Source of the DNA: Mytilus trossulus
Lineage: Eukaryota
DNA: 64,000 nucleotides
Reading direction: 5' to 3'
Assembly: GCF_036588685.1 (NCBI RefSeq)
Contig: NC_086375.1
Span: 16,306,001 to 16,370,000, forward strand
Every line of letters starts with the position of its first letter. Within the stretch, counting starts at the first letter, position 1. Of the stretch, positions 1 through 64,000 are shown in pieces. The notes below the pieces were generated by a model that worked only from the letters and a program-made list of their open reading frames with translations, searched no databases and had not been told where the DNA came from. The position numbers and the translations under genes are program-made.

Positions 1-548
1 GTTTTGATTAACTTATATGTGCGACATACACATAAATCCAGAATATTTTATAGAAGACTCTTCATTCATCATTTCTGTCCTGTTTTTTAGAGTCCATCTT
101 CTTAAAATATCCGTCAAAATATGTCTGATTTTATACCAATCGATTGCAATAGACTGTAACTTGTTAAGTTAGTTCCATCCTTGAATAACCACCAGGTACA
201 TGTATTGCGTTTAGAATTGTTTTACTATGATTTGCTAGAAGTTTTCTTTAAGTTATGTGAAATCAGGTGCTATATTATACCAGCAATCAATCAGTAGTTA
301 CTTTATGAGTAATATGAACAAATAAGTAGACTTTATTATTCTTATTTTTTTTAACAAAGTTTATAGATATCTGCATAATTTGTATTTGAATGCTTTTAGA
401 TTGTTAATTGTCATTTATGAAAATACAAATGAATATAAAATTTGTTTGTACATTAAATCTGAAAACAAAGCAAAGTTCGTGTGTCCAAATTATTTAAGAA
501 CTTCGTAACATATTTTTCATGTTGCATTATTTCCTTCTTCCGTCTTTC

Positions 549-590
549 AAATAAAATAAAATCAAATCAAATCAAGTTTATTGTACAAAA
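549..590 (-). repeat. Possible 3' tail of a non-LTR retroelement (AATAAA followed by (TTTGA)n)
   Basis: The minus strand reads CAATAAACTTGATTTGATTTGATTTTATTTTATTT, a microsatellite tail after a polyA signal as seen at LINE/SINE 3' ends. No ORF support. Confidence 0.35.
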
Positions 591-889
591 ACAGGCCTCC
601 AGCCCACGGTACATTTATAAATTCACAATTTAATATCAACTACAGTTCAATAATAGCTGACGATAGTGACGTTACCGGCCGATGCCTAGCTGCACGGGTG
701 TTTGTCACAGACGTCTTGCACGTAACAACGGCATTAGGATTGATTAGTAACGCAACATGGCAGGCGTAGTTTTGTCTGTTAATGTTTTAATGTTCCTAAT
801 GTGTAAACTGTGGATCAAGAATCAGTCATCTTATTTGAAGTAAGTGGATTTTCTTATAGTTTAAGCTAATTAACAGTGATCACGTAACA

Positions 890-1998
890 CTGTCTCATTA
901 ATAAAACAAGATGTAGATTGACTTTTGTTTACCGTACTATCTTCTTTTTGTCTTATATCTCAAATCTTTAATACAAAGAAACGGAAAACTCAAATCCAAT
1001 ATGAAAAAACTATTTGCCATTTTCTAATTTAAAGTTATAGTGGGCGATTACAAACGAAGTCAAATTCGATGATTTCGGCAATGGCTTCAATGATGTTTTC
1101 GTGTTTTAGGCTGAAGAAAGCTTCAAACTCAGTAGAGTATTTTGAGGACTTTCTTTATTGCAACTTTATCAAAAATCATATGATAGAGGCAGAGAAAACT
1201 TCTTCAGTATGAGCTTCAGCTTTCGATTATTTCGGCAATGGCTTCGATGATGTTTTCGTATTTGATTCTGAGGGAAGCTTCAAAATCAGTAGAGTTTTTT
1301 TAAGACTTTATTGCAACTTTATCGAAAATCATTCGATAGAGGCAGAGAAAACTTCTTCAGTAAGAGATTCAAAATTTGAGAGTCCACTGTTAACCTTAAT
1401 TTAAAACTGGCGTGGATGTTTTGTGATAAAGATACCAAATAGTCAAATGCAAGCTTTATATAGTAAATCGGCCGATATGGCCTCTTCCATGTCTTGATGT
1501 TCAAGGGGAGACAAGTCTTAATAAATAATTCATAAAACATTTTCATTAATGGTACATACTCTTGCAAACGGTAAACATGTCTAAGGCATTTATCAATTTT
1601 TCCATTGCCTTTGCCAGCGATGTTAACCGTTACCGTTACCGTAAACATTCCATAAAAGGTTTACAGTAGCTCAACAAGTATGATGTATACTATGCAGTTT
1701 ACCGTTTCTTCTTATGCAAAGTTTACAACAACTTACACGATTTTAAATCACTGTCTGAATGTCCAACGGGATATTTGCTTCCAATTTATTTAAAGAGTTT
1801 CGGATAAGAAAGGAATTCAACAGACTGAGACAAAAAAAAACTGTATGCTGATATGGCAAACTGGAGTATAACAATAAAGGACGTTGTCAGGCCTACGTTC
1901 TTCAAGCGCAAACCAGTCCAAATAAAGGACGTTTTTTAACAGAGGATTCAAGCATAGAGGAGATGAGAGACTTAAACGTTTCGATTGTGTTTTCTTGG
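890..1998 (-). pseudogene. Diverged, rearranged relic(s) of the kinase repeat unit
   Basis: Fragments match the spacer (890-1000), the catalytic-loop region (1020-1050), the N-lobe twice (~1068-1230 and ~1230-1365), the TATA/upstream region (~1375-1870), the spacer again (1880-1920) and the C-terminus (~1935-1997), all with many substitutions and indels. Confidence 0.85.
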
Positions 1999-2991
1999 TG
2001 TTCAAGGGGAGACAAGTCTAAATAAATGCTTCCTTACATGATAAAATAGTACATTTTTGGAAATAGCTCCCCTTTTCATTAATGGTACCTACTCTTGCAA
2101 ACGGTTAACATTTCTAAGGCATTTTTCTTATATGTTTACCGTTGCCATAAACTTTTCCATAGCTTGTGACTGCGATGTTTACCGTAACCATACAAATTCT
2201 ATTAAAGGTTTACCGTAGCTCAACTAGTATAAGTATACTCTGCAGTTTACCGTTTCTTCGCACGCTGAAGGTTTACCACAACAAACAACGATATTAAATC
2301 ACTGTCTGAATGTTCAAGGGGATATTTGCTTCCAATTTATTCACTGAGTTTCGGATTAGAAATGAATTCCACAGAAGACAAAAAAAAAACTGTATGCTGA
2401 TACGGTAAACTGGACTATAAAGTATAATACTGGGTCCTTTTATTTTGGTATTGCATCTTTCTTTACCGAACCCTCATACAATTAGTTTACCTAGAAATAT
2501 CTTTGCTCTGAGCAGATAATATCAGCAACGTCATAGTGTTTGAGGAGAAGTTATCAGCGACCGTCACAAGACGTTGTCAGGCCTACGTTTGTCAAGCGCA
2601 AACCAGTTCAAAAGAGGGGGCGAATAGTGAAAGAACGAATACGAGAGTATAGGTGTTCAGCCGCTCGACGCAAGGTGAAGCTCTCTGGCTCGCGGCTGAT
2701 ATGTTTCCGATATCAATAGACAGAAACTCTGAAATCATTACCTATCAATATCCTTATCTTGTTTCTCAAACATTTAATACAAAGAAACGGGAAACTGAAA
2801 TGTTAAAGGATTGTTTGGTGATACGGTAAACTAGACTAAAAATAGTCTTAATCACTTAGCAGTGTCTCATTGATAAAACAAGAGGTATAAGATGTGCCAA
2901 TCCTTAAAGGAATGTAGACCAAACGTTAACATGTGTTTACCGTAACCGCATATCGTATTTGATCACGGTTTACCGTAACAACAGCTCAGAC

Positions 2992-3041
2992 AAAAAAAAA
3001 GGCATCCTTGAAATCACAACATATTGTGATTTCAAGGATGC
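2992..3041 (-). terminator. 18-bp perfect stem-loop plus U9 tract 12 nt downstream of the kinase stop (representative; present in each unit, damaged at copies 3, 5, 12, 22). Terminator function is unproven.
   Basis: GCATCCTTGAAATCACAA (3002-3019), loop CATA, TTGTGATTTCAAGGATGC (3024-3041). The A9 at 2992-3000 reads as a T-tract following the hairpin on the minus strand. Confidence 0.5.
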
Positions 3042-3053
3042 TTAATTATGTGT

Positions 3054-3791
3054 TTAAAACTGGCTCAAGGCAAGACGGACTGAGGTTGCATTAGCGCGTT
3101 TTTCAACAGAGGGTTCAAGCATAGAGGAGATGAGAGACTTTAACGTTTCGTTAGTGTTTTCTGGGAAAGAGAGGGTGTTGGAGATTTGAGATTGGACCAT
3201 AGAGGTAGCGTCACTATCGGAGAATGGGAAAGCTCCGAAGAGCATGACGTAGAGCATAACTCCCATACTCCACATATCGGCTTTCATGGCGTTGTGTTCC
3301 ATTCCCATAATAACTTCTGGGGCAGCGTATGGGAGGGTTCCACAAAATTCTTCAGATTCGGCAACAATATCGGACGACTTGGCAAATCCAAAGTCGGCCA
3401 ATTTGACACAACCATTAGACAACAAGACGTTTTCTAATTTAATGTCATTGTGGGCGATTCCAATTGAGTGGCAGTATTCGATTGCTTTGACAACCTGAGA
3501 GAAGAGAGAGAGGGTGGCTTCAACGGACATGAGACCGTTTTTCATTATGTATTCAAAGACATCTCCGAATTCAGCGAATTCCATCAAAACGAAGGCAAAT
3601 TCTTCGGCTTCGATGATTTCAATGGCTTCGACGATGTTTTCGTGTTTGAGGCTGAGAAAAGCTTCAAACTCAGTTGAGGTTTTGATGACTTTCTTTATTG
3701 CAACTTAACCGAATATTTCGCTAGAGGCAGAGAAAACTTCTTCAGTAAGAGCTACAACATTTGAGAGTCCACTGTTCATTAAAAATTCCAT
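3054..3791 (-). pseudogene. TSSK-like kinase copy 1, nonsense mutation K67*
   Basis: A single substitution at 3707 creates TAA (3705-3707) just before VAIK. The rest of the coding sequence matches the other copies. Confidence 0.85.
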
Positions 3792-4023
3792 TTTAAACTG
3801 GCGTGGATGTGATGTGATAAAAATACCAAATAGTGAAATGCAAGCCTTATATAGTAAATCGCCCGATATGGCCTCTTCCATGTCTTGATGTTCAAGGGGA
3901 GACAAGTCTAAATAAATGCTTCCTTACATGATAAAATAGTACATTTTTGGAAATAGCTCCCCTTTTCATTAATGGTACCTACTCTTGCAAACGGTTAACA
4001 TTTCTAAGGCATTTTTCTTATAT

Positions 4024-4866
4024 GTTTACCGTTGCCATAAACTTTTCCATAGCTTGTGACTGCGATGTTTACCGTAACCATACAAATTCTATTAAAGGTT
4101 TACCGTAGCTCAACTAGTATAAGTATACTCTGCAGTTTACCGTTTCTTCGCACGCTGAAGGTTTACCACAACAAACAACGATATTAAATCACTGTCTGAA
4201 TGTTCAAGGGGATATTTGCTTCCAATTTATTCACTGAGTTTCGGATTAGAAATGAATTCCACAGAAGACAAAAAAAAAACTGTATGCTGATACGGTAAAC
4301 TGGACTATAAAGTATAATACTGGGTCCTTTTATTTTGGTATTGCATCTTTCTTTACCGAACCCTCATACAATTAGTTTACCTAGAAATATCTTTGCTCTG
4401 AGCAGATAATATCAGCAACGTCATAGTGTTTGAGGAGAAGTTATCAGCGACCGTCACAAGACGTTGTCAGGCCTACGTTTGTCAAGCGCAAACCAGTTCA
4501 AAAGAGGGGGCGAATAGTGAAAGAACGAATACGAGAGTATAGGTGTTCAGCCGCTCGACGCAAGGTGAAGCTCTCTGGCTCGCGGCTGATATGTTTCCGA
4601 TATCAATAGACAGAAACTCTGAAATCATTACCTATCAATATCCTTATCTTGTTTCTCAAACATTTAATACAAAGAAACGGGAAACTGAAATGTTAAAGGA
4701 TTGTTTGGTGATACGGTAAACTAGACTAAAAATAGTCTTAATCACTTAGCAGTGTCTCATTGATAAAACAAGAGGTATAAGATGTGCCAATCCTTAAAGG
4801 AATGTAGACCAAACGTTAACATGTGTTTACCGTAACCGCATATCGTATTTGATCACGGTTTACCGT
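4024..4866. promoter_or_regulatory. Cluster of GTTTACCGT/ACGGTAAAC motifs in the spacer (representative unit)
   Basis: Exact copies at 4024, 4067, 4098, 4135, 4292(rc), 4713(rc), 4825 and 4858. Near-copies at 4161, 4351 and 4375. The regulatory role is inferred. Confidence 0.55.
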
Positions 4867-4943
4867 AACAACAGCTCAGACAAAAAAAAAGGCATCCTTG
4901 AAATCACAACATATTGTGATTTCAAGGATGCTTAATTATGTGT

Positions 4944-5681
4944 TTAAAACTGGCTCAAGGCAAGACGGACTGAGGTTGCATTAGCGCGTTTTTCAACAGA
5001 GGGTTCAAGCATAGAGGAGATGAGAGACTTTAACGTTTCGTTAGTGTTTTCTGGGAAAGAGAGGGTGTTGGAGATTTGAGATTGGACCATAGAGGTAGCG
5101 TCACTATCGGAGAATGGGAAAGCTCCGAAGAGCATGACGTAGAGCATAACTCCCATACTCCACATATCGGCTTTCATGGCGTTGTGTTCCATTCCCATAA
5201 TAACTTCTGGGGCAGCGTATGGGAGGGTTCCACAAAATTCTTCAGATTCGGCAACAATATCGGACGACTTGGCAAATCCAAAGTCGGCCAATTTGACACA
5301 ACCATTAGACAACAAGACGTTTTCTAATTTAATGTCATTGTGGGCGATTCCAATTGAGTGGCAGTATTCGATTGCTTTGACAACCTGAGAGAAGAGAGAG
5401 AGGGTGGCTTCAACGGACATGAGACCGTTTTTCATTATGTATTCAAAGACATCTCCGAATTCAGCGAATTCCATCAAAACGAAGGCAAATTCTTCGGCTT
5501 CGATGATTTCAATGGCTTCGACGATGTTTTCGTGTTTGAGGCTGAGAAAAGCTTCAAACTCAGTTGAGGTTTTGATGACTTTCTTTATTGCAACTTTACC
5601 GAATATTTCGCTAGAGGCAGAGAAAACTTCTTCAGTAAGAGCTACAACATTTGAGAGTCCACTGTTCATTAAAAATTCCAT
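4944..5681 (-). CDS. Intronless CAMK-group (TSSK-like) Ser/Thr protein kinase, copy 2, 245 aa
   Basis: Motifs VAIK, LKHENIV, MEFAEFGD, HNDIKLEN, DFG, FCGTLPYAAPE, DMWSMGV and subdomain XI Arg. The start is placed at TTTAAAATG (M39) downstream of the TATA box; the open frame extends upstream to ATG 5771 and TTG 5795. Confidence 0.9.
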   Translation of the reverse strand: MEFLMNSGLSNVVALTEEVFSASSEIFGKVAIKKVIKTSTEFEAFLSLKHENIVEAIEIIEAEEFAFVLMEFAEFGDVFEYIMKNGLMSVEATLSLFSQVVKAIEYCHSIGIAHNDIKLENVLLSNGCVKLADFGFAKSSDIVAESEEFCGTLPYAAPEVIMGMEHNAMKADMWSMGVMLYVMLFGAFPFSDSDATSMVQSQISNTLSFPENTNETLKSLISSMLEPSVEKRANATSVRLALSQF

Positions 5682-5735
5682 TTTAAACTGGCGTGGATGT
5701 GATGTGATAAAGATACCAAATAGTGAAATGCAAGC

Positions 5736-5743
5736 CTTATATA
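5736..5743 (-). promoter_or_regulatory. TATA box of the kinase gene (representative; present in copies 1-29)
   Basis: TATATAAG on the minus strand, 62 nt upstream of the M39 ATG. It is retained as TATATAAA in the diverged relic (~1454-1462). Confidence 0.65.
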
Positions 5744-6835
5744 GTAAATCGCCCGATATGGCCTCTTCCATGTCTTGATGTTCAAGGGGAGACAAGTCTA
5801 AATAAATGCTTCCTTACATGATAAAATAGTACATTTTTGGAAATAGCTCCCCTTTTCATTAATGGTACCTACTCTTGCAAACGGTTAACATTTCTAAGGC
5901 ATTTTTCTTATATGTTTACCGTTGCCATAAACTTTTCCATAGCTTGTGACTGCGATGTTTACCGTAACCATACAAATTCTATTAAAGGTTTACCGTAGCT
6001 CAACTAGTATAAGTATACTCTGCAGTTTACCGTTTCTTCGCACGCTGAAGGTTTACCACAACAAACAACGATATTAAATCACTGTCTGAATGTTCAAGGG
6101 GATATTTGCTTCCAATTTATTCAATGAGTTTCGGATTAGAAATGAATTCCACAGAAGACAAAAAAAAAAAACTGTATGCTGATACGGTAAACTGGACTAT
6201 AAAGTATAATACTGGGTCCTTTTATTTTGGTATTGCATCTTTCTTTACCGTACCCTCATACAATTAGTTTACCTAGAAATGTCTTTGCTCTGAGCAGATA
6301 ATATCAGCAACGTCATAGTGTTTGAGGAGAAGTTATCAGCGACCGTCACAAGACGTTGTCAGGCCTACGTTTGTCAAGCGCAAACCAGTTCAAAAGAGGG
6401 GGCGAATAGTGAAAGAACGAATACGAGAGTATAGGTGTTCAGCCGCTCGACGCAAGGTGAAGCTCTCTGGCTCGCGGCTGATATGTTTCCGATATCAATA
6501 GACAGAAACTCTGAAATCATTACCTATCAATATCCTTATCTTGTTTCTCAAACATTTAATACAAAGAAACGGGAAACTGAAATGTTAAAGGATTGTTTGG
6601 TGATACGGTAAACTAGACTAAAAATAGTATTAATCACTTAGCAGTGTCTCATTGATAAAACAAGAGGTATAAGACGTGCCAATCCTTAAAGGAATGTAGA
6701 CCAAACGTTAACATGTGTTTACCGTAACCGCATATCGTATTTGATCACGGTTTACCGTAACAACAGCTCAGACAAAAAAAAAGGCATCCTTGAAATAACA
6801 ACATATTGTGATTTCAAGGATGCTTAATTATGTGT

Positions 6836-7573
6836 TTAAAACTGGCTCAAGGCAAGACGGACTGAGGTTGCATTAGCGCGTTTTTCAACAGAGGGTTCAA
6901 GCATAGAGGAGATGAGAGACTTTAACGTTTCGTTAGTGTTTTCTGGGAAAGAGAGGGTGTTGGAGATTTGAGATTGGACCATAGAGGTAGCGTCACTATC
7001 GGAGAATGGGAAAGCTCCGAAGAGCATGACGTAGAGCATAACTCCCATACTCCACATATCGGCTTTCATGGCGTTGTGTTCCATTCCCATAATAACTTCT
7101 GGGGCAGCGTATGGGAGGGTTCCACAAAATTCTTCAGATTCGGCAACAATATCGGACGACTTGGCAAATCCAAAGTCGGCCAATTTGACACAACCATTAG
7201 ACAACAAGACGTTTTCTAATTTAATGTCATTGTGGGCGATTCCAATTGAGTGGCAGTATTCGATTGCTTTGACAACCTGAGAGAAGAGAGAGAGGGTGGC
7301 TTCAACGGACATGAGACCGTTTTTCATTATGTATTCAAAGACATCTCCGAATTCAGCGAATTCCATCAAAACGAAGGCAAATTCTTCGGCTTCGATGATT
7401 TCAATGGCTTCGACGATGTTTTCGTGTTTGAGGCTGAGAAAAGCTTCAAACTCAGTTGAGGTTTTGATGACTTTCTTTATTGCAACTTTACCGAATATTT
7501 CGCTAGAGGCAGAGAAAACTTCTTCAGTAAGAGCTACAACATTTGAGAGTCCACTGTTCATTAAAAATTCCAT
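6836..7573 (-). CDS. TSSK-like kinase copy 3
   Basis: Same protein as copy 2 (T274 type). Confidence 0.9.
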   Translation of the reverse strand: MEFLMNSGLSNVVALTEEVFSASSEIFGKVAIKKVIKTSTEFEAFLSLKHENIVEAIEIIEAEEFAFVLMEFAEFGDVFEYIMKNGLMSVEATLSLFSQVVKAIEYCHSIGIAHNDIKLENVLLSNGCVKLADFGFAKSSDIVAESEEFCGTLPYAAPEVIMGMEHNAMKADMWSMGVMLYVMLFGAFPFSDSDATSMVQSQISNTLSFPENTNETLKSLISSMLEPSVEKRANATSVRLALSQF

Positions 7574-8704
7574 TTTAAACTGGCGTGGATGTGATGTGAT
7601 AAAGATACCAAATAGTGAAATGCAAGCCTTATATAGTAAATCGCCCGATATGGCCTCTTCCATGTCTTGATGTTCAAGGGGAGACAAGTCTAAATAAATG
7701 CTTCCTTACATGATAAAATAGTACATTTTTGGAAATAGCTCCCCTTTTCATTAATGGTACCTACTCTTGCAAACGGTTAACATTTCTAAGGCATTTTTCT
7801 TATATGTTTACCGTTGCCATAAACTTTTCCATAGCTTGTGACTGCGATGTTTACCGTAACCATACAAATTCTATTAAAGGTTTACCGTAGCTCAACTAGT
7901 ATAAGTATACTCTGCAGTTTACCGTTTCTTCGCACGCTGAAGGTTTACCACAACAAACAACGATATTAAATCACTGTCTGAATGTTCAAGGGGATATTTG
8001 CTTCCAATTTATTCAATGAGTTTCGGATTAGAAATGAATTCCACAGAAGACAAAAAAAAAACTGTATGCTGATACGGTAAACTGGACTATAAAGTATAAT
8101 ACTGGGTCCTTTTATTTTGGTATTGCATCTTTCTTTACCGTACCCTCATACAATAAGTTTACCTAGAAATGTCTTTGCTCTGAGCAGATAATAAGGAGAA
8201 GTTATCAGCGACCGTCACAAGACGTTGTCAGGCCTACGTTTGTCAAGCGCAAACCAGTTCAAAAGAGGGGGCGAATAGTGAAAGAACGAATACGAGAGTA
8301 TAGGTGTTCAGCCGCTCGACGCAAGGTGAAGCTCTCTGGCTCGCGGCTGATATGTTTCCGATATCAATAGACAGAAACTCTGAAATCATTACCTATCAAT
8401 ATCCTTATCTTGTTTCTCAAACATTTAATACAAAGAAACGGGAAACTGAAATGTTAAAGGATTGTTTGGTGATACGGTAAACTAGACTAAAAATAGTATT
8501 AATCACTTAGAAGTGTCTCATTGATAAAACAAGAGGTATAAGATGTGCCAATCCTTAAAGGAATGTAGACCAAACGTTAACATGTGTTTACCGTAACCGC
8601 ATATCGTATTTGATCACGGTTTACCGTAACAACAGCTCAGACAAAAAAAAAGGCATCCTTGAAATCACAACATATTGTGATTTCAAGGATGCTTAATTAT
8701 GTGT

Positions 8705-9430
8705 TTAAAACTGGCTCAAGGCAAGACGGACTGAGGTTGCATTAGCGCGTTTTTCAACAGAGGGTTCAAGCATAGAGGAGATGAGAGACTTTAACGTTTC
8801 GTTAGTGTTTTCTGGGAAAGAGAGGGTGTTGGAGATTTGAGATTGGACCATAGAGGTAGCGTCACTATCGGAGAATGGGAAAGCTCCGAAGAGCATGACG
8901 TAGAGCATAACTCCCATACTCCACATATCGGCTTTCATGGCGTTGTGTTCCATTCCCATAATAACTTCTGGGGCAGCGTATGGGAGGGTTCCACAAAATT
9001 CTTCAGATTCGGCAACAATATCGGACGACTTGGCAAATCCAAAGTCGGCCAATTTGACACAACCATTAGACAACAAGACGTTTTCTAATTTAATGTCATT
9101 GTGGGCGATTCCAATTGAGTGGCAGTATTCGATTGCTTTGACAACCTGAGAGATGAGAGAGAGGGTGGCTTCAACGGACATGAGACCGTTTTTCATTATG
9201 TATTCAAAGACATCTCCGAATTCAGCGAATTCCATCAAAACGAAGGCAAATTCTTCGGCTTCGATGATTTCAATGGCTTCGACGATGTTTTCGTGTTTGA
9301 GGCTGAGAAAAGCTTCAAACTCAGTTGAGGTTTTGATGACTTTCTTTATTGCAACTTTACCGAATATTTCGCTAGAGGCAGAGAAAACTTCTTCAGTAAG
9401 AGCTACAACATTTGAGAGTCCACTGTTCAT
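8705..9430 (-). CDS. TSSK-like kinase copy 4 (M39 ATG>ATA, F135I)
   Basis: Intact frame. The presumed start is mutated, so the next ATG (M43) is used for the coordinates. Confidence 0.8.
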   Translation of the reverse strand: MNSGLSNVVALTEEVFSASSEIFGKVAIKKVIKTSTEFEAFLSLKHENIVEAIEIIEAEEFAFVLMEFAEFGDVFEYIMKNGLMSVEATLSLISQVVKAIEYCHSIGIAHNDIKLENVLLSNGCVKLADFGFAKSSDIVAESEEFCGTLPYAAPEVIMGMEHNAMKADMWSMGVMLYVMLFGAFPFSDSDATSMVQSQISNTLSFPENTNETLKSLISSMLEPSVEKRANATSVRLALSQF

Positions 9431-10578
9431 TAAAAATTCTATTTTAAACTGGCGTGGATGTGATGTGATAAAGATACCAAATAATGAAATGCAAGCCTTA
9501 TATAGTAAATCGCCCGATATGGCCTCTTCCATGTCTTGATGTTCAAGGGGAGACAAGTCTAAATAAATGCTTCCTTACATGATAAAATAGTACATTTTTG
9601 GAAATAGCTCCCCTTTTCATTAATGGTACCTACTCTTGCAAACGGTTAACATTTCTAAGGCATTTTTCTTATATGTTTACCGTTGCCATAAACTTTTCCA
9701 TAGCTTGTGACTGCGATGTTTACCGTAACCATACAAATTCTATTAAAGGTTTACCGTAGCTCAACTAGTATAAGTATACTCTGCAGTTTACCGTTTCTTC
9801 GCACGCTGAAGGTTTACCACAACAAACAACGATATTAAATCACTGTCTGAATGTTCAAGGGGATATTTGCTTCCAATTTATTCAATGAGTTTCGGATTAG
9901 AAATGAATTCCACAGAAGACAAAAAAAAACTGTATGCTGATACGGTAAACTGGACTATAAAGTATAATACTGGGTCCTTTTATTTTGGTATTGCATCTTT
10001 CTTTACCGTACCCTCATACAATTAGTTTACCTAGAAATGTCTTTGCTCTGAGCAGATAATATCAGCAACGTCATAGTGTTTGAGGAGAAGTTATCAGCGA
10101 CCGTCACAAGACGTTGTCAGGCCTACGTTTGTCAAGCGCAAACCAGTTCAAAAGAGGGGGCGAATAGTGAAAGAACGAATACGAGAGTATAGGTGTTCAG
10201 CCGCTCGACGCAAGGTGAAGCTCTCTGGCTCGCGGCTGATATGTTTCCGATATCAATAGACAGAAACTCTGAAATCATTACCTATCAATATCCTTATCTT
10301 GTTTCTCAAACATTTAATACAAAGAAACGGGAAACTGAAATGTTAAAGGATTGTTTGGTGATACGGTAAACTAGACTAAAAATAGTATTAATCACTTAGC
10401 AGTGTCTCATTGATAAAACAAGAGGTATAAGATGTGCCAATCCTTAAAGGAATGTAGACCAAACGTTAACATGTGTTTACCGTAACCGCATATCGTATTT
10501 GATCACGGTTTACCGTAACAACAGCTCAGACAAAAAAAAAGGCATCCTTGAAATCACAACATATTCTTAATTATGTGT

Positions 10579-11316
10579 TTAAAACTGGCTCAAGGCAAGA
10601 CGGACTGAGGTTGCATTAGCGCGTTTTTCAACAGAGGGTTCAAGCATAGAGGAGATGAGAGACTTTAACGTTTCGTTAGTGTTTTCTGGGAAAGAGAGGG
10701 TGTTGGAGATTTGAGATTGGACCATAGAGGTAGCGTCACTATCGGAGAATGGGAAAGCTCCGAAGAGCATGACGTAGAGCATAACTCCCATACTCCACAT
10801 ATCGGCTTTCATGGCGTTGTGTTCCATTCCCATAATAACTTCTGGGGCAGCGTATGGGAGGGTTCCACAAAATTCTTCAGATTCGGCAACAATATCGGAC
10901 GACTTGGCAAATCCAAAGTCGGCCAATTTGACACAACCATTAGACAACAAGACGTTTTCTAATTTAATGTCATTGTGGGCGATTCCAATTGAGTGGCAGT
11001 ATACGATTGCTTTGACAACCTGAGAGAAGAGAGAGAGGGTGGCTTCAACGGACATGAGACCGTTTTTCATTATGTATTCAAAGACATCTCCGAATTCAGC
11101 GAATTCCATCAAAACGAAGGCAAATTCTTCGGCTTCGATGATTTCAATGGCTTCGACGATGTTTTCGTGTTTGAGGCTGAGAAAAGCTTCAAACTCAGTT
11201 GAGGTTTTGATGACTTTCTTTATTGCAACTTTACCGAATATTTCGCTAGAGGCAGAGAAAACTTCTTCAGTAAGAGCTACAACATTTGAGAGTCCACTGT
11301 TCATTAAAAATTCCAT
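10579..11316 (-). CDS. TSSK-like kinase copy 5 (E143V; 3' hairpin arm deleted)
   Basis: Intact ORF, T274 type. Confidence 0.88.
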   Translation of the reverse strand: MEFLMNSGLSNVVALTEEVFSASSEIFGKVAIKKVIKTSTEFEAFLSLKHENIVEAIEIIEAEEFAFVLMEFAEFGDVFEYIMKNGLMSVEATLSLFSQVVKAIVYCHSIGIAHNDIKLENVLLSNGCVKLADFGFAKSSDIVAESEEFCGTLPYAAPEVIMGMEHNAMKADMWSMGVMLYVMLFGAFPFSDSDATSMVQSQISNTLSFPENTNETLKSLISSMLEPSVEKRANATSVRLALSQF

Positions 11317-12470
11317 TTTAAACTGGCGTGGATGTGATGTGATAAAGATACCAAATAGTGAAATGCAAGCCTTATATAGTAAATCGCCCGATATGGCCTC
11401 TTCCATGTCTTGATGTTCAAGGGGAGACAAGTCTAAATAAATGCTTCCTTACATGATTAAATAGTACATTTTTGGAAATAGCTCCCCTTTTCATTAATGG
11501 TACCTACTCTTGCAAACGGTTAACATTTCTAAGCCATTTTTCTTATATGTTTACCGTTGCCATAAACTTTTCCATAGCTTGTGACTGCGATGTTTACCGT
11601 AACCATACAAATTCTATTAAAGGTTTACCGTAGCTCAACTAGTATAAGTATACTCTGCAGTTTACCGTTTCTTCGCACGCTGAAGGTTTACCACAACAAA
11701 CAACGATATTAAATCACTGTCTGAATGTTCAAGGGGATATTTGCTTCCAATTTATTCAATGAGTTTCGGATTAGAAATGAATTCCACAGAAGACAAACAA
11801 AAAAACTGTATGCTGATACGGTAAACTGGACTATAAAGTATAATACTGGGTCCTTTTATTTTGGTATTGCATCTTTCTTTACCGTACCCTCATACAATTA
11901 GTTTACCTAGAAATGTCTTTGCTCTGAGCAGATAATATCAGCAACGTCATAGTGTTTGAGGAGAAGTTATCAGCGACCGTCACAAGACGTTGTCAGGCCT
12001 ACGTTTGTCAAGCGCAAACCAGTTCAAAAGAGGGGGCGAATAGTGAAAGAACGAATACGAGAGTATAGGTGTTCAGCCGCTCGACGCAAGGTGAAGCTCT
12101 CTGGCTCGCGGCTGATATGTTTCCGATATCAATAGACAGAAACTATGAAATCATTACCTATCAATATCCTTATCTTGTTTCTCAAACATTTAATACAAAG
12201 AAACGGGAAACTGAAATGTTAAAGGATTGTTTGGTGATACGGTAAACTAGACTAAAAATAGTCTTAATCACTTAGCAGTGTCTCATTGATAAAACAAGAG
12301 GTATAAGATGTGCCAATCCTTAAAGGAATGTAGACCAAACGTTAACATGTGTTTACCGTAACCGCATATCGTATTTGATCACGGTTTACCGTAACAACAG
12401 CTCAGACAAAAAAAAAAGGCATCCTTGAAATCACAACATATTGTGATTTCAAGGATGCTTAATTATGTGT

Positions 12471-13208
12471 TTAAAACTGGCTCAAGGCAAGACGGACTGA
12501 GCTTGCATTAGCGCGTTTTTCAACAGAGGGTTCAAGCATAGAGGAGATGAGAGACTTTAACGTTTCGTTAGTGTTTTCTGGGAAAGAGAGGGTGTTGGAG
12601 ATTTGAGATTGGACCATAGAGGTAGCGTCACTATCGGAGAATGGGAAAGCTCCGAAGAGCATGACGTAGAGCATAACTCCCATACTCCACATATCGGCTT
12701 TCATGGCGTTGTGTTCCATTCCCATAATAACTTCTGGGGCAGCGTATGGGAGGGTTCCACAAAATTCTTCAGATTCGGCAACAATATCGGACGACTTGGC
12801 AAATCCAAAGTCGGCCAATTTGACACAACCATTAGACAACAAGACGTTTTCTAATTTAATGTCATTGTGGGCGATTCCAATTGAGTGGCAGTATTCGATT
12901 GCTTTGACAACCTGAGAGAAGAGAGAGAGGGTGGCTTCAACGGACATGAGACCGTTTTTCATTATGTATTCAAAGACATCTCCGAATTCAGCGAATTCCA
13001 TCAAAACGAAGGCAAATTCTTCGGCTTCGATGAATTCAATGGCTTCGACGATGTTTTCGTGTTTGAGGCTGAGAAAAGCTTCAAACTCAGTTGAGGTTTT
13101 GATGACTTTCTTTATTGCAACTTTACCGAATATTTCGCTAGAGGCAGAGAAAACTTCTTCAGTAAGAGCTACAACATTTGAGAGTCCACTGTTCATTAAA
13201 AATTCCAT
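12471..13208 (-). CDS. TSSK-like kinase copy 6 (I97F)
   Basis: Intact ORF, S274 type. Confidence 0.9.
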   Translation of the reverse strand: MEFLMNSGLSNVVALTEEVFSASSEIFGKVAIKKVIKTSTEFEAFLSLKHENIVEAIEFIEAEEFAFVLMEFAEFGDVFEYIMKNGLMSVEATLSLFSQVVKAIEYCHSIGIAHNDIKLENVLLSNGCVKLADFGFAKSSDIVAESEEFCGTLPYAAPEVIMGMEHNAMKADMWSMGVMLYVMLFGAFPFSDSDATSMVQSQISNTLSFPENTNETLKSLISSMLEPSVEKRANASSVRLALSQF

Positions 13209-14361
13209 TTTAAACTGGCGTGGATGTGATGTGATAAAGATACCAAATAGTGAAATGCAAGCCTTATATAGTAAATCGCCCGATATGGCCTCTTCCATGT
13301 CTTGATGTTCAAGGGGAGACAAGTCTAAATAAATGCTTCCTTACATGATAAAATAGTACATTTTTGGAAATAGCTCCCCTTTTCATTAATGGTACCTACT
13401 CTTGCAAACGGTTAACATTTCTAAGGCATTTTTCTTATATGTTTACCGTTGCCATAAACTTTTCCATAGCTTGTGACTGCGATGTTTACCGTAACCATAC
13501 AAATTCTATTAAAGGTTTACCGTAGCTCAACTAGTATAAGTATACTCTGCAGTTTACCGTTTCTTCGCACGCTGAAGGTTTACCACAACAAACAACGATA
13601 TTAAATCACTGTCTGAATGTTCAAGGGGATATTTGCTTCCAATTTATTCAATGAGTTTCGGATTAGAAATGAATTCCACAGAAGACAAAAAAAAAAACTG
13701 TATGCTGATACGGTAAACTGGACTATAAAGTATAATACTGGGTCCTTTTATTTTGGTATTGCATCTTTCTTTACCGTACCCTCATACAATTAGTTTACCT
13801 AGAAATGTCTTTGCTCTGAGCAGATAATATCAGCAACGTCATAGTGTTTGAGGAGAAGTTATCAGCGACCGTCACAAGACGTTGTCAGGCCTACGTTTGT
13901 CAAGCGCAAACCAGTTCAAAAGAGGGGGCGAATAGTGAAAGAACGAATACGAGAGTATAGGTGTTCAGCCGCTCGACGCAAGGTGAAGCTCTCTGGCTCG
14001 CGGCTGATATGTTTCCGATATCAATAGACAGAAACTATGAAATCATTACCTATCAATATCCTTATCTTGTTTCTCAAACATTTAATACAAAGAAACGGGA
14101 AACTGAAATGTTAAAGGATTGTTTGGTGATACGGTAAACTAGACTAAAAATAGTCTTAATCACTTAGCAGTGTCTCATTGATAAAACAAGAGGTATAAGA
14201 TGTGCCAATCCTTAAAGGAATGTAGACCAAACGTTAACATGTGTTTACCGTAACCGCATATCGTATTTGATCACGGTTTACCGTAACAACAGCTCAGACA
14301 AAAAAAAAGGCATCCTTGAAATCACAACATATTGTGATTTCAAGGATGCTTAATTCTGTGT

Positions 14362-15099
14362 TTAAAACTGGCTCAAGGCAAGACGGACTGAGCTTGCATT
14401 AGCGCGTTTTTCAACAGAGGGTTCAAGCATAGAGGAGATGAGAGACTTTAACGTTTCGTTAGTGTTTTCTGGGAAAGAGAGGGTGTTGGAGATTTGAGAT
14501 TGGACCATAGAGGTAGCGTCACTATCGGAGAATGGGAAAGCTCCGAAGAGCATGACGTAGAGCATAACTCCCATACTCCACATATCGGCTTTCATGGCGT
14601 TGTGTTCCATTCCCATAATAACTTCTGGGGCAGCGTATGGGAGGGTTCCACAAAATTCTTCAGATTCGGCAACAATATCGGACGACTTGGCAAATCCAAA
14701 GTCGGCCAATTTGACACAACCATTAGACAACAAGACGTTTTCTAATTTAATGTCATTGTGGGCGATTCCAATTGAGTGGCAGTATTCGATTGCTTTGACA
14801 ACCTGAGAGAAGAGAGAGAGGGTGGCTTCAACGGACATGAGACCGTTTTTCATTATGTATTCAAAGACATCTCCGAATTCAGCGAATTCCATCAAAACGA
14901 AGGCAAATTCTTCGGCTTCGATGATTTCAATGGCTTCGACGATGTTTTCGTGTTTGAGGCTGAGAAAAGCTTCAAACTCAGTTGAGGTTTTGATGACTTT
15001 CTTTATTGCAACTTTACCGAATATTTCGCTAGAGGCAGAGAAAACTTCTTCAGTAAGAGCTACAACATTTGAGAGTCCACTGTTCATTAAAAATTCCAT
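14362..15099 (-). CDS. TSSK-like kinase copy 7
   Basis: Intact ORF, consensus S274 type. Confidence 0.9.
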   Translation of the reverse strand: MEFLMNSGLSNVVALTEEVFSASSEIFGKVAIKKVIKTSTEFEAFLSLKHENIVEAIEIIEAEEFAFVLMEFAEFGDVFEYIMKNGLMSVEATLSLFSQVVKAIEYCHSIGIAHNDIKLENVLLSNGCVKLADFGFAKSSDIVAESEEFCGTLPYAAPEVIMGMEHNAMKADMWSMGVMLYVMLFGAFPFSDSDATSMVQSQISNTLSFPENTNETLKSLISSMLEPSVEKRANASSVRLALSQF

Positions 15100-16252
15100 T
15101 TTAAACTGGCGTGGATGTGATGTGATAAAGATACCAAATAGTGAAATGCAAGCCTTATATAGTAAATCGCCCGATATGGCCTCTTCCATGTCTTGATGTT
15201 CAAGGGGAGACAAGTCTAAATAAATGCTTCCTTACATGATAAAATAGTACATTTTTGGAAATAGCTCCCCTTTTCATTAATGGTACCTACTCTTGCAAAC
15301 GGTTAACATTTCTAAGGCATTTTTCTTATATGTTTACCGTTGCCATAAACTTTTCCATAGCTTGTGACTGCGATGTTTACCGTAACCATACAAATTCTAT
15401 TAAAGGTTTACCGTAGCTCAACTAGTATAAGTATACTCTGCAGTTTACCGTTTCTTCGCACGCTGAAGGTTTACCACAACAAACAACGATATTAAATCAC
15501 TGTCTGAATGTTCAAGGGGATATTTGCTTCCAATTTATTCAATGAGTTTCGGATTAGAAATGAATTCCACAGAAGGCAAAAAAAAAACTGTATGCTGATA
15601 CGGTAAACTGGACTATAAAGTATAATACTGGGTCCTTTTATTTTGGTATTGCATCTTTCTTTACCGTACCCTCATACAATTAGTTTACCTAGAAATGTCT
15701 TTGCTCTGAGCAGATAATATCAGCAACGTCATAGTGTTTGAGGAGAAGTTATCAGCGACCGTCACAAGACGTTGTCAGGCCTACGTTTGTCAAGCGCAAA
15801 CCAGTTCAAAAGAGGGGGCGAATAGTGAAAGAACGAATACGAGAGTATAGGTGTTCAGCCGCTCGACGCAAGGTGAAGCTCTCTGGCTCGCGGCTGATAT
15901 GTTTCCGATATCAATAGACAGAAACTATGAAATCATTACCTATCAATATCCTTATCTTGTTTCTCAAACATTTAATACAAAGAAACGGGAAACTGAAATG
16001 TTAAAGGATTGTTTGGTGATACGGTAAACTAGACTAAAAATAGTCTTAATCACTTAGCAGTGTCTCATTGATAAAACAAGAGGTATAAGATGTGCCAATC
16101 CTTAAAGGAATGTAGACCAAACGTTAACATGTGTTTACCGTAACCGCATATCGTATTTGATCACGGTTTACCGTAACAACAGCTCAGACAAAAAAAAAAG
16201 GCATCCTTGAAATCACAACATATTGTGATTTCAAGGATGCTTAATTATGTGT

Positions 16253-16990
16253 TTAAAACTGGCTCAAGGCAAGACGGACTGAGCTTGCATTAGCGCGTTT
16301 TTCAACAGAGGGTTCAAGCATAGAGGAGATGAGAGACTTTAACGTTTCGTTAGTGTTTTCTGGGAAAGAGAGGGTGTTGGAGATTTGAGATTGGACCATA
16401 AAGGTAGCGTCACTATCGGAGAATGGGAAAGCTCCGAAGAGCATGACGTAGAGCATAACTCCCATACTCCACATATCGGCTTTCATGGCGTTGTGTTCCA
16501 TTCCCATAATAACTTCTGGGGCAGCGTATGGGAGGGTTCCACAAAATTCTTCAGATTCGGCAACAATATCGGACGACTTGGCAAATCCAAAGTCGGCCAA
16601 TTTGACACAACCATTAGACAACAAGACGTTTTCTAATTTAATGTCATTGTGGGCGATTCCAATTGAGTGGCAGTATTCGATTGCTTTGACAACCTGAGAG
16701 AAGAGAGAGAGGGTGGCTTCAACGGACATGAGACCGTTTTTCATTATGTATTCAAAGACATCTCCGAATTCAGCGAATTCCATCAAAACGAAGGCAAATT
16801 CTTCGGCTTCGATGATTTCAATGGCTTCGACGATGTTTTCGTGTTTGAGGCTGAGAAAAGCTTCAAACTCAGTTGAGGTTTTGATGACTTTCTTTATTGC
16901 AACTTTACCGAATATTTCGCTAGAGGCAGAGAAAACTTCTTCAGTAAGAGCTACAACATTTGAGAGTCCACTGTTCATTAAAAATTCCAT
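16253..16990 (-). CDS. TSSK-like kinase copy 8 (S235F)
   Basis: Intact ORF. Confidence 0.9.
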   Translation of the reverse strand: MEFLMNSGLSNVVALTEEVFSASSEIFGKVAIKKVIKTSTEFEAFLSLKHENIVEAIEIIEAEEFAFVLMEFAEFGDVFEYIMKNGLMSVEATLSLFSQVVKAIEYCHSIGIAHNDIKLENVLLSNGCVKLADFGFAKSSDIVAESEEFCGTLPYAAPEVIMGMEHNAMKADMWSMGVMLYVMLFGAFPFSDSDATFMVQSQISNTLSFPENTNETLKSLISSMLEPSVEKRANASSVRLALSQF

Positions 16991-18142
16991 TTTAAACTGG
17001 CGTGGATGTGATGTGATAAAGATACCAAATAGTGAAATGCAAGCCTTATATAGTAAATCGCCCGATATGGCCTCTTCCATGTCTTGATGTTCAAGGGGAG
17101 ACAAGTCTAAATAAATGCTTCCTTACATGATAAAATAGTACATTTTTGGAAATAGCTCCCCTTTTCATTAATGGTACCTACTCTTGCAAACGGTTAACAT
17201 TTCTAAGGCATTTTTCTTATATGTTTACCGTTGCCATAAACTTTTCCATAGCTTGTGACTGCGATGTTTACCGTAACCATACAAATTCTATTAAAGGTTT
17301 ACCGTAGCTCAACTAGTATAAGTATACTCTGCAGTTTATCGTTTCTTCGCACGCTGAAGGTTTACCACAACAAACAACGATATTAAATCACTGTCTGAAT
17401 GTTCAAGGGGATATTTGCTTCCAATTTATTCAATGAGTTTCGGATTAGAAATGAATTCCACAGAAGACAAAAAAAAAACTGTATGCTGATACGGTAAACT
17501 GGACTATAAAGTATAATACTGGGTCCTTTTATTTTGGTATTGCATCTTTCTTTACCGTACCCTCATACAATTAGTTTACCTAGAAATGTCTTTGCTCTGA
17601 GCAGATAATATCAGCAACGTCATAGTGTTTGAGGAGAAGTTATCAGCGACCGTCACAAGACGTTGTCAGGCCTACGTTTGTCAAGCGCAAACCAGTTCAA
17701 AAGAGGGGGCGAATAGTGAAAGAACGAATACGAGAGTATAGGTGTTCAGCCGCTCGACGCAAGGTGAAGCTCTCTGGCTCGCGGCTGATATGTTTCCGAT
17801 ATCAATAGACAGAAACTATGAAATCATTACCTATCAATATCCTTATCTTGTTTCTCAAACATTTAATACAAAGAAACGGGAAACTGAAATGTTAAAGGAT
17901 TGTTTGGTGATACGGTAAACTAGACTAAAAATAGTCTTAATCACTTAGCAGTGTCTCATTGATAAAACAAGAGGTATAAGATGTGCCAATCCTTAAAGGA
18001 ATGTAGACCAAACGTTAACATGTGTTTACCGTAACCGCATATCGTATTTGATCACGGTTTACCGTAACAACAGCTCAGACAAAAAAAAAGGCATCCTTGA
18101 AATCACAACATATTGTGATTTCAAGGATGCTTAATTATGTGT

Positions 18143-18880
18143 TTAAAACTGGCTCAAGGCAAGACGGACTGAGCTTGCATTAGCGCGTTTTTCAACAGAG
18201 GGTTCAAGCATAGAGGAGATGAGAGACTTTAACGTTTCGTTAGTGTTTTCTGGGAAAGAGAGGGTGTTGGAGATTTGAGATTGGACCATAGAGGTAGCGT
18301 CACTATCGGAGAATGGGAAAGCTCCGAAGAGCATGACGTAGAGCATAACTCCCATACTCCACATATCGGCTTTCATGGCGTTGTGTTCCATTCCCATAAT
18401 AACTTCTGGGGCAGCGTATGGGAGGGTTCCACAAAATTCTTCAGATTCGGCAACAATATCGGACGACTTGGCAAATCCAAAGTCGGCCAATTTGACACAA
18501 CCATTAGACAACAAGACGTTTTCTAATTTAATGTCATTGTGGGCGATTCCAATTGAGTGGCAGTATTCGATTGCTTTGACAACCTGAGAGAAGAGAGAGA
18601 GGGTGGCTTCAACGGACATGAGACCGTTTTTCATTATGTATTCAAAGACATCTCCGAATTCAGCGAATTCCATCAAAACGAAGGCAAATTCTTCGGCTTC
18701 GATGATTTCAATGGCTTCGACGATGTTTTCGTGTTTGAGGCTGAGAAAAGCTTCAAACTCAGTTGAGGTTTTGATGACTTTCTTTATTGCAACTTTACCG
18801 AATATTTCGCTAGAGGCAGAGAAAACTTCTTCAGTAAGAGCTACAACATTTGAGAGTCCACTGTTCATTAAAAATTCCAT
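18143..18880 (-). CDS. TSSK-like kinase copy 9
   Basis: Intact ORF, consensus. Confidence 0.9.
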   Translation of the reverse strand: MEFLMNSGLSNVVALTEEVFSASSEIFGKVAIKKVIKTSTEFEAFLSLKHENIVEAIEIIEAEEFAFVLMEFAEFGDVFEYIMKNGLMSVEATLSLFSQVVKAIEYCHSIGIAHNDIKLENVLLSNGCVKLADFGFAKSSDIVAESEEFCGTLPYAAPEVIMGMEHNAMKADMWSMGVMLYVMLFGAFPFSDSDATSMVQSQISNTLSFPENTNETLKSLISSMLEPSVEKRANASSVRLALSQF

Positions 18881-20032
18881 TTTAAACTGGCGTGGATGTG
18901 ATGTGATAAAGATACCAAATAGTGAAATGCAAGCCTTATATAGTAAATCGCCCGATATGGCCTCTTCCATGTCTTGATGTTCAAGGGGAGACAAGTCTAA
19001 ATAAATGCTTCCTTACATGATAAAATAGTACATTTTTGGAAATAGCTCCCCTTTTCATTAATGGTACCTACTCTTGCAAACGGTTAACATTTCTAAGGCA
19101 TTTTTCTTATATGTTTACCGTTGCCATAAACTTTTCCATAGCTTGTGACTGCGATGTTTACCGTAACCATACAAATTCTATTAAAGGTTTACCGTAGCTC
19201 AACTAGTATAAGTATACTCTGCAGTTTACCGTTTCTTCGCACGCTGAAGGTTTACCACAACAAACAACGATATTAAATCACTGTCTGAATGTTCAAGGGG
19301 ATATTTGCTTCCAATTTATTCAATGAGTTTCGGATTAGAAATGAATTCCACAGGAGACAAAACAAAAACTGTATGCTGATACGGTAAACTGGACTATAAA
19401 GTATAATACTGGGTCCTTTTATTTTGGTATTGCATCTTTCTTTACCGTACCCTCATACAATTAGTTTACCTAGAAATGTCTTTGCTCTGAGCAGATAATA
19501 TCAGCAACGTCATAGTGTTTGAGGAGAAGTTATCAGCGACCGTCACAAGACGTTGTCAGGCCTACGTTTGTCAAGCGCAAACCAGTTCAAAAGAGGGGGC
19601 GAATAGTGAAAGAACGAATACGAGAGTATAGGTGTTCAGCCGCTCGACGCAAGGTGAAGCTCTCTGGCTCGCGGCTGATATGTTTCCGATATCAATAGAC
19701 AGAAACTATGAAATCATTACCTATCAATATCCTTATCTTGTTTCTCAAACATTTAATACAAAGAAACGGGAAACTGAAATGTTAAAGGATTGTTTGGTGA
19801 TACGGTAAACTAGACTAAAAATAGTCTTAATCACTTAGCAGTGTCTCATTGATAAAACAAGAGGTATAAGATGTGCCAATCCTTAAAGGAATGTAGACCA
19901 AACGTTAACATGTGTTTACCGTAACCGCATATCGTATTTGATCACGGTTTACCGTAACAACAGCTCAGACAAAAAAAAAGGCATCCTTGAAATCACAACA
20001 TATTGTGATTTCAAGGATGCTTAATTATGTGT

Positions 20033-20770
20033 TTAAAACTGGCTCAAGGCAAGACGGACTGAGCTTGCATTAGCGCGTTTTTCAACAGAGGGTTCAAGCA
20101 TAGAGGAGATGAGAGACTTTAACGTTTCGTTAGTGTTTTCTGGGAAAGAGAGGGTGTTGGAGATTTGAGATTGGACCATAGAGGTAGCGTCACTATCGGA
20201 GAATGGGAAAGCTCCGAAGAGCATGACGTAGAGCATAACTCCCATACTCCACATATCGGCTTTCATGGCGTTGTGTTCCATTCCCATAATAACTTCTGGG
20301 GCAGCGTATGGGAGGGTTCCACAAAATTCTTCAGATTCGGCAACAATATCGGACGACTTGGCAAATCCAAAGTCGGCCAATTTGACACAACCATTAGACA
20401 ACAAGACGTTTTCTAATTTAATGTCATTGTGGGCGATTCCAATTGAGTGGCAGTATTCGATTGCTTTGACAACCTGAGAGAAGAGAGAGAGGGTGGCTTC
20501 AACGGACATGAGACCGTTTTTCATTATGTATTCAAAGACATCTCCGAATTCAGCGAATTCCATCAAAACGAAGGCAAATTCTTCGGCTTCGATGATTTCA
20601 ATGGCTTCGACGATGTTTTCGTGTTTGAGGCTGAGAAAAGCTTCAAACTCAGTTGAGGTTTTGATGACTTTCTTTATTGCAACTTTACCGAATATTTCGC
20701 TAGAGGCAGAGAAAACTTCTTCAGTAAGAGCTACAACATTTGAGAGTCCACTGTTCATTAAAAATTCCAT
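20033..20770 (-). CDS. TSSK-like kinase copy 10
   Basis: Intact ORF, consensus. Confidence 0.9.
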   Translation of the reverse strand: MEFLMNSGLSNVVALTEEVFSASSEIFGKVAIKKVIKTSTEFEAFLSLKHENIVEAIEIIEAEEFAFVLMEFAEFGDVFEYIMKNGLMSVEATLSLFSQVVKAIEYCHSIGIAHNDIKLENVLLSNGCVKLADFGFAKSSDIVAESEEFCGTLPYAAPEVIMGMEHNAMKADMWSMGVMLYVMLFGAFPFSDSDATSMVQSQISNTLSFPENTNETLKSLISSMLEPSVEKRANASSVRLALSQF

Positions 20771-21902
20771 TTTAAACTGGCGTGGATGTGATGTGATAAA
20801 GATACCAAATAGTGAAATGCAAGCCTTATATAGTAAATCGCCCGATATGGCCTCTTCCATGTCTTGATGTTCAAGGGGAGACAAGTCTAAATAAATGCTT
20901 CCTTACATGATAAAATAGTACATTTTTGGAAATAGCTCCCCTTTTCATTAATGGTACCTACTCTTGCAAACGGTTAACATTTCTAAGGCATTTTTCTTAT
21001 ATGTTTACCGTTGCCATAAACTTTTCCATAGCTTGTGACTGCGATGTTTACCGTAACCATACAAATTCTATTAAAGGTTTACCGTAGCTCAACTAGTATA
21101 AGTATACTCTGCAGTTTACCGTTTCTTCGCACGCTGAAGGTTTACCACAACAAACAACGATATTAAATCACTGTCTGAATGTTCAAGGGGATATTTGCTT
21201 CCAATTTATTCAATGAGTTTCGGATTAGAAATGAATTCCACAGAAGACAAACAAAAAAACTGTATGCTGATACGGTAAACTGGACTATAAAGTATAATAC
21301 TGGGTCCTTTTATTTTGGTATTGCATCTTTCTTTACCGTACCCTCATACAATTAGTTTACCTAGAAATGTCTTTGCTCTGAGCAGATAATAAGGAGAAGT
21401 TATCAGCGACCGTCACAAGACGTTGTCAGGCCTACGTTTGTCAAGCGCAAACCAGTTCAAAAGAGGGGGCGAATAGTGAAAGAACGAATACGAGAGTATA
21501 GGTGTTCAGCCGCTCGACGCAAGGTGAAGCTCTCTGGCTCGCGGCTGATATGTTTCCGATATCAATAGACAGAAACTCTGAAATCATTACCTATCAATAT
21601 CCTTATCTTGTTTCTCAAACATTTAATACAAAGAAACGGGAAACTGAAATGTTAAAGGATTGTTTGGTGATACGGTAAACTAGACTAAAAATAGTATTAA
21701 TCACTTAGAAGTGTCTCATTGATAAAACAAGAGGTATAAGATGTGCCAATCCTTAAAGGAATGTAGACCAAACGTTAACATGTGTTTACCGTAACCGCAT
21801 ATCGTATTTGATCACGGTTTACCGTAACAACAGCTCAGACAAAAAAAAAGGCATCCTTGAAATCACAACATATTGTGATTTCAAGGATGCTTAATTATGT
21901 GT

Positions 21903-22628
21903 TTAAAACTGGCTCAAGGCAAGACGGACTGAGGTTGCATTAGCGCGTTTTTCAACAGAGGGTTCAAGCATAGAGGAGATGAGAGACTTTAACGTTTCGT
22001 TAGTGTTTTCTGGGAAAGAGAGGGTGTTGGAGATTTGAGATTGGACCATAGAGGTAGCGTCACTATCGGAGAATGGGAAAGCTCCGAAGAGCATGACGTA
22101 GAGCATAACTCCCATACTCCACATATCGGCTTTCATGGCGTTGTGTTCCATTCCCATAATAACTTCTGGGGCAGCGTATGGGAGGGTTCCACAAAATTCT
22201 TCAGATTCGGCAACAATATCGGACGACTTGGCAAATCCAAAGTCGGCCAATTTGACACAACCATTAGACAACAAGACGTTTTCTAATTTAATGTCATTGT
22301 GGGCGATTCCAATTGAGTGGCAGTATTCGATTGCTTTGACAACCTGAGAGATGAGAGAGAGGGTGGCTTCAACGGACATGAGACCGTTTTTCATTATGTA
22401 TTCAAAGACATCTCCGAATTCAGCGAATTCCATCAAAACGAAGGCAAATTCTTCGGCTTCGATGATTTCAATGGCTTCGACGATGTTTTCGTGTTTGAGG
22501 CTGAGAAAAGCTTCAAACTCAGTTGAGGTTTTGATGACTTTCTTTATTGCAACTTTACCGAATATTTCGCTAGAGGCAGAGAAAACTTCTTCAGTAAGAG
22601 CTACAACATTTGAGAGTCCACTGTTCAT
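21903..22628 (-). CDS. TSSK-like kinase copy 11 (M39 ATG>ATA, F135I; same as copy 4)
   Basis: Intact frame; the next ATG (M43) is used for the coordinates. Confidence 0.8.
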   Translation of the reverse strand: MNSGLSNVVALTEEVFSASSEIFGKVAIKKVIKTSTEFEAFLSLKHENIVEAIEIIEAEEFAFVLMEFAEFGDVFEYIMKNGLMSVEATLSLISQVVKAIEYCHSIGIAHNDIKLENVLLSNGCVKLADFGFAKSSDIVAESEEFCGTLPYAAPEVIMGMEHNAMKADMWSMGVMLYVMLFGAFPFSDSDATSMVQSQISNTLSFPENTNETLKSLISSMLEPSVEKRANATSVRLALSQF

Positions 22629-23776
22629 TAAAAATTCTATTTTAAACTGGCGTGGATGTGATGTGATAAAGATACCAAATAATGAAATGCAAGCCTTATA
22701 TAGTAAATCGCCCGATATGGCCTCTTCCATGTCTTGATGTTCAAGGGGAGACAAGTCTAAATAAATGCTTCCTTACATGATAAAATAGTACATTTTTGGA
22801 AATAGCTCCCCTTTTCATTAATGGTACCTACTCTTGCAAACGGTTAACATTTCTAAGGCATTTTTCTTATATGTTTACCGTTGCCATAAACTTTTCCATA
22901 GCTTGTGACTGCGATGTTTACCGTAACCATACAAATTCTATTAAAGGTTTACCGTAGCTCAACTAGTATAAGTATACTCTGCAGTTTACCGTTTCTTCGC
23001 ACGCTGAAGGTTTACCACAACAAACAACGATATTAAATCACTGTCTGAATGTTCAAGGGGATATTTGCTTCCAATTTATTCAATGAGTTTCGGATTAGAA
23101 ATGAATTCCACAGAAGACAAAAAAAAACTGTATGCTGATACGGTAAACTGGACTATAAAGTATAATACTGGGTCCTTTTATTTTGGTATTGCATCTTTCT
23201 TTACCGTACCCTCATACAATTAGTTTACCTAGAAATGTCTTTGCTCTGAGCAGATAATATCAGCAACGTCATAGTGTTTGAGGAGAAGTTATCAGCGACC
23301 GTCACAAGACGTTGTCAGGCCTACGTTTGTCAAGCGCAAACCAGTTCAAAAGAGGGGGCGAATAGTGAAAGAACGAATACGAGAGTATAGGTGTTCAGCC
23401 GCTCGACGCAAGGTGAAGCTCTCTGGCTCGCGGCTGATATGTTTCCGATATCAATAGACAGAAACTCTGAAATCATTACCTATCAATATCCTTATCTTGT
23501 TTCTCAAACATTTAATACAAAGAAACGGGAAACTGAAATGTTAAAGGATTGTTTGGTGATACGGTAAACTAGACTAAAAATAGTATTAATCACTTAGCAG
23601 TGTCTCATTGATAAAACAAGAGGTATAAGATGTGCCAATCCTTAAAGGAATGTAGACCAAACGTTAACATGTGTTTACCGTAACCGCATATCGTATTTGA
23701 TCACGGTTTACCGTAACAACAGCTCAGACAAAAAAAAAGGCATCCTTGAAATCACAACATATTCTTAATTATGTGT

Positions 23777-24514
23777 TTAAAACTGGCTCAAGGCAAGACG
23801 GACTGAGGTTGCATTAGCGCGTTTTTCAACAGAGGGTTCAAGCATAGAGGAGATGAGAGACTTTAACGTTTCGTTAGTGTTTTCTGGGAAAGAGAGGGTG
23901 TTGGAGATTTGAGATTGGACCATAGAGGTAGCGTCACTATCGGAGAATGGGAAAGCTCCGAAGAGCATGACGTAGAGCATAACTCCCATACTCCACATAT
24001 CGGCTTTCATGGCGTTGTGTTCCATTCCCATAATAACTTCTGGGGCAGCGTATGGGAGGGTTCCACAAAATTCTTCAGATTCGGCAACAATATCGGACGA
24101 CTTGGCAAATCCAAAGTCGGCCAATTTGACACAACCATTAGACAACAAGACGTTTTCTAATTTAATGTCATTGTGGGCGATTCCAATTGAGTGGCAGTAT
24201 ACGATTGCTTTGACAACCTGAGAGAAGAGAGAGAGGGTGGCTTCAACGGACATGAGACCGTTTTTCATTATGTATTCAAAGACATCTCCGAATTCAGCGA
24301 ATTCCATCAAAACGAAGGCAAATTCTTCGGCTTCGATGATTTCAATGGCTTCGACGATGTTTTCGTGTTTGAGGCTGAGAAAAGCTTCAAACTCAGTTGA
24401 GGTTTTGATGACTTTCTTTATTGCAACTTTACCGAATATTTCGCTAGAGGCAGAGAAAACTTCTTCAGTAAGAGCTACAACATTTGAGAGTCCACTGTTC
24501 ATTAAAAATTCCAT
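23777..24514 (-). CDS. TSSK-like kinase copy 12 (E143V; same as copy 5)
   Basis: Intact ORF, T274 type, hairpin arm deleted. Confidence 0.88.
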   Translation of the reverse strand: MEFLMNSGLSNVVALTEEVFSASSEIFGKVAIKKVIKTSTEFEAFLSLKHENIVEAIEIIEAEEFAFVLMEFAEFGDVFEYIMKNGLMSVEATLSLFSQVVKAIVYCHSIGIAHNDIKLENVLLSNGCVKLADFGFAKSSDIVAESEEFCGTLPYAAPEVIMGMEHNAMKADMWSMGVMLYVMLFGAFPFSDSDATSMVQSQISNTLSFPENTNETLKSLISSMLEPSVEKRANATSVRLALSQF

Positions 24515-25668
24515 TTTAAACTGGCGTGGATGTGATGTGATAAAGATACCAAATAGTGAAATGCAAGCCTTATATAGTAAATCGCCCGATATGGCCTCTT
24601 CCATGTCTTGATGTTCAAGGGGAGACAAGTCTAAATAAATGCTTCCTTACATGATTAAATAGTACATTTTTGGAAATAGCTCCCCTTTTCATTAATGGTA
24701 CCTACTCTTGCAAACGGTTAACATTTCTAAGCCATTTTTCTTATATGTTTACCGTTGCCATAAACTTTTCCATAGCTTGTGACTGCGATGTTTACCGTAA
24801 CCATACAAATTCTATTAAAGGTTTACCGTAGCTCAACTAGTATAAGTATACTCTGCAGTTTACCGTTTCTTCGCACGCTGAAGGTTTACCACAACAAACA
24901 ACGATATTAAATCACTGTCTGAATGTTCAAGGGGATATTTGCTTCCAATTTATTCAATGAGTTTCGGATTAGAAATGAATTCCACAGAAGACAAACAAAA
25001 AAACTGTATGCTGATACGGTAAACTGGACTATAAAGTATAATACTGGGTCCTTTTATTTTGGTATTGCATCTTTCTTTACCGTACCCTCATACAATTAGT
25101 TTACCTAGAAATGTCTTTGCTCTGAGCAGATAATATCAGCAACGTCATAGTGTTTGAGGAGAAGTTATCAGCGACCGTCACAAGACGTTGTCAGGCCTAC
25201 GTTTGTCAAGCGCAAACCAGTTCAAAAGAGGGGGCGAATAGTGAAAGAACGAATACGAGAGTATAGGTGTTCAGCCGCTCGACGCAAGGTGAAGCTCTCT
25301 GGCTCGCGGCTGATATGTTTCCGATATCAATAGACAGAAACTATGAAATCATTACCTATCAATATCCTTATCTTGTTTCTCAAACATTTAATACAAAGAA
25401 ACGGGAAACTGAAATGTTAAAGGATTGTTTGGTGATACGGTAAACTAGACTAAAAATAGTCTTAATCACTTAGCAGTGTCTCATTGATAAAACAAGAGGT
25501 ATAAGATGTGCCAATCCTTAAAGGAATGTAGACCAAACGTTAACATGTGTTTACCGTAACCGCATATCGTATTTGATCACGGTTTACCGTAACAACAGCT
25601 CAGACAAAAAAAAAAGGCATCCTTGAAATCACAACATATTGTGATTTCAAGGATGCTTAATTATGTGT

Positions 25669-26406
25669 TTAAAACTGGCTCAAGGCAAGACGGACTGAGC
25701 TTGCATTAGCGCGTTTTTCAACAGAGGGTTCAAGCATAGAGGAGATGAGAGACTTTAACGTTTCGTTAGTGTTTTCTGGGAAAGAGAGGGTGTTGGAGAT
25801 TTGAGATTGGACCATAGAGGTAGCGTCACTATCGGAGAATGGGAAAGCTCCGAAGAGCATGACGTAGAGCATAACTCCCATACTCCACATATCGGCTTTC
25901 ATGGCGTTGTGTTCCATTCCCATAATAACTTCTGGGGCAGCGTATGGGAGGGTTCCACAAAATTCTTCAGATTCGGCAACAATATCGGACGACTTGGCAA
26001 ATCCAAAGTCGGCCAATTTGACACAACCATTAGACAACAAGACGTTTTCTAATTTAATGTCATTGTGGGCGATTCCAATTGAGTGGCAGTATTCGATTGC
26101 TTTGACAACCTGAGAGAAGAGAGAGAGGGTGGCTTCAACGGACATGAGACCGTTTTTCATTATGTATTCAAAGACATCTCCGAATTCAGCGAATTCCATC
26201 AAAACGAAGGCAAATTCTTCGGCTTCGATGAATTCAATGGCTTCGACGATGTTTTCGTGTTTGAGGCTGAGAAAAGCTTCAAACTCAGTTGAGGTTTTGA
26301 TGACTTTCTTTATTGCAACTTTACCGAATATTTCGCTAGAGGCAGAGAAAACTTCTTCAGTAAGAGCTACAACATTTGAGAGTCCACTGTTCATTAAAAA
26401 TTCCAT
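25669..26406 (-). CDS. TSSK-like kinase copy 13 (I97F)
   Basis: Intact ORF. Confidence 0.9.
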   Translation of the reverse strand: MEFLMNSGLSNVVALTEEVFSASSEIFGKVAIKKVIKTSTEFEAFLSLKHENIVEAIEFIEAEEFAFVLMEFAEFGDVFEYIMKNGLMSVEATLSLFSQVVKAIEYCHSIGIAHNDIKLENVLLSNGCVKLADFGFAKSSDIVAESEEFCGTLPYAAPEVIMGMEHNAMKADMWSMGVMLYVMLFGAFPFSDSDATSMVQSQISNTLSFPENTNETLKSLISSMLEPSVEKRANASSVRLALSQF

Positions 26407-27559
26407 TTTAAACTGGCGTGGATGTGATGTGATAAAGATACCAAATAGTGAAATGCAAGCCTTATATAGTAAATCGCCCGATATGGCCTCTTCCATGTCT
26501 TGATGTTCAAGGGGAGACAAGTCTAAATAAATGCTTCCTTACATGATAAAATAGTACATTTTTGGAAATAGCTCCCCTTTTCATTAATGGTACCTACTCT
26601 TGCAAACGGTTAACATTTCTAAGGCATTTTTCTTATATGTTTACCGTTGCCATAAACTTTTCCATAGCTTGTGACTGCGATGTTTACCGTAACCATACAA
26701 ATTCTATTAAAGGTTTACCGTAGCTCAACTAGTATAAGTATACTCTGCAGTTTACCGTTTCTTCGCACGCTGAAGGTTTACCACAACAAACAACGATATT
26801 AAATCACTGTCTGAATGTTCAAGGGGATATTTGCTTCCAATTTATTCAATGAGTTTCGGATTAGAAATGAATTCCACAGAAGACAAAAAAAAAAACTGTA
26901 TGCTGATACGGTAAACTGGACTATAAAGTATAATACTGGGTCCTTTTATTTTGGTATTGCATCTTTCTTTACCGTACCCTCATACAATTAGTTTACCTAG
27001 AAATGTCTTTGCTCTGAGCAGATAATATCAGCAACGTCATAGTGTTTGAGGAGAAGTTATCAGCGACCGTCACAAGACGTTGTCAGGCCTACGTTTGTCA
27101 AGCGCAAACCAGTTCAAAAGAGGGGGCGAATAGTGAAAGAACGAATACGAGAGTATAGGTGTTCAGCCGCTCGACGCAAGGTGAAGCTCTCTGGCTCGCG
27201 GCTGATATGTTTCCGATATCAATAGACAGAAACTATGAAATCATTACCTATCAATATCCTTATCTTGTTTCTCAAACATTTAATACAAAGAAACGGGAAA
27301 CTGAAATGTTAAAGGATTGTTTGGTGATACGGTAAACTAGACTAAAAATAGTCTTAATCACTTAGCAGTGTCTCATTGATAAAACAAGAGGTATAAGATG
27401 TGCCAATCCTTAAAGGAATGTAGACCAAACGTTAACATGTGTTTACCGTAACCGCATATCGTATTTGATCACGGTTTACCGTAACAACAGCTCAGACAAA
27501 AAAAAAGGCATCCTTGAAATCACAACATATTGTGATTTCAAGGATGCTTAATTCTGTGT

Positions 27560-28297
27560 TTAAAACTGGCTCAAGGCAAGACGGACTGAGCTTGCATTAG
27601 CGCGTTTTTCAACAGAGGGTTCAAGCATAGAGGAGATGAGAGACTTTAACGTTTCGTTAGTGTTTTCTGGGAAAGAGAGGGTGTTGGAGATTTGAGATTG
27701 GACCATAGAGGTAGCGTCACTATCGGAGAATGGGAAAGCTCCGAAGAGCATGACGTAGAGCATAACTCCCATACTCCACATATCGGCTTTCATGGCGTTG
27801 TGTTCCATTCCCATAATAACTTCTGGGGCAGCGTATGGGAGGGTTCCACAAAATTCTTCAGATTCGGCAACAATATCGGACGACTTGGCAAATCCAAAGT
27901 CGGCCAATTTGACACAACCATTAGACAACAAGACGTTTTCTAATTTAATGTCATTGTGGGCGATTCCAATTGAGTGGCAGTATTCGATTGCTTTGACAAC
28001 CTGAGAGAAGAGAGAGAGGGTGGCTTCAACGGACATGAGACCGTTTTTCATTATGTATTCAAAGACATCTCCGAATTCAGCGAATTCCATCAAAACGAAG
28101 GCAAATTCTTCGGCTTCGATGATTTCAATGGCTTCGACGATGTTTTCGTGTTTGAGGCTGAGAAAAGCTTCAAACTCAGTTGAGGTTTTGATGACTTTCT
28201 TTATTGCAACTTTACCGAATATTTCGCTAGAGGCAGAGAAAACTTCTTCAGTAAGAGCTACAACATTTGAGAGTCCACTGTTCATTAAAAATTCCAT
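27560..28297 (-). CDS. TSSK-like kinase copy 14
   Basis: Intact ORF, consensus. Confidence 0.9.
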   Translation of the reverse strand: MEFLMNSGLSNVVALTEEVFSASSEIFGKVAIKKVIKTSTEFEAFLSLKHENIVEAIEIIEAEEFAFVLMEFAEFGDVFEYIMKNGLMSVEATLSLFSQVVKAIEYCHSIGIAHNDIKLENVLLSNGCVKLADFGFAKSSDIVAESEEFCGTLPYAAPEVIMGMEHNAMKADMWSMGVMLYVMLFGAFPFSDSDATSMVQSQISNTLSFPENTNETLKSLISSMLEPSVEKRANASSVRLALSQF

Positions 28298-29451
28298 TTT
28301 AAACTGGCGTGGATGTGATGTGATAAAGATACCAAATAGTGAAATGCAAGCCTTATATAGTAAATCGCCCGATATGGCCTCTTCCATGTCTTGATGTTCA
28401 AGGGGAGACAAGTCTAAATAAATGCTTCCTTACATGATAAAATAGTACATTTTTGGAAATAGCTCCCCTTTTCATTAATGGTACCTACTCTTGCAAACGG
28501 TTAACATTTCTAAGGCATTTTTCTTATATGTTTACCGTTGCCATAAACTTTTCCATAGCTTGTGACTGCGATGTTTACCGTAACCATACAAATTCTATTA
28601 AAGGTTTACCGTAGCTCAACTAGTATAAGTATACTCTGCAGTTTACCGTTTCTTCGCACGCTGAAGGTTTACCACAACAAACAACGATATTAAATCACTG
28701 TCTGAATGTTCAAGGGGATATTTGCTTCCAATTTATTCAATGAGTTTCGGATTAGAAATGAATTCCACAGAAGACAAACAAAAAAACTGTATGCTGATAC
28801 GGTAAACTGGACTATAAAGTATAATACTGGGTCCTTTTATTTTGGTATTGCATCTTTCTTTACCGTACCCTCATACAATTAGTTTACCTAGAAATGTCTT
28901 TGCTCTGAGCAGATAATATCAGCAACGTCATAGTGTTTGAGGAGAAGTTATCAGCGACCGTCACAAGACGTTGTCAGGCCTACGTTTGTCAAGCGCAAAC
29001 CAGTTCAAAAGAGGGGGCGAATAGTGAAAGAACGAATACGAGAGTATAGGTGTTCAGCCGCTCGACGCAAGGTGAAGCTCTCTGGCTCGCGGCTGATATG
29101 TTTCCGATATCAATAGACAGAAACTATGAAATCATTACCTATCAATATCCTTATCTTGTTTCTCAAACATTTAATACAAAGAAACGGGAAACTGAAATGT
29201 TAAAGGATTGTTTGGTGATACGGTAAACTAGACTAAAAATAGTCTTAATCACTTAGCAGTGTCTCATTGATAAAACAAGAGGTATAAGATGTGCCAATCC
29301 TTAAAGGAATGTAGACCAAACGTTAACATGTGTTTACCGTAACCGCATATCGTATTTGATCACGGTTTACCGTAACAACAGCTCAGACAAAAAAAAAAGG
29401 CATCCTTGAAATCACAACATATTGTGATTTCAAGGATGCTTAATTATGTGT

Positions 29452-30189
29452 TTAAAACTGGCTCAAGGCAAGACGGACTGAGCTTGCATTAGCGCGTTTT
29501 TCAACAGAGGGTTCAAGCATAGAGGAGATGAGAGACTTTAACGTTTCGTTAGTGTTTTCTGGGAAAGAGAGGGTGTTGGAGATTTGAGATTGGACCATAG
29601 AGGTAGCGTCACTATCGGAGAATGGGAAAGCTCCGAAGAGCATGACGTAGAGCATAACTCCCATACTCCACATATCGGCTTTCATGGCGTTGTGTTCCAT
29701 TCCCATAATAACTTCTGGGGCAGCGTATGGGAGGGTTCCACAAAATTCTTCAGATTCGGCAACAATATCGGACGACTTGGCAAATCCAAAGTCGGCCAAT
29801 TTGACACAACCATTAGACAACAAGACGTTTTCTAATTTAATGTCATTGTGGGCGATTCCAATTGAGTGGCAGTATTCGATTGCTTTGACAACCTGAGAGA
29901 AGAGAGAGAGGGTGGCTTCAACGGACATGAGACCGTTTTTCATTATGTATTCAAAGACATCTCCGAATTCAGCGAATTCCATCAAAACGAAGGCAAATTC
30001 TTCGGCTTCGATGAATTCAATGGCTTCGACGATGTTTTCGTGTTTGAGGCTGAGAAAAGCTTCAAACTCAGTTGAGGTTTTGATGACTTTCTTTATTGCA
30101 ACTTTACCGAATATTTCGCTAGAGGCAGAGAAAACTTCTTCAGTAAGAGCTACAACATTTGAGAGTCCACTGTTCATTAAAAATTCCAT
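29452..30189 (-). CDS. TSSK-like kinase copy 15 (I97F)
   Basis: Intact ORF. Confidence 0.9.
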   Translation of the reverse strand: MEFLMNSGLSNVVALTEEVFSASSEIFGKVAIKKVIKTSTEFEAFLSLKHENIVEAIEFIEAEEFAFVLMEFAEFGDVFEYIMKNGLMSVEATLSLFSQVVKAIEYCHSIGIAHNDIKLENVLLSNGCVKLADFGFAKSSDIVAESEEFCGTLPYAAPEVIMGMEHNAMKADMWSMGVMLYVMLFGAFPFSDSDATSMVQSQISNTLSFPENTNETLKSLISSMLEPSVEKRANASSVRLALSQF

Positions 30190-31342
30190 TTTAAACTGGC
30201 GTGGATGTGATGTGATAAAGATACCAAATAGTGAAATGCAAGCCTTATATAGTAAATCGCCCGATATGGCCTCTTCCATGTCTTGATGTTCAAGGGGAGA
30301 CAAGTCTAAATAAATGCTTCCTTACATGATAAAATAGTACATTTTTGGAAATAGCTCCCCTTTTCATTAATGGTACCTACTCTTGCAAACGGTTAACATT
30401 TCTAAGGCATTTTTCTTATATGTTTACCGTTGCCATAAACTTTTCCATAGCTTGTGACTGCGATGTTTACCGTAACCATACAAATTCTATTAAAGGTTTA
30501 CCGTAGCTCAACTAGTATAAGTATACTCTGCAGTTTACCGTTTCTTCGCACGCTGAAGGTTTACCACAACAAACAACGATATTAAATCACTGTCTGAATG
30601 TTCAAGGGGATATTTGCTTCCAATTTATTCAATGAGTTTCGGATTAGAAATGAATTCCACAGAAGACAAAAAAAAAAACTGTATGCTGATACGGTAAACT
30701 GGACTATAAAGTATAATACTGGGTCCTTTTATTTTGGTATTGCATCTTTCTTTACCGTACCCTCATACAATTAGTTTACCTAGAAATGTCTTTGCTCTGA
30801 GCAGATAATATCAGCAACGTCATAGTGTTTGAGGAGAAGTTATCAGCGACCGTCACAAGACGTTGTCAGGCCTACGTTTGTCAAGCGCAAACCAGTTCAA
30901 AAGAGGGGGCGAATAGTGAAAGAACGAATACGAGAGTATAGGTGTTCAGCCGCTCGACGCAAGGTGAAGCTCTCTGGCTCGCGGCTGATATGTTTCCGAT
31001 ATCAATAGACAGAAACTATGAAATCATTACCTATCAATATCCTTATCTTGTTTCTCAAACATTTAATACAAAGAAACGGGAAACTGAAATGTTAAAGGAT
31101 TGTTTGGTGATACGGTAAACTAGACTAAAAATAGTCTTAATCACTTAGCAGTGTCTCATTGATAAAACAAGAGGTATAAGATGTGCCAATCCTTAAAGGA
31201 ATGTAGACCAAACGTTAACATGTGTTTACCGTAACCGCATATCGTATTTGATCACGGTTTACCGTAACAACAGCTCAGACAAAAAAAAAGGCATCCTTGA
31301 AATCACAACATATTGTGATTTCAAGGATGCTTAATTCTGTGT

Positions 31343-32080
31343 TTAAAACTGGCTCAAGGCAAGACGGACTGAGCTTGCATTAGCGCGTTTTTCAACAGAG
31401 GGTTCAAGCATAGAGGAGATGAGAGACTTTAACGTTTCGTTAGTGTTTTCTGGGAAAGAGAGGGTGTTGGAGATTTGAGATTGGACCATAGAGGTAGCGT
31501 CACTATCGGAGAATGGGAAAGCTCCGAAGAGCATGACGTAGAGCATAACTCCCATACTCCACATATCGGCTTTCATGGCGTTGTGTTCCATTCCCATAAT
31601 AACTTCTGGGGCAGCGTATGGGAGGGTTCCACAAAATTCTTCAGATTCGGCAACAATATCGGACGACTTGGCAAATCCAAAGTCGGCCAATTTGACACAA
31701 CCATTAGACAACAAGACGTTTTCTAATTTAATGTCATTGTGGGCGATTCCAATTGAGTGGCAGTATTCGATTGCTTTGACAACCTGAGAGAAGAGAGAGA
31801 GGGTGGCTTCAACGGACATGAGACCGTTTTTCATTATGTATTCAAAGACATCTCCGAATTCAGCGAATTCCATCAAAACGAAGGCAAATTCTTCGGCTTC
31901 GATGATTTCAATGGCTTCGACGATGTTTTCGTGTTTGAGGCTGAGAAAAGCTTCAAACTCAGTTGAGGTTTTGATGACTTTCTTTATTGCAACTTTACCG
32001 AATATTTCGCTAGAGGCAGAGAAAACTTCTTCAGTAAGAGCTACAACATTTGAGAGTCCACTGTTCATTAAAAATTCCAT
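31343..32080 (-). CDS. TSSK-like kinase copy 16
   Basis: Intact ORF, consensus. Confidence 0.9.
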   Translation of the reverse strand: MEFLMNSGLSNVVALTEEVFSASSEIFGKVAIKKVIKTSTEFEAFLSLKHENIVEAIEIIEAEEFAFVLMEFAEFGDVFEYIMKNGLMSVEATLSLFSQVVKAIEYCHSIGIAHNDIKLENVLLSNGCVKLADFGFAKSSDIVAESEEFCGTLPYAAPEVIMGMEHNAMKADMWSMGVMLYVMLFGAFPFSDSDATSMVQSQISNTLSFPENTNETLKSLISSMLEPSVEKRANASSVRLALSQF

Positions 32081-33233
32081 TTTAAACTGGCGTGGATGTG
32101 ATGTGATAAAGATACCAAATAGTGAAATGCAAGCCTTATATAGTAAATCGCCCGATATGGCCTCTTCCATGTCTTGATGTTCAAGGGGAGACAAGTCTAA
32201 ATAAATGCTTCCTTACATGATAAAATAGTACATTTTTGGAAATAGCTCCCCTTTTCATTAATGGTACCTACTCTTGCAAACGGTTAACATTTCTAAGGCA
32301 TTTTTCTTATATGTTTACCGTTGCCATAAACTTTTCCATAGCTTGTGACTGCGATGTTTACCGTAACCATACAAATTCTATTAAAGGTTTACCGTAGCTC
32401 AACTAGTATAAGTATACTCTGCAGTTTACCGTTTCTTCGCACGCTGAAGGTTTACCACAACAAACAACGATATTAAATCACTGTCTGAATGTTCAAGGGG
32501 ATATTTGCTTCCAATTTATTCAATGAGTTTCGGATTAGAAATGAATTCCACAGAAGGCAAAAAAAAAACTGTATGCTGATACGGTAAACTGGACTATAAA
32601 GTATAATACTGGGTCCTTTTATTTTGGTATTGCATCTTTCTTTACCGTACCCTCATACAATTAGTTTACCTAGAAATGTCTTTGCTCTGAGCAGATAATA
32701 TCAGCAACGTCATAGTGTTTGAGGAGAAGTTATCAGCGACCGTCACAAGACGTTGTCAGGCCTACGTTTGTCAAGCGCAAACCAGTTCAAAAGAGGGGGC
32801 GAATAGTGAAAGAACGAATACGAGAGTATAGGTGTTCAGCCGCTCGACGCAAGGTGAAGCTCTCTGGCTCGCGGCTGATATGTTTCCGATATCAATAGAC
32901 AGAAACTATGAAATCATTACCTATCAATATCCTTATCTTGTTTCTCAAACATTTAATACAAAGAAACGGGAAACTGAAATGTTAAAGGATTGTTTGGTGA
33001 TACGGTAAACTAGACTAAAAATAGTCTTAATCACTTAGCAGTGTCTCATTGATAAAACAAGAGGTATAAGATGTGCCAATCCTTAAAGGAATGTAGACCA
33101 AACGTTAACATGTGTTTACCGTAACCGCATATCGTATTTGATCACGGTTTACCGTAACAACAGCTCAGACAAAAAAAAAAGGCATCCTTGAAATCACAAC
33201 ATATTGTGATTTCAAGGATGCTTAATTATGTGT

Positions 33234-33971
33234 TTAAAACTGGCTCAAGGCAAGACGGACTGAGCTTGCATTAGCGCGTTTTTCAACAGAGGGTTCAAGC
33301 ATAGAGGAGATGAGAGACTTTAACGTTTCGTTAGTGTTTTCTGGGAAAGAGAGGGTGTTGGAGATTTGAGATTGGACCATAGAGGTAGCGTCACTATCGG
33401 AGAATGGGAAAGCTCCGAAGAGCATGACGTAGAGCATAACTCCCATACTCCACATATCGGCTTTCATGGCGTTGTGTTCCATTCCCATAATAACTTCTGG
33501 GGCAGCGTATGGGAGGGTTCCACAAAATTCTTCAGATTCGGCAACAATATCGGACGACTTGGCAAATCCAAAGTCGGCCAATTTGACACAACCATTAGAC
33601 AACAAGACGTTTTCTAATTTAATGTCATTGTGGGCGATTCCAATTGAGTGGCAGTATTCGATTGCTTTGACAACCTGAGAGAAGAGAGAGAGGGTGGCTT
33701 CAACGGACATGAGACCGTTTATCATTATGTATTCAAAGACATCTCCGAATTCAGCGAATTCCATCAAAACGAAGGCAAATTCTTCGGCTTCGATGATTTC
33801 AATGGCTTCGACGATGTTTTCGTGTTTGAGGCTGAGAAAAGCTTCAAACTCAGTTGAGGTTTTGATGACTTTCTTTATTGCAACTTTACCGAATATTTCG
33901 CTAGAGGCAGAGAAAACTTCTTCAGTAAGAGCTACAACATTTGAGAGTCCACTGTTCATTAAAAATTCCAT
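33234..33971 (-). CDS. TSSK-like kinase copy 17 (K122I)
   Basis: Intact ORF. Confidence 0.9.
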   Translation of the reverse strand: MEFLMNSGLSNVVALTEEVFSASSEIFGKVAIKKVIKTSTEFEAFLSLKHENIVEAIEIIEAEEFAFVLMEFAEFGDVFEYIMINGLMSVEATLSLFSQVVKAIEYCHSIGIAHNDIKLENVLLSNGCVKLADFGFAKSSDIVAESEEFCGTLPYAAPEVIMGMEHNAMKADMWSMGVMLYVMLFGAFPFSDSDATSMVQSQISNTLSFPENTNETLKSLISSMLEPSVEKRANASSVRLALSQF

Positions 33972-35123
33972 TTTAAACTGGCGTGGATGTGATGTGATAA
34001 AGATACCAAATAGTGAAATGCAAGCCTTATATAGTAAATCGCCCGATATGGCCTCTTCCATGTCTTGATGTTCAAGGGGAGACAAGTCTAAATAAATGCT
34101 TCCTTACATGATAAAATAGTACATTTTTGGAAATAGCTCCCCTTTTCATTAATGGTACCTACTCTTGCAAACGGTTAACATTTCTAAGGCATTTTTCTTA
34201 TATGTTTACCGTTGCCATAAACTTTTCCATAGCTTGTGACTGCGATGTTTACCGTAACCATACAAATTCTATTAAAGGTTTACCGTAGCTCAACTAGTAT
34301 AAGTATACTCTGCAGTTTATCGTTTCTTCGCACGCTGAAGGTTTACCACAACAAACAACGATATTAAATCACTGTCTGAATGTTCAAGGGGATATTTGCT
34401 TCCAATTTATTCAATGAGTTTCGGATTAGAAATGAATTCCACAGAAGACAAAAAAAAAACTGTATGCTGATACGGTAAACTGGACTATAAAGTATAATAC
34501 TGGGTCCTTTTATTTTGGTATTGCATCTTTCTTTACCGTACCCTCATACAATTAGTTTACCTAGAAATGTCTTTGCTCTGAGCAGATAATATCAGCAACG
34601 TCATAGTGTTTGAGGAGAAGTTATCAGCGACCGTCACAAGACGTTGTCAGGCCTACGTTTGTCAAGCGCAAACCAGTTCAAAAGAGGGGGCGAATAGTGA
34701 AAGAACGAATACGAGAGTATAGGTGTTCAGCCGCTCGACGCAAGGTGAAGCTCTCTGGCTCGCGGCTGATATGTTTCCGATATCAATAGACAGAAACTAT
34801 GAAATCATTACCTATCAATATCCTTATCTTGTTTCTCAAACATTTAATACAAAGAAACGGGAAACTGAAATGTTAAAGGATTGTTTGGTGATACGGTAAA
34901 CTAGACTAAAAATAGTCTTAATCACTTAGCAGTGTCTCATTGATAAAACAAGAGGTATAAGATGTGCCAATCCTTAAAGGAATGTAGACCAAACGTTAAC
35001 ATGTGTTTACCGTAACCGCATATCGTATTTGATCACGGTTTACCGTAACAACAGCTCAGACAAAAAAAAAGGCATCCTTGAAATCACAACATATTGTGAT
35101 TTCAAGGATGCTTAATTATGTGT

Positions 35124-35861
35124 TTAAAACTGGCTCAAGGCAAGACGGACTGAGCTTGCATTAGCGCGTTTTTCAACAGAGGGTTCAAGCATAGAGGAGA
35201 TGAGAGACTTTAACGTTTCGTTAGTGTTTTCTGGGAAAGAGAGGGTGTTGGAGATTTGAGATTGGACCATAGAGGTAGCGTCACTATCGGAGAATGGGAA
35301 AGCTCCGAAGAGCATGACGTAGAGCATAACTCCCATACTCCACATATCGGCTTTCATGGCGTTGTGTTCCATTCCCATAATAACTTCTGGGGCAGCGTAT
35401 GGGAGGGTTCCACAAAATTCTTCAGATTCGGCAACAATATCGGACGACTTGGCAAATCCAAAGTCGGCCAATTTGACACAACCATTAGACAACAAGACGT
35501 TTTCTAATTTAATGTCATTGTGGGCGATTCCAATTGAGTGGCAGTATTCGATTGCTTTGACAACCTGAGAGAAGAGAGAGAGGGTGGCTTCAACGGACAT
35601 GAGACCGTTTTTCATTATGTATTCAAAGACATCTCCGAATTCAGCGAATTCCATCAAAACGAAGGCAAATTCTTCGGCTTCGATGATTTCAATGGCTTCG
35701 ACGATGTTTTCGTGTTTGAGGCTGAGAAAAGCTTCAAACTCAGTTGAGGTTTTGATGACTTTCTTTATTGCAACTTTACCGAATATTTCGCTAGAGGCAG
35801 AGAAAACTTCTTCAGTAAGAGCTACAACATTTGAGAGTCCACTGTTCATTAAAAATTCCAT
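35124..35861 (-). CDS. TSSK-like kinase copy 18
   Basis: Intact ORF, consensus. Confidence 0.9.
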   Translation of the reverse strand: MEFLMNSGLSNVVALTEEVFSASSEIFGKVAIKKVIKTSTEFEAFLSLKHENIVEAIEIIEAEEFAFVLMEFAEFGDVFEYIMKNGLMSVEATLSLFSQVVKAIEYCHSIGIAHNDIKLENVLLSNGCVKLADFGFAKSSDIVAESEEFCGTLPYAAPEVIMGMEHNAMKADMWSMGVMLYVMLFGAFPFSDSDATSMVQSQISNTLSFPENTNETLKSLISSMLEPSVEKRANASSVRLALSQF

Positions 35862-37013
35862 TTTAAACTGGCGTGGATGTGATGTGATAAAGATACCAAA
35901 TAGTGAAATGCAAGCCTTATATAGTAAATCGCCCGATATGGCCTCTTCCATGTCTTGATGTTCAAGGGGAGACAAGTCTAAATAAATGCTTCCTTACATG
36001 ATAAAATAGTACATTTTTGGAAATAGCTCCCCTTTTCATTAATGGTACCTACTCTTGCAAACGGTTAACATTTCTAAGGCATTTTTCTTATATGTTTACC
36101 GTTGCCATAAACTTTTCCATAGCTTGTGACTGCGATGTTTACCGTAACCATACAAATTCTATTAAAGGTTTACCGTAGCTCAACTAGTATAAGTATACTC
36201 TGCAGTTTACCGTTTCTTCGCACGCTGAAGGTTTACCACAACAAACAACGATATTAAATCACTGTCTGAATGTTCAAGGGGATATTTGCTTCCAATTTAT
36301 TCAATGAGTTTCGGATTAGAAATGAATTCCACAGGAGACAAAACAAAAACTGTATGCTGATACGGTAAACTGGACTATAAAGTATAATACTGGGTCCTTT
36401 TATTTTGGTATTGCATCTTTCTTTACCGTACCCTCATACAATTAGTTTACCTAGAAATGTCTTTGCTCTGAGCAGATAATATCAGCAACGTCATAGTGTT
36501 TGAGGAGAAGTTATCAGCGACCGTCACAAGACGTTGTCAGGCCTACGTTTGTCAAGCGCAAACCAGTTCAAAAGAGGGGGCGAATAGTGAAAGAACGAAT
36601 ACGAGAGTATAGGTGTTCAGCCGCTCGACGCAAGGTGAAGCTCTCTGGCTCGCGGCTGATATGTTTCCGATATCAATAGACAGAAACTATGAAATCATTA
36701 CCTATCAATATCCTTATCTTGTTTCTCAAACATTTAATACAAAGAAACGGGAAACTGAAATGTTAAAGGATTGTTTGGTGATACGGTAAACTAGACTAAA
36801 AATAGTCTTAATCACTTAGCAGTGTCTCATTGATAAAACAAGAGGTATAAGATGTGCCAATCCTTAAAGGAATGTAGACCAAACGTTAACATGTGTTTAC
36901 CGTAACCGCATATCGTATTTGATCACGGTTTACCGTAACAACAGCTCAGACAAAAAAAAAGGCATCCTTGAAATCACAACATATTGTGATTTCAAGGATG
37001 CTTAATTATGTGT

Positions 37014-37751
37014 TTAAAACTGGCTCAAGGCAAGACGGACTGAGCTTGCATTAGCGCGTTTTTCAACAGAGGGTTCAAGCATAGAGGAGATGAGAGACTT
37101 TAACGTTTCGTTAGTGTTTTCTGGGAAAGAGAGGGTGTTGGAGATTTGAGATTGGACCATAGAGGTAGCGTCACTATCGGAGAATGGGAAAGCTCCGAAG
37201 AGCATGACGTAGAGCATAACTCCCATACTCCACATATCGGCTTTCATGGCGTTGTGTTCCATTCCCATAATAACTTCTGGGGCAGCGTATGGGAGGGTTC
37301 CACAAAATTCTTCAGATTCGGCAACAATATCGGACGACTTGGCAAATCCAAAGTCGGCCAATTTGACACAACCATTAGACAACAAGACGTTTTCTAATTT
37401 AATGTCATTGTGGGCGATTCCAATTGAGTGGCAGTATTCGATTGCTTTGACAACCTGAGAGAAGAGAGAGAGGGTGGCTTCAACGGACATGAGACCGTTT
37501 TTCATTATGTATTCAAAGACATCTCCGAATTCAGCGAATTCCATCAAAACGAAGGCAAATTCTTCGGCTTCGATGATTTCAATGGCTTCGACGATGTTTT
37601 CGTGTTTGAGGCTGAGAAAAGCTTCAAACTCAGTTGAGGTTTTGATGACTTTCTTTATTGCAACTTTACCGAATATTTCGCTAGAGGCAGAGAAAACTTC
37701 TTCAGTAAGAGCTACAACATTTGAGAGTCCACTGTTCATTAAAAATTCCAT
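37014..37751 (-). CDS. TSSK-like kinase copy 19
   Basis: Intact ORF, consensus. Confidence 0.9.
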   Translation of the reverse strand: MEFLMNSGLSNVVALTEEVFSASSEIFGKVAIKKVIKTSTEFEAFLSLKHENIVEAIEIIEAEEFAFVLMEFAEFGDVFEYIMKNGLMSVEATLSLFSQVVKAIEYCHSIGIAHNDIKLENVLLSNGCVKLADFGFAKSSDIVAESEEFCGTLPYAAPEVIMGMEHNAMKADMWSMGVMLYVMLFGAFPFSDSDATSMVQSQISNTLSFPENTNETLKSLISSMLEPSVEKRANASSVRLALSQF

Positions 37752-38904
37752 TTTAAACTGGCGTGGATGTGATGTGATAAAGATACCAAATAGTGAAATG
37801 CAAGCCTTATATAGTAAATCGCCCGATATGGCCTCTTCCATGTCTTGATGTTCAAGGGGAGACAAGTCTAAATAAATGCTTCCTTACATGATAAAATAGT
37901 ACATTTTTGGAAATAGCTCCCCTTTTCATTAATGGTACCTACTCTTGCAAACGGTTAACATTTCTAAGGCATTTTTCTTATATGTTTACCGTTGCCATAA
38001 ACTTTTCCATAGCTTGTGACTGCGATGTTTACCGTAACCATACAAATTCTATTAAAGGTTTACCGTAGCTCAACTAGTATAAGTATACTCTGCAGTTTAC
38101 CGTTTCTTCGCACGCTGAAGGTTTACCACAACAAACAACGATATTAAATCACTGTCTGAATGTTCAAGGGGATATTTGCTTCCAATTTATTCAATGAGTT
38201 TCGGATTAGAAATGAATTCCACAGAAGACAAACAAAAAAACTGTATGCTGATACGGTAAACTGGACTATAAAGTATAATACTGGGTCCTTTTATTTTGGT
38301 ATTGCATCTTTCTTTACCGTACCCTCATACAATTAGTTTACCTAGAAATGTCTTTGCTCTGAGCAGATAATATCAGCAACGTCATAGTGTTTGACGAGAA
38401 GTTATCAGCGACCGTCACAAGACGTTGTCAGGCCTACGTTTGTCAAGCGCAAACCAGTTCAAAAGAGGGGGCGAATAGTGAAAGAACGAATACGAGAGTA
38501 TAGGTGTTCAGCCGCTCGACGCAAGGTGAAGCTCTCTGGCTCGCGGCTGATATGTTTCCGATATCAATAGACAGAAACTATGAAATCATTACCTATCAAT
38601 ATCCTTATCTTGTTTCTCAAACATTTAATACAAAGAAACGGGAAACTGAAATGTTAAAGGATTGTTTGGTGATACGGTAAACTAGACTAAAAATAGTCTT
38701 AATCACTTAGCAGTGTCTCATTGATAAAACAAGAGGTATAAGATGTGCCAATCCTTAAAGGAATGTAGACCAAACGTTAACATGTGTTTACCGTAACCGC
38801 ATATCGTATTTGATCACGGTTTACCGTAACAACAGCTCAGACAAAAAAAAAGGCATCCTTGAAATCACAACATATTGTGATTTCAAGGATGCTTAATTAT
38901 GTGT

Positions 38905-39642
38905 TTAAAACTGGCTCAAGGCAAGACGGACTGAGCTTGCATTAGCGCGTTTTTCAACAGAGGGTTCAAGCATAGAGGAGATGAGAGACTTTAACGTTTC
39001 GTTAGTGTTTTCTGGGAAAGAGAGGGTGTTGGAGATTTGAGATTGGACCATAGAGGTAGCGTCACTATCGGAGAATGGGAAAGCTCCGAAGAGCATGACG
39101 TAGAGCATAACTCCCATACTCCACATATCGGCTTTCATGGCGTTGTGTTCCATTCCCATAATAACTTCTGGGGCAGCGTATGGGAGGGTTCCACAAAATT
39201 CTTCAGATTCGGCAACAATATCGGACGACTTGGCAAATCCAAAGTCGGCCAATTTGACACAACCATTAGACAACAAGACGTTTTCTAATTTAATGTCATT
39301 GTGGGCGATTCCAATTGAGTGGCAGTATTCGATTGCTTTGACAACCTGAGAGAAGAGAGAGAGGGTGGCTTCAACGGACATGAGACCGTTTTTCATTATG
39401 TATTCAAAGACATCTCCGAATTCAGCGAATTCCATCAAAACGAAGGCAAATTCTTCGGCTTCGATGATTTCAATGGCTTCGACGATGTTTTCGTGTTTGA
39501 GGCTGAGAAAAGCTTCAAACTCAGTTGAGGTTTTGATGACTTTCTTTATTGCAACTTTACCGAATATTTCGCTAGAGGCAGAGAAAACTTCTTCAGTAAG
39601 AGCTACAACATTTGAGAGTCCACTGTTCATTAAAAATTCCAT
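38905..39642 (-). CDS. TSSK-like kinase copy 20
   Basis: Intact ORF, consensus. Confidence 0.9.
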   Translation of the reverse strand: MEFLMNSGLSNVVALTEEVFSASSEIFGKVAIKKVIKTSTEFEAFLSLKHENIVEAIEIIEAEEFAFVLMEFAEFGDVFEYIMKNGLMSVEATLSLFSQVVKAIEYCHSIGIAHNDIKLENVLLSNGCVKLADFGFAKSSDIVAESEEFCGTLPYAAPEVIMGMEHNAMKADMWSMGVMLYVMLFGAFPFSDSDATSMVQSQISNTLSFPENTNETLKSLISSMLEPSVEKRANASSVRLALSQF

Positions 39643-40793
39643 TTTAAACTGGCGTGGATGTGATGTGATAAAGATACCAAATAGTGAAATGCAAGCCTTA
39701 TATAGTAAATCGCCCGATATGGCCTCTTCCATGTCTTGATGTTCAAGGGGAGACAAGTCTAAATAAATGCTTCCTTACATGATAAAATAGTACATTTTTG
39801 GAAATAGCTCCCCTTTTCATTAATGGTACCTACTCTTGCAAACGGTTAACATTTCTAAGGCATTTTTCTTATATGTTTACCGTTGCCATAAACTTTTCCA
39901 TAGCTTGTGACTGCGATGTTTACCGTAACCATACAAATTCTATTAAAGGTTTACCGTAGCTCAACTAGTATAAGTATACTCTGCAGTTTACCGTTTCTTC
40001 GCACGCTGAAGGTTTACCACAACAAACAACGATATTAAATCACTGTCTGAATGTTCAAGGGGATATTTGCTTCCAATTTATTCAATGAGTTTCGGATTAG
40101 AAATGAATTCCACAGAAGACAAAAAAAAAACTGTATGCTGATACGGTAAACTGGACTATAAAGTATAATACTGGGTCCTTTTATTTTGGTATTGCATCTT
40201 TCTTTACCGTACCCTCATACAATTAGTTTACCTAGAAATGTCTTTGCTCTGAGCAGATAATATCAGCAACGTCATAGTGTTTGAGGAGAAGTTATCAGCG
40301 ACCGTCACAAGACGTTGTCAGGCCTACGTTTGTCAAGCGCAAACCAGTTCAAAAGAGGGGGCGAATAGTGAAAGAACGAATACGAGAGTATAGGTGTTCA
40401 GCCGCTCGACGCAAGGTGAAGCTCTCTGGCTCGCGGCTGATATGTTTCCGATATCAATAGACAGAAACTATGAAATCATTACCTATCAATATCCTTATCT
40501 TGTTTCTCAAACATTTAATACAAAGAAACGGGAAACTGAAATGTTAAAGGATTGTTTGGTGATACGGTAAACTAGACTAAAAATAGTCTTAATCACTTAG
40601 CAGTGTCTCATTGATAAAACAAGAGGTATAAGATGTGCCAATCCTTAAAGGAATGTAGACCAAACGTTAACATGTGTTTACCGTAACCGCATATCGTATT
40701 TGATCACGGTTTACCGTAACAACAGCTCAGACAAAAAAAAGGCATCCTTGAAATCACAACATATTGTGATTTCAAGGATGCTTAATTATGTGT

Positions 40794-41513
40794 TTAAAAC
40801 TGGCTCAAGGCAAGACGGACTGAGCTTGCATTAGCGCGTTTTTCAACAGAGGGTTCAAGCATAGAGGAGATGAGAGACTTTAACGTTTCGTTAGTGTTTT
40901 CTGGGAAAGAGAGGGTGTTGGAGATTTGAGATTGGACCATAGAGGTAGCGTCACTATCGGAGAATGGGAAAGCTCCGAAGAGCATGACGTAGAGCATAAC
41001 TCCCATACTCCACATATCGGCTTTCATGGCGTTGTGTTCCATTCCCATAATAACTTCTGGGGCAGCGTATGGGAGGGTTCCACAAAATTCTTCAGATTCG
41101 GCAACAATATCGGACGACTTGGCAAATCCAAAGTCGGCCAATTTGACACAACCATTAGACAACAAGACGTTTTCTAATTTAATGTCATTGTGGGCGATTC
41201 CAATTGAGTGGCAGTATTCGATTGCTTTGACAACCTGAGAGAAGAGAGAGAGGGTGGCTTCAACGGACATGAGACCGTTTTTCATTATGTATTCAAAGAC
41301 ATCTCCGAATTCAGCGAATTCCATCAAAACGAAGGCAAATTCTTCGGCTTCGATGATTTCAATGGCTTCGACGATGTTTTCGTGTTTGAGGCTGAGAAAA
41401 GCTTCAAACTCAGTTGAGGTTTTGATGACTTTCTTTATTTCGCTAGAGGCAGAGAAAACTTCTTCAGTAAGAGCTACAACATTTGAGAGTCCACTGTTCA
41501 TTAAAAATTCCAT
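40794..41513 (-). CDS. TSSK-like kinase copy 21 with in-frame 6-aa deletion (FGKVAI); probably inactive
   Basis: 18-bp deletion at ~41436-41439 between TATT direct repeats; the protein reads SSEIKKV. Confidence 0.75.
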   Translation of the reverse strand: MEFLMNSGLSNVVALTEEVFSASSEIKKVIKTSTEFEAFLSLKHENIVEAIEIIEAEEFAFVLMEFAEFGDVFEYIMKNGLMSVEATLSLFSQVVKAIEYCHSIGIAHNDIKLENVLLSNGCVKLADFGFAKSSDIVAESEEFCGTLPYAAPEVIMGMEHNAMKADMWSMGVMLYVMLFGAFPFSDSDATSMVQSQISNTLSFPENTNETLKSLISSMLEPSVEKRANASSVRLALSQF

Positions 41514-42645
41514 TTTAAACTGGCGTGGATGTGATGTGATAAAGATACCAAATAGTGAAATGCAAGCCTTATATAGTAAATCGCCCGATATGGCCTCTTC
41601 CATGTCTTGATGTTCAAGGGGAGACAAGTCTAAATAAATGCTTCCTTACATGATAAAATAGTACATTTTTGGAAATAGCTCCCCTTTTCATTAATGGTAC
41701 CTACTCTTGCAAACGGTTAACATTTCTAAGGCATTTTTCTTATATGTTTACCGTTGCCATAAACTTTTCCATAGCTTGTGACTGCGATGTTTACCGTAAC
41801 CATACAAATTCTATTAAAGGTTTACCGTAGCTCAACTAGTATAAGTATACTCTGCAGTTTACCGTTTCTTCGCACGCTGAAGGTTTACCACAACAAACAA
41901 CGATATTAAATCACTGTCTGAATGTTCAAGGGGATATTTGCTTCCAATTTATTCAATGAGTTTCGGATTAGAAATGAATTCCACAGAAGACAAAAAAAAA
42001 ACTGTATGCTGATACGGTAAACTGGACTATAAAGTATAATACTGGGTCCTTTTATTTTGGTATTGCATCTTTCTTTACCGTACCCTCATACAATTAGTTT
42101 ACCTAGAAATGTCTTTGCTCTGAGCAGATAATATCAGCAACGTCATAGTGTTTGAGGAGAAGTTATCAGCGACCGTCACAAGACGTTGTCAGGCCTACGT
42201 TTGTCAAGCGCAAACCAGTTCAAAAGAGGGGGCGAATAGTGAAAGAACGAATACGAGAGTATAGGTGTTCAGCCGCTCGACGCAAGGTGAAGCTCTCTGG
42301 CTCGCGGCTGATATGTTTCCGATATCAATAGACAGAAACTATGAAATCATTACCTATCAATATCCTTATCTTGTTTCTCAAACATTTAATACAAAGAAAC
42401 GGGAAACTGAAATGTTAAAGGATTGTTTGGTGATACGGTAAACTAGACTAAAAATAGTCTTAATCACTTAGCAGTGTCTCATTGATAAAACAAGAGGTAT
42501 AAGATGTGCCAATCCTTAAAGGAATGTAGACCAAACGTTAACATGTGTTTACCGTAACCGCATATCGTATTTGATCACGGTTTACCGTAACAACAGCTCA
42601 GACAAAAAAAAAAGGCATCCTTGAAATCACAACATATTGTGATTT

Positions 42646-43383
42646 TTAAAACTGGCTCAAGGCAAGACGGACTGAGCTTGCATTAGCGCGTTTTTCAACA
42701 GAGGGTTCAAGCATAGAGGAGATGAGAGACTTTAACGTTTCGTTAGTGTTTTCTGGGAAAGAGAGGGCGTTGGAGATTTGAGATTGGACCATAGAGGTAG
42801 CGTCACTATCGGAGAATGGGAAAGCTCCGAAGAGCATGACGTAGAGCATAACTCCCATACTCCACATATCGGCTTTCATGGCGTTGTGTTCCATTCCCAT
42901 AATAACTTCTGGGGCAGCGTATGGAAGGGTTCCACAAAATTCTTCAGATTCGGCAACAATATCGGACGACTTGGCAAATCCAAAGTCGGCCAATTTGACA
43001 CAACCATTAGACAACAAGACGTTTTCTAATTTAATGTCATTGTGGGCGATTCCAATTGAGTGGCAGTATTCGATTGCTTTGACAACCTGAGAGAAGAGAG
43101 AGAGGGTGGCTTCAACGGACATGAGACCGTTTTTCATTATGTATTCAAAGACATCTCCGAATTCAGCGAATTCCATCAAAACGAAGGCAAATTCTTCGGC
43201 TTCGATGATTTCAATGGCTTCGACGATGTTTTCGTGTTTGAGGCTGAGAAAAGCTTCAAACTCAGTTGAGGTTTTGATGACTTTCTTTATTGCAACTTTA
43301 CCGAATATTTCGCTAGAGGCAGAGAAAACTTCTTCAGTAAGAGCTACAACATTTGAGAGTCCACTGTTCATTAAAAATTCCAT
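42646..43383 (-). CDS. TSSK-like kinase copy 22 (T244A; 21-bp deletion directly after the stop)
   Basis: Intact ORF; also carries a synonymous L191 change. Confidence 0.88.
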   Translation of the reverse strand: MEFLMNSGLSNVVALTEEVFSASSEIFGKVAIKKVIKTSTEFEAFLSLKHENIVEAIEIIEAEEFAFVLMEFAEFGDVFEYIMKNGLMSVEATLSLFSQVVKAIEYCHSIGIAHNDIKLENVLLSNGCVKLADFGFAKSSDIVAESEEFCGTLPYAAPEVIMGMEHNAMKADMWSMGVMLYVMLFGAFPFSDSDATSMVQSQISNALSFPENTNETLKSLISSMLEPSVEKRANASSVRLALSQF

Positions 43384-44537
43384 TTTAAACTGGCGTGGAT
43401 GTGATGTGATAAAGATACCAAATAGTGAAATGCAAGCCTTATATAGTAAATCGCCCGATATGGCCTCTTCCATGTCTTGATGTTCAAGGGGAGACAAGTC
43501 TAAATAAATGCTTCCTTACATGATTAAATAGTACATTTTTGGAAATAGCTCCCCTTTTCATTAATGGTACCTACTCTTGCAAACGGTTAACATTTCTAAG
43601 CCATTTTTCTTATATGTTTACCGTTGCCATAAACTTTTCCATAGCTTGTGACTGCGATGTTTACCGTAACCATACAAATTCTATTAAAGGTTTACCGTAG
43701 CTCAACTAGTATAAGTATACTCTGCAGTTTACCGTTTCTTCGCACGCTGAAGGTTTACCACAACAAACAACGATATTAAATCACTGTCTGAATGTTCAAG
43801 GGGATATTTGCTTCCAATTTATTCAATGAGTTTCGGATTAGAAATGAATTCCACAGAAGACAAACAAAAAAACTGTATGCTGATACGGTAAACTGGACTA
43901 TAAAGTATAATACTGGGTCCTTTTATTTTGGTATTGCATCTTTCTTTACCGTACCCTCATACAATTAGTTTACCTAGAAATGTCTTTGCTCTGAGCAGAT
44001 AATATCAGCAACGTCATAGTGTTTGAGGAGAAGTTATCAGCGACCGTCACAAGACGTTGTCAGGCCTACGTTTGTCAAGCGCAAACCAGTTCAAAAGAGG
44101 GGGCGAATAGTGAAAGAACGAATACGAGAGTATAGGTGTTCAGCCGCTCGACGCAAGGTGAAGCTCTCTGGCTCGCGGCTGATATGTTTCCGATATCAAT
44201 AGACAGAAACTATGAAATCATTACCTATCAATATCCTTATCTTGTTTCTCAAACATTTAATACAAAGAAACGGGAAACTGAAATGTTAAAGGATTGTTTG
44301 GTGATACGGTAAACTAGACTAAAAATAGTCTTAATCACTTAGCAGTGTCTCATTGATAAAACAAGAGGTATAAGATGTGCCAATCCTTAAAGGAATGTAG
44401 ACCAAACGTTAACATGTGTTTACCGTAACCGCATATCGTATTTGATCACGGTTTACCGTAACAACAGCTCAGACAAAAAAAAAAGGCATCCTTGAAATCA
44501 CAACATATTGTGATTTCAAGGATGCTTAATTATGTGT

Positions 44538-45275
44538 TTAAAACTGGCTCAAGGCAAGACGGACTGAGCTTGCATTAGCGCGTTTTTCAACAGAGGGTTC
44601 AAGCATAGAGGAGATGAGAGACTTTAACGTTTCGTTAGTGTTTTCTGGGAAAGAGAGGGTGTTGGAGATTTGAGATTGGACCATAGAGGTAGCGTCACTA
44701 TCGGAGAATGGGAAAGCTCCGAAGAGCATGACGTAGAGCATAACTCCCATACTCCACATATCGGCTTTCATGGCGTTGTGTTCCATTCCCATAATAACTT
44801 CTGGGGCAGCGTATGGGAGGGTTCCACAAAATTCTTCAGATTCGGCAACAATATCGGACGACTTGGCAAATCCAAAGTCGGCCAATTTGACACAACCATT
44901 AGACAACAAGACGTTTTCTAATTTAATGTCATTGTGGGCGATTCCAATTGAGTGGCAGTATTCGATTGCTTTGACAACCTGAGAGAAGAGAGAGAGGGTG
45001 GCTTCAACGGACATGAGACCGTTTTTCATTATGTATTCAAAGACATCTCCGAATTCAGCGAATTCCATCAAAACGAAGGCAAATTCTTCGGCTTCGATGA
45101 ATTCAATGGCTTCGACGATGTTTTCGTGTTTGAGGCTGAGAAAAGCTTCAAACTCAGTTGAGGTTTTGATGACTTTCTTTATTGCAACTTTACCGAATAT
45201 TTCGCTAGAGGCAGAGAAAACTTCTTCAGTAAGAGCTACAACATTTGAGAGTCCACTGTTCATTAAAAATTCCAT
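44538..45275 (-). CDS. TSSK-like kinase copy 23 (I97F)
   Basis: Intact ORF. Confidence 0.9.
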   Translation of the reverse strand: MEFLMNSGLSNVVALTEEVFSASSEIFGKVAIKKVIKTSTEFEAFLSLKHENIVEAIEFIEAEEFAFVLMEFAEFGDVFEYIMKNGLMSVEATLSLFSQVVKAIEYCHSIGIAHNDIKLENVLLSNGCVKLADFGFAKSSDIVAESEEFCGTLPYAAPEVIMGMEHNAMKADMWSMGVMLYVMLFGAFPFSDSDATSMVQSQISNTLSFPENTNETLKSLISSMLEPSVEKRANASSVRLALSQF

Positions 45276-46429
45276 TTTAAACTGGCGTGGATGTGATGTG
45301 ATAAAGATACCAAATAGTGAAATGCAAGCCTTATATAGTAAATCGCCCGATATGGCCTCTTCCATGTCTTGATGTTCAAGGGGAGACAAGTCTAAATAAA
45401 TGCTTCCTTACATGATAAAATAGTACATTTTTGGAAATAGCTCCCCTTTTCATTAATGGTACCTACTCTTGCAAACGGTTAACATTTCTAAGGCATTTTT
45501 CTTATATGTTTACCGTTGCCATAAACTTTTCCATAGCTTGTGACTGCGATGTTTACCGTAACCATACAAATTCTATTAAAGGTTTACCGTAGCTCAACTA
45601 GTATAAGTATACTCTGCAGTTTACCGTTTCTTCGCACGCTGAAGGTTTACCACAACAAACAACGATATTAAATCACTGTCTGAATGTTCAAGGGGATATT
45701 TGCTTCCAATTTATTCAATGAGTTTCGGATTAGAAATGAATTCCACAGAAGACAAAAAAAAAAACTGTATGCTGATACGGTAAACTGGACTATAAAGTAT
45801 AATACTGGGTCCTTTTATTTTGGTATTGCATCTTTCTTTACCGTACCCTCATACAATTAGTTTACCTAGAAATGTCTTTGCTCTGAGCAGATAATATCAG
45901 CAACGTCATAGTGTTTGAGGAGAAGTTATCAGCGACCGTCACAAGACGTTGTCAGGCCTACGTTTGTCAAGCGCAAACCAGTTCAAAAGAGGGGGCGAAT
46001 AGTGAAAGAACGAATACGAGAGTATAGGTGTTCAGCCGCTCGACGCAAGGTGAAGCTCTCTGGCTCGCGGCTGATATGTTTCCGATATCAATAGACAGAA
46101 ACTATGAAATCATTACCTATCAATATCCTTATCTTGTTTCTCAAACATTTAATACAAAGAAACGGGAAACTGAAATGTTAAAGGATTGTTTGGTGATACG
46201 GTAAACTAGACTAAAAATAGTCTTAATCACTTAGCAGTGTCTCATTGATAAAACAAGAGGTATAAGATGTGCCAATCCTTAAAGGAATGTAGACCAAACG
46301 TTAACATGTGTTTACCGTAACCGCATATCGTATTTGATCACGGTTTACCGTAACAACAGCTCAGACAAAAAAAAAAGGCATCCTTGAAATCACAACATAT
46401 TGTGATTTCAAGGATGCTTAATTCTGTGT

Positions 46430-47167
46430 TTAAAACTGGCTCAAGGCAAGACGGACTGAGCTTGCATTAGCGCGTTTTTCAACAGAGGGTTCAAGCATAG
46501 AGGAGATGAGAGACTTTAACGTTTCGTTAGTGTTTTCTGGGAAAGAGAGGGTGTTGGAGATTTGAGATTGGACCATAGAGGTAGCGTCACTATCGGAGAA
46601 TGGGAAAGCTCCGAAGAGCATGACGTAGAGCATAACTCCCATACTCCACATATCGGCTTTCATGGCGTTGTGTTCCATTCCCATAATAACTTCTGGGGCA
46701 GCGTATGGGAGGGTTCCACAAAATTCTTCAGATTCGGCAACAATATCGGACGACTTGGCAAATCCAAAGTCGGCCAATTTGACACAACCATTAGACAACA
46801 AGACGTTTTCTAATTTAATGTCATTGTGGGCGATTCCAATTGAGTGGCAGTATTCGATTGCTTTGACAACCTGAGAGAAGAGAGAGAGGGTGGCTTCAAC
46901 GGACATGAGACCGTTTTTCATTATGTATTCAAAGACATCTCCGAATTCAGCGAATTCCATCAAAACGAAGGCAAATTCTTCGGCTTCGATGAATTCAATG
47001 GCTTCGACGATGTTTTCGTGTTTGAGGCTGAGAAAAGCTTCAAACTCAGTTGAGGTTTTGATGACTTTCTTTATTGCAACTTTACCGAATATTTCGCTAG
47101 AGGCAGAGAAAACTTCTTCAGTAAGAGCTACAACATTTGAGAGTCCACTGTTCATTAAAAATTCCAT
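46430..47167 (-). CDS. TSSK-like kinase copy 24 (I97F)
   Basis: Intact ORF. Confidence 0.9.
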   Translation of the reverse strand: MEFLMNSGLSNVVALTEEVFSASSEIFGKVAIKKVIKTSTEFEAFLSLKHENIVEAIEFIEAEEFAFVLMEFAEFGDVFEYIMKNGLMSVEATLSLFSQVVKAIEYCHSIGIAHNDIKLENVLLSNGCVKLADFGFAKSSDIVAESEEFCGTLPYAAPEVIMGMEHNAMKADMWSMGVMLYVMLFGAFPFSDSDATSMVQSQISNTLSFPENTNETLKSLISSMLEPSVEKRANASSVRLALSQF

Positions 47168-48321
47168 TTTAAACTGGCGTGGATGTGATGTGATAAAGAT
47201 ACCAAATAGTGAAATGCAAGCCTTATATAGTAAATCGCCCGATATGGCCTCTTCCATGTCTTGATGTTCAAGGGGAGACAAGTCTAAATAAATGCTTCCT
47301 TACATGATAAAATAGTACATTTTTGGAAATAGCTCCCCTTTTCATTAATGGTACCTACTCTTGCAAACGGTTAACATTTCTAAGGCATTTTTCTTATATG
47401 TTTACCGTTGCCATAAACTTTTCCATAGCTTGTGACTGCGATGTTTACCGTAACCATACAAATTCTATTAAAGGTTTACCGTAGCTCAACTAGTATAAGT
47501 ATACTCTGCAGTTTACCGTTTCTTCGCACGCTGAAGGTTTACCACAACAAACAACGATATTAAATCACTGTCTGAATGTTCAAGGGGATATTTGCTTCCA
47601 ATTTATTCAATGAGTTTCGGATTAGAAATGAATTCCACAGAAGACAAAAAAAAAAACTGTATGCTGATACGGTAAACTGGACTATAAAGTATAATACTGG
47701 GTCCTTTTATTTTGGTATTGCATCTTTCTTTACCGTACCCTCATACAATTAGTTTACCTAGAAATGTCTTTGCTCTGAGCAGATAATATCAGCAACGTCA
47801 TAGTGTTTGAGGAGAAGTTATCAGCGACCGTCACAAGACGTTGTCAGGCCTACGTTTGTCAAGCGCAAACCAGTTCAAAAGAGGGGGCGAATAGTGAAAG
47901 AACGAATACGAGAGTATAGGTGTTCAGCCGCTCGACGCAAGGTGAAGCTCTCTGGCTCGCGGCTGATATGTTTCCGATATCAATAGACAGAAACTATGAA
48001 ATCATTACCTATCAATATCCTTATCTTGTTTCTCAAACATTTAATACAAAGAAACGGGAAACTGAAATGTTAAAGGATTGTTTGGTGATACGGTAAACTA
48101 GACTAAAAATAGTCTTAATCACTTAGCAGTGTCTCATTGATAAAACAAGAGGTATAAGATGTGCCAATCCTTAAAGGAATGTAGACCAAACGTTAACATG
48201 TGTTTACCGTAACCGCATATCGTATTTGATCACGGTTTACCGTAACAACAGCTCAGACAAAAAAAAAAGGCATCCTTGAAATCACAACATATTGTGATTT
48301 CAAGGATGCTTAATTCTGTGT

Positions 48322-49059
48322 TTAAAACTGGCTCAAGGCAAGACGGACTGAGCTTGCATTAGCGCGTTTTTCAACAGAGGGTTCAAGCATAGAGGAGATG
48401 AGAGACTTTAACGTTTCGTTAGTGTTTTCTGGGAAAGAGAGGGTGTTGGAGATTTGAGATTGGACCATAGAGGTAGCGTCACTATCGGAGAATGGGAAAG
48501 CTCCGAAGAGCATGACGTAGAGCATAACTCCCATACTCCACATATCGGCTTTCATGGCGTTGTGTTCCATTCCCATAATAACTTCTGGGGCAGCGTATGG
48601 GAGGGTTCCACAAAATTCTTCAGATTCGGCAACAATATCGGACGACTTGGCAAATCCAAAGTCGGCCAATTTGACACAACCATTAGACAACAAGACGTTT
48701 TCTAATTTAATGTCATTGTGGGCGATTCCAATTGAGTGGCAGTATTCGATTGCTTTGACAACCTGAGAGAAGAGAGAGAGGGTGGCTTCAACGGACATGA
48801 GACCGTTTTTCATTATGTATTCAAAGACATCTCCGAATTCAGCGAATTCCATCAAAACGAAGGCAAATTCTTCGGCTTCGATGATTTCAATGGCTTCGAC
48901 GATGTTTTCGTGTTTGAGGCTGAGAAAAGCTTCAAACTCAGTTGAGGTTTTGATGACTTTCTTTATTGCAACTTTACCGAATATTTCGCTAGAGGCAGAG
49001 AAAACTTCTTCAGTAAGAGCTACAACATTTGAGAGTCCACTGTTCATTAAAAATTCCAT
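48322..49059 (-). CDS. TSSK-like kinase copy 25
   Basis: Intact ORF, consensus. Confidence 0.9.
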   Translation of the reverse strand: MEFLMNSGLSNVVALTEEVFSASSEIFGKVAIKKVIKTSTEFEAFLSLKHENIVEAIEIIEAEEFAFVLMEFAEFGDVFEYIMKNGLMSVEATLSLFSQVVKAIEYCHSIGIAHNDIKLENVLLSNGCVKLADFGFAKSSDIVAESEEFCGTLPYAAPEVIMGMEHNAMKADMWSMGVMLYVMLFGAFPFSDSDATSMVQSQISNTLSFPENTNETLKSLISSMLEPSVEKRANASSVRLALSQF

Positions 49060-50212
49060 TTTAAACTGGCGTGGATGTGATGTGATAAAGATACCAAATA
49101 GTGAAATGCAAGCCTTATATAGTAAATCGCCCGATATGGCCTCTTCCATGTCTTGATGTTCAAGGGGAGACAAGTCTAAATAAATGCTTCCTTACATGAT
49201 AAAATAGTACATTTTTGGAAATAGCTCCCCTTTTCATTAATGGTACCTACTCTTGCAAACGGTTAACATTTCTAAGGCATTTTTCTTATATGTTTACCGT
49301 TGCCATAAACTTTTCCATAGCTTGTGACTGCGATGTTTACCGTAACCATACAAATTCTATTAAAGGTTTACCGTAGCTCAACTAGTATAAGTATACTCTG
49401 CAGTTTACCGTTTCTTCGCACGCTGAAGGTTTACCACAACAAACAACGATATTAAATCACTGTCTGAATGTTCAAGGGGATATTTGCTTCCAATTTATTC
49501 AATGAGTTTCGGATTAGAAATGAATTCCACAGAAGGCAAAAAAAAAACTGTATGCTGATACGGTAAACTGGACTATAAAGTATAATACTGGGTCCTTTTA
49601 TTTTGGTATTGCATCTTTCTTTACCGTACCCTCATACAATTAGTTTACCTAGAAATGTCTTTGCTCTGAGCAGATAATATCAGCAACGTCATAGTGTTTG
49701 AGGAGAAGTTATCAGCGACCGTCACAAGACGTTGTCAGGCCTACGTTTGTCAAGCGCAAACCAGTTCAAAAGAGGGGGCGAATAGTGAAAGAACGAATAC
49801 GAGAGTATAGGTGTTCAGCCGCTCGACGCAAGGTGAAGCTCTCTGGCTCGCGGCTGATATGTTTCCGATATCAATAGACAGAAACTATGAAATCATTACC
49901 TATCAATATCCTTATCTTGTTTCTCAAACATTTAATACAAAGAAACGGGAAACTGAAATGTTAAAGGATTGTTTGGTGATACGGTAAACTAGACTAAAAA
50001 TAGTCTTAATCACTTAGCAGTGTCTCATTGATAAAACAAGAGGTATAAGATGTGCCAATCCTTAAAGGAATGTAGACCAAACGTTAACATGTGTTTACCG
50101 TAACCGCATATCGTATTTGATCACGGTTTACCGTAACAACAGCTCAGACAAAAAAAAAAGGCATCCTTGAAATCACAACATATTGTGATTTCAAGGATGC
50201 TTAATTATGTGT

Positions 50213-50950
50213 TTAAAACTGGCTCAAGGCAAGACGGACTGAGCTTGCATTAGCGCGTTTTTCAACAGAGGGTTCAAGCATAGAGGAGATGAGAGACTTT
50301 AACGTTTCGTTAGTGTTTTCTGGGAAAGAGAGGGTGTTGGAGATTTGAGATTGGACCATAGAGGTAGCGTCACTATCGGAGAATGGGAAAGCTCCGAAGA
50401 GCATGACGTAGAGCATAACTCCCATACTCCACATATCGGCTTTCATGGCGTTGTGTTCCATTCCCATAATAACTTCTGGGGCAGCGTATGGGAGGGTTCC
50501 ACAAAATTCTTCAGATTCGGCAACAATATCGGACGACTTGGCAAATCCAAAGTCGGCCAATTTGACACAACCATTAGACAACAAGACGTTTTCTAATTTA
50601 ATGTCATTGTGGGCGATTCCAATTGAGTGGCAGTATTCGATTGCTTTGACAACCTGAGAGAAGAGAGAGAGGGTGGCTTCAACGGACATGAGACCGTTTT
50701 TCATTATGTATTCAAAGACATCTCCGAATTCAGCGAATTCCATCAAAACGAAGGCAAATTCTTCGGCTTCGATGATTTCAATGGCTTCGACGATGTTTTC
50801 GTGTTTGAGGCTGAGAAAAGCTTCAAACTCAGTTGAGGTTTTGATGACTTTCTTTATTGCAACTTTACCGAATATTTCGCTAGAGGCAGAGAAAACTTCT
50901 TCAGTAAGAGCTACAACATTTGAGAGTCCACTGTTCATTAAAAATTCCAT
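50213..50950 (-). CDS. TSSK-like kinase copy 26
   Basis: Intact ORF, consensus. Confidence 0.9.
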   Translation of the reverse strand: MEFLMNSGLSNVVALTEEVFSASSEIFGKVAIKKVIKTSTEFEAFLSLKHENIVEAIEIIEAEEFAFVLMEFAEFGDVFEYIMKNGLMSVEATLSLFSQVVKAIEYCHSIGIAHNDIKLENVLLSNGCVKLADFGFAKSSDIVAESEEFCGTLPYAAPEVIMGMEHNAMKADMWSMGVMLYVMLFGAFPFSDSDATSMVQSQISNTLSFPENTNETLKSLISSMLEPSVEKRANASSVRLALSQF

Positions 50951-52102
50951 TTTAAACTGGCGTGGATGTGATGTGATAAAGATACCAAATAGTGAAATGC
51001 AAGCCTTATATAGTAAATCGCCCGATATGGCCTCTTCCATGTCTTGATGTTCAAGGGGAGACAAGTCTAAATAAATGCTTCCTTACATGATAAAATAGTA
51101 CATTTTTGGAAATAGCTCCCCTTTTCATTAATGGTACCTACTCTTGCAAACGGTTAACATTTCTAAGGCATTTTTCTTATATGTTTACCGTTGCCATAAA
51201 CTTTTCCATAGCTTGTGACTGCGATGTTTACCGTAACCATACAAATTCTATTAAAGGTTTACCGTAGCTCAACTAGTATAAGTATACTCTGCAGTTTATC
51301 GTTTCTTCGCACGCTGAAGGTTTACCACAACAAACAACGATATTAAATCACTGTCTGAATGTTCAAGGGGATATTTGCTTCCAATTTATTCAATGAGTTT
51401 CGGATTAGAAATGAATTCCACAGAAGACAAAAAAAAACTGTATGCTGATACGGTAAACTGGACTATAAAGTATAATACTGGGTCCTTTTATTTTGGTATT
51501 GCATCTTTCTTTACCGTACCCTCATACAATTAGTTTACCTAGAAATGTCTTTGCTCTGAGCAGATAATATCAGCAACGTCATAGTGTTTGAGGAGAAGTT
51601 ATCAGCGACCGTCACAAGACGTTGTCAGGCCTACGTTTGTCAAGCGCAAACCAGTTCAAAAGAGGGGGCGAATAGTGAAAGAACGAATACGAGAGTATAG
51701 GTGTTCAGCCGCTCGACGCAAGGTGAAGCTCTCTGGCTCGCGGCTGATATGTTTCCGATATCAATAGACAGAAACTATGAAATCATTACCTATCAATATC
51801 CTTATCTTGTTTCTCAAACATTTAATACAAAGAAACGGGAAACTGAAATGTTAAAGGATTGTTTGGTGATACGGTAAACTAGACTAAAAATAGTCTTAAT
51901 CACTTAGCAGTGTCTCATTGATAAAACAAGAGGTATAAGATGTGCCAATCCTTGAAGGAATGTAGACCAAACGTTAACATGTGTTTACCGTAACCGCATA
52001 TCGTATTTGATCACGGTTTACCGTAACAACAGCTCAGACAAAAAAAAAAAGCATCCTTGAAATCACAACATATTGTGATTTCAAGGATGCTTAATTATGT
52101 GT

Positions 52103-52840
52103 TTAAAACTGGCTCAAGGCAAGACGGACTGAGCTTGCATTAGCGCGTTTTTCAACAGAGGGTTCAAGCATAGAGGAGATGAGAGACTTTAACGTTTCGT
52201 TAGTGTTTTCTGGGAAAGAGAGGGTGTTGGAGATTTGAGATTGGACCATAGAGGTAGCGTCACTATCGGAGAATGGGAAAGCTCCGAAGAGCATGACGTA
52301 GAGCATAACTCCCATACTCCACATATCGGCTTTCATGGCGTTGTGTTCCATTCCCATAATAACTTCTGGGGCAGCGTATGGGAGGGTTCCACAAAATTCT
52401 TCAGATTCGGCAACAATATCGGACGACTTGGCAAATCCAAAGTCGGCCAATTTGACACAACCATTAGACAACAAGACGTTTTCTAATTTAATGTCATTGT
52501 GGGCGATTCCAATTGAGTGGCAGTATTCGATTGCTTTGACAACCTGAGAGAAGAGAGAGAGGGTGGCTTCAACGGACATGAGACCGTTTTTCATTATGTA
52601 TTCAAAGACATCTCCGAATTCAGCGAATTCCATCAAAACGAAGGCAAATTCTTCGGCTTCGATGATTTCAATGGCTTCGACGATGTTTTCGTGTTTGAGG
52701 CTGAGAAAAGCTTCAAACTCAGTTGAGGTTTTGATGACTTTCTTTATTGCAACTTTACCGAATATTTCGCTAGAGGCAGAGAAAACTTCTTCAGTAAGAG
52801 CTACAACATTTGAGAGTCCACTGTTCATTAAAAATTCCAT
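52103..52840 (-). CDS. TSSK-like kinase copy 27
   Basis: Intact ORF, consensus. Confidence 0.9.
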   Translation of the reverse strand: MEFLMNSGLSNVVALTEEVFSASSEIFGKVAIKKVIKTSTEFEAFLSLKHENIVEAIEIIEAEEFAFVLMEFAEFGDVFEYIMKNGLMSVEATLSLFSQVVKAIEYCHSIGIAHNDIKLENVLLSNGCVKLADFGFAKSSDIVAESEEFCGTLPYAAPEVIMGMEHNAMKADMWSMGVMLYVMLFGAFPFSDSDATSMVQSQISNTLSFPENTNETLKSLISSMLEPSVEKRANASSVRLALSQF

Positions 52841-53992
52841 TTTAAACTGGCGTGGATGTGATGTGATAAAGATACCAAATAGTGAAATGCAAGCCTTATA
52901 TAGTAAATCGCCCGATATGGCCTCTTCCATGTCTTGATGTTCAAGGGGAGACAAGTCTAAATAAATGCTTCCTTACATGATAAAATAGTACATTTTTGGA
53001 AATAGCTCCCCTTTTCATTAATGGTACCTACTCTTGCAAACGGTTAACATTTCTAAGGCATTTTTCTTATATGTTTACCGTTGCCATAAACTTTTCCATA
53101 GCTTGTGACTGCGATGTTTACCGTAACCATACAAATTCTATTAAAGGTTTACCGTAGCTCAACTAGTATAAGTATACTCTGCAGTTTACCGTTTCTTCGC
53201 ACGCTGAAGGTTTACCACAACAAACAACGATATTAAATCACTGTCTGAATGTTCAAGGGGATATTTGCTTCCAATTTATTCAATGAGTTTCGGATTAGAA
53301 ATGAATTCCACAGAAGACAAAAAAAAAACTGTATGCTGATACGGTAAACTGGACTATAAAGTATAATACTGGGTCCTTTTATTTTGGTATTGCATCTTTC
53401 TTTACCGTACCCTCATACAATTAGTTTACCTAGAAATGTCTTTGCTCTGAGCAGATAATATCAGCAACGTCATAGTGTTTGAGGAGAAGTTATCAGCGAC
53501 CGTCACAAGACGTTGTCAGGCCTACGTTTGTCAAGCGCAAACCAGTTCAAAAGAGGGGGCGAATAGTGAAAGAACGAATACGAGAGTATAGGTGTTCAGC
53601 CGCTCGACGCAAGGTGAAGCTCTCTGGCTCGCGGCTGATATGTTTCCGATATCAATAGACAGAAACTATGAAATCATTACCTATCAATATCCTTATCTTG
53701 TTTCTCAAACATTTAATACAAAGAAACGTGAAACTGAAATGTTAAAGGATTGTTTGGTGATACGGTAAACTAGACTAAAAATAGTCTTAATCACTTAGCA
53801 GTGTCTCATTGATAAAACAAGAGGTATAAGATGTGCCAATCCTTGAAGGAATGTAGACCAAACGTTAACATGTGTTTACCGTAACCGCATATCGTATTTG
53901 ATCACGGTTTACCGTAACAACAGCTCAGACAAAAAAAAAGGCATCCTTGAAATCACAACATATTGTGATTTCAAGGATGCTTAATTATGTGT

Positions 53993-54730
53993 TTAAAACT
54001 GGCTCAAGGCAAGACGGACTGAGCTTGCATTAGCGCGTTTTTCAACAGAGGGTTCAAGCATAGAGGAGATGAGAGACTTTAACGTTTCGTTAGTGTTTTC
54101 TGGGAAAGAGAGGGTGTTGGAGATTTGAGATTGGACCATAGAGGTAGCGTCACTATCGGAGAATGGGAAAGCTCCGAAGAGCATGACGTAGAGCATAACT
54201 CCCATACTCCACATATCGGCTTTCATGGCGTTGTGTTCCATTCCCATAATAACTTCTGGGGCAGCGTATGGGAGGGTTCCACAAAATTCTTCAGATTCGG
54301 CAACAATATCGGACGACTTGGCAAATCCAAAGTCGGCCAATTTGACACAACCATTAGACAACAAGACGTTTTCTAATTTAATGTCATTGTGGGCGATTCC
54401 AATTGAGTGGCAGTATTCGATTGCTTTGACAACCTGAGAGAAGAGAGAGAGGGTGGCTTCAACGGACATGAGACCGTTTTTCATTATGTATTCAAAGACA
54501 TCTCCGAATTCAGCGAATTCCATCAAAACGAAGGCAAATTCTTCGGCTTCGATGATTTCAATGGCTTCGACGATGTTTTCGTGTTTGAGGCTGAGAAAAG
54601 CTTCAAACTCAGTTGAGGTTTTGATGACTTTCTTTATTGCAACTTTACCGAATATTTCGCTAGAGGCAGAGAAAACTTCTTCAGTAAGAGCTACAACATT
54701 TGAGAGTCCACTGTTCATTAAAAATTCCAT
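53993..54730 (-). CDS. TSSK-like kinase copy 28
   Basis: Intact ORF, consensus. Confidence 0.9.
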   Translation of the reverse strand: MEFLMNSGLSNVVALTEEVFSASSEIFGKVAIKKVIKTSTEFEAFLSLKHENIVEAIEIIEAEEFAFVLMEFAEFGDVFEYIMKNGLMSVEATLSLFSQVVKAIEYCHSIGIAHNDIKLENVLLSNGCVKLADFGFAKSSDIVAESEEFCGTLPYAAPEVIMGMEHNAMKADMWSMGVMLYVMLFGAFPFSDSDATSMVQSQISNTLSFPENTNETLKSLISSMLEPSVEKRANASSVRLALSQF

Positions 54731-55605
54731 TTTAAACTGGCGTGGATGTGATGTGATAAAGATACCAAATAGTGAAATGCAAGCCTTATATAGTAAATCG
54801 CCCGATATGGCCTCTTCCATGTCTTGATGTTCAAGGGGAGACAAGTCTAAATAAATGCTTCCTTACATGATAAAATAGTACATTTTTGGAAATAGCTCCC
54901 CTTTTCATTAATGGTACCTACTCTTGCAAACGGTTAACATTTCTAAGGCATTTTTCTTATATGTTTACCGTTGCCATAAACTTTTCCATAGCTTGTGACT
55001 GCGATGTTTACCGTAACCATACAAATTCTATTAAAGGTTTACCGTAGCTCAACTAGTATAAGTATACTCTGCAGTTTACCGTTTCTTCGCACGCTGAAGG
55101 TTTACCACAACAAACAACGATATTAAATCACTGTCTGAATGTTCAAGGGGATATTTGCTTCCAATTTATTCAATGAGTTTCGGATTAGAAATGAATTCCA
55201 CAGAAGACAAAAAAAAAACTGTATGCTGATACGGGAAACTGGACTATAAAGTATAATACTGGGTCCTTTTATTTTGGTATTGCATCTTTCTTTACCGTAC
55301 CCTCATACAATTAGTTTACCTAGAAATGTCTTTGCTCTGAGCAGATAATATCAGCAACGTCATAGTGTTTGAGGAGAAGTTATCAGCGACCGTCACAAGA
55401 CGTTGTCAGGCCTACGTTTGTCAAGCGCAAACCAGTTCAAAAGAGGGGGCGAATAGTGAAAGAACGAATACGAGAGTATAGGTGTTCAGCCGCTCGACGC
55501 AAGGTGAAGCTCTCTGGCTCGCGGCTGATATGTTTCCGATATCAATAGACAGAAACTATGAAATCATTACCTATCAATATCCTTATCTTGTTTCTCAAAC
55601 ATTTA

Positions 55606-56261
55606 GGGTGCTATAAACAGTTTCGTACTAAAAACTAGGGGTATTTCCCCAGTGAGATTTACATACTGATGGAATTCCCTGCTATTTATATACCACTAAA
55701 TGAAAAAGTTGATTGTTTTTTATGTTCAATGTGAAAAACATATATTGAAGTTCAATTAAAATGCCACTTTTGTCAAGATTTAAAAAAAAAAAAATGTTTT
55801 TGTGACTTCCTACTATATGGGAGGCAACTCCATAAACAGCTGATTTTCACCTGTTGCAAAAAGCACTTTGATTTGTCAGGTAAGATAGCTCCTTTCGGAG
55901 CAGGCGAACGTAGGCTGAAACTACATTTTCTTAAATCAGCCGGACAAGCTCTTCGAAATGCATATTATAAGAAATCTCAAATATATGCACAGGTTACTGA
56001 TCCATGTGTCCAAAGGTGGTCTGTTTTTAAGGTTTTTTAGGGGGAAAATGCCTAATTTCCAGCTGATAACTTGTACCAATTTGCATGTTTAAACAAGAGA
56101 TGTTGGATTTTTTTTTATTTATTCAGACAGTTCATAGAATTATCTTTCCATTGATGTATAGATATCTATATAACTATGAATATCTGACTTCTGCATGATG
56201 GGTCCACTATTACATGCCCTGTTACAGAATGACGTCGCGTAAAAAACTGTTGATTGCACCC
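55606..56261. mobile_element. Non-autonomous DNA transposon (PIF/Harbinger, Tourist-like MITE), 656 bp
   Basis: TIRs GGGTGCTATAAACAGTTT and AAACTGTTGATTGCACCC (16/18 match). TTA target duplication at 55603-55605 and 56262-56264. The other units show the empty site CATTTAATAC, and this unit is longer by 659 bp. Confidence 0.9.
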
Positions 56262-56541
56262 TTAATACAAAGAAACGGGAAACTGAAATATTAAAGGATT
56301 GTTTGGTGATACGGTAAACTAGACTAAAAATAGTCTTAATCACTTAGCAGTGTCTCATTGATAAAACAAGAGGTATAAGATGTGCCAATCCTTGAAGGAA
56401 TGTAGACCAAACGTTAACATGTGTTTACCGTAACCGCATATCGTATTTGATCACGGTTTACCGTAACAACAGCTCAGACAAAAAAAAAGGCATCCTTGAA
56501 ATCACAACATATTGTGATTTCAAGGATGCTTAATTATGTGT

Positions 56542-57279
56542 TTAAAACTGGCTCAAGGCAAGACGGACTGAGCTTGCATTAGCGCGTTTTTCAACAGAGG
56601 GTTCAAGCATAGAGGAGATGAGAGACTTTAACGTTTCGTTAGTGTTTTCTGGGAAAGAGAGGGTGTTGGAGATTTGAGATTGGACCATAGAGGTAGCGTC
56701 ACTATCGGAGAATGGGAAAGCTCCGAAGAGCATGACGTAGAGCATAACTCCCATACTCCACATATCGGCTTTCATGGCGTTGTGTTCCATTCCCATAATA
56801 ACTTCTGGGGCAGCGTATGGGAGGGTTCCACAAAATTCTTCAGATTCGCCAACAATATCGGACGACTTGGCAAATCCAAAGTCGGCCAATTTGACACAAC
56901 CATTAGACAACAAGACGTTTTCTAATTTAATGTCATTGTGGGCGATTCCAATTGAGTGGCAGTATTTGATTGCTTTGACAACCTGAGAGAAGAGAGAGAG
57001 GGTGGCTTCAACGGACATGAGACCGTTTTTCATTATGTATTCAAAGACATCTCCGAATTCAGCGAATTCCATCAAAACGAAGGCAAATTCTTCGGCTTCG
57101 ATGATTTCAATGGCTTCGACGATGTTTTCGTGTTTGAGGCTGAGAAAAGCTTCAAACTCAGTTGAGGTTTTGATGACTTTCTTTATTGCAACTTTAACGA
57201 ATATTTCGCTAGAGGCAGAGAAAACTTCTTCAGTAAGAGCTACAACATTTGAGAGTCCACTGTTCATTAAAAATTCCAT
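56542..57279 (-). CDS. TSSK-like kinase copy 29 (G66V, E143K, A182G)
   Basis: Intact ORF with three private missense changes. Confidence 0.87.
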   Translation of the reverse strand: MEFLMNSGLSNVVALTEEVFSASSEIFVKVAIKKVIKTSTEFEAFLSLKHENIVEAIEIIEAEEFAFVLMEFAEFGDVFEYIMKNGLMSVEATLSLFSQVVKAIKYCHSIGIAHNDIKLENVLLSNGCVKLADFGFAKSSDIVGESEEFCGTLPYAAPEVIMGMEHNAMKADMWSMGVMLYVMLFGAFPFSDSDATSMVQSQISNTLSFPENTNETLKSLISSMLEPSVEKRANASSVRLALSQF

Positions 57280-58431
57280 TTTAAACTGGCGTGGATGTGA
57301 TGTGATAAAGATACCAAATAGTGAAATGCAAGCCTTATATAGTAAATCGCCCGATATGGCCTCTTCCATGTCTTGATGTTCAAGGGGAGACAAGTCTAAA
57401 TAAATGCTTCCTTACATGATAAAATAGTACATTTTTGGAAATAGCTCCCCTTTTCATTAATGGTACCTACTCTTGCAAACGGTTAACATTTCTAAGGCAT
57501 TTTTCTTATATGTTTACCGTTGCCATAAACTTTTCCATAGCTTGTGACTGCGATGTTTACCGTAACCATACAAATTCTATTAAAGGTTTACCGTAGCTCA
57601 ACTAGTATAAGTATACTCTGCAGTTTACCGTTTCTTCGCACGCTGAAGGTTTACCACAACAAACAACGATATTAAATCACTGTCTGAATGTTCAAGGGGA
57701 TATTTGCTTCCAATTTATTCAATGAGTTTCGGATTAGAAATGAATTCCACAGAAGACAAAAAAAAAACTGTATGCTGATACGGGAAACTGGACTATAAAG
57801 TATAATACTGGGTCCTTTTATTTTGGTATTGCATCTTTCTTTACCGTACCCTCATACAATTAGTTTACCTAGAAATGTCTTTGCTCTGAGCAGATAATAT
57901 CAGCAACGTCATAGTGTTTGAGGAGAAGTTATCAGCGACCGTCACAAGACGTTGTCAGGCCTACGTTTGTCAAGCGCAAACCAGTTCAAAAGAGGGGGCG
58001 AATAGTGAAAGAACGAATACGAGAGTATAGGTGTTCAGCCGCTCGACGCAAGGTGAAGCTCTCTGGCTCGCGGCTGATATGTTTCCGATATCAATAGACA
58101 GAAACTATGAAATCATTACCTATCAATATCCTTATCTTGTTTCTCAAACATTTAATACAAAGAAACGGGAAACTGAAATATTAAAGGATTGTTTGGTGAT
58201 ACGGTAAACTAGACTAAAAATAGTCTTAATCACTTAGCAGTGTCTCATTGATAAAACAAGAGGTATAAGATGTGCCAATCCTTGAAGGAATGTAGACCAA
58301 ACGTTAACATGTGTTTACCGTAACCGCATATCGTATTTGATCACGGTTTACCGTAACAACAGCTCAGACAAAAAAAAAGGCATCCTTGAAATCACAACAT
58401 ATTGTGATTTCAAGGATGCTTAATTATGTGT

Positions 58432-58953
58432 TTAAAACTGGCTCAAGGCAAGACGGACTGAGCTTGCATTAGCGCGTTTTTCAACAGAGGGTTCAAGCAT
58501 AGAGGAGATGAGAGACTTTAACGTTTCGTTAGTGTTTTCTGGGAAAGAGAGGGTGTTGGAGATTTGAGATTGGACCATAGAGGTAGCGTCACTATCGGAG
58601 AATGGGAAAGCTCCGAAGAGCATGACGTAGAGCATAACTCCCATACTCCACATATCGGCTTTCATGGCGTTGTGTTCCATTCCCATAATAACTTCTGGGG
58701 CAGCGTATGGGAGGGTTCCACAAAATTCTTCAGATTCGGCAACAATATCGGACGACTTGGCAAATCCAAAGTCGGCCAATTTGACACAACCATTAGACAA
58801 CAAGACGTTTTCTAATTTAATGTCATTGTGGGCGATTCCAATTGAGTGGCAGTATTCGATTGCTTTGACAACCTGAGAGAAGAGAGAGAGGGTGGCTTCA
58901 ACGGACAAATTCTCCAACCGGCAACTTCTTCGGTTTCGATAATTTCAATGGCT
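58432..58953 (-). pseudogene. TSSK-like kinase copy 30, 5'-truncated (C-lobe only)
   Basis: Matches consensus to 58907. A short diverged N-lobe remnant follows (58920-58953), then unrelated sequence. No promoter, start ATG or VAIK. Confidence 0.88.
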
Positions 58954-59384
58954 AATTCATTCTCTGGTTAAAAATAGGTGATTTACTCAGATGATCATCC
59001 ACCGTGCACATTTCACAATCACACAAAATGTCAGAATTTTCGAAAGTATGACGATTATTCTTTGAGAAAAATATAAATTCAATCAGCTTACCATACTTAT
59101 CATCAAGTAACAATATCCCATTTACAACATGGAAGTTTTAATAAGGATTTTTAAGGGACTTTATTCGTGGGTACTGAACTGGTATCCCGTCAACTGGAAT
59201 CCTACTCTATATTGGATAAAATGCGATTTGATAGTTACTTAAAAAAAAATGGAAAATAAATTTGTTGTAGACAGTTTTTTATAAAAGGTTTTTCATATCA
59301 AATTATGTATATCCTCAAGAATAATATATAATGTATTTCTTGGCTGCAAGAATTTCATGAACTTTTTGAAAATAAAAATACCAG

Positions 59385-59985
59385 CTCAAAAGAGGGACGA
59401 AAGATACCAGAGACAGTCAAATTCAAAGATCGAAAATAACTGACAACACCATGGCTTAAAATGAAAAAAGACATTTACAGACAAATACGAGTACACAAGA
59501 CACAACATAGAAAACTATAGGTTGCATTTCTGTTAATATTGACAATGCAATTTTCCATAGGAACTCCTTTTCGGCTAAAACTGTACCAATTTTACTATGA
59601 AGTTTTATCCTAGAATTGAAAATTTATATGCACTACAATTTTTTTTCAAAGGTCAAAATATAGGGCTGTGCAGATATTTTCAACGTTTATATGCCCTGAA
59701 CTTTTCAGAGTTTAAACTCACACTAATTTTCTTAACTACCCCTAACCTCGAATGAAGGGTTACTACAGATTTCAATGTAAACAATATGCACATGTATATT
59801 TACTGGTAACATTCCCAAGTTATGTCTCTATGAGATGGAACACAAGAGAGCATAACTGGGGACCATTATGTAAACAAAATTAATTTTCTACTAATATTCT
59901 AAATCTCCCCAAAAGAGGCGTGGTTTAAGAAACAGCTGTATTTGCAAAGTGCAACCTATAAACTAAGCATAACGAACCCCACCAT
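59385..59985 (+). repeat. Interspersed repeat (resembles a high-copy Mytilus-type element), interrupted by a TIR element
   Basis: AAGAGGGACGAAAGATACCAGA...ACAAGACACAACATAGAAAACTA, continuing as AACTAAGCATAACGAACCCCACC after the insertion. Recognised from memory only. Confidence 0.5.
59520..59956. mobile_element. Non-autonomous TIR element (MITE), ~437 bp
   Basis: Ends GGTTGCATTT and AAGTGCAACC (9/10 inverted match), flanked on both sides by TATA (59516-59519, 59957-59960). The TSD is TA or TATA. Confidence 0.65.
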
Positions 59986-62124
59986 AATCATTTGCATTAC
60001 TTATTATCTTTGTTGTCGAGGCTTGTGCAGTGCTAGAAAATAGAAGTTTGATATACATCTGACGCGAATCTTACATTCACCAGGAACTGAGGAACAGTCA
60101 ACCCAAAAAATCTGAAAACCAAATGAATATTTATAGTAATTGTATTTAACATGGATGCTTCGATTAATTATATTTTGCGTTTTTAAAGAATCCAAATGAC
60201 AACAGTATAATCGCTTTATTATTTTGTTTGAAATTAAATATTTATTAACTAAGACTACTGTATAATATGATGTTAATTAAGTAAGAGTTTGATGTTTACC
60301 AAAATGTTTTTTTGTAATTTGACATCTATATTTTACAGAAATATTAAAGTGAAAAAAATCGAGACGAACAATAACTGAAATTTATAAAAACATATAGATG
60401 TGTTGTGTTTCTTCGTTTCATTAAGTCGGTATGCAGATTGAAGTCAGAGCTTCGTGATCTAAAATAATCCAAAAAAAAATCACAGACGGGATACTTCAAA
60501 TAAGATTCAGTTCCCGCATTCAGCAAACTGATTATTTGTTTGTGAATTCCAATAATTATTCTAGATCGAGTGTTTGCATTCAGAATGAGTCACGTTCAGT
60601 GTTTCACTATAACCGCGACGTATGTTTGTTATTCTAATTATTGACCGGGTTAACATTTAGCCCTTTACAAATATACTTACCTGTGTTATAAAACTCTTTG
60701 TAAAACGGTGATAAAAGCACTGTATGATAATGAAATATTCGGGTAAGTAAATTATTATCGCTATTTTGTTGTATAAGCATGTGTAATTTATTTAACTGGC
60801 TGTGATACAGTGTGAATTCGTTTTGTTAACAGCTTCAGACACAATATTGACCTTTCTATTTCGTTACATAATAGGGGCGAGTACAGGAGAACTGATATGC
60901 AATATTCTATTACTATGTAAGTGTAAGGTCTTAGGTGTGTGGTATTTAAATACATTAGAAAACTGAACATTCAGTGCAAATAATGAAAAAATACCGTTCG
61001 AAATCATGTCTTCGTTATATATAGTACGCTACATGATGCAAACTTAAATATTAAAATAGTTCTTGTCCTCAACAATGTTCGAGCAATTCATTAATTCATT
61101 AACTGATTTATAAAATATTACTTTGATAAAAAAAAAAATAAGGAGACTGTAGTATGATTACCAAAGAGACCAACTCCTTACCACCAAAGTTTGAATTACA
61201 AGTGGATGAAATATATGCACCCGCACGACCTTCAACGATGAGAAAAAAGAAACCATGCGTATTGTCGGGTTTTAGAAAAAACCTGGCAGACATAATTATA
61301 CTAGTACAATGATGAAAAACATGTAACAGAAACACAGGTCGGACGTGGCATCGAGTTTATACATCCCTCAAAACGAAAAAGGCACAAAGTACAAATCTGA
61401 AAACACTCACATGCAGTTACTGATAGTTAGTTCGTTCAAAACCAATAACAACTGTTAAAAAAAACATGTATCGAGGTCATTGCTATGGAAAATACGGTAA
61501 TATTTATTTACGGTCAATAGCCTTGACCTCGGAGATGAAGATTGTTACAAGTTTAGTCTTATACAAAGATTTTTAAAAGTCACGGTTTAATAAAATATCT
61601 TTTAGTGAGGATTGTAGGTATACCAAATGGTATGGTCAAATACCTTAAGGTCAAATTTGAAGGTTTTTTTGTGTTTATGACACCGCAGTGGACCTGCAAT
61701 GGTCATTACTTTCCACCCAACCCACCCCCTTTTTTTACCCCCCCCCCCCCACTAGTGATCTGATATCATCTTTACTCTCTTCTTAACTTGAAAACATACA
61801 TAATGTACTATCATGATATCAAATTATATGCATATGTAATTAATTAATGAATACTTGAAATTTAAAAAAAAGAAAGAAATTGACACATATATATTGGGGG
61901 AATTTCAAGAAAATCAAATTGAATCAGATACAGTTTTACTAAGTTATATGGTGTTTTGGTTGGGTTTTTTTCATTATATTTAATTTGTCTTTATCGACCT
62001 AAAGTGGGGTCTGCTCCAATCATGCTTCAGTGATTCCCTATATAATCTAACATATGTTCCCACTAAAGGGGTGGTCCGGGCCTCGAGACTCTCCCTTTTG
62101 GTTACGCCTATGGTTTGTAATAAA

Positions 62125-62246
62125 CGGTCCCGGGTGCGGGATTTTCTAGCCGTATTTAAGACTCACTGATAGCCTTCGGCTGTTTTCTGCTCTTTGGCCG
62201 GTTGTTGTCTCTTTGACACATTCCCAATTTCCATTCTCAATTTTAT
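62125..62246 (+). repeat. Interspersed repeat fragment (bivalve-type)
   Basis: GCCTTCGGCTGTTTTCTGCTCT...GTTGTTGTCTCTTTGACACATTCCC...TTCCATTCTCAATTTT. Recognised from memory; needs a repeat-library search. Confidence 0.45.
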
Positions 62247-63232
62247 ACAATTCTTAACTGGTATCCCGTGTATATGAAATATGAATTATTGGTTGAGCAA
62301 TAATGTCGATGGCCATCATTCTCAGAACCAAACACGCACAGTACTGAAAGTTTAACTTGTGAAACTATATACTTAGTACATTAGATTCTGCCACACAATC
62401 TCATTATGTTCGATATCCATCCACTCGTGATAAAGGTCAAATTTAAAACTAGTTGTATTTTTGTAAATTTGCAAACTAAAAATCATTAAAACATTTGTTA
62501 TGGCGGGGAAAACACGAGACAAATTTTATCGTGGTTCATCAAAATTTATCATACTTGTCACAACCGGAATGAGAGAGTATAACAATTTTTTCAAATATTG
62601 GTTTATCCTTGAAATCATACGTTTCACACCCATGATTAGAGTTGACGAATTAGGTTGATTTTCGATTTATTTTTAGCTTTTCACAGTGATTCAGAAATAC
62701 ATGTTTTTACATATTCCTTTTCAAAATTTTGTTGTAATGTTTCATTTTTGTTATAGAAGTCGTAAACTACTGCATTGAATATTGGTAGCTTGAAGATACT
62801 AATAATGAAATAGCACTTACTGTTTAAATACTTTAATTAAAAATAGTATATGTTTAAGTAAAAAAAAAGTATGAGATAGCAATCTAGTCGAAACTCACTT
62901 GGTTTGTGATAAATAGTCAATAAGTTTCCAACCCATTTTCTAACATGACAACACTTTCCCCCGTTTTATTCTTCTTCTCTTCTTCTTTAGTTACAGAAAA
63001 CCATCATCATTTTGAAGATTACATTCTGGCGCATGTCTGATTGAGGTTGCTTTTTAAAATTAATTTCAATTTTTCTTTATTTTTAAGATTTACAATTTTT
63101 ATTGAACTTTTATTGATAATAATGCTTATATTTGTCAAAACTTAATTGTAATTTGTCATTTGAAAGATCCACTGTTAACTTTTGAAAACTTCGCCCCTAA
63201 ACAAAAACACACACATATGAATATACTAGCCT

Positions 63233-63290
63233 GGAGATGTGGTATAATTGCCAATGAGACAACTATTCAACAGAGCCCAGATTAACCAAT
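63233..63290 (+). repeat. Short interspersed repeat fragment (bivalve-type)
   Basis: AGATGTGGTATAATTGCCAATGAGACAACT. Recognised from memory as a high-copy mussel repeat; unverified. Confidence 0.4.
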
Positions 63291-64000
63291 AATCAACAGA
63301 AGACGTACTTTAGTGGCGCTAATGAAGTTGTATACAGCCCGTAACAGAGTAGAGATCGAATTCACGTTTCTTTTCCGTCAGAATAAGTTACGTTATCGAC
63401 AAACTTATTTCAGAAGTGACATAATTTAATTTTCTTTATCGACAAATATTTCATGTCCAACGTGTAAGATTTCATTGTTTAAGTCGAAGTTTTTTTAACA
63501 CAGTAAATCATTTTTTATAATCAACCTCTTCCATTGGCATTTTCATTTTAACGGTAAAGTTAATGTTGCTCAATGAAAATATTATATACTGCTTGCACTG
63601 TGAATATTTATGGGATTCAACACTGTAATAGTTTTTCTTTCGTCTGATACAGAATACCCCATATCTTTTCTTTTTCATATCTATCTGTTTATTGTGCCCC
63701 CGGTATAGTGTCAATCATACATCGTTGCAATACCGACATGCTTGTACTTTGTCACAGAAAAAAGAAAAAACTGAAATAAATTTCCTTCAAATCGAAGTAA
63801 AAATACAAATGTACCCTTTAACATTTGAAATGTTAAAGACAAAATTGCTCTATATCTTAAGTTATTGACGAATATTTGAAATTTAAACCTCTATAAGAAG
63901 TGATGATGTACGGCATTTCATTTTATCATTGGTAATGATCCATATCTGACAGAAAAGAAATATTCATAATTCTCAGAAAATTTTCGTAAATATTGTTAGA

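What the first reader, a model, noticed from the sequence alone, without database searches (positions are those of the whole stretch)
1999..58953. 30-copy homogenised tandem array of a self-contained TSSK-like kinase gene cassette
Seen: a ~1.89-kb unit containing a motif-rich spacer, TATA box, intronless 245-aa kinase ORF and 3' hairpin is repeated head-to-tail 30 times, and 28 copies keep an open frame. Established: this architecture is typical of histone, rDNA and snRNA genes and is rare for signalling kinases. Known amplified germline examples (Drosophila Stellate, the mouse Smok family with the t-complex responder, mouse Slx/Sly ampliconic genes) are linked to sperm function or segregation distortion, and TSSK genes are mostly intronless and expressed in spermatids. 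Inference: this may be a dosage-amplified male-germline kinase system, possibly involved in gamete competition or drive. Function cannot be shown from sequence alone.
Basis: partly seen in the sequence, partly recalled or inferred. Interest (0 to 1): 0.9.

Follow-up and report, generated by a model that had tools for sequence, protein, structure and literature searches.

The report
Tandem array of mussel kinase genes
A mussel (Mytilus trossulus) chromosome carries about 30 near-identical head-to-tail copies of a small intronless gene for an unusual TSSK-related protein kinase; it is one of three such arrays, the gene is kept by selection, and where it is expressed is not known.

Summary
It has 29 full units of about 1.89 kb, a 5'-truncated copy and a degenerate relic, and spans window 1930-58953. 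Units are 99.7% identical, and shared variants reveal recent multi-unit duplications.

Each unit carries:
- a 245-aa intronless kinase ORF;
- a TATA box 62 nt upstream of the ATG;
- eight ACGGTAAAC sites;
- an 18-bp hairpin plus T-run directly after the stop codon.

The genome is Mytilus trossulus. Two sister arrays lie on other chromosomes (C4 and C1); the scan had already noted both on other DNA (s1-826609, s1-820514).

Between arrays, the coding sequence, proximal promoter, motif sites and hairpin are conserved while the central spacer has decayed. dN/dS is 0.14-0.18, so the gene is functional.

The protein keeps all catalytic residues. It has no glycine in the ATP loop, HND in place of HRD, and Glu at the T-loop phospho-site. 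It forms a mytilid-specific clade grouping with TSSK-named kinases (96/91), but no vertebrate TSSK was available.

RefSeq already annotates the copies as 'TSSK3-like'; I found no paper on the arrays.

Verdict: a real array and a new variant of a known kind, of moderate interest.

The parts
1930..58953 (-). Whole tandem array: 29 full units of about 1.89 kb plus one 5'-truncated copy at the high-coordinate (upstream) edge.
   Evidence: Units are 99.72% identical on average.
4944..5681 (-). Example coding sequence (unit 28): 245-aa intronless kinase ORF including the stop codon. Equivalent ORFs recur every ~1.89 kb up to 56542-57279.
   Evidence: Pfam Pkinase 2.4e-51. ORF table. K33, E41, D116, N121 and D133 are invariant across the family.
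5735..5743 (-). TATA box (TATATAAGG), 62 nt upstream of the ATG. Conserved in the C4 and C1 arrays.
   Evidence: In an RNA library the coding contig ends 43 nt upstream of the ATG of unit 27.
5914..6033 (-). Cluster of four ACGGTAAAC sites on the gene strand, 233-352 nt upstream of the ATG. Candidate enhancer or transcription-factor sites.
   Evidence: 238 exact sites in the window against 0.42 expected. The sites are conserved in the C1 array while the surrounding spacer diverged. The triple cluster is nearly confined to the three arrays genome-wide.
6717..6758 (-). Two further conserved ACGGTAAAC sites just downstream of the preceding gene's hairpin and T-run.
4892..4931 (-). Perfect 18-bp-stem hairpin with a 4-nt loop, starting 13 nt after the stop codon.
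   Evidence: RNA fold -27.9 kcal/mol, z -8.1. C1 has a longer version at -39.4 kcal/mol. The stem is intact in other species, which carry a 2-nt loop deletion.
4882..4890 (-). Run of 9 T directly after the hairpin.
   Evidence: Conserved in all three arrays.
58432..58917 (-). 5'-truncated copy at the array edge (residues 85-245 only, no promoter).
3054..3791 (-). Last full copy, disabled by a TAA at codon 29 (window 3705-3707).
40794..41513 (-). Copy with an in-frame 18-bp deletion (239 aa; removes FGKVAI just before the catalytic Lys).
55606..56261 (.). 656-bp insertion in the spacer of the first full unit. It has terminal inverted repeats (GGGTGC...GCACCC) and a TAA target duplication, so it looks like a MITE.
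   Evidence: It explains the single 2549-bp unit.
948..1871 (-). Relic of an older unit (promoter plus N-terminal coding fragments, 68-85% identical, with stops) beyond the array's low edge.

Best explanation
This is a genuine, recently homogenised tandem array of functional genes in Mytilus trossulus. It is one of three arrays, on contigs C3, C4 and C1, which together hold about 55 units and nearly 50 intact ORFs.

Each 1.7-1.9 kb unit looks like an autonomous Pol II transcription unit. It has upstream ACGGTAAAC sites, a TATA box, a 245-aa intronless ORF and a conserved 3' hairpin plus T-run.

The product is a bare kinase domain of a mytilid-specific, fast-evolved branch related to the TSSK kinases. 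It keeps the catalytic Lys/Glu/Asp/Asn/Asp. It has lost the glycines of the ATP loop (ALTEEV), is a non-RD kinase (HND), and has Glu where relatives carry the activating T-loop threonine. It is most likely a constitutively 'on' kinase that needs no upstream activator; this is inferred.

Unequal crossing-over and gene conversion keep the copies within an array alike (shown by variant patterns). Selection acts on the family rather than on single copies (shown by dN/dS).

The likely purpose of the amplification is a large burst of transcript in one cell type. By analogy with TSSKs this would most probably be male germ cells; that step is inferred and untested.
For: Array and unit structure.

Higher-order duplications: units 11-14 match units 20-23, and units 16-19 match units 23-26.

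Sister arrays: C4:20.12-20.15 Mb (97% aa) and C1:26.00-26.03 Mb (92% aa). Their unique flanks are not homologous.

Selection: dS is 0.26 and dN/dS 0.14-0.18 between the C3/C4 and C1 arrays. Within the array there are 11 nonsynonymous and 1 synonymous variants, as expected for young redundant copies.

Footprinting between arrays: coding sequence ~93%, proximal 350 bp 71-89%, TATA box, ACGGTAAAC sites and hairpin/T-run conserved, central spacer unalignable.

Family conservation: 69-81% identical 245-aa relatives exist in other unnamed samples, with all catalytic residues invariant. One 17-kb contig holds three copies.

Other Mytilus species: contigs from organisms B and D close on themselves after a 1741-bp unit. 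M. edulis and M. trossulus each list several RefSeq accessions for one identical protein.

Fold and family: Pkinase 2.4e-51; the AF2 model has a complete N-lobe topology; the closest folds are AMPK, SIK, MELK and MARK; the family shares a clade with TSSK-named proteins at 96/91.

T-loop: Glu aligns with the MARK4 T-loop Thr.

Not a transposon: the spacer occurs nowhere else in the genome, and there is no Rfam or tRNA gene in the unit.
Against: No direct evidence of tissue or level of expression. The reads call returned only assembled contigs. Three 'RNA?' runs hold the whole unit including the spacer, which fits DNA carry-over as well as read-through transcription.

In the one certain RNA library, coding contigs are deeper than spacer contigs (14-17 against 3-4). 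Coding k-mers are also shared by more genomic copies, so this is weak evidence.

An ATP loop with no glycine and two Glu residues could mean poor ATP binding, that is, a pseudokinase. The AF2 model is only moderate (pLDDT 74).

The copy number of 30 rests on the assembly; read depth was not measured.

TSSK relatedness rests on automatically named proteins and a small tree.
Confidence: 0.6

Rival explanations
1. The array is a functional amplified gene, but the burst of expression is not in the male germline. It could be in oocytes or early cleavage embryos, as with early histone arrays or DUX4-type arrays at zygotic genome activation, or in a somatic cell type.
For: Short intronless TATA-driven units in homogenised arrays are typical of genes needed in large amounts quickly (established knowledge). 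The TSSK link is only coarse. The nearest canonical relatives (P0149 group) resemble generic CAMKL kinases such as CIPK and AMPK. The 3' hairpin directly after the stop codon recalls non-polyadenylated histone-type messages in position, though not in sequence.
Against: The nearest named animal proteins are all TSSK-named. The Atlas neighbours are TSSK3 and TSSK6. No expression data point to embryos either.
Confidence: 0.2
2. The array is a selfish or conflict-driven ampliconic system in the manner of mouse Smok/Tcr or Drosophila Stellate. Copy number would be escalated by gamete competition, segregation distortion or an arms race with a suppressor.
For: Several independently seeded arrays lie on three chromosomes, with very recent expansion. 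The protein looks deregulated and constitutively active. The stem branch of the family is long (1.48 substitutions per site).
Against: This is ordinary purifying selection, not an arms-race signature. No antisense or suppressor-like copies were found: all units have one orientation and no inverted copies turned up. No transmission or small-RNA data exist.
Confidence: 0.1
3. The array is a satellite-like amplification of a dead or pseudokinase gene with no present function for the animal. The open frames would survive only because the copies are young.
For: Within-array variants are 11 nonsynonymous to 1 synonymous. Four of the 29 full units carry lesions: a nonsense codon, an in-frame deletion and two lost start codons. 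The glycine-rich loop is missing.
Against: Between-array dS is 0.26 with dN/dS 0.14. The promoter, motif sites and hairpin are conserved while the mid-spacer is scrambled. The ORF is intact in relatives down to 69% identity.
Confidence: 0.07
4. The array is an assembly artefact: a few copies inflated into 30.
For: Depth was not measured here. Repeats this homogeneous are hard to assemble.
Against: Units carry a structured pattern of private and shared variants, a MITE in one unit, and 18-22 bp length variants. Three separate arrays exist in the assembly. Contigs from other samples close on one unit, so the tandem arrangement is real. The exact number remains unverified.
Confidence: 0.03

Closest known systems
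TSSK family (testis-specific serine/threonine kinases; TSSK3 and TSSK6 are ~270-aa kinase-domain-only proteins from intronless genes)
   Same: Short, intronless, kinase domain only. Shares a clade at 96/91 with TSSK-named Mytilus and arthropod proteins. Atlas neighbours are TSSK3 and TSSK6. RefSeq names the copies 'TSSK3-like'.
   Different: No GxGxxG loop, HND instead of HRD, and Glu instead of the T-loop Thr. The stem branch is long. About 55 copies sit in macrosatellite-like arrays, whereas the canonical Mytilus TSSK3-like genes were each matched at one place in the genome. Testis expression is not shown.
Mouse Smok / Tcr (sperm motility kinases, a multicopy intronless MARK-related family; the t-complex responder)
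   Same: Multicopy, intronless kinase of the CAMKL group. The best solved-structure matches of the mussel protein are MARK3/4.
   Different: From general knowledge, Smok proteins are about twice as long with a C-terminal tail, and are not arranged as a 99.7%-identical head-to-tail array. No drive, linkage or sperm data exist for the mussel genes. No Smok sequence could be put in the tree.
Tandemly repeated multigene families under concerted evolution (histone, 5S rDNA and snRNA arrays, including the Mytilus histone arrays)
   Same: Constant-period head-to-tail units, each with its own promoter and 3' element. Identity within an array is far higher than between arrays. The spacer diverges while functional parts are kept.
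   Different: The product is a signalling enzyme, not a bulk structural protein or RNA. The 3' hairpin has an 18-bp stem and matches no Rfam family, so it is not the histone stem-loop.
D4Z4/DUX4-type macrosatellites and Drosophila Stellate arrays (intronless ORF inside each repeat unit)
   Same: Kilobase-scale units each holding one intronless ORF. Several arrays lie on different chromosomes. Homogenisation is recent.
   Different: Different protein classes. Those arrays are largely silenced or conflict-related, whereas here long-term purifying selection on the ORF is clear and no silencing or small-RNA data exist.

Membership tests
Eukaryotic protein kinase (catalytically competent) | Beta3 Lys, alphaC Glu, catalytic-loop Asp and Asn, and DFG Asp are present | tested here: met
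   K33, E41, D116, N121 and D133 are invariant in 18 family and relative sequences. Pkinase 2.4e-51.
Eukaryotic protein kinase (catalytically competent) | Glycine-rich GxGxxG ATP-binding loop | tested here: not met
   The beta1-beta2 loop reads ALTEEV with no glycine, and this is conserved across the family. The nearest relatives, the P0024/P0149 group, have GEGSFGKV.
Eukaryotic protein kinase (catalytically competent) | Phosphotransfer activity | not testable with these tools
   Needs a biochemical assay.
TSSK family | Groups with TSSK1-6 in a kinase phylogeny | tested here: inconclusive
   The family shares a clade at 96/91 with TSSK-named Mytilus and arthropod proteins, apart from the AMPK/SNF1/CIPK/CaMKI rows. 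A first tree left this unresolved. No vertebrate TSSK and no full-length MARK, NUAK or Smok kinase domain was available. The best PDB hits are MARK3/4 at 136 bits against TSSK6 at 118 bits.
TSSK family | Testis-specific, post-meiotic expression | not testable with these tools
TSSK family | RD kinase activated by T-loop phosphorylation | tested here: not met
   HND instead of HRD, and Glu at the position of the MARK4 T-loop Thr.
Tandem multigene family under concerted evolution | Head-to-tail units of constant period, each with a complete gene | tested here: met
   29 units with a period of 1890-1892.
Tandem multigene family under concerted evolution | Identity within an array far exceeds identity between arrays | tested here: met
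   Units differ by 0.28% within C3. Between C3 and C4 the spacer is 91% identical. Between C3 and C1 dS is 0.26 and the mid-spacer is unalignable.
Drive or ampliconic conflict genes (Smok/Tcr, Stellate, Slx/Sly) | Transmission distortion, or a matching suppressor or small-RNA system | not testable with these tools
   No crosses or small-RNA data. No inverted or antisense copies were seen.
Transposon-borne or satellite repeat | Dispersed copies of the unit or spacer elsewhere in the genome | tested here: not met
   The spacer matches only the C3 and C4 arrays. The protein matches at high identity only in the three arrays.

The most novel reading that the evidence does not exclude
The roughly 55-copy family may encode a constitutively active, activator-independent sperm kinase whose copy number is driven by intragenomic or sperm-level conflict in mussels. 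It could conceivably be tied to the unusual paternal mitochondrial transmission and sex-ratio biology of Mytilus, making it a molluscan counterpart of mouse Smok/Tcr.
Probability: 0.07. Interest if true: 0.85.

Novelty: new variant of a known kind. Interest (0 to 1): 0.5.

Why it matters
Signalling kinases are almost never organised like histone or rDNA genes. This family has about 55 self-contained units in three homogenised arrays and clear purifying selection. It also has an unusual catalytic core: no glycine loop, non-RD, and a phosphomimetic T-loop.

It offers three things:
- a clean natural case of concerted evolution acting on an enzyme gene;
- a compact promoter (a repeated 9-mer plus a TATA box) and a conserved 3' hairpin that can be tested directly;
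- a candidate high-dosage germline or early-embryo kinase in commercially and ecologically important mussels.

If copy number varies among individuals, sexes or species, it could serve as a marker or a player in reproductive isolation within the Mytilus species complex.

Tried and rejected
- Tandem Repeats Finder: blind to this period (longest period 500).
I could not fetch DNA of the 69-81% relatives, nor check the 1.0-1.35 kb contigs for poly(A) tails.
- Metagenome scan with the family alignment: returned only kinases at most 39% identical and no mytilid DNA.
- Reads: only Logan contigs were served, so no depth, no transcript starts or ends, and no tissue information.
- Rfam and tRNA scans of the unit: only sub-threshold hairpin look-alikes. 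The hairpin is not a histone stem-loop or a known RNA family.
- Pol III reading of 'TATA ... T-run': rejected, because the sense strand has a T5 run at codons 2-4.
- Helitron or other transposon origin: rejected, because there are no dispersed copies.
- The 275-aa upstream-ATG models in M. edulis and M. galloprovincialis RefSeq: rejected as the true ORF. The extension runs through the TATA box, and its ATG and frame are lost in the C1 array.
- Ciocan et al. 2011 M. edulis TSTK1 (PMC3144882): probably a different gene. Only the forward primer was searched, and it is absent from the window.
- ACGGTAAAC as a genome-wide regulon mark: triple clusters occur almost only in these arrays. No transcription factor could be assigned; the forkhead GTAAACA and Myb AACGG resemblances come from memory only.
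- Literature searches found no description of these arrays.


Full report
**1. What is there**

The window has 39% G+C between about 2 kb and 59 kb and 31-33% outside. Thirty ORFs of at least 150 aa lie on the minus strand at a spacing of about 1.89 kb. Tandem Repeats Finder reports nothing only because its longest period is 500.

Anchoring on the 18 bases at the start codon gives 29 units. The period is 1890-1892, with two units of 1870/1871 and one of 2549.

State of the copies:
- 26 units have an intact 245-aa ORF.
- 2 units have ATG changed to ATA (at 22640 and 9442).
- 1 unit has an in-frame 18-bp deletion (40794-41513).
- 1 unit, the last, has a TAA at codon 29 (3705-3707).
- A thirtieth copy at the upstream edge (58432-58917) lacks the promoter and the first 84 codons.

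The 2549-bp unit holds a 656-bp insertion with inverted termini and a TAA target duplication, which looks like a MITE. Beyond the low edge, at 948-1871, lies a degenerate older copy, 68-85% identical and with stops.

**2. Homogeneity and turnover**

The 28 unit-to-unit alignments differ by 0.28% on average and 0.7% at most. The distance matrix shows blocks that are identical at a fixed offset: units 11-14 match units 20-23, and units 16-19 match units 23-26. The array therefore grew recently by multi-unit duplication, as unequal crossing-over produces.

Within the array the coding variants are 11 nonsynonymous to 1 synonymous. That is what young redundant copies show before selection has acted.

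**3. The genome and the sister arrays**

The window is C3:16306001-16370000 of a 1.30-Gb assembly. RefSeq proteins XP_063435550 and XP_063423468, and seven other kinases, match letter for letter.

The same protein search finds two more arrays:
- C4:20.12-20.15 Mb: about 10 units, 97% aa identity, period 1889.
- C1:26.00-26.03 Mb: about 16 units, 92% aa identity, period 1711-1727.

The scan's first readers had already noted both on other DNA (s1-826609 and s1-820514). The unique flanks of the three loci share nothing but unit-derived sequence. The spacer occurs nowhere else in the genome. These are three separately seeded arrays, not a segmental duplication or a transposon family.

**4. Which parts of the unit are functional**

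I aligned one unit from each array.

| Part of the unit | C3 against C1 |
|---|---|
| Coding sequence | about 93% identical |
| Hairpin, T-run and following TTGTTACGGTAAACC | conserved |
| Central ~700 bp of spacer | unalignable (39-55%) |
| Last ~350 bp before the ATG | 71-89% identical |

The conserved proximal region keeps four ACGGTAAAC sites, a TTAACCGTTTGCAAGAGTAGGTACCATTAATGAAAAGGGGAG block and TATATAAGG.

Nei-Gojobori estimates give dS 0.26 and dN/dS 0.14 (C3 against C1) and 0.18 (C4 against C1). The ORF, its promoter and its 3' element are thus under purifying selection while the rest of the spacer drifts.

The in-frame upstream ATG used by some 275-aa RefSeq models runs through the TATA box. 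Its ATG and frame are lost in C1, so the 245-aa ORF is the real one.

ACGGTAAAC occurs 238 times in the window against 0.42 expected, which is eight per unit. Genome-wide, triple clusters of it are almost confined to the three arrays.

The hairpin is a perfect 18-bp stem at -27.9 kcal/mol, z about -8. The C1 version is longer, at -39.4 kcal/mol, and includes a G-U pair. No Rfam family or tRNA lies in the unit.

**5. The protein**

Pfam Pkinase matches at 2.4e-51. The best solved relatives are MARK3/4, MELK, SIK3 and AMPK, with TSSK6 a little lower. Foldseek on a moderate AF2 model (pLDDT 74) gives the same CAMKL kinases.

The model has the full five-strand N-lobe. However, the loop between strands 1 and 2, where kinases carry GxGxxG, reads ALTEEV. 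This is conserved through the family.

HRD is HND in Mytilus and HCD or HSD in the relatives. The T-loop threonine of MARK4 aligns with Glu. K33, E41, D116, N121 and D133 are invariant.

I read this as a bare, activator-independent kinase with an atypical nucleotide pocket. A pseudokinase cannot be excluded.

**6. Family and distribution**

The large protein search finds three tiers:
- 95-99% copies in M. edulis, M. galloprovincialis and M. coruscus, named TSSK, STK22 or 'TSSK3-like';
- a series of 245-aa proteins, 69-81% identical, from unnamed assemblies;
- then a gap down to 44% and below.

One 17-kb contig carries three of the 69-81% proteins, so tandem organisation is probably shared.

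A first tree left the position of the family open. I then dropped the long rows and added CIPK, AMPK, SNF1, CaMKI and MOS as outgroups. In that tree three groups form one clade at 96/91:
- the array family (itself 100/100, stem 1.48 substitutions per site);
- a small group of unnamed canonical kinases (P0149 and relatives);
- the TSSK-named clade (Mytilus TSSK3-like proteins of 292 and 356 aa, and arthropod TSSKs).

The Atlas also puts TSSK3 and TSSK6 clusters first. However, P0149's own nearest named relatives are plant CIPKs and AMPK. No vertebrate TSSK and no full-length MARK or Smok kinase domain could be included. 'TSSK-related' is supported only at this coarse level.

**7. Expression**

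Twenty-three public runs hold the unit or part of it. All were served as assembled contigs.
- Organism A has a 1919-nt contig covering exactly one unit plus overlap.
- Organisms B and D have contigs that 'go back 1741'. This shows a tandem 1741-bp unit in other species, about 97% identical, with the hairpin stem intact. These may be DNA carry-over.
- In one certain RNA library (a fish-gut metatranscriptome) contigs cover 6821-7616. That is the coding region plus 43 nt of leader, ending 11 nt after the TATA box. Their depth is 14-17, against 3-4 for spacer contigs.

This fits an mRNA starting at the TATA-directed site but is weak evidence. Tissue, sex and stage are unknown.

The only published Mytilus testis kinase I found, TSTK1 (PMC3144882), may be another gene. 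Its forward primer is absent from the window, and only that primer was searched.

**8. Explanation and rivals**

Best explanation (0.6): a functional, dosage-amplified, self-contained gene cassette. Unequal exchange keeps it homogeneous and selection at the family level keeps it working. It encodes a constitutively configured TSSK-related kinase. The target tissue is most likely male germ cells, by analogy only.

Rivals:
- Burst expression in eggs, early embryos or a somatic cell type (0.2).
- A conflict or drive system of the Smok or Stellate type (0.1). The low long-term dN/dS and the absence of antisense copies argue against it, but it is untested.
- A dead satellite-like amplification (0.07). 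Footprinting and dN/dS contradict it.
- An assembly artefact (0.03).

**9. Novelty**

The genes are already annotated in RefSeq as 'TSSK3-like'. Seven literature searches found no account of their array organisation or odd catalytic core. Tandem multigene families and ampliconic germline genes are known kinds. A signalling kinase arranged as three homogenised arrays with its own repeated promoter motif and 3' hairpin is a new variant of that kind. Interest is moderate (0.5), and higher if germline or conflict roles are shown.

**10. Limits**

Read depth, transcript ends and tissue specificity could not be measured.

Noticed in passing
window 55606-56261: 656-bp insertion with inverted termini (GGGTGCAATCAACAG... 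/ ...CTGTTTATAGCACCC) and a TAA target-site duplication, in the spacer of one unit only. It looks like a PIF/Harbinger-type MITE that arrived after the last homogenisation.
   Followed up: partly
window 948-1871: Degenerate older copy of the unit (promoter plus N-terminal coding fragments, 68-85% identical, with stops) just outside the homogeneous array. The locus is therefore older than the present array.
   Followed up: partly
L098:6677-7969 (G000:C3:16302677-16303969, minus strand), about 2 kb before the window: Intronless 431-aa ORF with no Pfam match, on the same strand as the array. No counterpart lies beside the C4 or C1 arrays.
   Followed up: partly
G000:C7:55259872-55260405 and C7:55287690-55288220 (L102, L103): Two small intronless kinases about 28 kb apart; L103 (268 aa) matches the RefSeq protein named 'NUAK family SNF1-like kinase 2', L102 was not looked up. 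They sit on a very long branch (2.12) and grouped next to the array family in the first tree. This may be another fast-evolving orphan kinase pair.
   Followed up: partly
P0024, P0149, P0216, P0217, P0218 (unnamed ENA/Logan contigs of 1-2 kb): A small group of 250-270-aa kinases with canonical GEGSFGKV and HRD motifs. They are the nearest relatives of the array family (39-46% identity). Their source organisms are unknown.
   Followed up: partly
genome-wide: The control pattern (the ACGGTAAAC triple read backwards, CAAATGGCA...) has 60 forward and 84 reverse matches in the genome, as many as the real pattern. Some other repeat family must carry that word.
   Followed up: no
G000:C1:22016805-22016861 and C2:40656407-40656477: Two short tandem repeats (24- and 31-bp periods) that each contain ACGGTAAAC once per period. 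They are the only triple-motif hits listed outside the kinase arrays; 22 further matches were not listed.
   Followed up: no

Follow-up and report, generated by a model that had tools for sequence, protein, structure and literature searches.

Yeast RNA polymerase I (Pol I) stops 15 bp before bound Reb1 or Nsi1, and its release requires an RNA hairpin upstream of a T-rich stretch; release is fast when the polymerase has stopped 8 bp past the hairpin (Nielsen and Zenkin, PMC12366685). For Pol II, ends have been mapped 12 bp before a Reb1 site, with roadblocks defined within 5-25 bp (Roy et al., PMC5052057). Pol II can also terminate at T-tracts. In human, this happens mostly at most 1 kb from the start and behind short genes, and the RNAs are exosome substrates, not mRNAs (Davidson et al., PMC11610936). 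At some T-tracts, yeast Pol II can terminate without a hairpin (Han et al., PMC7615648); the same paper also cites work in which the enzyme fails at lambda or Pol III terminators lacking a hairpin. Pol II T-tract termination and Pol I hairpin-plus-roadblock termination are both recent findings from yeast and human, and for Pol II the outcome is mostly RNA disposal. A conserved, dedicated terminator behind an animal protein-coding gene would be unusual, and it would mean that such a mechanism can define the end of a gene.

Here we describe a candidate of this kind in the mussel Mytilus trossulus. The terminator reading follows a lead given in a review (PMC13675443). Literature searches, covering titles, the starts of abstracts and few subscription journals, found no paper on the array or the element.

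A three-part element behind the kinase genes

The window, by which we mean the whole 64,000-nucleotide stretch of contig NC_086375.1 (C3) analysed here, holds a tandem array of 30 units of approximately 1.89 kb (1993..58907, minus strand), each with one intronless kinase gene on the minus strand. Sister arrays of the same genome lie on contigs C4 (12 copies, 97% protein identity) and C1 (16 copies, 90%), which makes 58 copies in all, located in contigs of 94-113 Mb. The window units are 98.4-99.9% identical to a reference unit, so their 30 hairpins count as one observation, not 30. The C1 array is the most diverged: 20 of 101 four-fold (silent) sites differ from C3, and the mid-spacers, which differ at about half of the aligned positions, are probably unalignable. 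Three kinds of island survive this divergence: hairpin plus T-run, ACGGTAAAC motifs, and promoter.

A hairpin, a T-run and a downstream motif, conserved in their order and spacing, follow the stop codon. In copy 1, read on the minus strand, TAA (3054-3056) is followed by 12 nt, a stem-loop with a perfect 18-bp stem and a 4-nt loop (3002..3041; -26.9 kcal/mol), a C and T9 (2992..3000); the hairpin of the last copy lies at 58380-58419. The first-pass annotation had placed such a hairpin and T-run past every stop. Its structure is as described, and the T-run (T8-11, starting 0-1 nt past the stem) is present in 30/30 window copies, but "every" is too wide for the perfect stem, which 26 of the 30 copies have: copy 3 carries one mismatch, and copies 5, 12 and 22, rightly listed there as hairpin-deleted, have all lost the 5' arm. 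Copies 5 and 12 share one deletion spread by block duplication, which leaves two deletion events in the window. Together with one C4 copy, these give the array its own controls, four natural copies without a working hairpin, some of them with diagnostic coding changes.

The hairpin is beyond chance expectation. Its stem has only 39% G+C. Perfect stems reach at most 15 bp in 108,750 bases of the genome outside the arrays (with 17 stems of at least 10 bp) and at most 10 bp in 60 Markov resamples of the unit. For the 297 nt past the stop, the folding z is -5.6, and 0/200 shuffles are equally stable. The T-run lies approximately 850 nt from the TATA box and is the sole run of at least six T common to all three unit types; a second run of T9-11, with no hairpin, occurs in the C3 and C4 spacers and is absent from C1.

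The third part, GTTACGGTAAAC, is new relative to the hairpin and T-run of the earlier annotation. It starts exactly 12 nt past the T-run in 58/58 copies and 20-23 nt from the base of the stem (copy 1: spacer 2980..2991, motif 2968..2979, minus strand). The length of the spacer is invariant while its sequence differs between C3/C4 and C1. We regard this motif as a putative protein-binding (roadblock) site. A second motif in the same orientation follows (2935..2946, minus strand) at a gap of 21, 47 or 51 nt from the first. The motif recurs upstream of the TATA box, where a cluster of four ACGGTAAAC motifs (4023..4148, minus strand), oriented as the downstream pair, is kept in C1. Further ACGGTAAAC positions, at 4290-4300, 4710-4720 and 4825-4869, are kept in diverged spacers. 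Per unit, the 9-mer core with at most one mismatch occurs 7 times in sense and 1-4 times in antisense orientation, against 0.25 expected, and ACGGTAAAC 8-11 times.

Genome-wide, the 12-mer has 331 matches, against 256 for the reversed control, and most lie within the arrays; we therefore reject the motif as a genome-wide element. Paired motifs occur at 166 places, 98 of the first 100 listed being in arrays; among the places listed, they are nearly confined to arrays. The motif is also not a terminator site borrowed from the rDNA, since ACGGTAAAC with at most one mismatch is missing from the spacer in 2/2 rDNA units of this genome that were compared, where one weak one-mismatch match falls within the rRNA region. 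It is likewise absent from two histone H1 loci. The rDNA spacer has subrepeats of approximately 107 bp that contain a palindrome with CGGTAAA, seven letters of the array motif; we take this weak likeness as no evidence.

Conservation of the stem

Among the refuting outcomes named in the first-pass annotation was a stem that is not conserved in related species. This outcome is not seen: C1 and C4 keep stem and T-run, as do contigs of three other organism labels, while the loop changes. In C4, 11/12 copies have the same hairpin and one has a central 19-nt deletion. In C1, the stem is present in 16/16 copies as a 22-bp form that contains three G.U pairs and has a longer apex (58 nt in total), followed by T9-11, a paired T included. 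Both arms are retained in 54/58 copies, while the 3' arm, T8-11, the 12 nt and the motif are retained in 58/58. In the contigs of other organism labels, there is no stem substitution among the differences listed, and the loop is shorter by 2 nt. That stem and T-run are kept while the loop changes makes a selected element likely.

Between C3 and C1, 2/36 stem positions differ, against 20/101 four-fold sites (binomial P 0.017, Fisher P 0.034) and 35/245 of all third positions (P 0.095). Both changes are G.U-compatible on the mRNA strand, and the loop differs freely. Sequence has diverged on either side, both in the 9-12 nt that separate the stop from the stem and in the 12 nt past the T-run, so the conservation of the stem is not carried over from the gene. 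The stem is also a deletion hotspot: in 52 whole units (28 + 10 + 14; one 659-nt insertion excluded), it holds 3/11 distinct indels of at least 3 nt, against 0.36 expected (P 0.005, or 0.008 for the spacer only). A fragile stem that changes slowly and carries a free loop points to selection on the folded structure. The C1 stem has three pairs that are not Watson-Crick, and read on the mRNA strand all of them are G.U (chance 1 in 8); this stem folds to -39.0 kcal/mol in sense and -29.8 kcal/mol in antisense. The hairpin is thus likely, as judged from these alignments, to be under selection as a folded structure, more likely in RNA, and the DNA cruciform that had been suggested for it is weakened by the three G.U pairs. 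The compensatory stem changes looked for between units did not turn up: 0/18 pairs changed on both sides in a three-row alignment of two hairpin types (with a gap at the terminal pair), a comparison that spans unit types down to 90% protein identity.

A possible terminator and its alternatives

We tentatively propose that hairpin, T-run and GTTACGGTAAAC together form a polyA-signal-independent Pol II terminator that keeps the 1.9-kb units apart, a reading to which we give slightly less than an even chance. It has this strength because of the 12-nt spacing and the Pol I and Pol II papers, and Pol II is named because the gene has a TATA box and a reading frame. A protein bound at GTTACGGTAAAC would stall Pol II within the T-run and 7-10 nt past the stem, the place where the 3' end falls if the 15-bp and 12-bp stop offsets of Pol I and Pol II are applied here. 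Release of the RNA, with no polyA signal, would be due to the hairpin together with the weak U:A hybrid; the hairpin at the RNA 3' end could shield it against 3' exonucleases; and the module would block read-through into the next promoter, approximately 0.7-1 kb downstream. We infer that a protein binds the motif, that the polymerase stops there and that the released RNA is a working mRNA.

Non-canonical 3'-end formation had been among the first readings of the hairpin. The conserved downstream motif at its fixed spacing speaks for it, and the absence of compensatory pairs speaks against it. We count for the terminator that the distance from T-run to motif is fixed at 12 nt in 58/58 copies while the gap between the two motifs ranges over 21-51 nt, together with the low divergence of the stem, the G.U bias of its C1 form, its persistence in spite of deletions, and the position of the T-run less than 1 kb from the TATA box. 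Against the terminator count assembled contigs that bridge it (see below), the 0/18 compensatory pairs, a polyA hexamer 228-300 nt past the stop in each unit type, the degradation of T-tract-terminated Pol II RNAs in human cells, and the ability of yeast Pol II to use T-tracts with no hairpin. The copies with no hairpin also still have open frames. Since the motif also has four copies upstream of the promoter and 1-4 in reverse orientation, its role may be no more than that of an enhancer or insulator site. It is tempting to go further and suppose that a working mRNA is made by hairpin-assisted release of Pol II at a T-run before a family-specific roadblock, with neither cleavage and polyadenylation nor histone-type processing, which would be a third route to an animal mRNA 3' end, built like an rDNA terminator; we hold this larger claim to be possible but doubtful.

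Among described systems, the Pol I terminator (hairpin, T-rich element and a Reb1, Nsi1 or TTF1 roadblock) is the nearest in layout. It shares with the mussel element the order of the three parts and the tandem units, the repeated sites in one orientation, and a long stem whose base abuts T-rich DNA (PMC12366685), and its layout of hairpin, T-rich stretch and putative factor site in fixed orientation is present in the mussel arrays. It differs in that the mussel gene is protein-coding with a TATA box and that the motif is not in the rDNA spacer of the same genome; the distance from hairpin to site is 20-23 nt in the arrays versus approximately 35 in yeast rDNA (PMC12366685). Bacterial intrinsic terminators likewise have a U-run directly past the stem (here U8-11 after 0-1 nt; the criterion is 7-8 or more U), whereas the mussel element belongs to an animal nuclear gene, has a longer stem (18-22 bp) of low G+C and an additional conserved downstream motif. 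Bacterial RNA polymerase is rejected as the reader: the arrays lie in very long contigs, the closest named proteins come from Mytilus and prokaryotic matches are remote. If the proposal holds, the mussel element acts like a Pol I or a bacterial terminator and is a member of neither class.

With Pol II T-tract termination (PMC11610936, PMC7615648), the element shares a T-run at most approximately 1 kb from the start of a short single-exon gene, and with the Reb1 roadblock of yeast Pol II a site at roadblock distance (PMC5052057). The products of these systems are mostly degraded and no conserved hairpin is needed (PMC11610936, PMC7615648, PMC5052057), whereas the mussel T-run is tied to a conserved stem and precedes all polyA hexamers. 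A Pol III signal, which would require a transcript free of internal runs of 4-5 or more T, is rejected, the reading frame having T5-T6 in its first 12 nt (C3, C4) or T5 at 233 (C1).

The comparisons with histone and Mimivirus 3' ends made in the earlier annotation fail on defining features. Histone genes resemble the mussel genes in being intronless and tandem, with a TATA box and a stem-loop soon after the stop. Yet the H1 gene of the same genome has a 6-bp stem, a 4-nt loop and an ACCA tail, and the kinase element differs in size, in sequence and in the T's after it, so that a histone 3' stem-loop is rejected. Rfam is no test for this, as it also missed the H1 stem-loop of this genome at the gathering score. 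Its best match to the kinase element is a plastid 3' UTR hairpin (31.8 bits; gathering score 48.5), which we take as a likeness of shape only. The Mimivirus rule likewise places a long hairpin past the stop, but its signal needs viral RNase III-like and polyA enzymes and is not conserved in sequence (PMC4402537), unlike the mussel element; a Mimivirus polyadenylation signal is rejected, the kinase having no close viral relative (best 37% identity).

The strongest alternative, which we consider somewhat unlikely, makes hairpin and U-run an element within the 3' UTR of a longer mRNA that is polyadenylated. A double-stranded RNA-binding protein and a U-rich binder would control its storage, translation or decay; the motifs would be promoter or enhancer sites, their spacing incidental. 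The G.U pairs that favour the RNA strand suit this reading as well. The polyA signals reported further downstream are present, ATTAAA at 2773..2778 (minus strand, 276 nt past the stop), in a part of the spacer unalignable with C1, and AATAAA at 2439-2444 (minus strand). The corresponding hexamers lie at +228 in C1 (AATAAA, then a TG/T-rich stretch), +276 in C3 and +300 in C4, every one of them downstream of the T-run. These hexamers are in unaligned sequence, and we estimate that approximately one per 300 nt of AT-rich DNA is expected by chance. The 3' UTR reading also leaves the fixed 12 nt between T-run and motif unexplained, and the motif otherwise behaves as a DNA site. If it were true, the finding would be modest, a new regulatory element in a multicopy kinase family not described so far.

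RNA runs, and runs presumed to be RNA, were also compared with the element. Raw RNA reads (91 placed, from four runs of another organism label, covering 6-19% of each run) give no depth at 2870-3154 in 4/4 runs, and the gene is barely covered, so we draw no conclusion from them. Most of the 91 lie, all with loose ends, on a 40-nt fragment of a widespread repeat, which is found at 2520-2561 and in each unit of the C3 and C4 spacers. Contigs of 4/4 runs, whose RNA nature is a guess only, span hairpin and T-run and continue across the joint into the next unit. Their continuation through the element would favour the 3' UTR reading: the bridging contigs are read-through if they are RNA, and uninformative if they are DNA carry-over of a 58-copy repeat.

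It is unlikely that the hairpin acts as DNA or not at all, whether as a self-correcting palindrome (by template switching), a cruciform or two protein sites in inverted orientation, or as what remains of the end of a rolling-circle or foldback transposon that homogenisation of the array has spread. Ordinary DNA of this genome does hold perfect stems of up to 15 bp, the stem is prone to deletion as palindromes are, no pair shows compensatory change, and the hairpin-less second T-run of the C3 and C4 spacers fits too. Self-correction, however, keeps the arms complementary and would not, as we see it, hold their divergence below the silent rate. As to transposons, Helentrons terminate in a stem-loop plus T's (PMC4067079; PMC8268682 adds little), with 11-15 bp subterminal inverted repeats and a 5-10 bp 3' palindrome as hallmark (PMC4067079), and the mussel stem is 18-22 bp. 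There are inverted ACGGTAAAC copies in the spacer, none of which brackets a unit ending at the T-run. A Helentron or HINE end is rejected: the searches, which are lower bounds, found no dispersed copies, and the hairpin is confined to the three arrays. The 10 non-array 13-mer arm matches on C1-C3, among the first 100 of 146 places listed, are unpaired singles. The outer array ends lie at unit positions 263 and 1800 (C3), 677 and 634 (C4) and 67 and 1308 (C1), so that 0/6 fall at the T-run (792-813).

Cutting of the hairpin by an RNase III enzyme of the Drosha or Dicer type, to yield a small RNA or to set off 3'-end formation by cleavage, is very improbable: the 58-nt C1 form with 22-nt arms has pre-miRNA size (16 copies), the arm sequence itself is conserved and RNase III-triggered termination is reported from yeasts (PMC8421224, PMC5052057), but the hairpin is only approximately 40 nt in 42/58 copies (C3/C4) and in the other organisms' contigs, the basal stem is weak, with no long extension, and Rfam miRNA matches are far below the gathering score (23.9 of 95 and 19.7 of 100 bits).

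The kinase gene and its array

The gene in front of the element has 245 codons and no intron; copy 1 (3054..3791, minus strand) has a premature stop and copy 2 (4944-5681, minus strand) is intact. A TATATAAGG box, the TATA box (3845..3853, minus strand), lies 62-63 nt upstream of the conserved second ATG in all three unit types. The 275-residue database form begins at an ATG upstream of the TATA box (window 5682-5771, minus strand), and this ATG is absent from C1. The position of the TATA box and the missing first ATG point to the 245-residue form as the likely protein, and more homologues have 245 residues than any other length.

The closest named proteins come from Mytilus species, where they are labelled TSSK or TSSK3-like, the latter an automatic label. 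Homologues of other species include ones that are 69-82% identical. Prokaryotic matches are distant, and the best viral match is at the level of any kinase. With the family alignment as query, metagenome, prokaryotic and viral contigs gave only distant kinases (for the metagenome, among the matches listed). In 16/16 family members, H[NSCG]D replaces HRD, Glu replaces the activation-loop Thr and there is no GxGxx (Gly-rich loop), while the VAIK-type Lys region, DFG and APE are retained. Two single-copy TSSK paralogues of the same genome have the Gly-rich loop, HRD and the activation-loop Thr. A canonical TSSK identity is therefore rejected, as the Gly-rich loop, the HRD Arg and the activation-loop Thr are missing in all 16 members examined, and the kinase is likely to be phosphorylation-independent. 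In a tree of 37 rows, from which partial and mis-called Mytilus proteins were excluded, the family falls outside the TSSK group as a clade on a long branch, for which support is weak (87/89). None of four single-copy kinase paralogues has the hairpin within 150 nt past its stop.

Several minor observations concern the arrays and their surroundings. Copies 4-5 (8705-11316) and 11-12 (21903-24514) have diagnostic coding changes and deletions in common and represent a block duplication within the array. Copy 21 lacks 18 nt in frame, copy 30 is truncated at its 5' end near 58907, and degenerate unit remnants lie at approximately 950-2000 of the window. On contig C1, a large tandem array at 4.76-5.18 Mb has histone H1 genes interleaved with 5S rRNA genes (149 of the 150 H1 matches listed). 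A 656-nt insertion at 55606-56261, with 18-bp terminal inverted repeats (16/18 match) and a TTA duplication, disrupts the ATTAAA of copy 29; we take it to be PIF/Harbinger-like.

Follow-up and report, generated by a model that had tools for sequence, protein, structure and literature searches.

Kinases of the AMPK/TSSK branch are the textbook case of control by T-loop phosphorylation, and the locus described here raises the question of whether a member of this branch can shed that control and still be a kinase. The locus lies in a stretch of 64,000 nucleotides from chromosome 3 of Mytilus trossulus (NC_086375.1, positions 16,306,001 to 16,370,000), herein termed the window, which harbors about 30 head-to-tail cassettes of a TSSK-type mini-kinase gene. 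An earlier note on one of these copies had interpreted its product as a non-RD kinase with a built-in phosphomimetic activation loop, whose activity would be independent of an upstream kinase and whose output would be set by expression and gene dosage. The present analysis suggests that the gene encodes a kinase-domain-only derivative of the TSSK/AMPK-related (CAMK-group) kinases that would be catalytically competent without T-loop Thr phosphorylation, a reading which we consider on balance probable.

The copy under study is carried by an uninterrupted open reading frame (ORF), which was recovered as a full-length match in the genome search and contains no domain besides the kinase (Table 1). 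The residue numbers E186, N153 and S184 given in the earlier note had been counted from a TTG at 5795, which extends the ORF to 283 aa. The TATA box is located inside this extension, and the extension is closed by a stop in the related array on chromosome 1; the product is therefore a protein of 245 aa rather than 283 aa, and the correct numbers are E148, N115 and S146.

Table 1. Positions of the mini-kinase gene, its functional residues and flanking elements, and the surrounding array in the window.
Feature	Position	Strand	Basis
Intronless mini-TSSK coding sequence, 245 aa, copy under study (ATG at 5681, TAA at 4944-4946)	4944-5681	(-)	ORF, Pfam, AlphaFold2 (AF2), Foldseek
TATA box TATATAAG, 55-62 nt upstream of the ATG	5736-5743	(-)	Conserved in the unit alignment of chromosomes 3, 4 and 1
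Four ACGGTAAAC motifs on the sense strand, clustered ~230-350 nt ahead of the ATG	5914-6033	(-)	Motif count, inter-array conservation
Perfect 18-bp hairpin (4892-4931) with U9 (4882-4890)	4882-4931	(-)	Folding, inter-array alignment
TEEVFSA, T16-A22, in place of the glycine-rich loop GxGxxG	5616-5636	(-)	MAFFT
β3 Lys K33 (5583-5585) and αC Glu E41 (5559-5561)	5559-5585	(-)	Both invariant
Catalytic loop HNDIKLEN, H114-N121	5319-5342	(-)	Sequence, MARK4 and TSSK alignments
Codon of N115 (AAT)	5337-5339	(-)	Hand-checked
Activation segment, DFG to APE, D133-E159	5205-5285	(-)	Aligned to MARK4 KLDTFCGS and TSSK S-x-T-[FY]-CGS
Codon of K138 (of DFGFAK)	5268-5270	(-)	
Codon of S146	5244-5246	(-)	Hand-checked
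Codon of E148 (GAA)	5238-5240	(-)	Hand-checked
Codon of residue 150, Cys at T-loop+2 (EFCG)	5232-5234	(-)	
Tandem array of the kinase cassette, edges approximate	2000-58950	(-)	ORF list, whole-genome protein search, unit spacings
Defective array copies	8705-9556, 21903-22754, 40794-41513, 3054-3905		
Degenerate kinase-ORF fragments	1053-1514		
656-bp insertion in one array spacer	55606-56261		

Upstream of the gene, the motif ACGGTAAAC (reverse complement GTTTACCGT) attracts attention by its frequency, with 238 exact matches in the window against 0.42 expected and eight per unit between 2000 and 58950. These motifs, which include what we take to be a forkhead-like GTAAAC core, form conserved islands between arrays whose surrounding spacers have diverged beyond alignment, so that the cluster likely consists of putative transcription-factor sites. 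On the other side of the gene, a hairpin with a 4-nt loop follows every copy, beginning 12 nt past the stop (ΔG -32.3 kcal/mol, z = -6.4), and its stem is retained in the chromosome-1 array despite an 18-nt insert in the loop. A search of Rfam with this hairpin returned no family above threshold, the generic hairpin matches being sub-threshold. In the unit alignment of the three arrays, conservation is most apparent in the TATA box, the ACGGTAAAC cluster, the coding sequence and the hairpin with its U9 tract, and the middle of the spacer is unalignable.

The cassette unit measures about 1.89 kb, with spacings of 1869-1892 bp, and the array was defined from the ORF list together with a genome-wide protein search; Tandem Repeats Finder detected no array in the window, where its longest period was 500 against the 1.89-kb unit. 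The 30-fold amplification put forward earlier is right as a count of copies, which number about 30, but only 27 of these are full-length coding sequences (two of the 27 with ATG changed to ATA), and the rest are defective or partial, comprising one copy with a deletion of six amino acids, a second with a premature TAA and a third that is partial. Among the defective copies located in Table 1, two carry the ATG>ATA change (and F97I), one has lost FGKVAI in frame (239 aa) and one has the premature TAA. Twelve coding variants were counted across the 27 copies, 11 of them nonsynonymous and one synonymous; none falls on the catalytic loop, E148, S146 or any other of the family-conserved sites described below, and these young variants look neutral.

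In the 1.3-Gb genome, mini-kinase arrays are present on three chromosomes, with about 50 copies altogether. The sister array on chromosome 4 (C4, 20.12-20.15 Mb) contains ~10 copies in a unit of 1.88 kb at 96% amino-acid identity, while that on chromosome 1 (C1, 26.00-26.03 Mb) contains ~16 copies in a unit of 1.71 kb at 90% identity. Outside the 5' edge of the homogeneous window array, stop-ridden and degenerate fragments of the kinase ORF with 67-76% identity are found, which are decayed edge copies that escaped homogenisation. One unit spacing is enlarged to 2549 bp because of the 656-bp insertion. The insertion belongs to a dispersed repeat, of which other chromosomes carry many copies at 99-100% identity (726 candidates on a first look), and it also occurs in a tandem array of 1424-bp period at C10, 51.60-51.65 Mb. 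Its features suggest a non-autonomous mobile element, or a satellite, of young age.

As to the switch itself, the segment from H114 to E159 of the 245-aa ORF (HNDIKLENVLLSNGCVKLADFGFAKSSDIVAESEEFCGTLPYAAPE) reads HNDIKLEN followed further on by DFGFAKSSDIVAESEEFCGTLPYAAPE. The catalytic loop with Asn in place of the HRD Arg, as first proposed, was confirmed by translation of the ORF and by alignment with MARK4 and TSSKs. When solved MARK4 chains were searched with phmmer, the T-loop Thr (KLDTFCGS) came to stand opposite E148 and the HRD Arg opposite N115. Alignment with the TSSKs of insects and ticks (S-x-T-[FY]-CGS and HRDLKCEN; MAFFT alignment A1) and with two canonical TSSK paralogues in the same genome gave an identical pairing. 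These alignments also bear out the Glu that had been assigned to the position of the regulatory Thr before FCG, which is invariant in 33 family sequences and is embedded in an acidic E-S-[D/E]-E run with E145, D/E147 and E148 as its acidic residues.

The other residues invariant in the 33 sequences are K33, E41, H114, D116, K118, N121, DFG, APE (A157-P-E), S146 and T152, the last of which stands after CG, whereas E145 and K138 are each retained in 32. A Ser equivalent to S146 is present in at least 90% of the A1 sequences, outgroups included. The β3 Lys, the catalytic Asp and the DFG Asp, on whose loss the classical definition of a pseudokinase is based, are thus all retained without exception. 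Position 115 behaves differently, being occupied by Cys in 17 of the 33 sequences, Asn in 10, Ser in five and Gly in one, and it is never basic. The mini-kinase is accordingly a non-RD kinase with no Arg before the catalytic Asp, whether through N115 in the window copy or through C, N, S or G across the family. Asn as the replacement, as described in the earlier note, holds for the window copy but not for the family; since position 115 varies, the Arg has simply been lost, and Asn is incidental.

In most non-Mytilus family members, the former RD position 115 is taken by Cys (HCD) together with a conserved Cys at residue 150, and Mytilus has Asn115. A redox or disulfide pair formed by Cys115 and Cys150 and adjoining the active site is possible in these non-Mytilus members.

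Beyond the Arg and the Thr, a third change appears from the alignments to co-occur with these two, which had not been weighed before, namely the loss of the glycine-rich loop. Pfam Pkinase (PF00069) is matched at 175 bits, where the cut-off is 31.7 (E = 2.6e-51), over profile positions 43-257 only. In the MAFFT alignment, LTEEVFSA occupies the columns of the outgroup sequence LGEGSFGK, the second Gly being replaced by Glu or Asp in the family, and the loop pattern G.G.[FYW][GAS].V is matched by no family member and by most full-length outgroups. The TEEVFSA segment is conserved within the family, the Phe at the loop tip included. Moreover, K33 and E41 are separated by 8 residues, compared with about 11 residues more in the outgroup TSSKs of alignment A1; the β2-β3 hairpin is shortened, and helix αC has lost its N-terminal half.

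The AF2 model, for which a 70-sequence alignment served as input, displays a confident kinase fold with a mean pLDDT of 88.8 and a pTM of 0.86; its weaker parts are residues 1-30 (pLDDT 50-65) and the activation-loop block 141-150 (pLDDT 77), and αC comprises residues 40-47 only, about half of the normal length. Foldseek returned SIK3, AMPK and MARK as the best matches of this model, while among solved structures the best sequence match was MARK4 (E = 2.2e-38), followed by MARK1-3 and then by MELK, SIK3, AMPK and TSSK6. With the Gly loop lost, αC shortened and the first 30 residues poorly modelled, ATP binding may be weak or absent in the mini-kinase, which makes activity itself less certain.

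These features require the notion of a built-in phosphomimetic to be revised. The usual counterpart of a phosphomimetic is the basic RD pocket. A Glu indeed occupies the phospho-site, but the RD Arg is gone, half of αC is deleted and K138 is the only partner left, with which E148 would at most make a putative contact. Because both the RD Arg and the N-terminal part of αC are gone, it is more accurate to speak of a switch deleted than of a phosphomimetic built in. The proposed independence from an upstream kinase is retained in a weaker form. The T-loop Thr is indeed lost, but the step is smaller than had been supposed, as TSSK activity requires T-loop Thr phosphorylation that is mostly autophosphorylation (PMC7401350, PMC10799855), and TSSK1/2/6 autophosphorylate their own T-loop Thr without any need of a second kinase (PMC7401350). 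Since canonical TSSKs thus activate themselves, the step dispensed with is autophosphorylation, not a requirement for another kinase acting upstream.

The best named matches to the mini-kinase belong to M. trossulus, M. edulis, M. galloprovincialis and M. coruscus. A word-index search recovered Mytilus proteins and at least 14 relatives of 242-267 aa at 69-81% identity, after which a gap extends down to 47% or less. An exhaustive search of 1.84 billion cluster representatives yielded one representative at 50% identity for the whole family, with the other top single-domain matches at 47% or below, and the best named matches outside the family were insect, tick and mussel TSSKs at 31-38% identity. 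One cluster of relatives has three members on a single 17-kb contig, and no single-copy family member was found for comparison among the retrieved relatives.

In the motif table, which was based on 300 retrieved proteins, every family member (~50 sequences) combines H-[C/N/S/G]-D and E-FCG with the absence of GxGxxG. The ~100 scorable outgroup domains all possess HRD and most of them possess Thr and the Gly loop; an acidic T-loop residue was encountered there as R+E twice and as R+D once, in no case in a non-RD domain. The suggestion that both halves of the switch were lost together is thereby upheld, in that the double loss is derived, recurs throughout the clade and is absent from the nearest outgroups, which keep HRD and, with few exceptions, Thr. 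Judged from these sequences, the loss of the HRD Arg, the replacement of Thr by Glu and the loss of the Gly loop are derived and strictly linked.

In the maximum-likelihood tree, the family is placed on one stem of 1.46 substitutions per site with 100/100 support, and it joins a TSSK-containing group at 94/90, within a polytomy and on a very long branch. A group with 42-47% identity (P0024) keeps HRD, Thr and the Gly loop together with the short K-to-E spacing, and its best match in the Mytilus genome is the mini-kinase itself. This group was considered as a sister or intermediate lineage and set aside, its position in the tree being unsupported and subject to a warning of long-branch attraction. 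Within the family, the C1-type copy clusters with a protein of M. edulis and the C3/C4 type with one of M. coruscus, which indicates that the array types predate the speciation of Mytilus. The non-RD/Glu state is common to relatives down to 69% identity and is therefore far older than the present homogenised arrays. The Mytilus copies are already in NCBI under the annotation 'testis-specific serine/threonine-protein kinase 3-like' (TSSK3-like), and the literature on TSSKs in bivalves and Mytilus yielded no description of a non-RD/Glu family without a Gly loop or of its arrays.

Comparison of the arrays by the Nei-Gojobori method gave a dN/dS of 0.14 for chromosome 3 versus 1 and 0.175 for chromosome 4 versus 1, at a dS of ~0.26. 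Values of 0.14-0.18 between arrays imply that the protein is functional, and it is subject to purifying selection. In two RNA libraries, both metatranscriptomes, assembled contigs covered the coding sequence (4929-5739) at a depth of 8-25, compared with 3-4 in the upstream spacer, this signal carrying no strand, transcript-end, tissue or sex information. The contigs extended upstream to 5724-5739, and none was found in the two libraries 3' of 4929, a position inside the hairpin. A 1.75-kb head-to-tail contig from two further runs was rejected as a sign of expression, since it seems to represent a tandem unit in collapsed form, from a related organism and perhaps from DNA. Testis would be the expected tissue of mini-kinase expression; judging by its qPCR primer, the TSTK1 of M. 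edulis testis (PMC3144882) is apparently the canonical paralogue and not the mini-kinase.

Purifying selection together with an intact catalytic core makes a kinase that needs no T-loop Thr phosphorylation the most economical reading. It has to be weighed against a pseudokinase or scaffold, in which ATP binding would be abolished and which would work by partner binding, for instance by titrating the substrates or regulators of canonical TSSKs. In that case, the loss of the Arg and the Glu in the T-loop would mark a kinase no longer needing to be switched. That GxGxxG is lacking throughout the family and the second Gly is replaced by an acidic residue speaks for such a protein, as do the Pfam match that begins only at profile position 43 and the low AF2 confidence of the N-terminal 30 residues, and the very long stem branch would fit a change of function. 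However, invariance down to 69% identity extends to the β3 Lys, the catalytic Asp, the DFG Asp, the αC Glu, K118, N121 and APE, with a dN/dS of ~0.15, and the conservation of TEEVFSA argues for a nucleotide loop that was remodelled rather than decayed, so that we regard a pseudokinase as rather unlikely. An active kinase might alternatively be switched by phosphorylation elsewhere, at S146 or T152, the Glu contributing part of the negative charge. Both residues are invariant in the family, the Ser is shared by the large majority of A1, and the non-RD kinase EFR is activated through phosphorylation of its activation loop (PMC8463890); in view of this precedent and of the invariance of S146 and T152, the non-RD state in itself is no proof of independence from phosphorylation. 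Against this, little is left of the basic pocket that would read a phosphate, the RD Arg being absent and αC cut short; the loop already contains three or four acidic residues, and the conservation of S146 and T152 is explicable structurally. A switch at these residues seems distinctly unlikely to us.

It could also be argued that the window contains no more than amplified sequence without function, either a satellite or an array of retrocopies in decay, in which the motifs are mutational noise. The predominance of nonsynonymous changes among the young variants (11 to 1) and the several defective copies are in keeping with decay, but this account is scarcely credible, as it is contradicted by the between-array dN/dS of 0.14-0.18 and by motifs that are invariant across species and in relatives down to 69% identity. 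Moreover, both array types are nearest to sequences of other Mytilus species, the promoter, the motif cluster and the hairpin are conserved while the other spacer sequence has diverged, and the coding sequence is represented in RNA libraries.

For the preferred reading, a kinase competent without T-loop Thr phosphorylation, the following course may be proposed. On the stem branch, the HRD Arg was lost, leaving C, N, S or G in its place, the T-loop Thr was replaced by the invariant Glu of E-S-[D/E]-E, and the Gly loop was converted to TEEVFSA with shortening of the β2-β3 hairpin and αC. The activation segment would be held in place without a phosphate on the T-loop Thr, the residues of phosphotransfer being all invariant, and the autophosphorylation step of the TSSKs would be permanently dispensed with. 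The non-glycine loop would probably change the way ATP is handled, lowering the affinity, and output would be set mainly by copy number and by transcription from the TATA promoter and the ACGGTAAAC cluster.

The dosage rationale for the amplification, which the earlier note had offered, is purely conjectural. Its fullest version, an always-on germline kinase with a glycine-free ATP site that is tuned by dose, whose ~50 copies on three chromosomes were driven by sperm competition or intragenomic conflict, strikes us as highly doubtful; if true, it would mean that an animal kinase switch was traded for copy-number control. Under this version, a link between the mini-kinase and the Mytilus-specific paternal mitochondrial transmission and sex-ratio biology would be one possibility.

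The clade is a natural case in which the RD Arg, the phospho-Thr and the Gly loop have been shed together while the catalytic residues are kept in ~50 copies. If the protein is active, it would reveal how much of its N-lobe and activation switch a eukaryotic protein kinase can dispense with, and it would provide a compact scaffold of 245 aa for the study of switch-independent activity. If inactive, it would represent a pseudokinase overlooked by residue-based (K/D/D) definitions. The 'TSSK3-like' annotations in Mytilus also hide a distinct amplified family, which may be important in mussel reproduction.

Among known systems, TSSK1-6 and the Drosophila dTSSK (CAMK group, AMPK-related) resemble the mini-kinase in being intronless genes for a kinase domain only, and the signature S-x-[T]-[FY]-CG-[ST]-x-x-Y-A-A-P-E is common to both. 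The canonical TSSKs, including the two paralogues in this genome, have HRD, the T-loop Thr and GxGxxG, whereas the mini-kinase clade lacks all three and is further distinguished by its length of 245 aa and its roughly 50 tandem copies. E148 aligns on the LKB1-site Thr of MARK/AMPK-family kinases, and the MARK1 chain 6c9d_A as deposited reads KLDEFCGS, with the same E-FCG as the mussel protein. In the Thr>Glu constructs of MARK/AMPK, however, the HRD Arg and a full αC are present and the basic pocket is intact, in contrast with the dismantled pocket of the mussel protein. A natural Glu at the activation-loop phospho-site is found in phosphorylase kinase γ (PhKγ), a constitutively competent RD kinase of the CAMK group, in which the RD Arg is retained and pairs with this Glu. 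The mussel kinase shares the Glu with PhKγ but has lost the Arg, and the outgroup domains with R+E and R+D are of the PhKγ type.

Tens of homogenised, near-identical copies of a small germline-type gene at several sites are also characteristic of the ampliconic testis arrays Stellate/Su(Ste) of Drosophila and Slx/Sly of mouse, to which the mussel arrays are similar in these respects; for the sex linkage, antagonistic partner arrays, piRNA targeting and drive of the Stellate/Slx type, the present data contain no evidence. With regard to the catalytic machinery, MLCK, DAPK and titin/twitchin are non-RD kinases within the CAMK group, and the non-RD class is generally not activated via phosphate docking on the RD pocket. 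The mini-kinase agrees with these kinases, as well as with IRAK, Pelle and the plant immune receptor kinases (PMC8463890), in having no Arg before the catalytic Asp. Those families possess normal Gly loops and full N-lobes and are regulated by autoinhibitory tails or partners, whereas the mussel protein has no extra domain and, unlike them, has descended recently from an ancestor of the RD type with a Thr switch. Both the non-RD kinases and naturally occurring acidic residues that stand in for the activation-loop phosphate have long been known, and the combination found in the mussel is a variant of these themes.
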